From NCBI GenBank assembly GCA_043817685.1, contig JBDRGQ010000016.1, positions 1 to 48,757 on the forward strand: a DNA stretch of 48,757 nt. Direction: 5' to 3'. A program made the translations under genes and the position numbers. Below, in pieces: positions 1-48,757 of this stretch; positions within the stretch are counted from its first letter, which is position 1, and each line of letters opens with the position of its first letter. The notes below the pieces were generated by a model. That model was not told the DNA's origin and did no database searches. It saw only the letters and a list, made by a program, of their open reading frames with translations. Origin of the DNA: a bacterium (lineage in GTDB: Bacteria > Patescibacteriota > Minisyncoccia > Minisyncoccales > RBG-13-42-11).

Positions 1-174
1 TCTCAAGCAGAAGCAGTAAGGCATGGAATAGCTAAAGCTTTAACTATTCATGACCCTGAAAATAGAAATAGTTTAAAAGGAACAAGATATTTAACTAGAG
101 ATCCTAGGATGAGGGAAAGAAAGAAGTTTGGTTTGAAAAGAGCAAGACGTGCCCCTCAATGGTCTAAGAGATAA
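1..174 (+). CDS. rpsI: 30S ribosomal protein S9, 3' part (5'-truncated by window)
   Basis: Frame 1 reads [14 protein letters not shown]...[27 protein letters not shown], the canonical S9 C-terminus. Confidence 0.97.
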
Positions 175-198
175 TTCTCTTTTAAAATATATTTTATA

Positions 199-909
199 AT
201 GTTTAATTTATCTGACTTGATAGACAAATTTTATTTGGATAAACAAAGAGACAGAGAACAGAAGCATTTCTATATTACGGATGCTGGAAGATGTGCTAGG
301 TCTCTTTTTTTTAAGTTTAAGAATGTTCCTAAAAAAGATATGGAGCCTAATATTCTTAGGCTGTTTGATCATGGAGATCATATGCATCAATTAATTATGA
401 AGCCTCTTTTAAGTATGAGAGATGTTCATGTTGTGGCTTCAGAAGTGAATATCCCTCCCCAAGAGCTTATTTCCGGTAGGGCAGATGCTATAATTTCAGA
501 CGGAAAGAACATGTATGTTTTGGATATTAAAAGTATGAATAGTATGCTTTTTGAAAAGATGATAGAGCCTAAATCAGAGAATGTGGATCAGATTCAAATG
601 TATTTGCATTATTTCAAGGTACCTAAAGGAATTCTTCTTTACGTAAATAAAAATACTCTTGCTTTGAAAGAGTATATAGTGGATTACGATAAAAAGAGGG
701 TATTGGGTCTTTTGAAATATTTAGAGCAGACGAAAAAAAAGATAGATACTAATATTGTACCTGATAGGATAGAAGAGTATCCTGATAGTTGGCAGTGTAG
801 ATATTGTCAATTTAAAGAACTTTGCGTTTTGGCTAATTCAGGAGAACTTACTTGGGTAGATTTTCAAAAGAAAGTAGAATTAAGGGAGAAGAGTATCGGA
901 GACAAATAG
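199..909 (+). CDS. Solo Cas4-like PD-(D/E)XK nuclease
   Basis: N-terminal Cys (GRCAR), GRAD, DIKS, QxxxY and C-terminal CRYCQFKELC cluster; no cas1/cas2 or array nearby. Confidence 0.8.
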   Translation: MFNLSDLIDKFYLDKQRDREQKHFYITDAGRCARSLFFKFKNVPKKDMEPNILRLFDHGDHMHQLIMKPLLSMRDVHVVASEVNIPPQELISGRADAIISDGKNMYVLDIKSMNSMLFEKMIEPKSENVDQIQMYLHYFKVPKGILLYVNKNTLALKEYIVDYDKKRVLGLLKYLEQTKKKIDTNIVPDRIEEYPDSWQCRYCQFKELCVLANSGELTWVDFQKKVELREKSIGDK

Positions 910-2007
910 GTTATTTTCGCTTAAATAATATAATTTCTCTTCGTTTTCATTCCAGAATATTTCTGGATTTTTTGTTTCTATAACAGTTATTATGTTTAGA
1001 ACATCTCTATTGTCTATTTCTGTTATTTTTACAATATCTTCTGTAGAAAAAACTATATGGTCAGATTTAATCCAGGCACAGTCGTTTATACCGTCCGATA
1101 GTCTTAATAAGAGCATTTTTTCTCCTTCTTTTTTGTTTGGAATTATAGTGTCTTTTAAAAAGAATATGGATATTTCATGTTCAGAAAAGTATAAAAGTTT
1201 TTTATTGTCTTGAGATATTTTAAATCCCTTTATTCCTTCTGCTATTTTTTCGAATGATTCTGAATTAGGAGATTTAACGTATAATAATTCTCCTTCTTTT
1301 TTGAAAGTATAATTGCTATAAGTGTGTTCTATAGATTTATCGAAATTTTCAATTTCAGTTAAAATGAGAGGTGTTTCTTTAGGATTAAAACTAAAGTATC
1401 TTTTATTTTTTGCTATTTCGGTTTCTAGTATTATTTCAGAAGAAGTAGCTGAGAATGTTATATTTGTTAACTCAACTTTCTTAGAATAAATATCACCTTC
1501 TTTTAATAATTCTGTTTCTTTTTCGGATTCATAGACTGTTAAAATCCATCCACTTGTTGTAGCTTTTTTTAATATTATATTTTGATTTGGAGTTGGCCAG
1601 ATATTTTCTACATTTTTTACTAAAGAGCTGAAATTAAATTCTTCTGGGAATAATAATATACTTTTGGCTTCTGCGACTTCTTTTTCTTTAACTTCTAAGG
1701 TTTTTTTCCAAGATTGGTAATTTTCTTTTTTTACTTCTATTTCATATTTGCCAGGTAATAAGTTTTCTACTAAAGCTGAACCAAAAAGGAAATCTGTTTT
1801 CTCTGTGATTTTCCCGTCAATATATATTTCAGCTTGTTTCGGAGAAGATTTTATAAAGATTCCTCCAGTTTGAGTTATGAATTTTTCTCCTTCCTTGGTA
1901 TTTATATTAAGTCTATATCCTTGGGAGTATAGTATAACAGAAGGTCCCCCTATGATAAACAGGAAAGAACATATTAAAAATATGATTGTTCTTGTTTTTT
2001 TGGCCAT
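880..2007 (-). CDS. Membrane-anchored PEGA-domain protein
   Basis: N-terminal TM helix, TGGIFIKSSPKQAEIYIDGK...LLPGKYEIEVKKENY PEGA pattern, beta-rich C-terminus. Confidence 0.75.
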   Translation of the reverse strand: MAKKTRTIIFLICSFLFIIGGPSVILYSQGYRLNINTKEGEKFITQTGGIFIKSSPKQAEIYIDGKITEKTDFLFGSALVENLLPGKYEIEVKKENYQSWKKTLEVKEKEVAEAKSILLFPEEFNFSSLVKNVENIWPTPNQNIILKKATTSGWILTVYESEKETELLKEGDIYSKKVELTNITFSATSSEIILETEIAKNKRYFSFNPKETPLILTEIENFDKSIEHTYSNYTFKKEGELLYVKSPNSESFEKIAEGIKGFKISQDNKKLLYFSEHEISIFFLKDTIIPNKKEGEKMLLLRLSDGINDCAWIKSDHIVFSTEDIVKITEIDNRDVLNIITVIETKNPEIFWNENEEKLYYLSENNLFVSDTLLP

Positions 2008-2061
2008 GCTCCCCTTATATTATAGGAAAAATGTCTAATTTTCAAGACCTAGATTTTTTAT

Positions 2062-2090
2062 TTGTCAAAAAACAATAATTAATATAGAAT
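2062..2090 (+). promoter_or_regulatory. Sigma70-like promoter of mreB operon
   Basis: TTGTCA-N17-TAGAAT. Confidence 0.6.
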
Positions 2091-2098
2091 AAATCAGT

Positions 2099-2156
2099 GG
2101 GCGATGAAGGATAAACCCTCATTTTCACCTTCATTTTTATTATATAAAAACTCGGT
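2099..2156 (-). repeat. Two-hairpin REP-like element, copy A
   Basis: Minus strand: ACCGA GTTTTTAT ata ATAAAAAT GAAGGTGAA a ATGAGGG tttat CCTTCAT CGC. Confidence 0.75.
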
Positions 2157-2158
2157 TT

Positions 2159-3163
2159 ATGGTAAGGAAAATTGGCATAGATTTAGGTACTGCAAACTCT
2201 TTGGTTTTTATCCCTAAAAAGGGGATAGTCTTGCAAGAACCTTCTGTGGTTGCTATTTCTTTGGATGAAAATAGGATTTTAGCTGTTGGGGATGCGGCAA
2301 AAGAAATGACTGGTCGTACTCCTGATACGATAAGAGTTTATAGGCCATTGAAAGATGGTGTTATTGCTGATTTTAGAGTAACTCAGGCAATGCTTAGGTA
2401 TTTTATTGAGAGAGTATCTGGTTTTTGGAAAATGTTCAAACCAGAATTAATGATTGGGATACCGGCTGGAATTACTTCTACTGAAAAAAGAGCAGTTATA
2501 GAAGCTGCAATGAATGCAGGAGCTAAGCAAACTTTTTTAGCAAAAGAGCCTATTTTAGCAGCTATTGGAGCTTCTATCCCTATTAATTCATGTTCTGGTA
2601 ATATGATTGTTGATATTGGAGGTGGAACCTCTGAAATAGCTGTTATTTCTTTAGGTGGAATAGTGACTTGTAACTCTTTAAGGGTAGGAGGAGATAAAAT
2701 GGATTTAGCTATATCAGACTATATTAAAAAGAAATATAATTTAGCTATAGGAGAGCAAACAGCAGAGGAAATAAAAGTAAAGATAGGAACAGCTTTACCA
2801 GAGAAAGAAGAAAGGCAGTTAGAAATTAGAGGGAGAGATTTAATTTCTGGTTTACCAAGAACTGTTAAAATTTCTTCTAACGAGATATCAGAAGCTACGT
2901 ATGATATTATTAGTGAAATAATTCAGGCCATCAAATCGGTATTAAGAGATACTCCTCCAGAATTGTCAGCTGATATAATTGATAAAGGAATGATATTGTC
3001 TGGTGGGGGAGCTTTGGTAAGAAATCTATCAGAAAGAATATCACAAGAAACTGGAGTTCCTAGTTTTTTGGCAGAAGATCCTTTGCTTTGTGTTGCCAAG
3101 GGAACAGGAGTAGTTTTAGACAATTTGGATGCTTATAAAAAAAGCATAATGTCAAAAAAATGA
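2159..3163 (+). CDS. mreB: Rod shape-determining protein MreB/Mbl (paralog 1)
   Basis: IGIDLGTAN, EPSVVA, VDIGGGT, LSGGGA actin-like ATPase motifs. Confidence 0.95.
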   Translation: MVRKIGIDLGTANSLVFIPKKGIVLQEPSVVAISLDENRILAVGDAAKEMTGRTPDTIRVYRPLKDGVIADFRVTQAMLRYFIERVSGFWKMFKPELMIGIPAGITSTEKRAVIEAAMNAGAKQTFLAKEPILAAIGASIPINSCSGNMIVDIGGGTSEIAVISLGGIVTCNSLRVGGDKMDLAISDYIKKKYNLAIGEQTAEEIKVKIGTALPEKEERQLEIRGRDLISGLPRTVKISSNEISEATYDIISEIIQAIKSVLRDTPPELSADIIDKGMILSGGGALVRNLSERISQETGVPSFLAEDPLLCVAKGTGVVLDNLDAYKKSIMSKK

Positions 3164-4023
3164 TTATAGGCCATAAAAAACAATGGCAATTTTTAAAAAA
3201 GATATCTGAAACAGGAAATATTTCGCATGCTTTTTTATTTTCTGGACAGGAGAAATTGGGGAAGAAAAAAGTTGCTACAGAATGGATTTCTTTTTTATTC
3301 GGACAGGATATAGAGAAAAAAGCTCATCCTGATTTTATAATTATTGAGCCAGCCGGAAAAGAAATACAGATAGACCAGATAAAAGAATTAATAAGAAGCT
3401 TGTCTTTAAAGCCCCATTCAGCTCCGTTCAAAGCAGTCATTATAGATAAAGCTCATTTAATGAATCCAGAAGCTCAATCATCTCTTTTAAAAACGTTAGA
3501 AGAGCCTAAAGGTAACACATTATTGATTTTAGTGAGTGAAGAACCAAATCATCTTCTGCCCACTATCGTTTCCAGAGTTCAGACAGTTAAATTTTATCCA
3601 GTAGGGATAGAAGAAATGAAAAAGGGCTTAGGAGATAAGAGAACAGATTTAGAAGAAATATTTAACATATCTTTGGGCAGTCCGGGACAGGCATTGGATT
3701 TAACCTTAGACAGCCAAAAAAAAGCAGATTTTGATAAAAAGATTAAAGAAATAGAAAGTATTTCTAAGTCGGATTTATACCAGAGGTTTGAATACGTTAA
3801 AACGTTAACAGAAAACTCTCTGGATTTGAAAGAAACTCTTAAAGTATGGACATTTTATTTCAGAAATATTTTAATTTCCAAAATATCAGGAAAGAAAAAA
3901 GATGATTATCCCTTGGAAAAAATTAAGAAAATATTGCATTCAATCCAGTCAGCCAATTATTTAATATCCAACACAAATGTTAATTCAAGGTTGCTTTTAG
4001 AAACCTTGATGATAGAAATTTAA
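3160..4023 (+). CDS. holB: DNA polymerase III delta' subunit
   Basis: HAFLFSG, HPDF, IDQIKEL, LLKTLEEP, LLPTIVSR. Confidence 0.9.
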   Translation: MIIGHKKQWQFLKKISETGNISHAFLFSGQEKLGKKKVATEWISFLFGQDIEKKAHPDFIIIEPAGKEIQIDQIKELIRSLSLKPHSAPFKAVIIDKAHLMNPEAQSSLLKTLEEPKGNTLLILVSEEPNHLLPTIVSRVQTVKFYPVGIEEMKKGLGDKRTDLEEIFNISLGSPGQALDLTLDSQKKADFDKKIKEIESISKSDLYQRFEYVKTLTENSLDLKETLKVWTFYFRNILISKISGKKKDDYPLEKIKKILHSIQSANYLISNTNVNSRLLLETLMIEI

Positions 4024-4024
4024 A

Positions 4025-4579
4025 ATGCACAAAGAAATATTGCAAAAAATACAACCGGAAATAGATAAAGTTATTGTTTTTTTGGAAAGGGAATTTACTA
4101 AAATAAGGACAGGAAGAGCTAACTCTTCTTTGGTGGAAGACGTTGTGGTTGATTGTTTTGGTGAAAAATTTCCCTTAAAACAATTGGCCGCTATTTCTAT
4201 TCCAGAACCAAAACAAATCCTTATCCAGCCCTGGGATAAATCCTATGTGGAAGGAATAGTTGCAGCTTTGGAAAAAACAGGAGTAGGGGCAAATCCCATA
4301 GTGGACAAAGATTCAATCAGAATAAATCTTCCAGCTCTGAATGAAGATTATAGAAAAGAACTTCAAAGGGTTATTTCAGAAAAACAAGAAGAAGCCAGAA
4401 AGACAATAAGGCATTGGAGGGAAGAGGCCTGGTCAGAAATACAGGAGAAGAGCAAATCTGGAGAAATAAGAGAGGACGATAAATTCAGAGCGAAAGATGA
4501 TCTTCAAAAAATGGTGGATGAAGCAAATAAGAAGGTAGAAGATTTAGGAGAGAGAAAAAAACAGGAAGTTTTAGAATAA
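4025..4579 (+). CDS. frr: Ribosome recycling factor
   Basis: IRTGRAN, IQPWDKS, IRINLPAL. Confidence 0.97.
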   Translation: MHKEILQKIQPEIDKVIVFLEREFTKIRTGRANSSLVEDVVVDCFGEKFPLKQLAAISIPEPKQILIQPWDKSYVEGIVAALEKTGVGANPIVDKDSIRINLPALNEDYRKELQRVISEKQEEARKTIRHWREEAWSEIQEKSKSGEIREDDKFRAKDDLQKMVDEANKKVEDLGERKKQEVLE

Positions 4580-4582
4580 ATT

Positions 4583-5674
4583 ATGCTGACAATTATTATT
4601 GCAATAGTATCTATAATAGGATTGCTCGTTCTTCATGAACTTGGCCATTTTATAATAGCCAAGTTTTTCAAAATAAAAGTGGAAGAATTTGGCGTTGGTT
4701 ATCCTCCAAAGATATTCGGAAAGAAAATAGGGGATACTATTTATTCCCTGAATTGGCTGCCCTTCGGAGCCTTCGTCAGAATACCAGGGCCAGACGGAGA
4801 AGGAGAAAGCACAAAAGACGCCAAAGATTATGAAAGAAAGCCGGCTTGGCAGAAAGCCGCAGTTTTACTTGGGGGGGTCGTGTCTTTTTGGATAATAGCA
4901 GCCATTCTTTTGAGTATTGCTTTTTCAATAGGCGTTCCTAGAGCAATTTCAGATACAGAAACAGAAAATTTAGTAAATGTAAAAGTTCAGATATTAGCCG
5001 CTTCTCTGGATTCACCGGCCAAATCAGCAGGGTTGAAACCAGGAGACGCAATTACTGGATTCAGAGTCGGAGATTTGGAAGTTCCGATCCAAACAGTTGA
5101 AGAAGTCCAGGAATTTACCCAAGAATATAAGGGGCAGGAAGTTATTGTTCTGATTGACAGGGGAGAAGAATCTTTTGAAGCTCCTTTAACTTTAAGAATT
5201 GATCCTCCTGAGGATGAAGGTTCCTTGGGGGTAATGATAGTAAGAACGGCTGACCAATCTTATTCGTGGAAAGAAGCTCCTATATTAGGAATTCAATCAA
5301 CAGCAGATTTAACAGTTCAGGTTGTTGTCGGCTGGGGGAATGTTTTAAAAAGCTTGTTTACTGGAGAAGGAATGCCTGACGGAGTCCAGTTTATAGGTCC
5401 TATCGGAATAGGTTCTTTATTAAACCAGGCGGCTAAAATAGGTGTTAATTATTTTCTGCAGTTTATAGCGATGATTGCTATTTATCTGGCAGTCTTGAAT
5501 ATCCTTCCTATCCCTGCTCTGGATGGAGGAAGATTGGTTTTTCTGGCTATTGAGAAAATAAAAGGAAGACCCATTAACAGAAAAATAGAACAGAGGATAA
5601 ACGGCGCAGTTTTCTTTATTCTCCTAATTTTAATGGCTTTTGTTACAATAAAAGATGTAAGCAATCTATTTTAA
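4583..5674 (+). CDS. rseP: RIP metalloprotease RseP (M50 family, PDZ domain)
   Basis: HELGH, EFGVGYPP, NILPIPALDGG. Confidence 0.92.
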   Translation: MLTIIIAIVSIIGLLVLHELGHFIIAKFFKIKVEEFGVGYPPKIFGKKIGDTIYSLNWLPFGAFVRIPGPDGEGESTKDAKDYERKPAWQKAAVLLGGVVSFWIIAAILLSIAFSIGVPRAISDTETENLVNVKVQILAASLDSPAKSAGLKPGDAITGFRVGDLEVPIQTVEEVQEFTQEYKGQEVIVLIDRGEESFEAPLTLRIDPPEDEGSLGVMIVRTADQSYSWKEAPILGIQSTADLTVQVVVGWGNVLKSLFTGEGMPDGVQFIGPIGIGSLLNQAAKIGVNYFLQFIAMIAIYLAVLNILPIPALDGGRLVFLAIEKIKGRPINRKIEQRINGAVFFILLILMAFVTIKDVSNLF

Positions 5675-5675
5675 A

Positions 5676-6908
5676 ATGAAGCAATCTAAATTATTCACAA
5701 AAACCCTAAAAGAAGCTCCGAAAGAGGAATTAAGTATTAATGCGAAACTTCTTACCAGGGGAGGATTTATAGACAAAATAATGACCGGAGTTTATTCTTA
5801 TTTGCCTCTGGGATTTTTAGTTTTAAAGAATATCGAAGAAATAATAAGACAAGAAATGCAGAAAGTAGGGGGAGAGGAAGTTTTTCTTCCGGGTTTGCTT
5901 CCCAAAGAACCCTGGCAGAAAACAGATCGCTGGAAATATCCTGAAATGTTTAAATTGCAAAATAGATCAGGCAAGGAATTTTCTTTGGGATGGACGCACG
6001 AGGAAATAATAACTCCTTTGGTCCAGAAGTTTGTCCAGTCTTATAAAGATCTGCCTGTGTATGTTTATCAGTTTCAGGATAAATTTAGAGACGAATTAAG
6101 GTCTAAATCCGGACTTTTGAGAGGAGTAGAATTTATGATGAAAGATTTGTATTCTTTTCATTTGGATGAAAAAGATTTGGATAGTTTTTATTCCAAAATG
6201 ACAAAAGCTTATTTCCAGATATTCAAAAGATGCGGTTTGGAAAAAGAAACATTTTTGACCTTGGCCTCAGGAGGAGTTTTCAGCAAATATTCTCATGAAT
6301 TCCAGACAGTTACTCCTTTTGGAGAGGATGAAATATATTTCTGCTCCAAATGCAAGATAGCCGTGAACAAAGAAATAATAAAAGAGGAAAAAAATCAGTG
6401 TCCTCGGTGTAAAAACAAGAAACTGGAACTTAAAAAATCTATAGAAGTTGGTAATATATTCAAAATAAAAGACAGATTTACCAAAGCGTTTGATTTTAAG
6501 GTGAAAGATGAAAATGGAAAGGAAAAATATTTGTTAATGGGTTGCTATGGCATTGGCTTGGGCAGGTTAATGGGAACTATTATAGAGGTTCATAACGATG
6601 AAAATGGAATTATTTGGCCAGAAGAAGTATCCCCCTTCAAATTCCATTTAATTCCGGCAGGAGGAAAAGATATATTTAAAAAAGCTGAAAAGATATATCA
6701 AGACTTGCAGAAACAAGGAATTAAATTATTATACGACGACAGGGAAAAGTCTGTTGGTGAGAAATTTGCCGATGCGGATTTGATAGGCATTCCCAACAGA
6801 TTAGTGGTGAGTAAAGACACGCTTTCTAAAAATTCTCTTGAGTTGAAAAAGAGATTTAATAATAAGATATCTTTGATAAAGCTGGGTCAGCTTAAAAAGG
6901 TAATATGA
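5676..6908 (+). CDS. proS: Proline-tRNA ligase, short form without INS editing domain
   Basis: THEE, FRDELR, EFMMKDLYSF, GCYGIG. Confidence 0.93.
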   Translation: MKQSKLFTKTLKEAPKEELSINAKLLTRGGFIDKIMTGVYSYLPLGFLVLKNIEEIIRQEMQKVGGEEVFLPGLLPKEPWQKTDRWKYPEMFKLQNRSGKEFSLGWTHEEIITPLVQKFVQSYKDLPVYVYQFQDKFRDELRSKSGLLRGVEFMMKDLYSFHLDEKDLDSFYSKMTKAYFQIFKRCGLEKETFLTLASGGVFSKYSHEFQTVTPFGEDEIYFCSKCKIAVNKEIIKEEKNQCPRCKNKKLELKKSIEVGNIFKIKDRFTKAFDFKVKDENGKEKYLLMGCYGIGLGRLMGTIIEVHNDENGIIWPEEVSPFKFHLIPAGGKDIFKKAEKIYQDLQKQGIKLLYDDREKSVGEKFADADLIGIPNRLVVSKDTLSKNSLELKKRFNNKISLIKLGQLKKVI

Positions 6909-7966
6909 TTAATATGGTAAATAAATTACTTTCTTATCTTTCAGAAGACTTAGGTATAGATTTAGGTACTGCTAATTCTTTGGTTTATATGAGGGGAAAG
7001 GGGATTATAATTACTGAACCCTCGGTAGTAGCGGTTAACAAAAAAACAGGCCAGATTTTGGCCATTGGTCAGGAAGCAAAGAAAATGGTTGGAAGAACTC
7101 CAGCTCACATCGTTTCTACCAGGCCCTTGGTTTCAGGAGTGGTTTCAGATTTTGAAGTTACAGAGCAAATGTTGAAATACTTTATTGAAAAAGCTTATAA
7201 AAGAAAGTACTTAATAGGTCCTAGGCCAAGAGTGGTTGTTGGTGTTCCTTGCGGAGTTACAGAAGTGGAAAAGAAGGCCGTGAGGGATGCGACTAGGAAT
7301 GCAGGCGCCAGGGAAGTGTTTTTAGTGGAAGAACCAATGGCAGCTGCTATTGGAGCCAGATTACCGATCCAGGATGCAGGGGGTAATTTTATTGTTGATA
7401 TTGGAGGAGGGACTACAGAAGTTGCGGTGATTTCTTTGGGAGGAATAGTAATAGCAAAAAGTTTAAGAATTGCAGGGGACAAATTGAATGAAGATATAAT
7501 TCAGTTCGCCCAGGACGAATACAAGTTATTGATTGGAGAAAGAACTGCAGAGTCTTTAAAAATAGGAATAGGTTCTGCTTATCCTTTGAAAGAAAAAAGG
7601 CAATTGCCCATGAGGGGAAGGAACTTAGTAACAGGATTGCCAGAAGAAATATTAGTTTCTGACGAAGACATCAGAAGAGCTATGGAAAAATCCATAAAGC
7701 AGATAGTGGCCGAAATTAAAACTGCTGTGGAAGAAACTCCCCCTGAATTACTTGCCGATATTATGGCTTCTGGAATTTTCTTGGCTGGCGGAGGGTCTCT
7801 TTTAAGGGGATTGGATACTTTAATCCAGAAAGAAACAAAGATACCTACTAAAATTATAGAAGATCCAATGACTGCCGTGGCCAGGGGAGCTGGTATGATA
7901 TTGGAGAATCTAGACGATTTAAAAGACATTCTGGTGGAAACAGATAACTTGGATCCGCCGAAATAA
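6905..7966 (+). CDS. mreB: Rod shape-determining protein MreB (paralog 2; start may be 6914)
   Basis: LGIDLGTAN, EEPMAAAIGA, VDIGGGTTE, LAGGGSLL. Confidence 0.95.
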   Translation: MINMVNKLLSYLSEDLGIDLGTANSLVYMRGKGIIITEPSVVAVNKKTGQILAIGQEAKKMVGRTPAHIVSTRPLVSGVVSDFEVTEQMLKYFIEKAYKRKYLIGPRPRVVVGVPCGVTEVEKKAVRDATRNAGAREVFLVEEPMAAAIGARLPIQDAGGNFIVDIGGGTTEVAVISLGGIVIAKSLRIAGDKLNEDIIQFAQDEYKLLIGERTAESLKIGIGSAYPLKEKRQLPMRGRNLVTGLPEEILVSDEDIRRAMEKSIKQIVAEIKTAVEETPPELLADIMASGIFLAGGGSLLRGLDTLIQKETKIPTKIIEDPMTAVARGAGMILENLDDLKDILVETDNLDPPK

Positions 7967-7968
7967 AA

Positions 7969-8020
7969 GCCAATGAACTACATTCATTTCCACTTTCGCC
8001 TTAATAAATTAAAGCTCGGT
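7969..8020 (-). repeat. Two-hairpin REP-like element, copy B
   Basis: Minus strand: ACCGA GCTTTAA ttta TTAAGGC GAAAGTGGA AATGAA tgtag TTCATT GGC. Confidence 0.7.
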
Positions 8021-8022
8021 AC

Positions 8023-8307
8023 ATGATATCTAAAGAGGAGGTAAAACATATAGCTAAATTAGCCAGATTGGGCATTTCTGACAAAGAGATAACAAAATAC
8101 CAAAAAGATTTGTCTTCGGTTTTAGATTACATAGAAAAACTGGAAAGAGTTAATGTTTCAGGGGTAGAACCAACAAGTCATCCTTTTTCATCTGAAAATG
8201 TTGTTAGAGAAGACGAAGTTTTGAATAAAAAAGATAATGGGAAACTGGTGGATATGGCGCCTGATAAAAAAGATAATTACGTTAAGGTAAAGTCTATTTT
8301 AAAATGA
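8023..8307 (+). CDS. gatC: Asp/Glu-tRNA amidotransferase subunit C
   Basis: [23 protein letters not shown]. Confidence 0.96.
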
Positions 8308-9722
8308 ATCTTACAGAACTGACAATAAAACAAACGGCAGAAGGTTTAAAGAAAAAAGAGTTTTCTGCTGTGGATGTCTGTAAGGCTTATTTAGACAAGA
8401 TAAAAAAATTTAATGAAGACATATTCGCTTATCTATTAGTGGATGAAAAAGGAGCGTTATCCCAAGCCGAAGAAGCGGACGAACTAATTTCTAAAAACAA
8501 AGCAGTATCGGTTTTAACCGGCATCCCAGCGGCTATAAAGGATAACATATTGATAGAGGGGTTAAAGTGCACCTCTGCTTCCAAGATACTAGAAAATTAC
8601 GTGGCTCCTTACAATGCTACTGTGATAAAGAAGCTGAAAGAGTGTAAAGCTGTTTTTCTGGGCAAAACTAATATGGATGAATTTGCTATGGGCTCTTCCA
8701 CGGAGAATTCAGCTTTTGGGCCGACCAAGAACCCCAATGATTTGACTAGAGTTCCTGGAGGGTCTTCTGGCGGGTCAGCTTCAACTGTAGCAGCCAATAT
8801 GGCTGCTTTTGCCCTGGGATCAGACACAGGAGGTTCTATACGCCAACCAGCTTCTTTTTGCGGGGTAGTAGGGTTAAAACCGACCTATGGAAGCGTTTCC
8901 CGCTATGGTTTAATGGCTTTTGCTTCATCCTTGGATCAAATAGGTCCTTTAGCCAAAACAGTGGAAGACGCTAAAATAGTGTTTGGGGCAATATCTGGGA
9001 AGGATCCGATGGATTCTACTTCTGTGGATTTGCCTTCTAAAAAAGAGGCTTTTAATTTGAAGGATACGAGGGTTGGTATTCCTAAAGAGTACTTTGTTGG
9101 GGGAATTGATGCTAAAATAGAGAAAGAGATAAAAGCAGCCATTAAAAAGTATGAAGACATGGGGGTTAAAGTGGAAGAGATCAGTCTGCCCCATACAGAT
9201 TATGCTTTGGCAGCTTACTATATTATTAGTCCGTCTGAGGCCTCTGCTAACTTGGCCAGGTTTGACGGGATAAAATATGGAGCCTCTAGCAAAGAAGCTA
9301 AGGATTTATTAGACCTTTATTTAAAAACAAAAGGAAAGGGATTTGGTCCGGAAGTTAGGAGAAGGATAATGCTTGGAACTTATGCCTTGTCTTCTGGTTA
9401 TTACGACGCTTATTATCTGAAAGCTCAAAAGGTGAGGAGCTTGCTAAAGAAAGATTTTGAAAAAGCTTTTAGAAAAGTGGATGCGATATTTACCCCTACT
9501 TCACCGATATTTCCATTTAAAATAGGGGAGAAAATGGATGATCCTTTATCAATGTATTTAGTAGATATTTATACTGTTTCTGTTAATCTGGTTGGCCTGC
9601 CGGCTCTGTCTATACCAATAGCCAGAGTTGATAATTTGCCAGTCGGTCTTCAGATAATCGGGAAGCCTTTTGAAGAATCAAAATTATTTAATTTAGGAAA
9701 TGCCTTCAATGGAAAATATTAG
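8304..9722 (+). CDS. gatA: Asp/Glu-tRNA amidotransferase subunit A
   Basis: Amidase signature [19 protein letters not shown]. Confidence 0.97.
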
Positions 9723-10230
9723 CCAAGGAGCATTAGCTTTTCTTTTTAGCCCTCCTGAAGACGGGTGGTTTGGGATAGCGAGGATAGTTTTTCTGGCGGC
9801 CAGTTTTCTGTTGGTGGCAGGGATAATTTTCTCCTTGTCAAAAAGCAGTTATCTAAAATTATATTTTCTTGAAGATGCAGTTGAATTTTTAACTTTCAGA
9901 CCAAGTGGAGTAAAAAAACTTGTTAAGGCTTGGAATAAAATTAAGACAAGATTAGATAGTGGTTTGGAATCAGAATATAAATTAGCGGTGATAGAAGCAG
10001 ATGGAGTGTTGGATGATGTCTTAAGAAGAATGGGATACAGGGGAGAAAATTTAGAAGAGAGATTGGCGAAATTAACTTCTGCCACTTTATCTAATATAGA
10101 AAATATTAAAGAAGCCCATAAGTCCCGTACTAATATTTTACATAATCCTGACCAGGGTCTTTCTCTGGATGAGGCAAAAAAAATATTAGCTGTTTTTGAA
10201 AAAGCTTTCGAAGACATACAGGCTTTTTAA
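9700..10230 (+). CDS. Hypothetical membrane-anchored protein
   Basis: TM helix, [12 protein letters not shown]...GE...ERL...AHKSR pattern; overlaps gatA end. Confidence 0.7.
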
Positions 10231-10259
10231 TTGACTTTATATCTAAAAAACAATATAAT
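10231..10259 (+). promoter_or_regulatory. Promoter of tRNA cluster
   Basis: TTGACT-N17-TATAAT. Confidence 0.75.
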
Positions 10260-10275
10260 ATATTTTGTTATTCAT

Positions 10276-10346
10276 CGCGGGGTGGAGAAGTAGTATCTTG
10301 CGAGGCCCATAACCTCGAGACACCGGTGCAATTCCGGTCCCCGCAA
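10276..10346 (+). tRNA. tRNA-Met(CAT), probable initiator
   Basis: Cloverleaf CGCGGGG/CCCCGCA with C1:A72 mismatch; anticodon arm CGAGG-CCCATAA-CCTCG. Confidence 0.85.
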
Positions 10347-10356
10347 CAAGTATTTA

Positions 10357-10428
10357 GCCGGCGTAGCTCAGTGGTAGAGCAGAGTCTTCATAAGGCTAAG
10401 GTCACAGGTTCGAACCCTGTCGCCGGCA
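10357..10428 (+). tRNA. tRNA with CAT anticodon (elongator Met; Ile2 not excluded)
   Basis: GCCGGCG/CGCCGGC acceptor stem, loop TTCATAA, T arm GGTTCGAACC. Confidence 0.9.
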
Positions 10429-10437
10429 TAATGGCTT

Positions 10438-10513
10438 GGACCCATGGTGTAGCCCGGTTTAACACGCCTCCCTGTCACGGAGGAGATCAGGGGTTCAAAT
10501 CCCCTTGGGTCCG
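10438..10513 (+). tRNA. tRNA-Asp(GTC)
   Basis: GGACCCA/TGGGTCC acceptor stem, CCTCC-CTGTCAC-GGAGG anticodon arm, discriminator G. Confidence 0.95.
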
Positions 10514-10548
10514 CAAACAATCTGCTTTTTTAAGGCAGTTTTGTTTTT
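10514..10548 (+). terminator. Intrinsic terminator after tRNA cluster
   Basis: CTGC...GCAG hairpin followed by TTTTGTTTTT. Confidence 0.55.
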
Positions 10549-10614
10549 GACATTTTTAACCATTATGTTATAAAAAATAGAAAATAGTTTTTTAAAATAA
10601 ATTATATTGGGAGG
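10547..10614 (+). promoter_or_regulatory. Promoter and SD of orphan pyrE-like cassette
   Basis: TTGACA-N16-TATAAA with TG extension; GGGAGG at 10609-10614. Confidence 0.65.
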
Positions 10615-10623
10615 ATAATTACA

Positions 10624-11313
10624 ATGTATTCGACTAGATATATGACTCAATTCCAGACAGACTTACTCAGTGATCTTTGTAGATTGGGAATAGTTGAAGT
10701 AGGGGAGTTTACTTTGAAACATCATGAAGTGGATATTAATGCTCTAAAATCTCCTTTCAAAATAAATCTAAAGATAAGAGATAAAGGGCCATTAATTCCA
10801 GATGCAGTAAGAGCAATTGCTGCAGAATTATATGCTTTACTTCAGTCGGTGGAACTTGTAAAAAAGATAAGGATAGATCGTATAGTCGGAGTTCCTAGTG
10901 GTGGAGATCCTTTTGCCAAAGAGCTTGCCATACTGACCAGAAAACCTTTACTTACGCTGGAAAGGAAAATCATTGCTGGGACAAGTAGAATGTCATGTAT
11001 TTCAAAGGGCGATTTTAATCCCGGAGAACATATTCTGCTTATTGAAGATGTTCTGACTAGGGGGTACAGTGGCGCAGAAGCGATAGTAATGCTTCAAAAG
11101 GCTGGTTTGGTGGTTCCTATTGTTTTTGCTGGTGTTGATAGAAATCAGGGAGGAGCAAGATATTTAAATAACCATTTTAATTGTGGCGTTCGGAGCGTCT
11201 TCTCCATATTTTCAGTCTTTGAACGACTTTTTGCTACAGGGTTGATGTCACAGGAAGAAATAGAAAAAAATATAGAGTACATCAATACTCAAAAGTGTGA
11301 TCCGTTAGGTTGA
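10624..11313 (+). CDS. Divergent orotate phosphoribosyltransferase-like protein
   Basis: GEFTLK...SPF, PRPP-binding loop LLIEDVLTRGYS, VDRNQGG. Confidence 0.75.
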   Translation: MYSTRYMTQFQTDLLSDLCRLGIVEVGEFTLKHHEVDINALKSPFKINLKIRDKGPLIPDAVRAIAAELYALLQSVELVKKIRIDRIVGVPSGGDPFAKELAILTRKPLLTLERKIIAGTSRMSCISKGDFNPGEHILLIEDVLTRGYSGAEAIVMLQKAGLVVPIVFAGVDRNQGGARYLNNHFNCGVRSVFSIFSVFERLFATGLMSQEEIEKNIEYINTQKCDPLG

Positions 11314-11330
11314 TCCCTGGCGGATTTTTA
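11300..11330 (+). terminator. Intrinsic terminator
   Basis: ATCCGTTAGG/CCTGGCGGAT hairpin plus TTTT. Confidence 0.65.
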
Positions 11331-11398
11331 TTTGAGTTTTCCCCAGTTTTTTATGTTTGATTTCAGCTTAATTTTAAGGTAAAATAAGGGTATAAGGT

Positions 11399-12420
11399 AT
11401 GGTAAAAATAGACTTAAATTTACTCAAAAAACAGGCTCAAAAAGAGATAGATTCTTCGGGAGATTTACAAAGTTTAAACCTTGTCTTTAAAAAATACTTA
11501 GGGAAGCAAGGAGAGCTTATTTTTGTTTTGAAGTCTTTGAGTAAGTTGCCAAAAGATAAAAGAGCCAAAGTGGGGCAAGAAGCTAATAAACTAAAGCAAT
11601 TTCTTTCTGTCCAAATGGATCAAAGACAAAAGGAGTTGAAAGACAAAATCCAAAAAGAAGCAGAAGAAAAAGAATGGATTGATATTACAGCTCCTGGGTA
11701 CAAAACTGCTATTGGCCATTTGCATCCGCTTACTCAGGTTAAAAGACAGATAATGGAAATTTTCCAGTTAATGGGATTTTCTGTTGTTGAGGGTCCTGAA
11801 ATGGAAACAGAATGGTACAACTTTGACGCTTTAAACATTCCTAAAAATCATCCAGCCAGAGATTTATGGGATACCTTCTATTTAAAGAACGGTTTACTTT
11901 TAAGAGCTCATACTTCTCCTGTGCAAATACGTTATATGGAGAAACACCAGCCACCCTTAAAGATTATTGCTCCAGGAAGGGTTTTCAGGCATGAAGCTAC
12001 AGATGCTTCCCATGAGAGTAACTTCCATCAACTTGAAGGTTTAATGATTGATAAAACGGTTTCTGTCGCTAACTTTAAAGCGATAATAGAAGAATTTTTC
12101 AGAAGATTTTTTAATAAACCAGTAAAAATAAGATTAATTCCCAGTTTCTTCCCTTTTGTTGAGCCTGGATTTCAGGTAGACATGAGTTGCCTTAATTGCG
12201 GAGGAAAGGGGTGTTCAAGTTGCAGACAAACAGGATGGTTGGAGATGATGGGAGCTGGCATGGTTCATCCCAACGTTTTGAAAGCGGGCGGTTTGGTTCC
12301 CAAGAACTGGCAGGGATTTGCTTTTGGAATGGGGATGGATAGGTTGGCCATGATGAAATACAAGATTACTGACATAAGACTGTCTTTTTCGGGAGACTTA
12401 AGATTTTTAAAACAATTCTA

Positions 12421-12421
<1 letters not shown>
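11399..12421 (+). CDS. pheS: Phenylalanine-tRNA ligase alpha subunit
   Basis: HPARDLWDTF, RAHTSPVQ, FFPFVEP, GFAFGMG. Confidence 0.97.
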
Positions 12422-16844
<4,423 letters not shown>

Positions 16845-16852
16845 AACATCAT

Positions 16853-16881
16853 TTGACATAAGGGCTTCTTTCTGTTAAATT
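16853..16881 (+). promoter_or_regulatory. Promoter of secE-nusG-rplK
   Basis: TTGACA-N17-TAAATT with TG extension. Confidence 0.6.
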
Positions 16882-16924
16882 TAAACAGACAGAGCCCCAG
16901 CGGGCTTTTTTAAAAAGATAATTT

Positions 16925-17125
16925 ATGAACATAGCTAATATCCCTTCAAAAATTATTTCTTATTTTAAGGAAGTAAGATTGGAGATGAAAAAAGTTAATT
17001 GGCCCAGCAGACAAGAAACCACAAAATACACGCTTATTGTTATAGGCGTATCTTTAGTGGTTGCTTTTTATTTGGGAGCTTTAGACCTTTTATACACCAC
17101 TTTATTAGATAAATTCGTAATTTAA
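16925..17125 (+). CDS. secE: Preprotein translocase subunit SecE
   Basis: EMKKVNWPSR plus TM helix; upstream of nusG. Confidence 0.96.
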   Translation: MNIANIPSKIISYFKEVRLEMKKVNWPSRQETTKYTLIVIGVSLVVAFYLGALDLLYTTLLDKFVI

Positions 17126-17126
17126 T

Positions 17127-17672
17127 ATGCCAAAGCAACAAATTACACAAGAAAGAAACTGGTATGTTTTACATACTTATTCGGGGTATGAGGATGCAGT
17201 AGCTAAGAATTTAAAACAGAGAATAGAGTCTTTGGGCATGGAAGATAAGATTTTTAACGTATTGGTGCCAAAAGAAAAAAAGATTAAAATAAAGAACGGA
17301 AAAAGAAAAGTGGTAGAAGAAAAGATTTATCCCGGATACGTTTTGGTGGAGATGATAGTGACAGACGATAGTTGGTACGTGGTTAGAAACACTCCTAATG
17401 TTACTGGATTCGTCGGAGCAGGAACCACGCCAGTGCCAGTTTCCTTGAATGAGATAGAGAGTTTGAAAAAGAGAATGGGAGAAGAAGAGCCACAGTTTAA
17501 GATAGAGGTTAAGGTGGGCGATTTGGTTAAAATAGTCGACGGGCCTTTCAAAGATTTTGATGGAAAGATTTCCGAGGTTGATCTTGACAGGGGAAAGGTA
17601 AAAGTTTTGGTCAACATGTTTGGTAGAGATACTCCCGTTGAGCTGGATTCTTTACAAATTAAAAAAGTTTAA
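17127..17672 (+). CDS. nusG: Transcription factor NusG
   Basis: [23 protein letters not shown] motif, FGRDTPVEL. Confidence 0.98.
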
Positions 17673-17676
17673 TATT

Positions 17677-18096
17677 ATGGCAAAAGTTAAATCAATAGTT
17701 AAAATTCAGCTTCCGTCAGGAAAAGCTACTCCCGCTCCTCCAGTAGGACCTGTTTTAGCTCAGCATCAGGTTAACATATCTGAATTTTGTCAAAAGTTTA
17801 ACGATGCTACAAAAGATAATCTAGGTCTCATAGTCCCAGTAGAGATAACCGTATATGAAGACAAGACTTACAGTTTTATTATAAAACAGCCACCTGCAGC
17901 AGTTTTATTGAAAAAAGCGGCTGGCATAGAAAAAGGGTCTGGAGAACCTAATAAGAAAAAAGTGGCAAAAATAACTAAAACCCAATTAAGGCAGATTGCA
18001 GAACAGAAAATGCCTGACTTGAATGCTAATGACATTGAAGCGGCGATGAAGATTATTGAAGGAACGGCAAAGAACATGGGAATTGATATTAAATAA
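17677..18096 (+). CDS. rplK: 50S ribosomal protein L11 (start moved to ATG 17677)
   Basis: [20 protein letters not shown]. Confidence 0.97.
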
Positions 18097-18106
18097 TTCT
18101 TTCTTT

Positions 18107-18946
18107 ATGTTAAAGAAAACTCTCATTATATATATCCCTGTCATCCACAAGGGTTTTTTAGATTTATTCGACAGGTTGAGGGACAAGGTTGGTGAAATAT
18201 ATATAATTGAAGAAAAATTACAGGAAGAATTGTCTGAGATAAAACCCAGCATCGCAGCCATTGATACTAAAAAAGCCAAAGATTTATTGGAGAAGATTGG
18301 GTTTGAAAACATATTTATTCTTTCTGAAAAAAACATAGAATCCCTTAAGGGAAAAGACATCCTGCTGGTTCAAGATGAATTGTCTAGGAATTTATATGAA
18401 AAATATTTGGCAGACGAGAAAGTCGTTTGGGAAAGCGTTTTTCTTCGCTGGGATAGAGAAAACGTGGTAGCTGAAATTCCAGCCGATATCATTCATAAAT
18501 CAGAAGACTCTTTTGATGTTGAGATGATGAAAGAGGCTTATCTGGAAGCTGAAAAAAGCAGTGATTGGTGGCGGCAGATAGGAGCAGTTTTAGTAAAAGA
18601 TAAAAAGATTATTGCTCGTTCTTATAATCAAGGCGTTCCGAACGACCACGCCCCTTATCAATTAGGTTCTTTGAGAGATTTTTTTAAAGCCGGCGAAAAA
18701 CAGGAACTTTCTCCGACGATTCATGCTGAACAAAAACTGATCGCGGAGGCGGCCAAAAACGGGTTAAAGCTAGAAGAAGGATCTCTTTATTTAACTCATT
18801 TTCCCTGTCCTCTTTGCTCAAAGCTTATTGTTTGGTCTGGTATTAAAAAGATATATTTTACAGAAGGAGCTTCTAATTTAGACGGTAAAAATACCATGGA
18901 ATTGGCTAGAGTTAAAATTATACACATTCCGCAAAAGCTTATATAA
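18107..18946 (+). CDS. dCMP deaminase-family protein with extra N-terminal domain (start moved to ATG 18107)
   Basis: HAE and PCPLC zinc motifs; IGAVLVKD; directly upstream of thyA. Confidence 0.85.
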
Positions 18947-18956
18947 TAAGAATATT

Positions 18957-19778
18957 ATGCAGCAATATCTGGATTTATTAAAATATGTTTTGGAAAATGG
19001 AGAAAGGAAGAATGATCCTCAGGGAGTGGGGAATATTGCTGTCTGTGGTTACCAGATGCGCTTTAAAATGGAGGATGGTTATCCCTTGCTGACTACTAAA
19101 AAAATGCCTCTGAAATCAATTATCTACGAGCTTCTCTGGTTTTTGAAAGGGGATACTAATATTAAGTATCTACAGGACCACGGGGTGACTATTTGGGATG
19201 AGTGGGCTACGCCGGAAGCTACCGCAAAGTATGGATTGCCTCCTGGAGAGCTAGGGCCAATTTATGGTGAAAAATGGCGTCATTGGAAAAAGAGGGCAGA
19301 AGGAGAAATAGACCAAATAGCCAATGTGATTGAGGATATAAAAAGAAATCCAGATTCTAGAAGATTGGTGGTTACTTCCTGGGATCCGGAAGACGTTGAT
19401 AAAGTTTTTGTGGCTCCCTGCCATTGTTTCTTTAAGTTTTTCGTCGCTCAGGGGAAATTGTCCTTACATCTTTTCCAGAGAAGTTGCGACATCTTCTTGG
19501 GAGTTCCTTTTAACATCGCTTCTTATTCTTTGCTTTTAATGATGGTGGCTCAAGCCACGGGATTGAAAGCCCATGAGTTTATTCATACTTTGTCCGATGC
19601 TCATATATATTTGAACCACATAGAGCAGGCTAATCTCCAGCTGCTCCGGGAGCCGAGACCCTTGCCCAGGATTATTTTGAATCCTGAAATAAAAAACATC
19701 TTCGATTTTGATTACGAAGATTTCAAATTAGAGAATTATAATCCTCATCCCTCAATCAGGGCAGACATCGGCGTTTAA
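18957..19778 (+). CDS. thyA: Thymidylate synthase
   Basis: ELLWFL, IWDEW, SRR, PCH, QRSCD, PFNIASY, HIY. Confidence 0.97.
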
Positions 19779-20218
19779 CCGATAGGGAAGTTAACCAATT
19801 TTGCTTTTTTAGTTTTCTTGTTTAATTTTGGAGAGATTATGTGAAAATGAATGTGGCTGACCGAAGCTCCAGTATAATCTGTATCTCCGAATCTCATTGC
19901 CAATCCTCCTCCTTTTATTTTCCATTTTTTAATGGCCCATTTTGTTAGACAGCTTACGGATTCAAGGTCTGTTTTAGTTAGTTCGGAAAAGCTTTCTTTG
20001 TGTTTGTCTCCGAGGATTAGTAAATGGATCCTTGCATTTTTATAGGGCCAGGTGTCGTTGGTTAAAAACCAGCTATTCTTTCTTTTATAAATTGGTTTTC
20101 TGTGGTATTTAAAATTCTCTTTACAAAACGGACATTTGCCCGTTTTTGCTATCTTTTCAATCACCCTTTTGTACTCGCCCCTTCTGGCGTTTTTGATATT
20201 AACGAATTTCTTCTTCAT
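19775..20218 (-). CDS. HIT-family hydrolase
   Basis: [17 protein letters not shown] histidine triad. Confidence 0.85.
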
Positions 20219-20760
20219 CCGTTATTCTTGTTGTTTAGTTGGTTTAGAATGGCATCCAGATGTTTTTTCATAGTCTTTTCTATAATGTCTGTGGTTGAAG
20301 TCTTTTCGGCCTGCCTGGGAAGGACAAGAATGTCTTTCGAATAAGATTTTATGGTTTCAATTTGCTCCGGCGTGTAACTGTAATCCGTGGTCACGAAAAG
20401 GTCTGGTTCAATAACCTTGATTAATTCATATTGCCATTTACCTTTGTCGTCAATATCGTCAATCAGGGTAACGTAATCTACACAGTCCTGGTAGCTTAGC
20501 ATTTCCATTCTCTCTTCCTGGGGGATTACCGGCCTGAGTTCGTTTTTATATAGTTTTATCCCTCTGTCGCTGTCTGCTCCGACTATTAAAATATCTCCTT
20601 GATCTTTGGCTTTTATCAAGTATCTAAGGTGTCCTATATGGAGCATGTCCCATGATCCTACGGTACAGACAATTTTATGGCCCAAGATCCTGTGGGCGTC
20701 AATCATCTTTTTCAGTTCAAAATAATCTGTTATTATAATTTTTTTTTCTTGTTTTTCCAT
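20215..20760 (-). CDS. Cytidylyl/adenylyltransferase-family protein (RfaE/TagD-like)
   Basis: GSWDMLHIGH, LIVGADSD, RP...ER, STT motifs. Confidence 0.85.
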   Translation of the reverse strand: MEKQEKKIIITDYFELKKMIDAHRILGHKIVCTVGSWDMLHIGHLRYLIKAKDQGDILIVGADSDRGIKLYKNELRPVIPQEERMEMLSYQDCVDYVTLIDDIDDKGKWQYELIKVIEPDLFVTTDYSYTPEQIETIKSYSKDILVLPRQAEKTSTTDIIEKTMKKHLDAILNQLNNKNNG

Positions 20761-20783
20761 ACTCAATATAATATAATATCAAA

Positions 20784-21284
20784 ATGGAAGAAAAAAACAA
20801 GCCCATAGTTTCTATTATCGTGGCAATCGGAAGGAATAATGTAATTGGCATTAATAATGCTCTTCCTTGGGATCTGCCGGCCGATTTGGAACACTTCCGC
20901 AAACTGACCAAGGGAAAACCGGTTGTCATGGGCCAAAAGACGTTTGAATCAATAGGAAGACCTTTGCCTGACAGAACCAATGTTATTCTTACTTTGGACA
21001 AGAATTTTTCCCATAAAGGTTGCCTTGTTGCTTATTCTATAGATGAGGCTATGGAGAAGCTGAAAGATGTTAATGAAATTATGATCATCGGAGGCGTTTC
21101 AATATACAGGCAGTTTTTACCCTTAGCCAATAGAATGTACCTTACCTTGATTGACGGAGAGTTTGAAGGAGATGCCTTTTTCCCTGAATTTAATTGGTCA
21201 GAATGGAAAGAGGTGGAAAAAATTGAAAATAAACTAGACGAAAGAAATCCTTACAACTACACTTTTATTACTTTAGAAAGATGA
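20784..21284 (+). CDS. folA: Dihydrofolate reductase
   Basis: VIG...LPWDLPADLEHF, MGQKTFESIGRPLPDR, IIGG, GDAFFP. Confidence 0.97.
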   Translation: MEEKNKPIVSIIVAIGRNNVIGINNALPWDLPADLEHFRKLTKGKPVVMGQKTFESIGRPLPDRTNVILTLDKNFSHKGCLVAYSIDEAMEKLKDVNEIMIIGGVSIYRQFLPLANRMYLTLIDGEFEGDAFFPEFNWSEWKEVEKIENKLDERNPYNYTFITLER

Positions 21285-21889
21285 AAGAAAATGCAAAAGT
21301 TTTGGTTGTTGCCAGGGATATTATGTTCAAGGACGGTCACTGGGAAGGACTGAAAACCGAAAATTTAGACTACTATTTAGATTTAATCAGAAATAATTTC
21401 CAGTTCAGAAAAAGGAGGGAGGTAGAGACTGACCCTTCTTGGCAGCAGATAATTCCGTACATCCTCTTTAATTTTGAAGATAAATATTTTCTTTATCGTT
21501 ATCTGGAAAAAGCTGGTGAAAACAGGTTAAAAAAAGATTATCATCTGGGAGTAGCCGGCCACATTAATCTGATAGACGTAAAACCTGGCCAGGATATTAT
21601 TCAAACTGCAGCCCAGAGAGAATGGGAAGAAGAGATAGATTATAAAGGTAATTTAATTGAGAAGAAATTAATCGGTATATTGAACGACGAAAGAAGGGAA
21701 GTGGAGGCCGTTCATCTGGGCTTAATATACGTTTTTAAAGGAGATAATCCCAATATTTATGTTAAAGAAAAAGAGGTTTTAAAAGGAAAGATGGTAAGAC
21801 TGGGTGATTTGGGGGAATATATTGAAGGTATAAGTAATTGGGCTCAAATTATTTTTAAAGAATATTTAATCAAAAATGAAAGTATCTAA
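21281..21889 (+). CDS. NUDIX-family phosphoesterase
   Basis: QIIPY, AGHIN, REWEEEI Nudix box, VHLG. Confidence 0.8.
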   Translation: MKENAKVLVVARDIMFKDGHWEGLKTENLDYYLDLIRNNFQFRKRREVETDPSWQQIIPYILFNFEDKYFLYRYLEKAGENRLKKDYHLGVAGHINLIDVKPGQDIIQTAAQREWEEEIDYKGNLIEKKLIGILNDERREVEAVHLGLIYVFKGDNPNIYVKEKEVLKGKMVRLGDLGEYIEGISNWAQIIFKEYLIKNESI

Positions 21890-23147
21890 AACCGATCCTA
21901 AAATATATAATCTTGTTAAAAAGGAAATTAAGCGCCAAAAGGAAGGCTTGAGTCTTATTCCTTCTGAAAACACAGCTACAGTGGCTGTGTTAGAAGCTAT
22001 GGGCACTCCTTTAAGCAATAAATATTCAGAAGGTTATCCTTATAAAAGATACTACGGTGGGAATGAATATATAGACAAAATAGAAACCATAGCTATTGAA
22101 AGGGCTAAAAAACTGTTTAAAGCAGAGCATGCTAATGTCCAGCCTCATTCAGGATCTCAGGCTAACGCAGCCGTCTTTCTGGCTTTACTCAAATGTGGAG
22201 ATAGTGTATTAGGGATTGATTTGTCAGCTGGTGGCCATTTGACCCATGGATCTCCGGTTAATTTTTCTGGCAAAACATACAAGTTCTCATATTATGGAGT
22301 AGACCCTAAAACAGAAAAAATAGATTTGAAAGAAGTAGAAAAGATAGCTTTGAAATCAAAACCTAAATTAATAATCGTTAGCACTACTGCTTATTCAAGA
22401 ACTTTGGATTTCAAAAGATTCAGGAAAATAGCTGATAAAGTGGGAGCTTATTTAATGGCGGATATAGCTCATATAGCTGGTCTTGTTGTAACTGGAATGC
22501 ACCCTCATCCTTTTCCTTATTGCGATATCGTTACGACTACAACTCATAAAACCTTAAGAGGTCCCAGAGGAGGTTTAATACTTTCTAAAATAAAAGACAG
22601 AATAGATACTAAAGGAAAGACATTAGCCGAAAAAATAGATAAAGCGGTTTTCCCAGGTACTCAAGGAGGGCCTTTAGATCATGTAGTCGCGGCTAAAGCA
22701 GTTTGCTTTTTGGAAGCTATGAAAACGTCTTTTAAAGCTTATCAAAAACAGGTTGTTTTAAATGCTAAAGCAATGGCAGATGAATTTAAAAAAGAAGGGA
22801 TAAGAGTGGTAAGCGGGGGAACGGATAATCATTTAATGTTGTTAGACATATCATCTTTAAATTTAGAATCTAAAAAAGTGCAGGATGAACTTGATAAAGC
22901 AGGTATTTATGTTAATAGGAATGCCATTCCTTTTGATAAAAGGCCCCCCTTTAATCCTTCTGGAATAAGATTGGGTTCTCCTTCTATTACAACCCGAGGA
23001 TTGAAAGAAAAAGAATGCAGAGAAGTTGTTCGTATGATAGCAAAATTAATAAAGAATATGGGAGATAAAAAAGTATTTGTGGAAATCAAAAGAAAAGTTA
23101 AGAAAATTACGAAAAAATTCCCAATATATGAAGATTTTCGATGGTAA
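21876..23147 (+). CDS. glyA: Serine hydroxymethyltransferase
   Basis: NKYSEGYP, GGHLTHG, TTTTHKTLRGPRGG. Confidence 0.98.
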   Translation: MKVSKTDPKIYNLVKKEIKRQKEGLSLIPSENTATVAVLEAMGTPLSNKYSEGYPYKRYYGGNEYIDKIETIAIERAKKLFKAEHANVQPHSGSQANAAVFLALLKCGDSVLGIDLSAGGHLTHGSPVNFSGKTYKFSYYGVDPKTEKIDLKEVEKIALKSKPKLIIVSTTAYSRTLDFKRFRKIADKVGAYLMADIAHIAGLVVTGMHPHPFPYCDIVTTTTHKTLRGPRGGLILSKIKDRIDTKGKTLAEKIDKAVFPGTQGGPLDHVVAAKAVCFLEAMKTSFKAYQKQVVLNAKAMADEFKKEGIRVVSGGTDNHLMLLDISSLNLESKKVQDELDKAGIYVNRNAIPFDKRPPFNPSGIRLGSPSITTRGLKEKECREVVRMIAKLIKNMGDKKVFVEIKRKVKKITKKFPIYEDFRW

Positions 23148-23946
23148 AAAGGAGGCAGAAAAAATTGTTTCTAGGCTTAGGGATAAAATTAAGAAAGAGA
23201 AAATAAAGCCGAAACTAGCCGTAATCTGGGTGGGAGATAATAAATCTTCAAAAGTTTTTATCAAAAAAAAGAAAGAATTAGCCAAAAAGATAAAGGCAAA
23301 ATTGGCAGTTTTCCATTTCAAAGGCAATGCGAAAGAAAAAGATATTATTGCTAAAATAGACAGATTAAATAAAGATTTCTCTACTCACGGAATAATAATT
23401 CAATTACCTTTGCCCAAGAAAATTAATACAGAAAATATAATAAAAAGAGTTTCTCTCCAAAAAGACGTAGATGGATTTCATCCTAAAAATAGAGCATTGT
23501 TAAAAAAAGGAGAACCTTATTTTTATCCAGTTATTCCTTCAATCATTTATTCTATTCTCCAGAAGAATTCAAAAAGAAAAATAATAGCATTGGTTAATTC
23601 TGATATTTTTGGAAAAACCTTAAGAGATTTTTTAAATAGAAAGAATATAAATATAAGTTATTTTTCAAAGAAAAGCATTTTGCCCAATTTTAAAAAAACT
23701 GATGTTGTTATATCTATTAAAGGAATCCCAGGTTTAATTAGGGCTAACATGATTAAAAAGGGAGTGGTTTTAATAGACGGCGGAAATACTCTTTTAAATA
23801 AAAAAGTTGTTGGAGACGTAGATAGAAAAAGTGTAGGAAATAAACCATCATTCTTAACTCCTGTCCCAGGAGGACTTGGTCCGATAAGTGTCGCATTATT
23901 ATTTGATAATTTATACTTAGCCTTTAAAAAATATGGAAGTCGCTAA
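23128..23946 (+). CDS. folD: FolD methylene-THF dehydrogenase/cyclohydrolase (divergent; start moved to ATG 23128)
   Basis: HGIIIQLPLP, KDVDGFHP, VGDVD, TPVPGGLGP. Confidence 0.88.
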   Translation: MKIFDGKKEAEKIVSRLRDKIKKEKIKPKLAVIWVGDNKSSKVFIKKKKELAKKIKAKLAVFHFKGNAKEKDIIAKIDRLNKDFSTHGIIIQLPLPKKINTENIIKRVSLQKDVDGFHPKNRALLKKGEPYFYPVIPSIIYSILQKNSKRKIIALVNSDIFGKTLRDFLNRKNINISYFSKKSILPNFKKTDVVISIKGIPGLIRANMIKKGVVLIDGGNTLLNKKVVGDVDRKSVGNKPSFLTPVPGGLGPISVALLFDNLYLAFKKYGSR

Positions 23947-24625
23947 AATAATAGACCAAACATTTTTAAAGAAAGAAGCTACAGAAGAAGAGATTAAAAG
24001 AATAGCTCAACAGACAAAAGAATATGGATTCAGGGGTTTTTGTGTTTTCCCAAAATATACTAAAACGGCAAAAGAAGTTTTATCGGGGACTGATATTAAA
24101 GTCACCACCTTAATAGACGAACCTACAGGAGACGGTTCGCACCAAGAAAGGATGAAAGCCGTGAATATGGCTAAGGATAACGGGTCAGATGAAATAGATG
24201 TTGTGATGCAGATAGATAAATTTAAAAATGGAAAATATGACGAAGTATTGGCTGACTTGAAAGAAATATGCAAGGTTTTGCCGACAAAAGTAATAATAGG
24301 ATCAGGATATTTAACAGATGAAGAAATTAAAAAAGCTTCTCAGATTGTTAAAGAGTCCGGGGCAATATGCGTTAAAACAGCAACTATTTCAGACCCCTTA
24401 GACCATTCGGAATTAACAGAAAAAGCCAAGCATGTAAGGATAATGAGAGAATCAGCCCCGGGATTATTGGTAAAAGCAGCAGGTAGCATAAAGAAAATTG
24501 CTGACTTGGAAATGATGGTAGATGCTGGAGCAGATATAATTGGTACCAGCTCAGGAGTTGAAATAGTTAATGAGTCAAAAGGGTTAGAATTAAAACAGTC
24601 CAATGACGACAGAATAATAGAATAA
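23933..24625 (+). CDS. deoC: Deoxyribose-phosphate aldolase
   Basis: IDQTFLK, DEIDVV, VKTAT, VKAAG, IGTSSG. Confidence 0.85.
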   Translation: MEVAKIIDQTFLKKEATEEEIKRIAQQTKEYGFRGFCVFPKYTKTAKEVLSGTDIKVTTLIDEPTGDGSHQERMKAVNMAKDNGSDEIDVVMQIDKFKNGKYDEVLADLKEICKVLPTKVIIGSGYLTDEEIKKASQIVKESGAICVKTATISDPLDHSELTEKAKHVRIMRESAPGLLVKAAGSIKKIADLEMMVDAGADIIGTSSGVEIVNESKGLELKQSNDDRIIE

Positions 24626-24626
24626 C

Positions 24627-26105
24627 ATGCCGTATAAGCCAACCATAGGTTTAGAAATACATACTGAATTAAAGACCAAAACTAAAATGTTTTGTTCTTG
24701 TTTAAATGATGCCGAAGAAAAAAATCCAAACACTAATGTCTGTCCTATTTGTATGGGCCATCCAGGCACCTTGCCCGTGATTAATAAAGAGGCGATTAAG
24801 AGTGTTATAAAAACTGGATTAGCCTTAAATTGTGAAATTCCTAACTATTCTAAATTCGACAGAAAAAACTATTTTTATCCTGATTTGCCTAAGGGTTATC
24901 AGATTAGTCAGTATGATAAACCTCTTTGTCAAACAGGGTTTTTAAACATAAACGGAAAGAAAATAATAATTACTAGAATTCATTTGGAAGAAGATACTGG
25001 AAGATTAGTTCATCCTCAGGGAGAAGATTATTCTTTGGTTGATTTTAATAGAGCCGGGATTCCTTTAATGGAATTGGTTACTGAGCCGGATATTAATTCT
25101 GTCCTAGAAGCTAAGAGATTTGCTGAAGAATTGCAGCTTATCCTTAGATATTTGGGCGTGTCAAATGCCGACATGGAAAAAGGACAAATGAGAGTAGAAG
25201 CTAATATCTCTCTTAGTAAGGACAGCAAATTAGGAACAAAAGTAGAGATTAAGAATTTAAATTCTTTTAGAGCAGTAGAAAGGGGAATTGATTATGAAAT
25301 AGGAAGACAAAAAGAATTATTAGAAAAAGGAGAGAAAATCGTCCAAGAAACCCGAGGTTGGGATGATGTTAAAAACAAGACCTTTTCGCAAAGGGAAAAA
25401 GAAGAAGCTCATGATTATAGATATTTTCCAGAGCCTGATTTACCTCCTCTAAACCATACAAATAATTTTATAAAAGAGATTAAAGCTGAAATATTTGAAT
25501 TACCTCAACAAAAGAGAGAAAGATTTAAGAAAGAATATTCTTTGGGAGAAAAAGAAATAGAAGTTTTACTTAGAAATAAAAAATTGTGTGATTATTTCGA
25601 AAAAGTAATTTCTGAATTGGCGAGTTGGATGGTTAGTTTAGAAGGGGAGAAGTCTTTAAGTGGGGATAAATTTTTTAAACTAATAAAACTTTGCGCTAAT
25701 TATCTAATAACAGACCTCCAGGGATTATTAGGTAAAATTTCGTTAGATAGCAGTAAATTTTTGATAACTCCAGAGAATTTTGCAGAATTTGTTATTCTTA
25801 TTTATAAAGAAGAAATTTCCAGTAAAATAGCTAAAATAATCTTGGTGGATATGTTGAAAACGGGAGCTGATCCATCTAATATTATTAAAGAAAGGGGATT
25901 GGCGCAGATTAGCGATGTTTCTGAAATAGAAAATATTATAAATGATATCATATCCGCTAATCCCAGAGTTGTAGAAGATTATAAAAAAGGAAAAGAAAAT
26001 GCTCTTCAATATTTAATAGGGCAGATTATGGCTAAAACTAGAGGTAAGGCCAACCCAAAAATAATAAAAGAGGTTTTGAACAGTTTATTGACAAAAGTAA
26101 AATAA
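24627..26105 (+). CDS. gatB: Asp/Glu-tRNA amidotransferase subunit B
   Basis: IGLEIH, FDRKNYFYPDLPKGYQISQ, DYRYFPEPDLPP. Confidence 0.98.
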   Translation: MPYKPTIGLEIHTELKTKTKMFCSCLNDAEEKNPNTNVCPICMGHPGTLPVINKEAIKSVIKTGLALNCEIPNYSKFDRKNYFYPDLPKGYQISQYDKPLCQTGFLNINGKKIIITRIHLEEDTGRLVHPQGEDYSLVDFNRAGIPLMELVTEPDINSVLEAKRFAEELQLILRYLGVSNADMEKGQMRVEANISLSKDSKLGTKVEIKNLNSFRAVERGIDYEIGRQKELLEKGEKIVQETRGWDDVKNKTFSQREKEEAHDYRYFPEPDLPPLNHTNNFIKEIKAEIFELPQQKRERFKKEYSLGEKEIEVLLRNKKLCDYFEKVISELASWMVSLEGEKSLSGDKFFKLIKLCANYLITDLQGLLGKISLDSSKFLITPENFAEFVILIYKEEISSKIAKIILVDMLKTGADPSNIIKERGLAQISDVSEIENIINDIISANPRVVEDYKKGKENALQYLIGQIMAKTRGKANPKIIKEVLNSLLTKVK

Positions 26106-26151
26106 ATTGTATAATATCTTAAGAGAGATAAGTTTTTATCTTTATGGGAGG
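26088..26151 (+). promoter_or_regulatory. Promoter and SD of MraZ-like cassette
   Basis: TTGACA-N16-TATAAT (-35 inside last gatB codons); GGGAGG at 26146-26151. Confidence 0.7.
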
Positions 26152-26157
26152 TTTTTA

Positions 26158-26523
26158 ATGTTCTTTGGTGAATATTTTTTCAGTGGAAGAAGGTTAGCTA
26201 TTTCGCATAAGTTTGGGTTGCCGATTGGGACGACGGTCGCGATTAGAAAAGGTCCTGGTAGAACCCTAACTTTATTTCCTAATCCCGCTGACCAAAAAGG
26301 GGGGTGCCTAATAACAATTGGCACAGGTGGGAGGATTTCCATTCCATTTCCTCTTCAAAGATATGCCGAGATTGAAAACGGAGGGACAATTCTCGGTTGC
26401 TATTCCTTTTTAGAGATTTTAAGCAGAGAAAGATGGAAGAGGAAAAAAGAAGAAAGCGAATGCGAAAGGGAAGAAGCCCTGAGTGCTTTGCACATTAGGC
26501 GACAACAAAATGGGAGCGGTTAA
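26158..26523 (+). CDS. Highly diverged MraZ/AbrB-like protein
   Basis: MFFGEY..RLAI..., GRISIP..LQRYAEI...ILG...LEILS parallels both MraZ repeats; SD supports ATG 26158. Confidence 0.65.
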   Translation: MFFGEYFFSGRRLAISHKFGLPIGTTVAIRKGPGRTLTLFPNPADQKGGCLITIGTGGRISIPFPLQRYAEIENGGTILGCYSFLEILSRERWKRKKEESECEREEALSALHIRRQQNGSG

Positions 26524-26552
26524 AATACTTTATGTATTGTCCGCCCCTTTTT
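26512..26552 (+). terminator. Intrinsic terminator
   Basis: GGGAGCGG...CCGCCCC plus TTTTT. Confidence 0.65.
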
Positions 26553-26562
26553 ATTTGCTCTA

Positions 26563-26610
26563 TTGACAAAATAATATACTGTAGTATAATATATTATATT
26601 GAGGAGGTGA
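26563..26610 (+). promoter_or_regulatory. Promoter and SD of 71-aa orphan
   Basis: TTGACA-N16-TATAAT; GAGGAGGTGA at 26601-26610. Confidence 0.75.
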
Positions 26611-26618
26611 GAAAATAA

Positions 26619-26834
26619 ATGAACGTTAATGAAATCACTATAGGAATGTCTGTCCACGACTTGGATAGAAATCTTCAAGGGATGAGTACGAAAGCATTCG
26701 TCCATGGAGGTAAGTTCTACGGTCAGATAGACAATGGCTTTAGAAAGCAACATTCCGATACTCATTGTTCAATCATTGTCCCAGATCAGCGGATTCCGTT
26801 ATATCCGCCAACCAGAGCCAAAGTAGGTTTCTAG
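26619..26834 (+). CDS. Small hypothetical protein (71 aa)
   Basis: Own consensus promoter, strong SD and downstream hairpins. Confidence 0.6.
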   Translation: MNVNEITIGMSVHDLDRNLQGMSTKAFVHGGKFYGQIDNGFRKQHSDTHCSIIVPDQRIPLYPPTRAKVGF

Positions 26835-26857
26835 GTTGTCCAGAGTGGACGACAAAG

Positions 26858-26897
26858 GCGGGAAGTCGCAAATGTATTTACAAATGTAACTTCCCGC
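26858..26897. terminator. Hairpin between convergent genes (probable terminator)
   Basis: GCGGGAAGT...ACTTCCCGC 9-bp perfect stem. Confidence 0.65.
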
Positions 26898-26902
26898 TCT
26901 TC

Positions 26903-27790
26903 TTATTCTATAAATTTTTTAACTATTTTTTCAGCATCATGCTGTTTTTTTATCCAGCAGATGCGTTTATCTCTCTTAAACCAAGTCATCTGACGTTTGG
27001 AGTAATTATTTAGTTCTATTAGAGATTTTTCTATAAATTCTTTCTCGGTAATTTTCTTATGCAGATATTGACTGGCGGTTCTATAATGAACACCGAATTC
27101 TTCAATTCTTTTCCAAGACAATCCTAATTTTTTTAAGCTCAAAACTTCTTTTAAAAATCCTAACTTTAACCATTCAAAAAACCTTTTTTTAATAAGTTGT
27201 TCTAATTCCTTTTTCTTTTTCTTAACCCCGATTATTAAGAATGGATAGGGCAGGGGATTTTTTTTTAATTCAGGGACGGGTTTTTTTGTTTTTATCACTA
27301 TTTCTAAGGCTCTGATTAACCTTCTTCTGTTGTCTTTGTCTATTATTTCAGCTCTCTTTTTATCTAATTTTTTAAGTCTTTTAAACAGTTCTTCTGTAGT
27401 TAGTTTTTCTAAATTTCTTCTTAATTTTTGGTCTGGTTTCACTTCGGGGACACTTACACCGTCAATAATTGCTTGTATGTATAAACCTGTTCCTCCACAA
27501 AGTATTGGAAGTTTGTTCTTTTCTTGTATTTTTTTAATTGTTTTTAGGGCCAATTTTCTATATTGGGCGACACTAAATCTTGTTTTAGGATCAGCTATAT
27601 CCAAAAGATAGTGGGGGACACCGAGCATTTCTTTCTTTGTTATTTTACCAGTCCCAATGTCCATTTTTTTATATACTTGTCTAGAATCAGCGGATATTAC
27701 TTCTCCCTTAAAATTTTTGGCTAATTTTATAGCTAAAAATGATTTCCCTGATGCAGTTGGTCCGACTATGGTTATTAATTTTTTATTCAT
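26903..27790 (-). CDS. miaA: tRNA dimethylallyltransferase
   Basis: GPTASGKS, SADSRQVY, GGTGLY, KRQMTWF. Confidence 0.97.
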   Translation of the reverse strand: MNKKLITIVGPTASGKSFLAIKLAKNFKGEVISADSRQVYKKMDIGTGKITKKEMLGVPHYLLDIADPKTRFSVAQYRKLALKTIKKIQEKNKLPILCGGTGLYIQAIIDGVSVPEVKPDQKLRRNLEKLTTEELFKRLKKLDKKRAEIIDKDNRRRLIRALEIVIKTKKPVPELKKNPLPYPFLIIGVKKKKKELEQLIKKRFFEWLKLGFLKEVLSLKKLGLSWKRIEEFGVHYRTASQYLHKKITEKEFIEKSLIELNNYSKRQMTWFKRDKRICWIKKQHDAEKIVKKFIE

Positions 27791-28793
27791 GTATATTTGC
27801 TATTTTTATTAAGGACTGTTCCCTTTCCTTTTTTTCTTTGAACGGAACGCCATCTTTTAAATTAAAAGAAACTGTTCCTTCTCTCGGAGAATATTTATTA
27901 ATGTAAGCTATGTTAAATTTTATTTCTTTGAACAGTTTTTCGGTGTTCTTGAATTGTTTTTTTGTTTCTCCAGGGAATCCCACTATTACGTCCGTGGATA
28001 GATTTATATCAGGCATAGCTTTTCTTATCTTTTTAACTAAATCTTTGTAATTCTTTACGGTATATGGCCTATTCATTTTTTTAAGAATAATATTGTCTCC
28101 TGATTGCACGGGAAGATTTAAATATCTGGAAAAATGTTTTGATTCAGCTAAAGTTTTAATTAATTCATCGGAGAAGTTTTTAGGGTGGGGAGACATAAAG
28201 AATATTTTAAATTTTCCTGGAATTTCATCTATTAACCTAAATAGTTTTGAAAAGTTTATTTTTTTGTCTTTAGAAGATTTGTAATCATTAACATTTTGTC
28301 CCAATAGCCAGATTTCTTTAACTCCCTTTTTTACCGCTCTTTTAATTTCTTCTAGTATTTTTTTATGATCCCTGCAGATTAATTTACCTCTAGTGTAGGG
28401 GACAACGCAATAAGAACAGAAATTATTGCAACCGTTAGAAATAGGAATATAGGCAATTTTGGAAGAATAGTATTCTGGGGGACAGTTGAAATCTTTGTCT
28501 TGTTCCCAAATAGAATCAAACCCCTCTTTTAGTTTTTTTAAATCTTTTTTTAATACACATCCAGTAAGAATCGTTTTTATTTTCTTCTTCTTTTTTATCT
28601 TTTTAAACTTTTGGATTAGACCGAATATTCTGTCCACAGCAGGCTGTCTTACAGAACACATATTCACCACGATTAAATCTGCCTCATTAATATTTTGGGC
28701 CGATTTGTATTTCTTTCTTTCTAATCCAGAGGCTATTCTCTTTGAGTCCGCCTTATTCATCTGGCATCCGTACGTAATGATGTGGTACTTCAT
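27783..28793 (-). CDS. miaB: MiaB-family radical SAM methylthiotransferase (no TRAM domain)
   Basis: TYGCQMN, CNNFCSYC, IVGFPGET; adjacent to miaA. Confidence 0.9.
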   Translation of the reverse strand: MKYHIITYGCQMNKADSKRIASGLERKKYKSAQNINEADLIVVNMCSVRQPAVDRIFGLIQKFKKIKKKKKIKTILTGCVLKKDLKKLKEGFDSIWEQDKDFNCPPEYYSSKIAYIPISNGCNNFCSYCVVPYTRGKLICRDHKKILEEIKRAVKKGVKEIWLLGQNVNDYKSSKDKKINFSKLFRLIDEIPGKFKIFFMSPHPKNFSDELIKTLAESKHFSRYLNLPVQSGDNIILKKMNRPYTVKNYKDLVKKIRKAMPDINLSTDVIVGFPGETKKQFKNTEKLFKEIKFNIAYINKYSPREGTVSFNLKDGVPFKEKKEREQSLIKIANIHE

Positions 28794-28795
28794 AA

Positions 28796-28850
28796 ACCAA
28801 GTTTTTATTTATAAAAATGCAGATTGAAATGAAGCGTTAGCTTCATTAAG
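28796..28850 (+). repeat. Two-hairpin REP-like element, copy C
   Basis: ACCAA GTTTTTAT tt ATAAAAAT GCAGATTGA AATGAAGC gtta GCTTCATT. Confidence 0.7.
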
Positions 28851-28906
28851 CATAATACCGAGCTCTCATTTACCTCCCTATTTTAACAATAAAAATAACT
28901 GTTTTC

Positions 28907-28945
28907 AACTAAAAACCCCATATGTGGCTGGGGATTTTAGTTTTC
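28907..28945. terminator. Hairpin terminator downstream of Kazal-protein gene
   Basis: AACTAAAAACCCCA...TGGGGATTTTAGTT imperfect stem. Confidence 0.65.
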
Positions 28946-28957
28946 AAAAAAGAGAGA

Positions 28958-30301
28958 TTAACGATTTAGAATCCCTTTTATCGGTTCAATCAATTGTTTC
29001 TGGAAAAAATTGTTTTCGGCTTTTTCCATTTCTCTTTCTTGTTCCATATTTAAAGTATTATCATCTTCATTTTTTTCCATTTCTCGTTCTTGTTCACGTT
29101 CTTGGACCCGTTCGCAAATTCCTTCATAAGCAACATTAACACCGGATGCATTAGCAAAACATTTATTACTGTAGGTTTTTCCATTTTTTCCGCAAACTGG
29201 CGCCCAAAGTAATGTGCAGGCAGTGTTTTGGGAAGAGTTGGTTTCTGCTAGAGTAATGCATTCAAAATCAGTTATACAGCCATCATCGTCTCTATCTACA
29301 ACAATTCTGCCGTTGGCACAGAAATTAGATGTTGGTTTTTCTATTTCTTTACACTCGGCTGTTTGAACGCGTTCCCTTACTTGCTCTATAATTCTTTCTC
29401 TTGAGTCCAGAAGCATTTCTTTAATGGCTGGAATATTTTCTTTCAAGCTGTCCAATATCTCCAATTGTTTTTCCTTGTCTCCCGAAGAATTTTCAATGTA
29501 TTCTTGAAATTTTTCTCTTTGTTGGACGGATAAAGTTTCAAGTTTTTCCTTTAAGGCGTTCATTGTTGATTCTTGAACGTTGCGGATTGCGTTTTTTGCT
29601 TGTTCAGGAACTTTTTCTATAAGTCTCCCGAGGACTTCCAGATTTTTGAATCCTTGAAAATCGCTTCCTTCAATCTCTTTAAGGTTCTTTTCCAGTCTCT
29701 CCTGTATTCTTTCTGTATTGGCATTTTCCAATCTTGTCATGACTTCTCCAAAGTTTTCAAGTTGTTTCTCTTTAATTTCCCTTATTTTTTCCATGGCCTC
29801 TTCTGGAACTTGATTTTCTAGTCTTTGGATTATTCTTTGGTGAAGAATTTGTTTCTGAACAAATTTATCCAAGAATTTACCCGTCTCTTCATCGGCTTCA
29901 GTTTGGGTTCTTTCTTGTATTTTAGCAGCTATTTGCTGCATATCGCCTAATTCTTTCTGATAGTTTCGGAGAGCAGTTTTAATTCTTTCTTGATTGGCAT
30001 TTTGCTCTACCATTTTTTGGAGCTCTATTATTTTTTCATTACTGAATTTTTCTTTGAGTTCTAGTTTCTTAATTTGGTTGAAAGTAAAGAAACTTTGTAT
30101 CCCTCTGCCCATTTCTTTTAAAAAATAGAAAGGGTTATCGGGCAAAAGACTAGGCTCTTCGATTCCCAGGTCTTCTGCAGTTATGGTTTCGTCTAAAGAT
30201 AGTTCTTCAGATGCCGCTGATTCTTCTTGGGCTAAAGTTAATCCAGCTCCCAAAAGAAAAGAAATTGCAAACAATGTTATTGATATTTTCTTAAATGTCA
30301 T
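28958..30301 (-). CDS. Secreted coiled-coil protein with DUF5667-like N-terminus and Kazal-type inhibitor domain
   Basis: Signal peptide, LLPDNPFYFLKE motif, CTLLWAPVCGKNGKTYSNKC...EGIC, QEREME repeats. Confidence 0.8.
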   Translation of the reverse strand: MTFKKISITLFAISFLLGAGLTLAQEESAASEELSLDETITAEDLGIEEPSLLPDNPFYFLKEMGRGIQSFFTFNQIKKLELKEKFSNEKIIELQKMVEQNANQERIKTALRNYQKELGDMQQIAAKIQERTQTEADEETGKFLDKFVQKQILHQRIIQRLENQVPEEAMEKIREIKEKQLENFGEVMTRLENANTERIQERLEKNLKEIEGSDFQGFKNLEVLGRLIEKVPEQAKNAIRNVQESTMNALKEKLETLSVQQREKFQEYIENSSGDKEKQLEILDSLKENIPAIKEMLLDSRERIIEQVRERVQTAECKEIEKPTSNFCANGRIVVDRDDDGCITDFECITLAETNSSQNTACTLLWAPVCGKNGKTYSNKCFANASGVNVAYEGICERVQEREQEREMEKNEDDNTLNMEQEREMEKAENNFFQKQLIEPIKGILNR

Positions 30302-30337
30302 AGTTTTTTGATTATTTAATTAATTTTCCGACCTTTC

Positions 30338-30368
30338 TATCTTCAATAAATATTAAATTTATCTCGAT
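30338..30368 (-). repeat. Partial two-hairpin element (first hairpin and linker only)
   Basis: Minus strand: ATC GA GATAAAT ttaat ATTTATT GAA GAT. Confidence 0.45.
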
Positions 30369-30370
30369 TA

Positions 30371-31981
30371 TTAATGTATTTCTTCTTTTTTCTCTTTTAA
30401 AAATGCTCTCCATTGTTCTAGGAATTCCACGAATTTTTGGAAGGGCATATCGATAAAGAAGTTGATCAAAACCACTATTATATTATACCTTGTCCATTGA
30501 CCAGAAAGCCATCTCCCCATTCTTATTATAGGCAAGGAAAAGAGATCAATAAAGAATACCAGGAAGGATTCTTTTCTTTCTATTATTTCTAATTCTTTGG
30601 ATCTTTCCCTTATTTTAACTCCGGCAAAAGATATTAAAGCGATGAAGACTAAAAATATTATTATAGACAATACTCCAAAGTTTAAATAATTAAGCCCCCA
30701 TATTATTAATCCGAAAGAAAGAACAAATGTGGATAGGTAAAGTATGGTTATAATGCTATTCATGAGCCATCCTCTTTTAGGATTTGGTTTTATCGTATAA
30801 ACATCTTTTTCTTTTCTCTCGTAGGCCGTCTTTATGGTTTCTATTATCACTTGTTGGAGATTTTCTTTTTGTGGGGGTCTTATTGTTAGCACTAAAAAGA
30901 ACATGAGGGTGGGAGGAATTATTATGTTTAACCCTAAGACAACATAATCAAATTGCCCAGTAACATATTTATCAAACGGTATCTCAAAGGCTAAAGCCAG
31001 TAAAGCTTTAGTAATAAAAATAGACAGAGTAGCGTAAAAAGCCGCTCTCTTAACTCTAGAACGGGAAGCTTTAAGTCTTTTGTTGTAAGCTTCAGTAATC
31101 TTATTTTCAAAAGTGTTGGCATCAGATATTTTTTGAAAAGCCTCCATCGGGCTTTCTGATATGACGTCTCCAAGTATTAAATAGGGAGTATCGTATCTTT
31201 CGCATATCTTGTAGAATTTCTTTGACATCGGATGTTTTAATATTTTTTCAATTTCGTTCCATAGGAAATATATATTTTTAACTGATTCTTGAATAAGTAA
31301 ATCTTTATCGCTTAAAGTATTCCAGTTAGGATATTTTCTTTTTAATAAATTATAACTGATAATTGAAGCATCCAATTTGAACAAAGCTTTTTGGACAGCC
31401 ACATAAACTTGGGTATTTTTTTCTTCCTCCGTCATTCCTCCGACAACAAAATTTCCCTCTTTTACTTCTATTTTACTTCCCATTAATTCGGCCATATAAT
31501 CTATCAAAGCTTTTTCTCTGATTGGGGGTGAAAGAATTTCCTCCAACTCGCAAGCCGCTATGGAGAGCAACCAATCAAATATTCTTACTTTTTGCTTTTC
31601 TTTTTCAGTACCGGATTCGTTTTGCAGTATATACAGATATTTATCAAGAGATTTTTTAACTTCTTCTATTTTTGATTCGTTTATCTTATCGTTTGGAAAG
31701 TGTCCTCCTCTTATTAGTTCTAAAACCAAAGGGCCAGCTATGTCTTTTCCATTCTTCTCAACGAGCAATCTTCTTTTTAATATTCTTTCTATAGCAGCCC
31801 TTCTCATTAAATGTTCTTCTCTCCAATCTACAACTTCTCTTATTTTCTCGTAAAATATCGCCAAAGCTGAAATTGCTTCATCCACATGAATTGTGGAAGG
31901 AGCTGTTTTAGTCTGGGTTGATTGATACCAGGTTTGGAATTTTCTAATTAAACTTTGTGTTTGTTGAGATAATTCTGCCAT
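30371..31981 (-). CDS. Hypothetical integral membrane protein
   Basis: Soluble N-domain (YEKIREVVDWREEHLMRRAAIERIL) plus 4-5 TM helices. Confidence 0.8.
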   Translation of the reverse strand: MAELSQQTQSLIRKFQTWYQSTQTKTAPSTIHVDEAISALAIFYEKIREVVDWREEHLMRRAAIERILKRRLLVEKNGKDIAGPLVLELIRGGHFPNDKINESKIEEVKKSLDKYLYILQNESGTEKEKQKVRIFDWLLSIAACELEEILSPPIREKALIDYMAELMGSKIEVKEGNFVVGGMTEEEKNTQVYVAVQKALFKLDASIISYNLLKRKYPNWNTLSDKDLLIQESVKNIYFLWNEIEKILKHPMSKKFYKICERYDTPYLILGDVISESPMEAFQKISDANTFENKITEAYNKRLKASRSRVKRAAFYATLSIFITKALLALAFEIPFDKYVTGQFDYVVLGLNIIIPPTLMFFLVLTIRPPQKENLQQVIIETIKTAYERKEKDVYTIKPNPKRGWLMNSIITILYLSTFVLSFGLIIWGLNYLNFGVLSIIIFLVFIALISFAGVKIRERSKELEIIERKESFLVFFIDLFSLPIIRMGRWLSGQWTRYNIIVVLINFFIDMPFQKFVEFLEQWRAFLKEKKEEIH

Positions 31982-31982
31982 T

Positions 31983-33806
31983 TTATTTTTTATAATTTTT
32001 TATAGCTTCTAAATAAAGCTTAAATATTCTTTTTTCTTCTGGACTAAATATTGGATCCTTATTGTTATTTATTTGATCTTCATTTTCGAATATTTTATTT
32101 CCTATTGTTATTTTTTTCTCTTTTAATTCTCTATCACCAATTATAAAGAAATACGGAGTATTTAGATGATGAAAATGTTTCTTTTCAAAATTTATTTTTG
32201 CTTCAGCAATCATTCTAATATTTTTTAATTCGAATAATTCATCAATTTTTATTTCATCTTCGAAATTTTTCATTCTTATCTGAGTTTTTAATGTTTCATA
32301 AATATATTTGGCTAAATCTTTGTGTTGTTTTTCTTTTGGAGCAAGACCAAGTTGGATTGGAGCTAACCAGGCAGGCCACTTAGATAAAATTTCTCCATGA
32401 TGTTCTAACAATATTCCAATGAATCTTTCTAGAGATCCCAAAATGGCCCTATGAATTAAAATTGGTCTTTGTTTCTTCCCATTTTGATTAATATAATTAA
32501 TATCAAAACGTTCTGGTAGATTAAAATCAACTTGGATGGTTGTGCATTGCCACAGCCTGCCTATTGAATCTTTAATTTTAATATCAATTTTAGGTCCATA
32601 AAAAGCACCTCCACCAGCATCAATTTGGTATTTCATATTTGATTTTTCTAAAGCGTATTTTAATGCAGTTTCTGCTTTTTCCCACATTCTTGGTTTGCCA
32701 ACATATTTGTCTGGTTTTGTGGAAAGATAAATATCAAATTCTTCAAATCCAAAAATTCTTAATATTTTATTAGTTAATTTTATTGTTTTAGCTAATTCTT
32801 CAGCTAATTGTTCTTCAGAGCAGAAAATGTGCGCATCGTCTTGAGTGAATCCACGAACTCTTATTAGTCCATGAAGTGTTCCAGATTTTTCATATCTGTA
32901 AACAGTTCCCATTTCTGCGAAACGAATAGGTAGATTTTTATAGCTTCTTAATTCTGTTTTATAAATAGCAATATGGAAGGGGCAATTCATTGGTTTTATC
33001 TGATAGTCATCTTTTTCTCTTTTATCCAAATCCTTCATTCTCATTGGTGGCATCATATTTTCTTTGTAGAAGTCTGAATGTCCAGAAATTCTCCAAAGAT
33101 TTAATTTAGCTATATGAGGGGTTTCTACAAGCTGATACCCGTCTTTTAAACATTCTTCTATAATACGATCCATTATTGCTTTTTTTAGTGATGCTCCCTT
33201 TGGGTGCCACAAAATAAGTCCTGGTCCCACGTTTTCATCTATATGGAATAAATCCATTGTTTGGCCCAAAATTCTATGGTCTCTTTTTTCTGCTTCTTCT
33301 TGTAATTTTATGTAACTATCAAGTTCTTTTTTTGTAGAAAAAGCTAATCCATAAATTCTGGTTAGCATTTGGTTTTTTTCTGATCCTTTCCAGTAAGCCC
33401 CTGCTGTTTTTTCAAGCTCGAAAGCATCTGGATTTATTTCTTTTGTAGATTTTAAATGAGGTCCTTTACACAAATCAACAAAAGTTCCGCTTTCATATAT
33501 TGTTGCTGTTTTTCCCGGTAATTCAGCTATTAAATCTAATTTGTAAGGTTGGTCTTTAAAAAGTTTTCTAGCTTCTGTTTTAGTGATATTTTTTTTATTG
33601 AAAACAAAATTTTGTTTTATCAGTTCTTTCATTTTCTTTTCTATTTTAGGAAGGTCTTGTATCGAGATATTATTTTTAAATTCAAAATCGTAATAGAATC
33701 CGTTTTCTATTGCGGGGCCAATACCGAACTTAACTCCAGGATAAAGTTCTTTTATGGCATGGGCCAATATGTGTGATAAAGAATGTCTTAAGATTTCTTC
33801 TTTCAT
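31983..33806 (-). CDS. thrS: Threonine-tRNA ligase (no TGS domain)
   Basis: RHSLSH, DLCKGPH, KPMNCPFH, RVRGFTQDDAH, GAFYGPK. Confidence 0.96.
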   Translation of the reverse strand: MKEEILRHSLSHILAHAIKELYPGVKFGIGPAIENGFYYDFEFKNNISIQDLPKIEKKMKELIKQNFVFNKKNITKTEARKLFKDQPYKLDLIAELPGKTATIYESGTFVDLCKGPHLKSTKEINPDAFELEKTAGAYWKGSEKNQMLTRIYGLAFSTKKELDSYIKLQEEAEKRDHRILGQTMDLFHIDENVGPGLILWHPKGASLKKAIMDRIIEECLKDGYQLVETPHIAKLNLWRISGHSDFYKENMMPPMRMKDLDKREKDDYQIKPMNCPFHIAIYKTELRSYKNLPIRFAEMGTVYRYEKSGTLHGLIRVRGFTQDDAHIFCSEEQLAEELAKTIKLTNKILRIFGFEEFDIYLSTKPDKYVGKPRMWEKAETALKYALEKSNMKYQIDAGGGAFYGPKIDIKIKDSIGRLWQCTTIQVDFNLPERFDINYINQNGKKQRPILIHRAILGSLERFIGILLEHHGEILSKWPAWLAPIQLGLAPKEKQHKDLAKYIYETLKTQIRMKNFEDEIKIDELFELKNIRMIAEAKINFEKKHFHHLNTPYFFIIGDRELKEKKITIGNKIFENEDQINNNKDPIFSPEEKRIFKLYLEAIKNYKK

Positions 33807-33810
33807 GTTT

Positions 33811-36800
33811 TTATGTTTCTATTATTTCTTCCACGTCTTCGCAAATTAATTTTAATATTCCGTCTTTGGAATCAATTCTTCCAGAAACCATGACTATTTT
33901 GTTTTCTTGGAAGGCAGTCGGTTTTCTTTCAATAATCCCTGGAAAGACTACAACTTCTATTTTATCGGTCAAGTCTTCAAGGTTAACGAAAAGCATTGGT
34001 TTGCCGGTTTTGGTTATTATTTTCTTTATTTTAGAAATTATCCCTCCTATTTTAACTTTTTGCCTGGTCGTTGTTGAGAGGCTTGATATTGCAGTAGACT
34101 TTTTATCCAATAATTTTTTAAAGCCTCTTAGGGGGTGGCTACTAACAAATAATCCCAATAAATCCTTCTCCCAAGCTAACATTTCTTTTTCTGTGGCAGG
34201 TTTGGCGTCTTCTAGCCTGATAGAAGAGTTTATCTTCATCTCATCGAAAAGTCCAGTTTGTCCATTATCTTTGCTTTTTTGGTTTTCTCTGGCGTATTCT
34301 AGAAGTCTCTCCATATTAACCAGCACTTTATTCCGTTCCTCCATCTTATCAAAAGCGCCGGATTTTATTAAGCTTTCTAAAGACTTTTTGTTCAGATCCT
34401 TGCTATTTACTCTGGAGACGAAATTCTCAATAGATTCGTAAACACCATTAGCTTTTCTTTCTTCCACTATGGTCTCCACAATTCCAGACCCCACATTTTT
34501 AATCGCTGACAGTCCGAATCTAACCTGGTTTTTCTTGGGGACAACGCTGAAAAAGGTAAAACTTTCGTTAACGTCCGGAGGTAATACTTCCAAACCCATT
34601 TTTTTACATTCTTGGATCAGTACGGATATTCTGTCTATATCATTCCTTTCAGAAGTTAATAAGGATGCCATGAATTCAGCAGGGAAGTGAGTTTTTAAAT
34701 AAGCTGTCTGGTAAGCAATAGTAGCATAAGCTGCAGCATGGGATCTATTGAATGAATAACTGGCAAAAGGCTCTATCCAGTTCCAGATTTGTTTTGCCAC
34801 GTTTTCACTTACGTCGTTTTTCTTCATCCCGGAAATAAACTTTTCTTTTTGATCCATTAAAAGTTTTTTAATTTTTTTTCCGATAGCTTTTCTCAATATA
34901 TCAGCTTCTGCCAAAGTAAAGCCTGCTAATTCCTGGGCTATTTTCATTATTTGTTCTTGGTAAATTGCAATTCCCTGGGTTTTTTCAAGAATAGATTTTA
35001 GTTTTGGGTGCAAATAGGTAACGGGCTGTTTTTTGTTCTTTCTGGCAATATAATCTGGGATAAGCTGCATAGGGCCTGGTCGGTAAAGAGCGACCATGGC
35101 AATTATATCTTCAAAATCGTTTGGTTTTAATTGTTTTAAATATCTTTGCATACCACCAGATTCCAATTGAAACACGCCAATTGTATCTCCTTTTTGAAGC
35201 ATTTTATAAGTATTTTTATCGTTGGGAGGAAGTTTTTCAATATCTACGTTAAACCCTTGGACTTTGTATATTCTGGCTAAGGTATCTTCTATAATAGTTA
35301 AGTTTTTTAATCCCAAAAAATCCATTTTTAAAAGCCCCAAGTCTTCAATAGAATGCATTTCATACTGGGTCACAATGGCATTGTCATCTTGAGTTGGGTG
35401 CTGAAGAGGCACTACCTCATCTAGGGGAGTATTGGATATTACAACTCCGCAAGCATGGGTGGAAGCATGTCTGGCTACTCCTTCCAGTTTTTTAGCAAAA
35501 TCAATAAGTGTTCTGGCTTGTTCGTCTGATTGATAGAGTTCTTTGAATTCTGGAACGGATTTCATTGTTTGATCTAAAGACATTCCAAAAGGAATCATTT
35601 TAGCTATCTGGTCGCAATAAGAATAGGTGTAGGCCAAAGCTCTTCCTACGTCTCTTATAGCGGCTCTGGCTGCCATAGTTCCGAAGGTTATTATCTGGGC
35701 CACTTTATCTCTTCCGTATTTTTCTGCAACGTACTGGATAACTTCATCTCTCCTTCTATCAGTGAAATCCAAATCAATATCTGGCATCGATATTCTGTCT
35801 GGGTTTAAAAATCTTTCAAAGAGGAGATTGTATTTTAAAGGGTCAATATTTGTGATTCCAATAAGGTAGGCGACCAAAGATCCTCCGACAGAACCTCTTC
35901 CCGGTCCCACAACGATCCTGTTCTGCTTTGCCCAGTTTACGAAATCCTGGACTATTAGAAAGTAGGAAGAGAATCCTGTTTGATTTATAACGGATAATTC
36001 GTAGTCCAGTCTTTCTTTAACCTCTTTATCCGGATTTTTATCATAACGTTTTTCAATTCCCTGGTAACAAAGTTCTTCTAAATATTTTTCTGGGGTTTGT
36101 CCATCAGGAGTTTTAAATAGCGGAAGTTTTGTAACTCCTAATTCTATTTGCAAGTCGCACATGTCTACTATTTTTTGGGTGTTCTCTATGGCTTCCGGGA
36201 ATTCTTTAAAAAGCTCTATCATATCTTCAGGACTTTTCATCGAAAAATCATCCGTAGTTAGACTGAGTCTTTCTGGGTCGTTTGGATCAGACCCAGTATT
36301 AATAAGCATTAAAATGTCTTGGGCTTGGGCATCTTCTTTTTTCAAATAATGGATGTCGTTGGTGGCTACCAAAGGTATTCCGTGTTTTTTGGATATTATT
36401 TGCATTCCCTCGTTGGCTTTTTTCTGTTCTGGAGAATTAGGATGGATTTGCATGTCCAAATAAAAATTACCGCTTCCGAAAATTTCCTGGTATTTTAATG
36501 CGGCTTTTTCCGCTTCCGCCATTTTGTTAGCTAATATCAATCTTGGAATTTTACCAGCCAGACAGGCGGATAATCCTATCAATCCTTCCGAGTATTTTTC
36601 CAGCAATTCTTCGTCTATCCTTGGCTTATAATAAAAACCCTCGAGGTGGGCTTTAGTTATTAGTTTAACCAGGTTTTTGTATCCTGTTTCGTTCTTGGCC
36701 AGTAATAATATATGGTATCTTTTGTCGTCTACGTTCGGACGTTTGTCCGTCATTTTGTCTAAGCTCTGGTATATTTCGCATCCTATTATAGGTTTTATTC

Positions 36801-36972
36801 CTTTTTCCTTGGCTTTTTTATAAAACTCTATGGCTCCATATATGTTTCCGTGGTCGGTCAGGGCTAGGGCTTCCATACCTAATTCTTTTGCTCTATCCAA
36901 AAGTTCGTCTATTTTAGCTAAACCATCCAAGAGGGAGTAGTGGCTGTGGACGTGTAAATGAGTAAACTTCAT
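33811..36972 (-). CDS. dnaE: DNA polymerase III alpha subunit
   Basis: PHP HLHVHSHYSLLDG, GPGRGS, MPDIDLDF, FNRSHA. Confidence 0.98.
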   Translation of the reverse strand: MKFTHLHVHSHYSLLDGLAKIDELLDRAKELGMEALALTDHGNIYGAIEFYKKAKEKGIKPIIGCEIYQSLDKMTDKRPNVDDKRYHILLLAKNETGYKNLVKLITKAHLEGFYYKPRIDEELLEKYSEGLIGLSACLAGKIPRLILANKMAEAEKAALKYQEIFGSGNFYLDMQIHPNSPEQKKANEGMQIISKKHGIPLVATNDIHYLKKEDAQAQDILMLINTGSDPNDPERLSLTTDDFSMKSPEDMIELFKEFPEAIENTQKIVDMCDLQIELGVTKLPLFKTPDGQTPEKYLEELCYQGIEKRYDKNPDKEVKERLDYELSVINQTGFSSYFLIVQDFVNWAKQNRIVVGPGRGSVGGSLVAYLIGITNIDPLKYNLLFERFLNPDRISMPDIDLDFTDRRRDEVIQYVAEKYGRDKVAQIITFGTMAARAAIRDVGRALAYTYSYCDQIAKMIPFGMSLDQTMKSVPEFKELYQSDEQARTLIDFAKKLEGVARHASTHACGVVISNTPLDEVVPLQHPTQDDNAIVTQYEMHSIEDLGLLKMDFLGLKNLTIIEDTLARIYKVQGFNVDIEKLPPNDKNTYKMLQKGDTIGVFQLESGGMQRYLKQLKPNDFEDIIAMVALYRPGPMQLIPDYIARKNKKQPVTYLHPKLKSILEKTQGIAIYQEQIMKIAQELAGFTLAEADILRKAIGKKIKKLLMDQKEKFISGMKKNDVSENVAKQIWNWIEPFASYSFNRSHAAAYATIAYQTAYLKTHFPAEFMASLLTSERNDIDRISVLIQECKKMGLEVLPPDVNESFTFFSVVPKKNQVRFGLSAIKNVGSGIVETIVEERKANGVYESIENFVSRVNSKDLNKKSLESLIKSGAFDKMEERNKVLVNMERLLEYARENQKSKDNGQTGLFDEMKINSSIRLEDAKPATEKEMLAWEKDLLGLFVSSHPLRGFKKLLDKKSTAISSLSTTTRQKVKIGGIISKIKKIITKTGKPMLFVNLEDLTDKIEVVVFPGIIERKPTAFQENKIVMVSGRIDSKDGILKLICEDVEEIIET

Positions 36973-36991
36973 AGTATTATGTAAGTATAGT

Positions 36992-37612
36992 ATGCGACAA
37001 TCAATTTTTCAAGAAGAGAAAAAAATAAGAAAATTAGGGTTTAAAAAAGTAATTGGATTGGATGAAGCTGGAAGAGGGCCTTTGGCAGGTCCAGTGGTTG
37101 CTGCTGCAGTAATGGTGAAAACCCACAAACAGAAAATGTTTTTCCCCGGAATTAACGATTCAAAAAAAATGAATCCAAAAAATAGGGAAAAGATTTTTAA
37201 GCTCCTGATAAATCATTCTAATATTAAATGGGGAATTGGGAAAGTGTCAGAAAGGGTGATAGATAAAATAAATATTTTAAAAGCCACAAAATTGGCAATG
37301 AAAAGAGCGATAAAGAATATGAAAACAAAACCTGATTTTTTAATTCTGGATGGTAATTTTAAAATAGATTCTGACTTACCTCAAAAACCAATTGTTAAAG
37401 CGGATGAAAAAGTTTTTTCCTGTATGGCAGCTGGTATAATAGCTAAGGTTGTCAGAGACAGGATAATGAAAAAATATCATAGAAAGTTTCCCTTGTACGG
37501 ATTCGATAAACATAAGGGCTATCCGACGAAATACCATTTTTCAATCATAAATAAGAACGGTATATGTAAAATACACAGAAAGTCTTTTTCTCTATTGAAA
37601 AAAAACCGATAA
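36992..37612 (+). CDS. rnhB: Ribonuclease HII
   Basis: GLDEAGRGPLAGPV, DSKK, HKGYPT. Confidence 0.97.
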   Translation: MRQSIFQEEKKIRKLGFKKVIGLDEAGRGPLAGPVVAAAVMVKTHKQKMFFPGINDSKKMNPKNREKIFKLLINHSNIKWGIGKVSERVIDKINILKATKLAMKRAIKNMKTKPDFLILDGNFKIDSDLPQKPIVKADEKVFSCMAAGIIAKVVRDRIMKKYHRKFPLYGFDKHKGYPTKYHFSIINKNGICKIHRKSFSLLKKNR

Positions 37613-37632
37613 TCTGATAGGATGTATTTATT

Positions 37633-37917
37633 ATGGCAGTACCGAAACAAAAACACACAAAATCAAGACGCAATAAAAGAAGGAGCCAGATTTTTTTAAA
37701 GACTGCAACCCTTACTGTTTGTCCAAAGTGTAGAAAGCCTGTTTTACCTCATACGGTTTGCAAAAACTGCGGTTATTACAAAGGGACGGAAGCCATAGAT
37801 GTAATGAAGAAATTGAGCAAAAAGGAAAAAAAGTTAAAAGAAAAAGAATTAGCTTCGAAAGAAGCGGAAGATAAAAAAGGAAAAGATTTAAATCTTCAAA
37901 ATTTGTCAAAAAAATAA
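37633..37917 (+). CDS. rpmF: 50S ribosomal protein L32 with C-terminal extension
   Basis: MAVPK, CPKC...CKNCGYY. Confidence 0.96.
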   Translation: MAVPKQKHTKSRRNKRRSQIFLKTATLTVCPKCRKPVLPHTVCKNCGYYKGTEAIDVMKKLSKKEKKLKEKELASKEAEDKKGKDLNLQNLSKK

Positions 37918-37920
37918 GAA

Positions 37921-37961
37921 CTTTTAATATTGAAAATGTAGATGAATTTTAAATTCATCGT
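37921..37961 (+). repeat. Possible degenerate two-hairpin element upstream of nusB
   Basis: AT-rich hairpin followed by GATGAA ttttaaa TTCATC G, which resembles stem 2 of the family. Confidence 0.35.
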
Positions 37962-37978
37962 ATACAGATTCTTAATAT

Positions 37979-38437
37979 ATGGCATCACGTCATTTATCAA
38001 GATCCATATCCATGCAGAGCCTGTATGAATGGGATTTCGGAGACAGAAAGGGGGATTTGGAAAAAATAACAGAAAAGAACGTAAAGGAATTCGGTCCTGG
38101 CCTAGGGGACCAGAGTTTAGTCTGGCAGATAATAACAGGAGTTATAAAGCATTTTCCCCAATTGAATAAGATTATCGAAAAAGCAGCTCCTGAATGGCCA
38201 ATAGACCAGATTACAATTGTAGATAGGAATATTTTAAGAATAGGACTTTATGAATTGCTTTATGCCAATAAAGACGAAGTTCCTCCTAAAGTAGCTATTA
38301 ATGAAGCAATAGAATTGGCGAAGTCTTTCGGGGGAGAAAGTTCAGGAAGGTTTGTTAACGGAGTATTGGGGACAGTTTATAAAGAACTCGGAAATAAAGA
38401 ACCAAAAGAAGAAAAAGTCGAAGAAAATAAAAAATAA
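37979..38437 (+). CDS. nusB: Antitermination factor NusB
   Basis: [27 protein letters not shown]. Confidence 0.97.
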
Positions 38438-38504
38438 TTTGTTGGATTATTACCTCGTTATCTTATTTTGCAAGGTAACCGGATAATAAACTGACAACAA
38501 AAAG

Positions 38505-39188
38505 TTGAAAGAGTTTAAAAATTTAGAAAAGAAACTAGGGATAAAATTCAAAAAAAAGGATCTGTTGGCCCAAGCTTTCTGTCACAGGTCTTACCTTAAT
38601 GAGAATCCAGATTGTAAATTGGATAATAACGAAAGATTAGAATTCTTAGGGGATGCAGTGATAGAGCTTATAGTTACAGAATTCCTTTTTAAAAAATATC
38701 TTGATAAGCCGGAAGGAGAATTAACCAGTTGGAGAGCCTCTTTGGTCAATGCCAAAAAACTTTTAGAAATGGCTTCAAAATTAGGATTCAACGATTATTT
38801 GTTGCTTTCTAAGGGAGAGGCCAAAGAAATGGGAAAAGCCAGACAGTATATTCTAGCTAATACATTTGAATCTTTTGTCGGGGCAGCTTATTTGGACAAA
38901 GGATATAAAGTTTGCGAGCAATTCATTAAAAAACATTTATTGTCAGAGCTCCCAGAAATTATTGAGAAAGGACTGTACCGAGATAGCAAATCTTTTTTCC
39001 AAGAAAAAGCCCAGGGGAAAACAGGCATTACCCCGATATACAAAATATTAAGGGAATCCGGTCCTGATCACGCTAAACACTTTACTGTTGGCGTTTTTCT
39101 TGATAAAAAGCTGATAGCCGAAGGATCAGGCTCTTCCAAACAGGAAGCAGAGGAATCAGCCGCAAAAAAAGCATTATATAAAAAATAA
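38505..39188 (+). CDS. rnc: Ribonuclease III (TTG start)
   Basis: NERLEFLGDAV, dsRBD with GPDH and SKQEAE. Confidence 0.97.
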   Translation: MKEFKNLEKKLGIKFKKKDLLAQAFCHRSYLNENPDCKLDNNERLEFLGDAVIELIVTEFLFKKYLDKPEGELTSWRASLVNAKKLLEMASKLGFNDYLLLSKGEAKEMGKARQYILANTFESFVGAAYLDKGYKVCEQFIKKHLLSELPEIIEKGLYRDSKSFFQEKAQGKTGITPIYKILRESGPDHAKHFTVGVFLDKKLIAEGSGSSKQEAEESAAKKALYKK

Positions 39189-39189
39189 T

Positions 39190-39708
39190 ATGTTAGTAAT
39201 AAGATTTTTCAGAACAGGAAAAAAAAACCAACCATCTTTCAAGATAGTTGTAACGGAAAAAACAAACTCTTCTACAAGAGGTCGTTTTATCGAACAGGTC
39301 GGTACTTATAATCCAACGACGAAAGAAAAGACCTTAAATGTAGAAAGAGTCAAATATTGGATTGGAGTAGGAGCTCAGCCCTCTGAAACAGTCCACAATT
39401 TATTGGTTTCAGAAAAGGTGATAGAAGGAAAGAAAATAGACTTGCACAAAAAATCAAAGAAAGAAGCTCCGAAAGAAGAAATAAAACCAAAAGGAGAAGA
39501 AACTCCGGTAGCGGAACCTGCTAAAGAAGAACAATCTGCCGGGGAAGAAAAACCTGCAGAAGAGAAAAAACCAGAATCTGGAAAACCAACAGAAGAAGCT
39601 CTGGCAGAGAAACCTACTAAACTAACGGAAAAAAAGCAACCCGAAGAAGTTCTTCAAGAAGAATCAAAGCCGGAAAAAAAATCTGAGAAAACTCTAAAAA
39701 CTGAATAA
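39190..39708 (+). CDS. rpsP: 30S ribosomal protein S16 with long E/K/P-rich tail
   Basis: RTGKKNQP, GTYNP, GAQPSETV. Confidence 0.95.
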   Translation: MLVIRFFRTGKKNQPSFKIVVTEKTNSSTRGRFIEQVGTYNPTTKEKTLNVERVKYWIGVGAQPSETVHNLLVSEKVIEGKKIDLHKKSKKEAPKEEIKPKGEETPVAEPAKEEQSAGEEKPAEEKKPESGKPTEEALAEKPTKLTEKKQPEEVLQEESKPEKKSEKTLKTE

Positions 39709-39719
39709 ACTTTCTCCCA

Positions 39720-39747
39720 TTGACAAATTAGAAATATACGATATAAT
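39720..39747 (+). promoter_or_regulatory. Promoter of three-ORF island
   Basis: TTGACA-N16-TATAAT. Confidence 0.8.
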
Positions 39748-39756
39748 AAAGTCATA

Positions 39757-39770
39757 AAAGAGGAGAGAAT
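39757..39770 (+). repeat. Left arm of 14-bp inverted repeat bracketing the island
   Basis: AAAGAGGAGAGAAT is the exact reverse complement of 40896-40909. Confidence 0.8.
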
Positions 39771-39887
39771 CTTTTTAAAAATATGACCAGACGGTTCTCT
39801 CTAAGAGACCGCCTGTTTGTTTATAAAAAAACCGAGCGTTAGCTCGTTAAAATATATATATTATTTTAAAGGAAGGAGGTCACGAGC

Positions 39888-40172
39888 ATGCATAATTCTG
39901 TGAAGAAGAGACCATTGTGCGAGCTCACGGCCTGGGCGAATCCTTTGCTAGATATAGATGAAGGGCGTAAAAACAATCGTAAAAAATTCATCGATATCGC
40001 AGCAAAAGAAAGTCCCAGTAAAACCTTTGAGCTAGTTGCGGCCATGGCTTATAATTACGGCTTTGGCCCTGAATTGGTCCAAAAGGTGGCCCGAGCTGCA
40101 CGCTGGCTGGCTATTATCCTTAGGGATTACGGTCAGGCAGAATTTGACAAGCTTACAGAAGGAAAAAGGTAA
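39888..40172 (+). CDS. Hypothetical protein (94 aa)
   Basis: SD AAGGAGGT at 39873-39880. Confidence 0.65.
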   Translation: MHNSVKKRPLCELTAWANPLLDIDEGRKNNRKKFIDIAAKESPSKTFELVAAMAYNYGFGPELVQKVARAARWLAIILRDYGQAEFDKLTEGKR

Positions 40173-40229
40173 TCTAGTTCACGTCCACAGAGAATCTGGA
40201 TTTATCTCTACGGACACGAAAGGAGTATA

Positions 40230-40406
40230 ATGAGAGGGTTACGTAAGGGAGAAAAAGAAAATCTCAGAAAGTCCATGGAAATATTAAAGAAAAGCAATAT
40301 TGTAGCTTTTAGTCCTGATGGTCGCCCAATATCCAGGCGGGAAATGGAAGAAATCATAAAAGAAGATCCTCACAAGAGATGGGATAATTGTGGAACACAA
40401 CTTTAA
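40230..40406 (+). CDS. Small hypothetical protein (58 aa, not in ORF track)
   Basis: SD AAGGAG at 40220-40225; MRGLRKGEKENLRKSMEILKKSNIVAFSPDGRPISRREMEEIIKEDPHKRWDNCGTQL; flanked by hairpins. Confidence 0.6.
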   Translation: MRGLRKGEKENLRKSMEILKKSNIVAFSPDGRPISRREMEEIIKEDPHKRWDNCGTQL

Positions 40407-40532
40407 TCCCTGAATCCTTCCTAGGGAAACTGATTTTCTAATTACCTCAGTTTCCCTCCACCCCTTAATCTGTAAACGATTTATGGGTTAAGGAGTGTAA
40501 TTAAGAATTTACAATACAAAAGGAGGTTGGTA

Positions 40533-40850
40533 ATGACTACGTTTGAAGTCAACCAAGAAGCGGTTAAATTGGCTAACGAATTGTTAGGAATAGGCAGAAT
40601 ATACATCGGAATTTCTAGATTTTCTCTTCTTAGTTTTTCCAAAAAAATGGGAAAACTAAAGAATGGAGAAATTCATGCTGGAGATATGATATTGCCTTTA
40701 ATTTCTAAACTGCGTAAAAAAATACGCAACTCCGAAAGACTTCATGATATGGATAAAGATCGCTATCTTTTCATTATTGAGAGGATAGAAAGAGAGTATT
40801 ATCAATCTCTCAGCACCAAACATTTAGTCAATCAGGGGAGGGGAATTTAA
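40533..40850 (+). CDS. Hypothetical protein (105 aa)
   Basis: SD AAGGAGGT at 40520-40527 supports ATG 40533. Confidence 0.65.
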   Translation: MTTFEVNQEAVKLANELLGIGRIYIGISRFSLLSFSKKMGKLKNGEIHAGDMILPLISKLRKKIRNSERLHDMDKDRYLFIIERIEREYYQSLSTKHLVNQGRGI

Positions 40851-40868
40851 AAATAATAATCCTCCCCT

Positions 40869-40926
40869 CCAACCACTTGCCAAGGAAAAAGATATATTCT
40901 CTCCTCTTTCCTTGGTAGCTGGTTGG
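40869..40926. other. Large hairpin ending the island; contains right arm of the inverted repeat (40896-40909)
   Basis: CCAACCA-c-TTGCCAAGGAAA / TTTCCTTGGTAG-c-TGGTTGG. Confidence 0.75.
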
Positions 40927-40928
40927 CA

Positions 40929-40957
40929 TTGACACAGCATTGTAATTTTTCTAAAAT
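40929..40957 (+). promoter_or_regulatory. Promoter of khpA
   Basis: TTGACA-N17-TAAAAT. Confidence 0.7.
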
Positions 40958-41046
40958 ATTGAGTGTAGTAGCTCTTAGGTTCTCCTAAGTTTGAGGGAAT
41001 CCTGAAAGGTCGCAGCTACTTAGATAGACTAAACTAGCAGAATATT

Positions 41047-41370
41047 ATGGCAGATAAAACACCTACTGATCAAGAACTGTTAGAGTACATTGTGAAAGCT
41101 TTAGTCGATCATCCTGAAGATGTCAAAGTTGACCGCAAGGTTGACGAAATGGGAGTTTTACTGACTTTGAAGGTAAATTCCGAAGACATGGGTCAGATAA
41201 TCGGAAGAGCTGGATCAACCGCCAGATCTATTAGAAATTTGGTGCGAATCTCAGGTCTTAAGAATCACGCTAGAGTGAACTTAAAGATTGAAGAGCCCGA
41301 AGGCGGAAGAGGACCAAGAATTCAAAGACCCGCCGAAGGCGCAGAAAGTCTTGATGACTTAAAACTCTAA
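41047..41370 (+). CDS. khpA: KH-domain RNA-binding protein KhpA
   Basis: LVDHPEDV, DMGQIIGRAG; located between rpsP and trmD. Confidence 0.92.
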   Translation: MADKTPTDQELLEYIVKALVDHPEDVKVDRKVDEMGVLLTLKVNSEDMGQIIGRAGSTARSIRNLVRISGLKNHARVNLKIEEPEGGRGPRIQRPAEGAESLDDLKL

Positions 41371-41386
41371 AAATATTAGTTGACAC

Positions 41387-41440
41387 ACCAAACTTCCAAA
41401 GGAAGTGTAGGTGAAAAAGAGGATTTGTCCTCTTTGACTA
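41387..41440 (+). repeat. Two-hairpin REP-like element, copy D
   Basis: ACCAA ACTTCC aaa GGAAGT GTAGGTGAA AAAGAGGA tttg TCCTCTTT GACTA. Confidence 0.75.
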
Positions 41441-41442
41441 AG

Positions 41443-41483
41443 AGAAAGACAGTGTTATCATTAATGAAACACTGTTTTTCTTT
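41443..41483 (+). terminator. Long hairpin, probable terminator after khpA
   Basis: AGAAAGACAGTGTT...AACACTGTTTTTCT plus T-run. Confidence 0.6.
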
Positions 41484-41535
41484 GCCGATTTTGTTCAAAA
41501 AAGGAGGCGAGAAAAGAGATATTCCTCTTTGACTA
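41484..41535 (+). repeat. Two-hairpin REP-like element, copy E
   Basis: GCCGA TTTTG tt CAAAA aag GAGGCGAGA AAAGAG atattc CTCTTT GACT-ATG. Confidence 0.7.
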
Positions 41536-42197
41536 TGTTGAAATTCGACATAATTACAATTTTCCCCAAGATATTTGATTCTTATTTAAAAGAGACGTTT
41601 ATTAAAAAATCCCAGGATAAGAAATTGATCAAAATAAACGTTCATAATCTTAGGGATTATACAAAAGATAAGCATAAAAAGGTGGATGAAAAACCTTTTG
41701 GTGGAGGATTGGGCATGGTTTTGAAAGTAGAACCTATTTTTAGAGCTGTTAAAAAGATTAAAAAAGGAAATAAATCTAAAGTAATATTATTTACCCCAAG
41801 AGGGAAAGAGTTTAACCAAAAAACAGCTTATGAATTATCTGAATACAGTCAATTAATAATGATTTGCGGAAGGTATGAAGGAGTGGATGAAAGAGTGGCA
41901 AAACATATAGCAGATATTGAATTGTCCATTGGGAAGTATGATCTAATGGGAGGAGAACTGCCTGCCATGGTATTAATGGAAACTGTTACAAGATTAATCC
42001 CAGAAGCCATAGGGAAAGACAAGTTTTTGAAGGAAAGGATAACTAAAAACAAGGGCTTTATGGAATATCCTCAATATACTAGGCCAGAAGTGTTTGAACC
42101 TAAAAAGGGGACTAAATGGAAAACGCCAAAAGAGCTCATTTCTGGCAATCATAAAGAGATAGAAAAATGGAGAGAAAAGAGGGGTAAAGAGATTTGA
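41535..42197 (+). CDS. trmD: tRNA (guanine-N1)-methyltransferase
   Basis: FDIITIFP, PFGGGLGMV, CGRYEGVDER, GGELPA, YPQYTRP. Confidence 0.97.
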   Translation: MLKFDIITIFPKIFDSYLKETFIKKSQDKKLIKINVHNLRDYTKDKHKKVDEKPFGGGLGMVLKVEPIFRAVKKIKKGNKSKVILFTPRGKEFNQKTAYELSEYSQLIMICGRYEGVDERVAKHIADIELSIGKYDLMGGELPAMVLMETVTRLIPEAIGKDKFLKERITKNKGFMEYPQYTRPEVFEPKKGTKWKTPKELISGNHKEIEKWREKRGKEI

Positions 42198-42231
42198 AAA
42201 ATAACTAAAAATAGTATAGAATATCAATGTT

Positions 42232-42314
42232 GGGCAGATGGCAGAGCGGTCAAATGCATCAGACTGTAAATCTGACGACTTCGGTCTACGGGGGTTCGAA
42301 TCCCTCTCTGCCCA
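42232..42314 (+). tRNA. tRNA-Tyr(GTA)
   Basis: GGGCAGA/TCTGCCC acceptor stem, TCAGA-CTGTAAA-TCTGA, long variable arm; promoter TTGAAA-N17-TAGAAT at 42194-42222. Confidence 0.96.
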
Positions 42315-42354
42315 CATAAGTTTTTTAATATCTTTTGATATTCCAAAAATTATT

Positions 42355-42464
42355 AGGTAGATGAAGGTGAGAATCACCGCTCGGGAGGAAGGGGGTTAGA
42401 ATGCCGAGCTGGTTCAGCGAGGCGAGAGATGATGATTACCTCATCGAACACCTCTCTGCCCACA
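42355..42464 (+). other. tRNA-Tyr-derived fold-back element
   Basis: Ends with a 19/21-identical copy of the tRNA-Tyr 3' end and begins with a degenerate inverted copy of it. Confidence 0.7.
42403..42448 (+). repeat. Two-hairpin REP-like element, copy F
   Basis: GCCGA GCTG gtt CAGC GAGGCGAGA GATGA tgattacc TCATC GA. Confidence 0.75.
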
Positions 42465-42469
42465 AGTCA

Positions 42470-42541
42470 GCCAGAGTAGTTCAGTGGTAGAACGCTTTCT
42501 TGGTAAGAAAGAGGTCATGGGTCCAATTCCCATCTCTGGCT
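42470..42541 (+). tRNA. tRNA-Thr(GGT)
   Basis: GCCAGAG/CTCTGGC acceptor stem, CTTTC-TTGGTAA-GAAAG anticodon arm. Confidence 0.93.
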
Positions 42542-42569
42542 CAGTAAAGATAATTTATCAGAAAAACAT

Positions 42570-42734
42570 ATGGCAACAAAAAAGAAACCTTATATAAAAA
42601 TGCAGTGTGCGGAATGCAAAAGAGTCAATTATTTCACTTCTAAATCTAAAAAAATAGTGGAGGAAAAATTAGAGTTGAAAAAATTCTGTAAGTGGTGCAG
42701 AAAACACACTGTGCATAAAGAAGGGAAGAAATAA
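42570..42734 (+). CDS. rpmG: 50S ribosomal protein L33, Zn-binding form (not in ORF track)
   Basis: MATKKKPYIKMQCAECKRVNYFTSK...KLELKKFCKWCRKHTVHKE. Confidence 0.96.
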   Translation: MATKKKPYIKMQCAECKRVNYFTSKSKKIVEEKLELKKFCKWCRKHTVHKEGKK

Positions 42735-42741
42735 GAAAAAC

Positions 42742-42813
42742 GGGGGTGTAGTGAAATGGCTATCATTCAAATCTCCAAAATTTGCGTTCTAGGTTCGAAT
42801 CCTAGCACCCCCG
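42742..42813 (+). tRNA. tRNA-Trp(CCA)
   Basis: GGGGGTG/CACCCCC acceptor stem, CAAAT-CTCCAAA-ATTTG anticodon arm. Confidence 0.93.
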
Positions 42814-42820
42814 CAAAATT

Positions 42821-43159
42821 ATGAAAAAATTCCGATTAAGAGAACAAAAGATTTTATACGGCATTCCAATTGCTATTTTTTCCTTTGAAATATATTTAGG
42901 AATACTTATAGGTTATTTTATGGCCAATTTTTGTTCTCCAAGAATAAACTCATTAGTCTTTAATATAGGATCCTACAAGCTTCATTTGCATCATTGGATG
43001 TTAGGTTTAGCCGGTCTAATTCTTGTTGTTAATTTGAATTTTTCTTCCTTGCCTTTATATTTTTCTTCGGGATTTTGTGGGGGATTAATTTTTCAAGGCG
43101 TATCTTGTTATAAAGATTGGAATAAAATATTAGTTAAAAATATTAATAACACAATATGA
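42821..43159 (+). CDS. Small membrane protein with HLHHW motif
   Basis: Three hydrophobic segments; YKLHLHHWMLG. Confidence 0.7.
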   Translation: MKKFRLREQKILYGIPIAIFSFEIYLGILIGYFMANFCSPRINSLVFNIGSYKLHLHHWMLGLAGLILVVNLNFSSLPLYFSSGFCGGLIFQGVSCYKDWNKILVKNINNTI

Positions 43160-44694
43160 AGAAAAAAATAATCATTGCGACAATAATAATTTTGGCCGTT
43201 ATTATTATTTTTCAAATATTTTCAGGTAACGGGAAAGAAGAATTTAAGACCGTGAAAGTTGAAAGAGGGGACGTGTTTAGCGAGGTGACGGAAACCGGAC
43301 AAGTCCAAAAAGGAGATAAGATAAGTCTTTCTTTTAAAAACTCCGGCAAGGTCAGTGCAATTTACGTCAAAACAGGGGATGAGGTCCAAAGAGGAACTTT
43401 GTTGATGAAGCTGGACACTTCCACTTTGTCTTTACAATTAAAAGAATCTCAAGCCGTTCTTAATCTGGCTCAAGTTAAGCTGGATAAACTGATTGTCGGG
43501 CTGACTCCAGAAGAAATACAGAAATACCAAACAGCAGTAAACAACAAAGAAATAGCTTTAGATGTTGCAAAACAATCTCTTTTGAGCGCTAACGAAGATG
43601 CTTTAAACACTTTGGAAGATTCTTATTTAAAATCTTACAACGCTTATATAACGGTTGATGATATCCAGATAACTTATTTTAAAAAAATAGACCAGGAAGG
43701 AATAATTATCAGAGAGAATAAAGACAATATGCTAATAGCGCTTAATGGAATCAAATCTTCTTTGGACACGGCCAAAAATTATCTCACTCAGATAGAGATA
43801 GATACAGCTTTATCAAATATAAAGACCAGGCTTTCTGAAATAGCTTCTGCTTTGACGGAAATCAGAGGAGTTTGTGAAAGTCCCAATTATAGGAACGATG
43901 TTTCTTCCGCTGATAAAACTTCTTTGGACACCCATAGAGGATATATTAATACAGCTTTATCTAACGTGACTGATGACCAGCAGGCTGTTGCTTCAGCTAA
44001 GTTGGCCATAAATACTGCTCAAGGAAACTTGCAGGCAGCCAAGGATGATTTAGCTTTCGTAACAGCGGATCCCAGGGAAGAAGACATTAGCCTGTGTCAG
44101 AACCAGGTTGATCAGGCCCAAGCCCAAGTGGATGTCTTAAACAGCCAGATTTCAGATTCATATTTAAGAAGTCCGGTAAAAGGACAGGTAACAAAGATAA
44201 TGAAAAGGGTTGGGGAATTGGCCCAGGCAGCTCTTCAAGACACAGCAGCTGTCGTATTGCCCGCAGATCCCTACAAGATAGAGGTTAACGTATATGAAGA
44301 AGATGTTGTTAATGTCGTTGTGGGAAATCCTGTAGAAATAATGCTAGTCGCTTTTCCAGATAAGCTTTTTGCTGGAAAGGTAATATCCATTGATCCTGCA
44401 GAGATAATGGTTGATGAGGTGGTTTATTACAAAACTATAATAGAGTTTGATGAAACTCCAGAAGATTTAAGGCCCGGCATGACAACTGATTTAAACATCA
44501 GAACAGACTTAAGGGAGAATGTTTTAACTTTAGACGAAGATGCTATCCAAAAAAAAGATGGGAAAACAATAGTTGAAGTTTTAAAGGAAGGAGAGGTCAA
44601 AGAAAGAGAAGTATCAATAGGTTTGAAGGGTAATAATAATTTGGTAGAAGTTATTTCTGGGCTGGAAGAAGGGGAAGAAGTAATTTTAAGGTAA
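43156..44694 (+). CDS. Efflux adaptor / membrane-fusion protein (MacA/HlyD-like)
   Basis: TM anchor, lipoyl halves VKTGDEVQRG and LRSPVKG, long coiled coil, LRPGMT, ISGLEEGE. Confidence 0.9.
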   Translation: MKKKIIIATIIILAVIIIFQIFSGNGKEEFKTVKVERGDVFSEVTETGQVQKGDKISLSFKNSGKVSAIYVKTGDEVQRGTLLMKLDTSTLSLQLKESQAVLNLAQVKLDKLIVGLTPEEIQKYQTAVNNKEIALDVAKQSLLSANEDALNTLEDSYLKSYNAYITVDDIQITYFKKIDQEGIIIRENKDNMLIALNGIKSSLDTAKNYLTQIEIDTALSNIKTRLSEIASALTEIRGVCESPNYRNDVSSADKTSLDTHRGYINTALSNVTDDQQAVASAKLAINTAQGNLQAAKDDLAFVTADPREEDISLCQNQVDQAQAQVDVLNSQISDSYLRSPVKGQVTKIMKRVGELAQAALQDTAAVVLPADPYKIEVNVYEEDVVNVVVGNPVEIMLVAFPDKLFAGKVISIDPAEIMVDEVVYYKTIIEFDETPEDLRPGMTTDLNIRTDLRENVLTLDEDAIQKKDGKTIVEVLKEGEVKEREVSIGLKGNNNLVEVISGLEEGEEVILR

Positions 44695-44695
44695 A

Positions 44696-45391
44696 ATGGC
44701 GGAAAATCCAATAATCAAATTAGAAGAAGTCTGGAAGATTTATAAATTAGGCAAAACAGAAGTAAACGCTCTTAGAGGATTAAACCTTGAAATTTCACAA
44801 GGTGATTTTGTCGCTATTATGGGTTCTTCTGGTTCTGGCAAATCAACCCTTTTGAATATGGTAGGATGTTTGGATGTTCCAACAAAAGGAAAGGTTTATT
44901 TGAAAGGAAAAGATATTTCTAGCATGTCAGAATCTCAGCTTTCTCAATTCAGGGGGAAAGTAGTTGGTTTTGTTTTCCAAGAGTTTAATCTGCTTCCGAA
45001 TTTAGACGCTTTGCAAAATGTAATGCTTCCCATGATTTTTCAGGGAGTATCTTTATCGGAAAGGAAAATAAAAGCAGAAGAGATTTTGACTACGGTTGGA
45101 CTGAAAGAAAGAATATTCCATCAGGCTGTAGAACTTTCAGGGGGAGAAAGGCAAAGGGTAGCGCTAGCTAGAGCTTTTTCTAACGACCCTGAAGTTATTA
45201 TCGCAGACGAACCTACTGGCAACTTAGATTCAACCACTGGTAAAATGATAATGGATTATTTAACAAAGCTTCACAGGGAAAGAGGGAAAACAATGATAAT
45301 TGTAACTCATGATCACAAAGTGGCTGAATATGCAAAATCAATAGTAAATATTGAAGACGGGAGAATAATTCAAAACGGAGTAAACGTATAA
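44696..45391 (+). CDS. ABC transporter ATP-binding protein (MacB/LolD-like)
   Basis: GSSGSGKST, LSGGERQR, ADEPTGNLD. Confidence 0.95.
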   Translation: MAENPIIKLEEVWKIYKLGKTEVNALRGLNLEISQGDFVAIMGSSGSGKSTLLNMVGCLDVPTKGKVYLKGKDISSMSESQLSQFRGKVVGFVFQEFNLLPNLDALQNVMLPMIFQGVSLSERKIKAEEILTTVGLKERIFHQAVELSGGERQRVALARAFSNDPEVIIADEPTGNLDSTTGKMIMDYLTKLHRERGKTMIIVTHDHKVAEYAKSIVNIEDGRIIQNGVNV

Positions 45392-45395
45392 TAGT

Positions 45396-46625
45396 ATGGA
45401 AATAATTGGTGAATACTTTTTTATAGCTATAAGAAGCATAAAAACAAGATTTTTAAGAAGTTTGCTTACGGTTTTAGGAATCATAATGGGAGTATTTTTA
45501 ATTATTGCCCTGTTTTCCATTAGTGAAGGATTGAAAACAACTATTGACCAGCAGCTTCAGTCTTTGGGCGGAGAAATGGTTATGATTATGCCGGGCTCAG
45601 AAGACGATTTATTCTCTTCGATGATATTTGGCGGAGAAATTTTACAAAAAGAAGATATTGAAGCTATCAAGAAAGCAAGATATGTGGATGAAGTTATTGG
45701 TTATTCTTTTACTGGTACGGTTGCAAGGTTTGAAGGAGAGGCTAAACAGCTTGGAATGTCTGGTTATGATCCTTGGCCGGAAGTTTTGGATATTATGGAT
45801 ATTTTTCAAGGATGGAGTTTATCGTCCGGAAGATGGCCACAAAAAGGGAATGAGATATTGGCTGGTAGCCGAATAGAAACAGAGATGTTTTCCAAAAAAG
45901 TAAAAGCTGGTTCTGAAATAACAATAAAAGGAAAAAGATTTATAATAACAGGAATACTTAATTCTTTGGGTAGCCAGCAAGACGATAGTATGATTTATAT
46001 GGACATGGAAACTTTCCAAGATTTAACTGGAGAAAAAAGAGGGACAGCAGCTTATGCTATGGCTACTTTTGAAGATGGCATAGCGGATGCCGTAGTGGCA
46101 GCAGAAATAAAGGAAAGTTTAGCCGAGACAAGAAAAAGAAGATCTGGTACCGACGAAGCTGATTTTTCCGTTATAACTTCAGATAAAATGGGAGAAATAA
46201 CAGGTGAGATTCTCGGGATTATCCAAACTGTTATCATTATTCTAGGAGGAGTGGCTGTTATTGTCGGAGGAATAGGAATTACAAACAGCATGTTCACTTC
46301 TGTCAGAGAAAGGACGAGAGAGATAGGGATAATGAAAGCCATAGGAGCCACCAATTCAGCTGTTCTTTCGATATTTTTAATAGAAGCTGGGATAATAGGA
46401 ATTCTAGGAGGAGTCGGAGGTTTGATTTTAGGATCTATTACAGCTTTGTCTATAAATTATTATTCTTCTACTAACCCTTCTTTTTACTTAACCGCGACTA
46501 TCGCTCCTTGGATGGTAATTTTTTCTCTGTTTTTCTCATTTTTCATAGGATGCTTGGCTGGGTTTTTTCCGGCCAAAAAAGCTTCTAGTCTAAAGCCTGT
46601 AGACGCCTTAAGAAGGTATGAGTAA
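45396..46625 (+). CDS. ABC transporter permease (MacB/FtsX family)
   Basis: RSLLTVLGI, SVRERTREIGIMKAIGA, PAKKASSLKPVDALRRYE. Confidence 0.93.
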   Translation: MEIIGEYFFIAIRSIKTRFLRSLLTVLGIIMGVFLIIALFSISEGLKTTIDQQLQSLGGEMVMIMPGSEDDLFSSMIFGGEILQKEDIEAIKKARYVDEVIGYSFTGTVARFEGEAKQLGMSGYDPWPEVLDIMDIFQGWSLSSGRWPQKGNEILAGSRIETEMFSKKVKAGSEITIKGKRFIITGILNSLGSQQDDSMIYMDMETFQDLTGEKRGTAAYAMATFEDGIADAVVAAEIKESLAETRKRRSGTDEADFSVITSDKMGEITGEILGIIQTVIIILGGVAVIVGGIGITNSMFTSVRERTREIGIMKAIGATNSAVLSIFLIEAGIIGILGGVGGLILGSITALSINYYSSTNPSFYLTATIAPWMVIFSLFFSFFIGCLAGFFPAKKASSLKPVDALRRYE

Positions 46626-47136
46626 GTTAGAAGTTAAAAAATATCCTGATCCGGTATTGAGGAAAAAATCAGAAGAGGTGAAAGAAATAACTCCGGAAAT
46701 TAGAAAACTTATAGAAGAAATGGTTTTGGTTTTGGAGAAAGACAAAGGAGTTGGTTTGGCCGCTCCTCAAGTAGGTGTTTCCAAAAGAATAATAGTGTTT
46801 GAAACAGGAGAAGGAGTTACGGTTTTAATAAATCCCCAAATAGTCAAAAAAGGAAAAAAGCAATTTATGGATATGGAAGGATGTCTTAGTTTTCCTAATA
46901 TTTGGGTCAAGATTAAAAGACCAGAAAGAATAGAAATAGAAGCCCAGGATTTGTTGGGAAGGAAAATACAAATGGGAGCTTCTATGATGGTTTCCAGAGT
47001 ATTGCAGCACGAATTGGATCACCTAGACGGTATACTTTTCATAGATAAGATTAATTTTATGGAGAAGTTAAAGATTAGGGATAAACTGAATAAATTAAAA
47101 AATAAATATGACTCTAATCGAAAATCTGATAAGTGA
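46618..47136 (+). CDS. def: Peptide deformylase
   Basis: GVGLAAPQ, EGCLS, QHELDHLDG. Confidence 0.97.
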   Translation: MSKLEVKKYPDPVLRKKSEEVKEITPEIRKLIEEMVLVLEKDKGVGLAAPQVGVSKRIIVFETGEGVTVLINPQIVKKGKKQFMDMEGCLSFPNIWVKIKRPERIEIEAQDLLGRKIQMGASMMVSRVLQHELDHLDGILFIDKINFMEKLKIRDKLNKLKNKYDSNRKSDK

Positions 47137-47713
47137 AGGATGGCTCAAGGATCCCAGAATAATTAAAGCTTTCAAGGAGATAGAAAGAAAAGATTTTTTG
47201 TCGGAAGATTTTAAGGATGCATCAGAATTGAATACAGCTTTACCTATTGGTTTTGAACAAACGATTTCTCAGCCTCAGGTAGTAGTTTTTATGTTGGAAT
47301 TATTGGAAGTTAGAGAGGAGAATAATGTTTTGGATGTCGGGTCTGGTTCCGGCTGGACAAGTAGTCTTTTGGCAAGTTTGGTTGGGGAAAAGGGTAGGGT
47401 AACCGCTGTTGAAATTATTCCAGAGCTCAAAGAATTAGGGAAAAAAAACGCTTCCAAGTATAATTTTAAAAACATTGAATTTGTTTTAGCGGATGGGTCA
47501 AAAGGATATGAAAAAAAGGCCCCCTTTGATAAAATATTAGTATCAGCTACTACAGAAAAAGTTCATGATTCTTGGAAAGAACAGTTGAAGATCGGAGGAA
47601 CTTTAGTTTTTCCAATGCATTCCTCAATTTGGAAATATTCCAAAAGAAATAATGGAGAATTTGAGAAAGAAGAGTATCCTGGATATGTTTTCGTTCCTTT
47701 AGTCAAAAACTAA
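47108..47713 (+). CDS. pcm: Protein-L-isoaspartate O-methyltransferase
   Basis: QTISQP, VLDVGSGSGW, APFDKI, FVPLV. Confidence 0.93.
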   Translation: MTLIENLISEGWLKDPRIIKAFKEIERKDFLSEDFKDASELNTALPIGFEQTISQPQVVVFMLELLEVREENNVLDVGSGSGWTSSLLASLVGEKGRVTAVEIIPELKELGKKNASKYNFKNIEFVLADGSKGYEKKAPFDKILVSATTEKVHDSWKEQLKIGGTLVFPMHSSIWKYSKRNNGEFEKEEYPGYVFVPLVKN

Positions 47714-47730
47714 TAAATTTGTTTTTCAAC

Positions 47731-47770
47731 AAAAAACTACCAAAATAAGTTTGGTAGCTTTTTGTTCTTT
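47731..47770. terminator. Bidirectional terminator
   Basis: CTACCAAA...TTTGGTAG stem flanked by A and T runs, between convergent genes. Confidence 0.7.
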
Positions 47771-47774
47771 ATTT

Positions 47775-47969
47775 TTATCCCAAAATAATTTTTCCCTTAG
47801 ATTCAAGTTTATGCATGAAATATTGTATATCTGTGATTCTATATACTCTGTAGTTATTAATAGGGTTACGGAGCGATTTTAGCATACTTCTTTTATCCCA
47901 ATTTCTTAGGGTCTGAGTTGTCACATGAAGCATCTTAGCAGTTTCTCTTAGTGTTAAATATTTAGACAT
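47775..47969 (-). CDS. Small MerR-type / excisionase-like HTH protein
   Basis: YLTLRETAKMLHVTTQTLRNWD...RNPINNYRVY. Confidence 0.88.
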   Translation of the reverse strand: MSKYLTLRETAKMLHVTTQTLRNWDKRSMLKSLRNPINNYRVYRITDIQYFMHKLESKGKIILG

Positions 47970-47976
47970 TTTTGTA

Positions 47977-48019
47977 TTTTATAATGTTTTATAATGTTGT
48001 TTTATAAGGTTTTATTAGG
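47977..48019. repeat. Four 10-bp direct repeats upstream of the HTH gene
   Basis: TTTTATAATG x2, TTTTATAAGG, TTTTATTAGG. Confidence 0.65.
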
Positions 48020-48218
48020 TTTAGTTATTTTAACAAAGAAATAATTATTGTCAAATTTCTTCAAGCCGTACAAATAGATAATAAGCAATTTTAGTAACAA
48101 ATTATAAATTTATAAATTATTTTTATTTCTCTAAAAACGAGATAATGTTAATTTTAAAGTTAATTTGAGATTTCCACAGTTTTTTCTTGACAATAGTTAC
48201 GAATAGAAAGAAAATATA

Positions 48219-48251
48219 ATAATCTATCCGATTTCATATCGGATAGATTAT
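48219..48251. repeat. Perfect 14-bp inverted repeat
   Basis: ATAATCTATCCGAT-ttcat-ATCGGATAGATTAT. Confidence 0.85.
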
Positions 48252-48265
48252 AAAGCTAAAAATAA

Positions 48266-48757
48266 ATGAAGCAGAGGAACAAAAAAACAAATAAAAGACA
48301 TCTTAATTCTACAAAACCAAGTGTAGGTTTTATTAATTTATCCGAAGCTTCTAAAATTTCTCCTTATTCTCAAGAATATATCAGTTTATTGGCCAGAAAA
48401 GGAAAATTGTCTGCTCAAAAATTCGGTAGAAATTGGTTTACCACAAAAGAAGCAATAAATAATTATTTAATTGATCAAGGAATAAAAATTATTCTACCTA
48501 AAAACCTTTTTAATACGTCTTATAAAGGAAAGATTAATAAGCCTTTTTATTTTTCTAATGAAGAATTTATAAATTCTCCTCAGGAAGAAAATGAAAATAT
48601 TTATAATAATCCTAAAATTGTTTTTGCGCAGATGGGAATAAAGGATAATCTTTCTGATCAATCAGATCAATCAGATGATCAATCCAAAAAAGAAGAAGTT
48701 TTTAATTATTTTCAAACAAATGTAAAAGAAGAAGAAAAAAAGAAAGAAGAAGAAGAA
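48266..48757 (+). CDS. Protein with N-terminal HTH_17/excisionase-like domain (runs off window)
   Basis: Open frame MKQRNKK...INLSEASKISPYSQEYISLLARKGKLSAQKFGRNWFTT, then low-complexity acidic linker. Confidence 0.8.
   Translation, partial: MKQRNKKTNKRHLNSTKPSVGFINLSEASKISPYSQEYISLLARKGKLSAQKFGRNWFTTKEAINNYLIDQGIKIILPKNLFNTSYKGKINKPFYFSNEEFINSPQEENENIYNNPKIVFAQMGIKDNLSDQSDQSDDQSKKEEVFNYFQTNVKEEEKKKEEEE

Follow-up and report, generated by a model that had tools for sequence, protein, structure and literature searches.

Among the small structure-dependent repeats of bacteria, REP/BIME elements with their RAYT enzymes and the PATEs of IS200/IS605 leave no target duplication, lack inverted terminal repeats and carry strand-asymmetric hairpins, and for IS200/605 a bias relative to gene direction is known. 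The nearest analogues of the repeats described here are the Rickettsia palindromic elements (RPE), which the relevant passages of PMC10969869 describe as short palindromic repeats of ~150 bp in a reduced genome, located between genes as well as in frame in unrelated housekeeping genes, where they add a peptide, and as having no known transposase (citing Ogata 2000 and 2002). Classical MITEs (Correia, RUP, ERIC, BOX) are characterised in the same passages as non-autonomous, abundant, and sometimes intragenic or upstream of genes. Finally, TD-1 and TD-2 of Treponema denticola appear in the corresponding sections of PMC1950547 as multi-copy, lineage-specific pairs of two adjacent hairpins with covariation and variable stems, TD-1 overlapping the reverse complement of TD-2, usually 5' of genes and with unknown function.

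The stretch of DNA analysed here (the window, 48,757 nucleotides) belongs to a 507-kb, 100% complete, Patescibacteria-like genome (G000). It is very likely that the repeats in the window are copies of a real, lineage-restricted and non-autonomous mobile DNA element of 48-60 nt, i.e. a selfish palindromic element.

Copies in the window

The original prediction proposed intergenic repeats of one architecture (RCC, RA, stem-loop 1, purine linker, stem-loop 2 and a short tail), and this arrangement was found at the places it had given. Matches were scored with a covariance model built from 14 G000 copies (R2, run on the window with filters off) and with a model of a short subfamily (R3):

Copy A, 2097..2156, minus strand: 60 nt; R2 match 2097-2157, 68.5 bits
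Copy B, 7969..8020, minus strand: ~52 nt; R2 match 7966-8021, 54.2 bits
Copy C, 28796..28853, plus strand: R2 match 28795-28853, 60.2 bits
Copy D, 41387..41441, plus strand: R2 match 41386-41441, 60.8 bits; R3 33.4 bits
Copy E, 41484..41536, plus strand: degenerate; R2 match 41483-41536, 38.1 bits
F, 42403..42448, plus strand: borderline, short-subfamily-like; R2 match 42402-42451, 19.8 bits, E 0.0038
Partial, 37919..37965, plus strand: R2 16.2 bits, E 0.033 (window alone); not significant genome-wide
Partial, 30324-30369, minus strand: R2 12.6 bits, E 0.29

Five of the six predicted copies (A to E, 38-68 bits) stand, while F, located between tRNA-Tyr and tRNA-Thr, stays borderline (12.9 bits and E 0.068 with R3; four non-standard pairs in hairpin 2). 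None of the three predicted partial copies is significant: R2 gives no match at E<=10 for the one at ~38451-38483, and 37919..37965 is possibly a decayed relic.

Copy A separates mreB (ATG at 2159) from conserved promoter-like boxes; its orientation is antisense to mreB, and the start codon is 2 nt away. Its site is empty in three congeners (G001, G002 and G003), where the flanks are contiguous and without duplication, and contigs from run X3 connect 2093/2095 with 2157; by this empty-site comparison the 3' end of the element extends two bases beyond the one first proposed. Copy B occupies the spacer from the stop of a second mreB paralogue (6905-7966) to the gatC ATG (8023), antisense to both, and is missing in G001, G002 and G003, with an X3 contig connecting 7967 with 8032; MreB, GatC and TrmD are identified by Pfam among the window genes. 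Copy C, again antisense, precedes a MiaB/RimO-like radical-SAM gene on the minus strand (Pfam UPF0004 and Radical_SAM) whose ATG, at 28793, is 2 nt away; at the same site G001 carries another copy, which differs in stem 1, and G002 carries none. Both remaining copies are sense: Copy D follows a KH-domain (KhpA-like) gene by 16 nt and is missing at the orthologous G001 site, and Copy E ends at the trmD ATG (41535) and is probably also present in G001, judging from lengths, with the flank alignment continuing through it. The window copies are best explained as passengers of the 5' leaders and spacers that they occupy rather than as dedicated regulators of window genes.

Distribution and fold

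A covariance-model search of the whole 507-kb genome returned 23 copies at E<=1e-4, which together with C6:65788 (E 0.0012) form the set of 24 used for G000; the best E-values reach 5e-16. None of 150 further genomes from the same class gave a match at E<=1e-4, and 105 viral loci pre-selected for the core motif gave none either. The element is present in 27 of the 41 genomes scanned with the covariance model, including 21 of 24 in family f1, the family of tiny groundwater bacteria through which it has spread. Copy number among relatives ranges from zero, in G010, G012 and G003 (the latter from the same genus as G000), to at least 131 and at least 134, the upper values being capped by the 136 candidates scored per genome. 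The last value belongs to G015, a 100% complete, 0.8-Mb genome, of which a 400-kb sample yielded 141 matches at 132 distinct loci, covering 7,734 of 400,000 bp; neither a long autonomous version nor any multi-copy insertion sequence turned up in this sample. Some copies form head-to-tail arrays (period 48 nt). A different subfamily predominates in each genome, which suggests that the element was amplified within lineages.

The fold, formed on one strand, comprises a closing helix of 3-4 bp with a GA/GAA internal loop, then hairpin 1, which is variable, and hairpin 2 after a purine linker; a short CGCC-like tail comes last, and in the copy alignments the two ends do not form inverted repeats. 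Hairpin sequences vary by copy and subfamily with pairing kept, and the predicted GA/GA(A) loop is real and highly conserved among copies. All three helices covary in the 141 G015 copies, with 97.3% paired cells vs 81.6% in shuffles and 338 vs 92 cells changed on both sides, in an alignment that was fitted to the model and so favours pairing; none of 500 shuffles equalled the observed value on any of five covariation measures, and sliding the partner columns by 1-3 reduced pairing to 42-55%. The closing triplet covaries as foreseen (AU 93, CG 31, GU 5). On the strand of the original prediction G.U outnumbers A.C by 14:5, 17:10 and 49:25, a 2:1 excess that could partly reflect the use of this strand for building the models. 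Perfect pairing across very different stems exceeds what simple burst and decay would predict, and it calls for the assumption of some selection on structure or of several master copies. By inspection, the consensus after GAA is GG(U/G), the Watson-Crick partner of the 5' CC, and a simple 2x3 internal loop fits better than a kink-turn (a three-nucleotide bulge, then tandem G.A / A.G); the loop could serve as a protein-recognition motif.

A grouping by eye of chance hairpins or ordinary terminators would be conceivable for F and the three weak partials, as AT-rich intergenic DNA readily forms hairpins, but E-values, control genomes and shuffles refute this explanation for copies A-E and leave it practically no probability overall.

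Insertion sites and mobility

Of the predicted structure-conserved mobile or regulatory element, expected to escape BLAST, the apparently mobile half is supported by precise presence/absence differences between congeneric genomes and by the range of copy number among relatives, from 0 to more than 130. Empty sites exist in G001 for D, C15:18413, C7:3115, C6:42507 and C1:25499, and the reverse holds for L093:2613 and L114:5416, which are filled in G001 and empty in G000. The comparison with G001 covered 40 contigs (380 kb), on which ~14 of the 24 G000 copies have both flanks on one contig, and at least nine of those look empty by flank spacing. No duplicated flank was seen in any filled/empty pair examined, and no A-tail at the examined insertion sites. 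Copy J, whose orthologue in the sister genome G001 is degenerate, shows decay at an orthologous site.

Read along the strand of the element, insertion usually takes place 2 nt 3' of a TCAT. Since TCAT is the reverse complement of ATGA, many copies precede a start codon by 2 nt, in antisense orientation. A start codon only a few bases from the end of the copy was counted for 11 of 24 G000 and 33 of 141 G015 copies. T-T-C-A stands at a fixed distance in the left-flank logo of the 141 G015 copies, T-T-C recurs in the left flank of the 40 coding-internal ones, and at L114:5416 the TCAT is no gene start. A copy-specific likeness between the left flank and the element's own 3' end was significant only in G015 (z 4.1, inflated by tandem arrays) and absent in G000 and G001. 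Both orientations occur, at 39 antisense to 28 sense in tandem-gene spacers and 26 to 28 inside genes, with gene direction as a proxy for replication direction.

Copies are tolerated in tiny intergenic spacers and inside protein genes alike. In secA of G000 a 48-nt element adds 16 residues in frame, and G001 lacks the insert. Strictly internal to long open frames are 40 of the 141 G015 matches (23 sense, 17 antisense), and 15 of the 17 antisense copies read in one frame; in-frame coding copies contribute ~16-20 hydrophilic residues.

A functional structured RNA (5' leader, translational regulator, RNA-stability element or TD-1/TD-2-like small RNA), selected for its action on neighbouring genes, would account for the strong covariation, the conserved purine internal loop, the many ends close to start codons and the G.U excess on one strand, as well as for a weak likeness to TD-2 (27.5 bits), which its authors judged to be probably RNA in the part of PMC1950547 that treats it. 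We nevertheless regard this as very unlikely. Copies at start codons fold best on the strand antisense to the gene, so that the mRNA has the complement. Copies of the element as a whole occur in both orientations, and many lie within coding regions. Orthologous sites are not conserved: A, B and D are missing in congeners that retain the same genes, copy J is decaying in G001, and one congener has no copies at all. Moreover, the neighbours are unrelated (mreB, gatC, miaB-like, trmD, secA). The regulatory half of the prediction was therefore dropped in favour of a mobile element.

Mobilisation and comparison with known systems

The repeats had also been linked to HUH enzymes (RAYT / IS200-605 TnpA). 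If a Y1 HUH transposase moved the repeats, as REP elements or as miniature derivatives of IS200/IS605 (PATE), this would fit insertion without target duplication or terminal inverted repeats, the asymmetry of the ends with a hairpin near each, the resemblance of a short target, located 5' of the left end, to the element's sequence at its right end, and the 48-nt head-to-tail arrays; the enzyme may be a very divergent HUH protein or one from an unsampled phage or plasmid. The link found no support in the genomes, however. PF01797 was not found in G000 or in three of the five highest-copy genomes (0 matches in G000, G015, G017 and G021, the first two of them complete), and it was found in the copy-free G010 and several element-free families of the order. 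No case of copies flanking a HUH gene was seen, and the orientation counts give no clear bias by gene direction, making this origin unlikely.

A SINE- or retrozyme-like origin, with a small retro-mobile RNA reverse-transcribed into DNA, seems highly improbable. The compact RNA-like fold and the G.U excess would suit it, as would the GA - helix - GAA motif, which by inspection resembles what we take to be the helix II junction of hammerhead ribozymes. Against it, RVT_1 occurs in only seven of 41 genomes, copy-free G003 among them, and not in G015, G021, G017 or G016, no Rfam ribozyme family matches, and the insertion sites have neither duplication nor A-tail. As for other enzymes, PF07282 (TnpB) was found in only two of 41 genomes, the five genomes with the most copies gave no match to IS110 or rve, and across the 41 genomes none of PF01797, RVT_1, the TnpB domain and resolvase tracked copy number.

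Returning to the non-autonomous mobile DNA element, such a unit would move as a folded single strand. A trans-acting enzyme, belonging to none of the transposase families tested, would recognise the conserved CCGAG...CGAAGG junction together with hairpin 2 by shape and would cut beside a target resembling the element's own 3' end (TTC-R-N...), a logic that would be similar to that of IS200/IS605 and REP elements. It is possible, if doubtful, that we are dealing with a new class of bacterial mobile element, a 48-60-nt folded unit that would spread without a recognisable transposase, perhaps with a housekeeping nucleic-acid enzyme that it hijacks or with an undescribed nuclease reading the GA/GAA junction, and that would actively remodel the proteomes of ultra-small Patescibacteria via short hydrophilic loops in essential proteins, at up to one copy per 3 kb.

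The genomes of ultra-small bacteria from candidate phyla are usually regarded as streamlined, with little room for selfish DNA. In G015 the repeat makes up ~2% of the sampled 400 kb and resides in secA, alaS-like, murF-like and ftsI-like genes. Hundreds of young copies and many empty sites make the question of element movement testable. On the practical side, such repeats will disrupt assemblies, yield false gene starts and put spurious "insertions" into protein alignments of these lineages. A literature search, conducted mostly outside subscription journals, returned no report connecting such repeats with these bacteria.

The element is uncharacterised as predicted, with no Rfam family reaching threshold (Rfam 15; only tRNAs do in the window) and only weak matches to unrelated families in E-value scans of three copies and one array. 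The best match was TD-2 (RF03162, clan CL00124) with 27.5 bits for an L072 copy and 17.2 for copy A; both are below the gathering score of 48.7 bits, and membership was rejected. The element shares with TD-2/TD-1 its multi-copy, lineage-specific nature and two adjacent hairpins with covarying variable stems, whereas TD-2 pairs CGAG/CUCG where the element's GA and GAA are unpaired, and has a further 5' hairpin. Like classical MITEs it is non-autonomous and abundant, with intragenic or gene-upstream copies, but the terminal inverted repeats and target-site duplications that DDE transposases give MITEs were both not found. With PATEs it has in common the lack of target duplication and terminal inverted repeats, the subterminal hairpins and a short target 5' of the left end; unlike REP/RAYT and PATE, it has no associated Y1 HUH gene and lies also inside coding regions, and each unit has a conserved internal loop connecting two hairpins that differ from each other. 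Closest are the RPE, likewise palindromic repeats in frame in unrelated protein genes (16 residues in SecA, 40 internal copies in G015). Compared by their description in PMC10969869 only, RPE are larger (~150 bp vs 48-60 nt) and belong to another phylum, and the element differs by its defined two-hairpin fold with a GA/GAA loop, its TCAT-proximal target and a far higher density (132 loci in 400 kb of G015). It thus represents a second, independent and much denser case of coding palindromes as in Rickettsia.

Conserved fold and detection of the repeat

The architecture described in the original prediction (a closing helix around a GA/GAA internal loop, hairpin 1, a purine linker, hairpin 2 and a tail) was seen on direct reading at all six of its window sites (copies A-F). 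A first covariance model, R1, was bootstrapped from copy A alone, aligned to itself, because MAFFT misaligned hairpin 2, and R2 was rebuilt from 14 matches aligned by R1; a third model, R3, represents a short subfamily. Copies and copy-like pieces in the window are as follows.

2097-2156, minus strand: copy A
7969-8020, minus strand: copy B
28796-28853, plus strand: copy C
28856-28866, plus strand: short piece (TACCGAGCT) that repeats the element's 5' end exactly, 5 nt past copy C; may be a truncated second copy
39818-39845: GC-rich hairpin upstream of the gene at 39888, preceded by an A-run (T-run on the opposite strand); opens with ACCGAGC, the same letters as the element, and looks like an ordinary minus-strand terminator
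41387-41441, plus strand: copy D
41484-41536, plus strand: copy E
42403-42448, plus strand: copy F
45590-45625, plus strand: solo hairpin like the element's hairpin 2, inside the ORF 45396-46625 (R2 16.5 bits, R3 15.5 bits); may be a partial coding-internal copy

With R2, copies A, B, C and D reached 54-68 bits in the window and copy E 38 bits; copy F, at 19.8 bits with R2 and 12.9 bits with R3, is therefore borderline, and the three partial copies originally listed gave 16.2 bits, 12.6 bits and no match (R2, window). An initial motif scan of the whole genome of the window (G000) had already yielded three further clear copies on other contigs, and R2 returned 23 matches there at E<=1e-4. No model match was found in 150 other genomes of the class, which served as a natural control. 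The same held for the 105 core-motif loci listed from viral contigs in two scans (80 from the first, which had at least 116 stretches, and 25 from the second), and a phage vector for the element was rejected on this count. In an Rfam search of the window only tRNA reached its family threshold.

The fold was assessed on 141 copies from a high-copy relative (G015), in an alignment that had itself been fitted to the model: standard pairs filled 97.3% of cells compared with 81.6% in shuffled alignments, 16 of 17 pairs had changed on both sides, none of 500 shuffles equaled any observed measure, and the covariation signal was lost when partner columns were slid. The 3-bp closing helix covaries as had been claimed (A-U 93, C-G 31, and U-A at the second position) and gains a fourth pair in the short subfamily, and the internal loop, with GA unpaired 5' and GAA unpaired 3', hardly varies. 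G.U outnumbered A.C on the strand originally read by 14:5, 17:10 and 49:25 in three genomes (binomial p 0.007 for the last). This excess of about 2:1 suggests that it is the folding strand, and may be partly a detection effect of models built on that same strand. Hairpin 2 is predominantly ATGA/TCAT in G000 and AAGA/TCTT in G015 (129 of 141 at that pair), and each lineage therefore seems to have amplified its own variant.

Several other readings of the structure were tried and rejected. A local origin of hairpin 2 from the first codons of the neighboring gene (by target duplication or a start-codon switch), or an alternative pairing, was one of these; the same-copy versus permuted test for a local origin was not significant in G000 and its congener G001, and was inflated by arrays in G015. 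Hairpin 1 loops are unconserved, so that by inspection there is no conserved -10 box for a promoter or leaderless start within the element. A small ORF behind the Shine-Dalgarno-like linker was dismissed by inspection, given unconserved peptides and the absence of ATG from G015 copies, as was a hammerhead or k-turn, whose core was not seen by inspection and for which Rfam gave no hit.

Empty sites, target and orientation

Evidence for mobility comes from orthologous loci, where precise empty sites were found among congeners, and in both directions between G000 and G001. In G001, G002 and G003 the mreB locus lacks copy A: its two flanks abut directly, and the insert in G000 measures exactly 60 nt, without duplication; copy B, upstream of gatC, is likewise absent from these three genomes, its flanks joined without duplication. 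In contigs of one groundwater run the flanks of A, and likewise those of B, are also joined, at a likeness of at least 85%; these contigs may belong to other species. We compared 24 G000 copies (the 23 at E<=1e-4 and one at E 0.0012) with 380 kb of G001: about 14 had both flanks on one G001 contig, at least nine of those were empty by spacing, and clean empty junctions were aligned for copy D and for the copies at C15:18413, C7:3115, C6:42507 and C1:25499 (contig:position). Conversely, two G001 copies are matched by empty sites in G000, and at a miaB-like locus the same site holds one copy in G000, another in G001 and none in G002. For a further G000 copy, J, the orthologue in G001 has broken stems, which implies that the structure is not maintained at a given site.

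On the element's strand, junctions read TCAT and two bases, followed by the element. In the left flank of the 141 G015 copies, T-T-C-A stands at a fixed distance, and T-T-C is still found in the 40 coding-internal ones; this flanking motif resembles the element's own 3' end. In G000 11 of 24 copies, and in G015 33 of 141, are antisense to a gene whose start codon is only a few bases away, because TCAT is the complement of ATGA; a TCAT-motif insertion also occurs where no gene starts (L114:5416). The start-codon association gives no sign of regulation. Orientation has no strong bias, with 39:28 for copies between tandem genes and 26:28 for those within genes. Of the mobile or regulatory element originally proposed, the mobile part is borne out by the empty sites and the spread in copy number, and the regulatory part finds no support, as copies occur in both orientations and within coding regions and are not kept at orthologous sites. 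We consider the repeat probably a mobile selfish element.

Copy number, composite loci and coding copies

Across 41 relatives, copy number ranged from zero (one congeneric species among them) to at least 131-134, the upper values being lower bounds drawn from 136 candidates scored per genome. G015 has 141 hits at 132 distinct loci, occupying 7,734 bp within 400 kb. Of the 24 other genomes in family f1, 21 gave matches to the element; elsewhere in the order, two of 16 genomes have clear multi-copy sets (19 and 10 matches) and three more a single weak match each.

Complex arrangements were also observed in G015. At L061 6390-6590 (contig C7, minus strand) four short-subfamily units follow one another head to tail at a period of 48 nt, the closing helix of each unit using the tail of the preceding one. 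At L076 15064-15161 (contig C2) a complete copy sits in the hairpin 1 loop of another, just 3' of CAT, and nine composite loci consist of two overlapping copies in opposite orientation. A noisy regular-expression scan of the 400 kb counted 248 hairpin-2-like halves against 163 5' halves, which hints at a related single-hairpin repeat.

Insertions also reach into protein genes. The SecA gene of G000 contains a 48-nt copy encoding 16 residues that G001 SecA lacks; around the site the two proteins are otherwise near-identical. Forty of the 141 G015 hits lie wholly within long open frames (23 sense, 17 antisense), in host genes that look by eye, from reading of translations and not from a family search, like penicillin-binding protein, MurF, aminotransferase, FtsQ and alanyl-tRNA synthetase. 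For 15 of these 17 antisense copies the reading frame is the one that gives an acidic stretch and then serines. Read in either direction, the palindrome GAAGAAGA/TCTTCTTC gives Glu/Asp codons followed by Ser codons, a property that may explain why coding copies are tolerated.

Candidate mobilizers, genomic setting and known systems

The proposed link to HUH enzymes (RAYT/TnpA) fails on co-occurrence with the element. PF01797-positive ORFs of 150-285 residues occur in 19 of 41 genomes (including G002, G005, G006, G009, G010, G013 and G014), align with the profile over its C-terminal two thirds only, and their occurrence is unrelated to that of the element. Reverse transcriptase, the TnpB domain and resolvase likewise fail on co-occurrence across the 41 genomes, IS110 and rve were not found in the five richest genomes, and self-BLAST of 400 kb of G015 revealed neither an autonomous version nor a multi-copy gene. 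A phyletic filter left 132 G000 ORFs without a tblastn hit in the copy-free G003, and ten of these (eight matched in G015, two chosen for other reasons) were assigned by Pfam to PCMT, HD, peptidase S51, IF3, PMT_2, a BadF-type ATPase, an HTH protein, DUF5667, TPR and a serine recombinase. The presence of IF3 indicates that assembly gaps contaminate the list, and none of the ten is a credible mobilizer. A 314-residue ORF between two element copies in G000 (L002 1573-2517, contig C7, minus strand) resembles an rve-type integrase or IS transposase; G001 has a partial match to it, G003 none. The mechanism we favor, at somewhat less than even odds, is a folded single strand that would be cut by a trans-acting, structure-reading enzyme beside a target resembling the element's own end.

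The host genome, of which the window is contig C16, measures 507 kb in 21 contigs (35% G+C, completeness score 100%). All hits to its GatA were distant, the closest candidate-phyla records being Parcubacteria/Paceibacterota MAGs at 56-59% identity, and related sequence occurs in groundwater and biofilm metagenome runs. The organism was accordingly taken as Patescibacteria-like, an approximate placement. A Shine-Dalgarno sequence is absent from most window genes (e.g. 33811-36972 on the minus strand, 36992, 20784), and several have a TATAAT-like box only 5-10 nt 5' of ATG; together these sequence features suggest leaderless or very-short-leader mRNAs in the organism. Two full-length MreB/Mbl paralogues (2159-3163 and 6905-7966, each about 455 bits to PF06723) lie 4 kb apart, each flanked by an element copy just upstream or just downstream.

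Overall, the original observation is confirmed and its interpretation finds partial support, in that the element is mobile, with neither a regulatory role nor a link to HUH enzymes. Our literature searches found no published account of such repeats in candidate-phyla bacteria. The best Rfam match was TD-2 of Treponema denticola (27.5 bits, threshold 48.7). In PMC1950547, TD-1 and TD-2 appear as multi-copy motifs of unknown function, with TD-1 placed 5' of genes; they may be of the same type as our element, which we regard as a lead and not a result. Judged by the summary features in PMC10969869, Rickettsia palindromic elements match the repeat in behavior but differ from it in size, fold and host.
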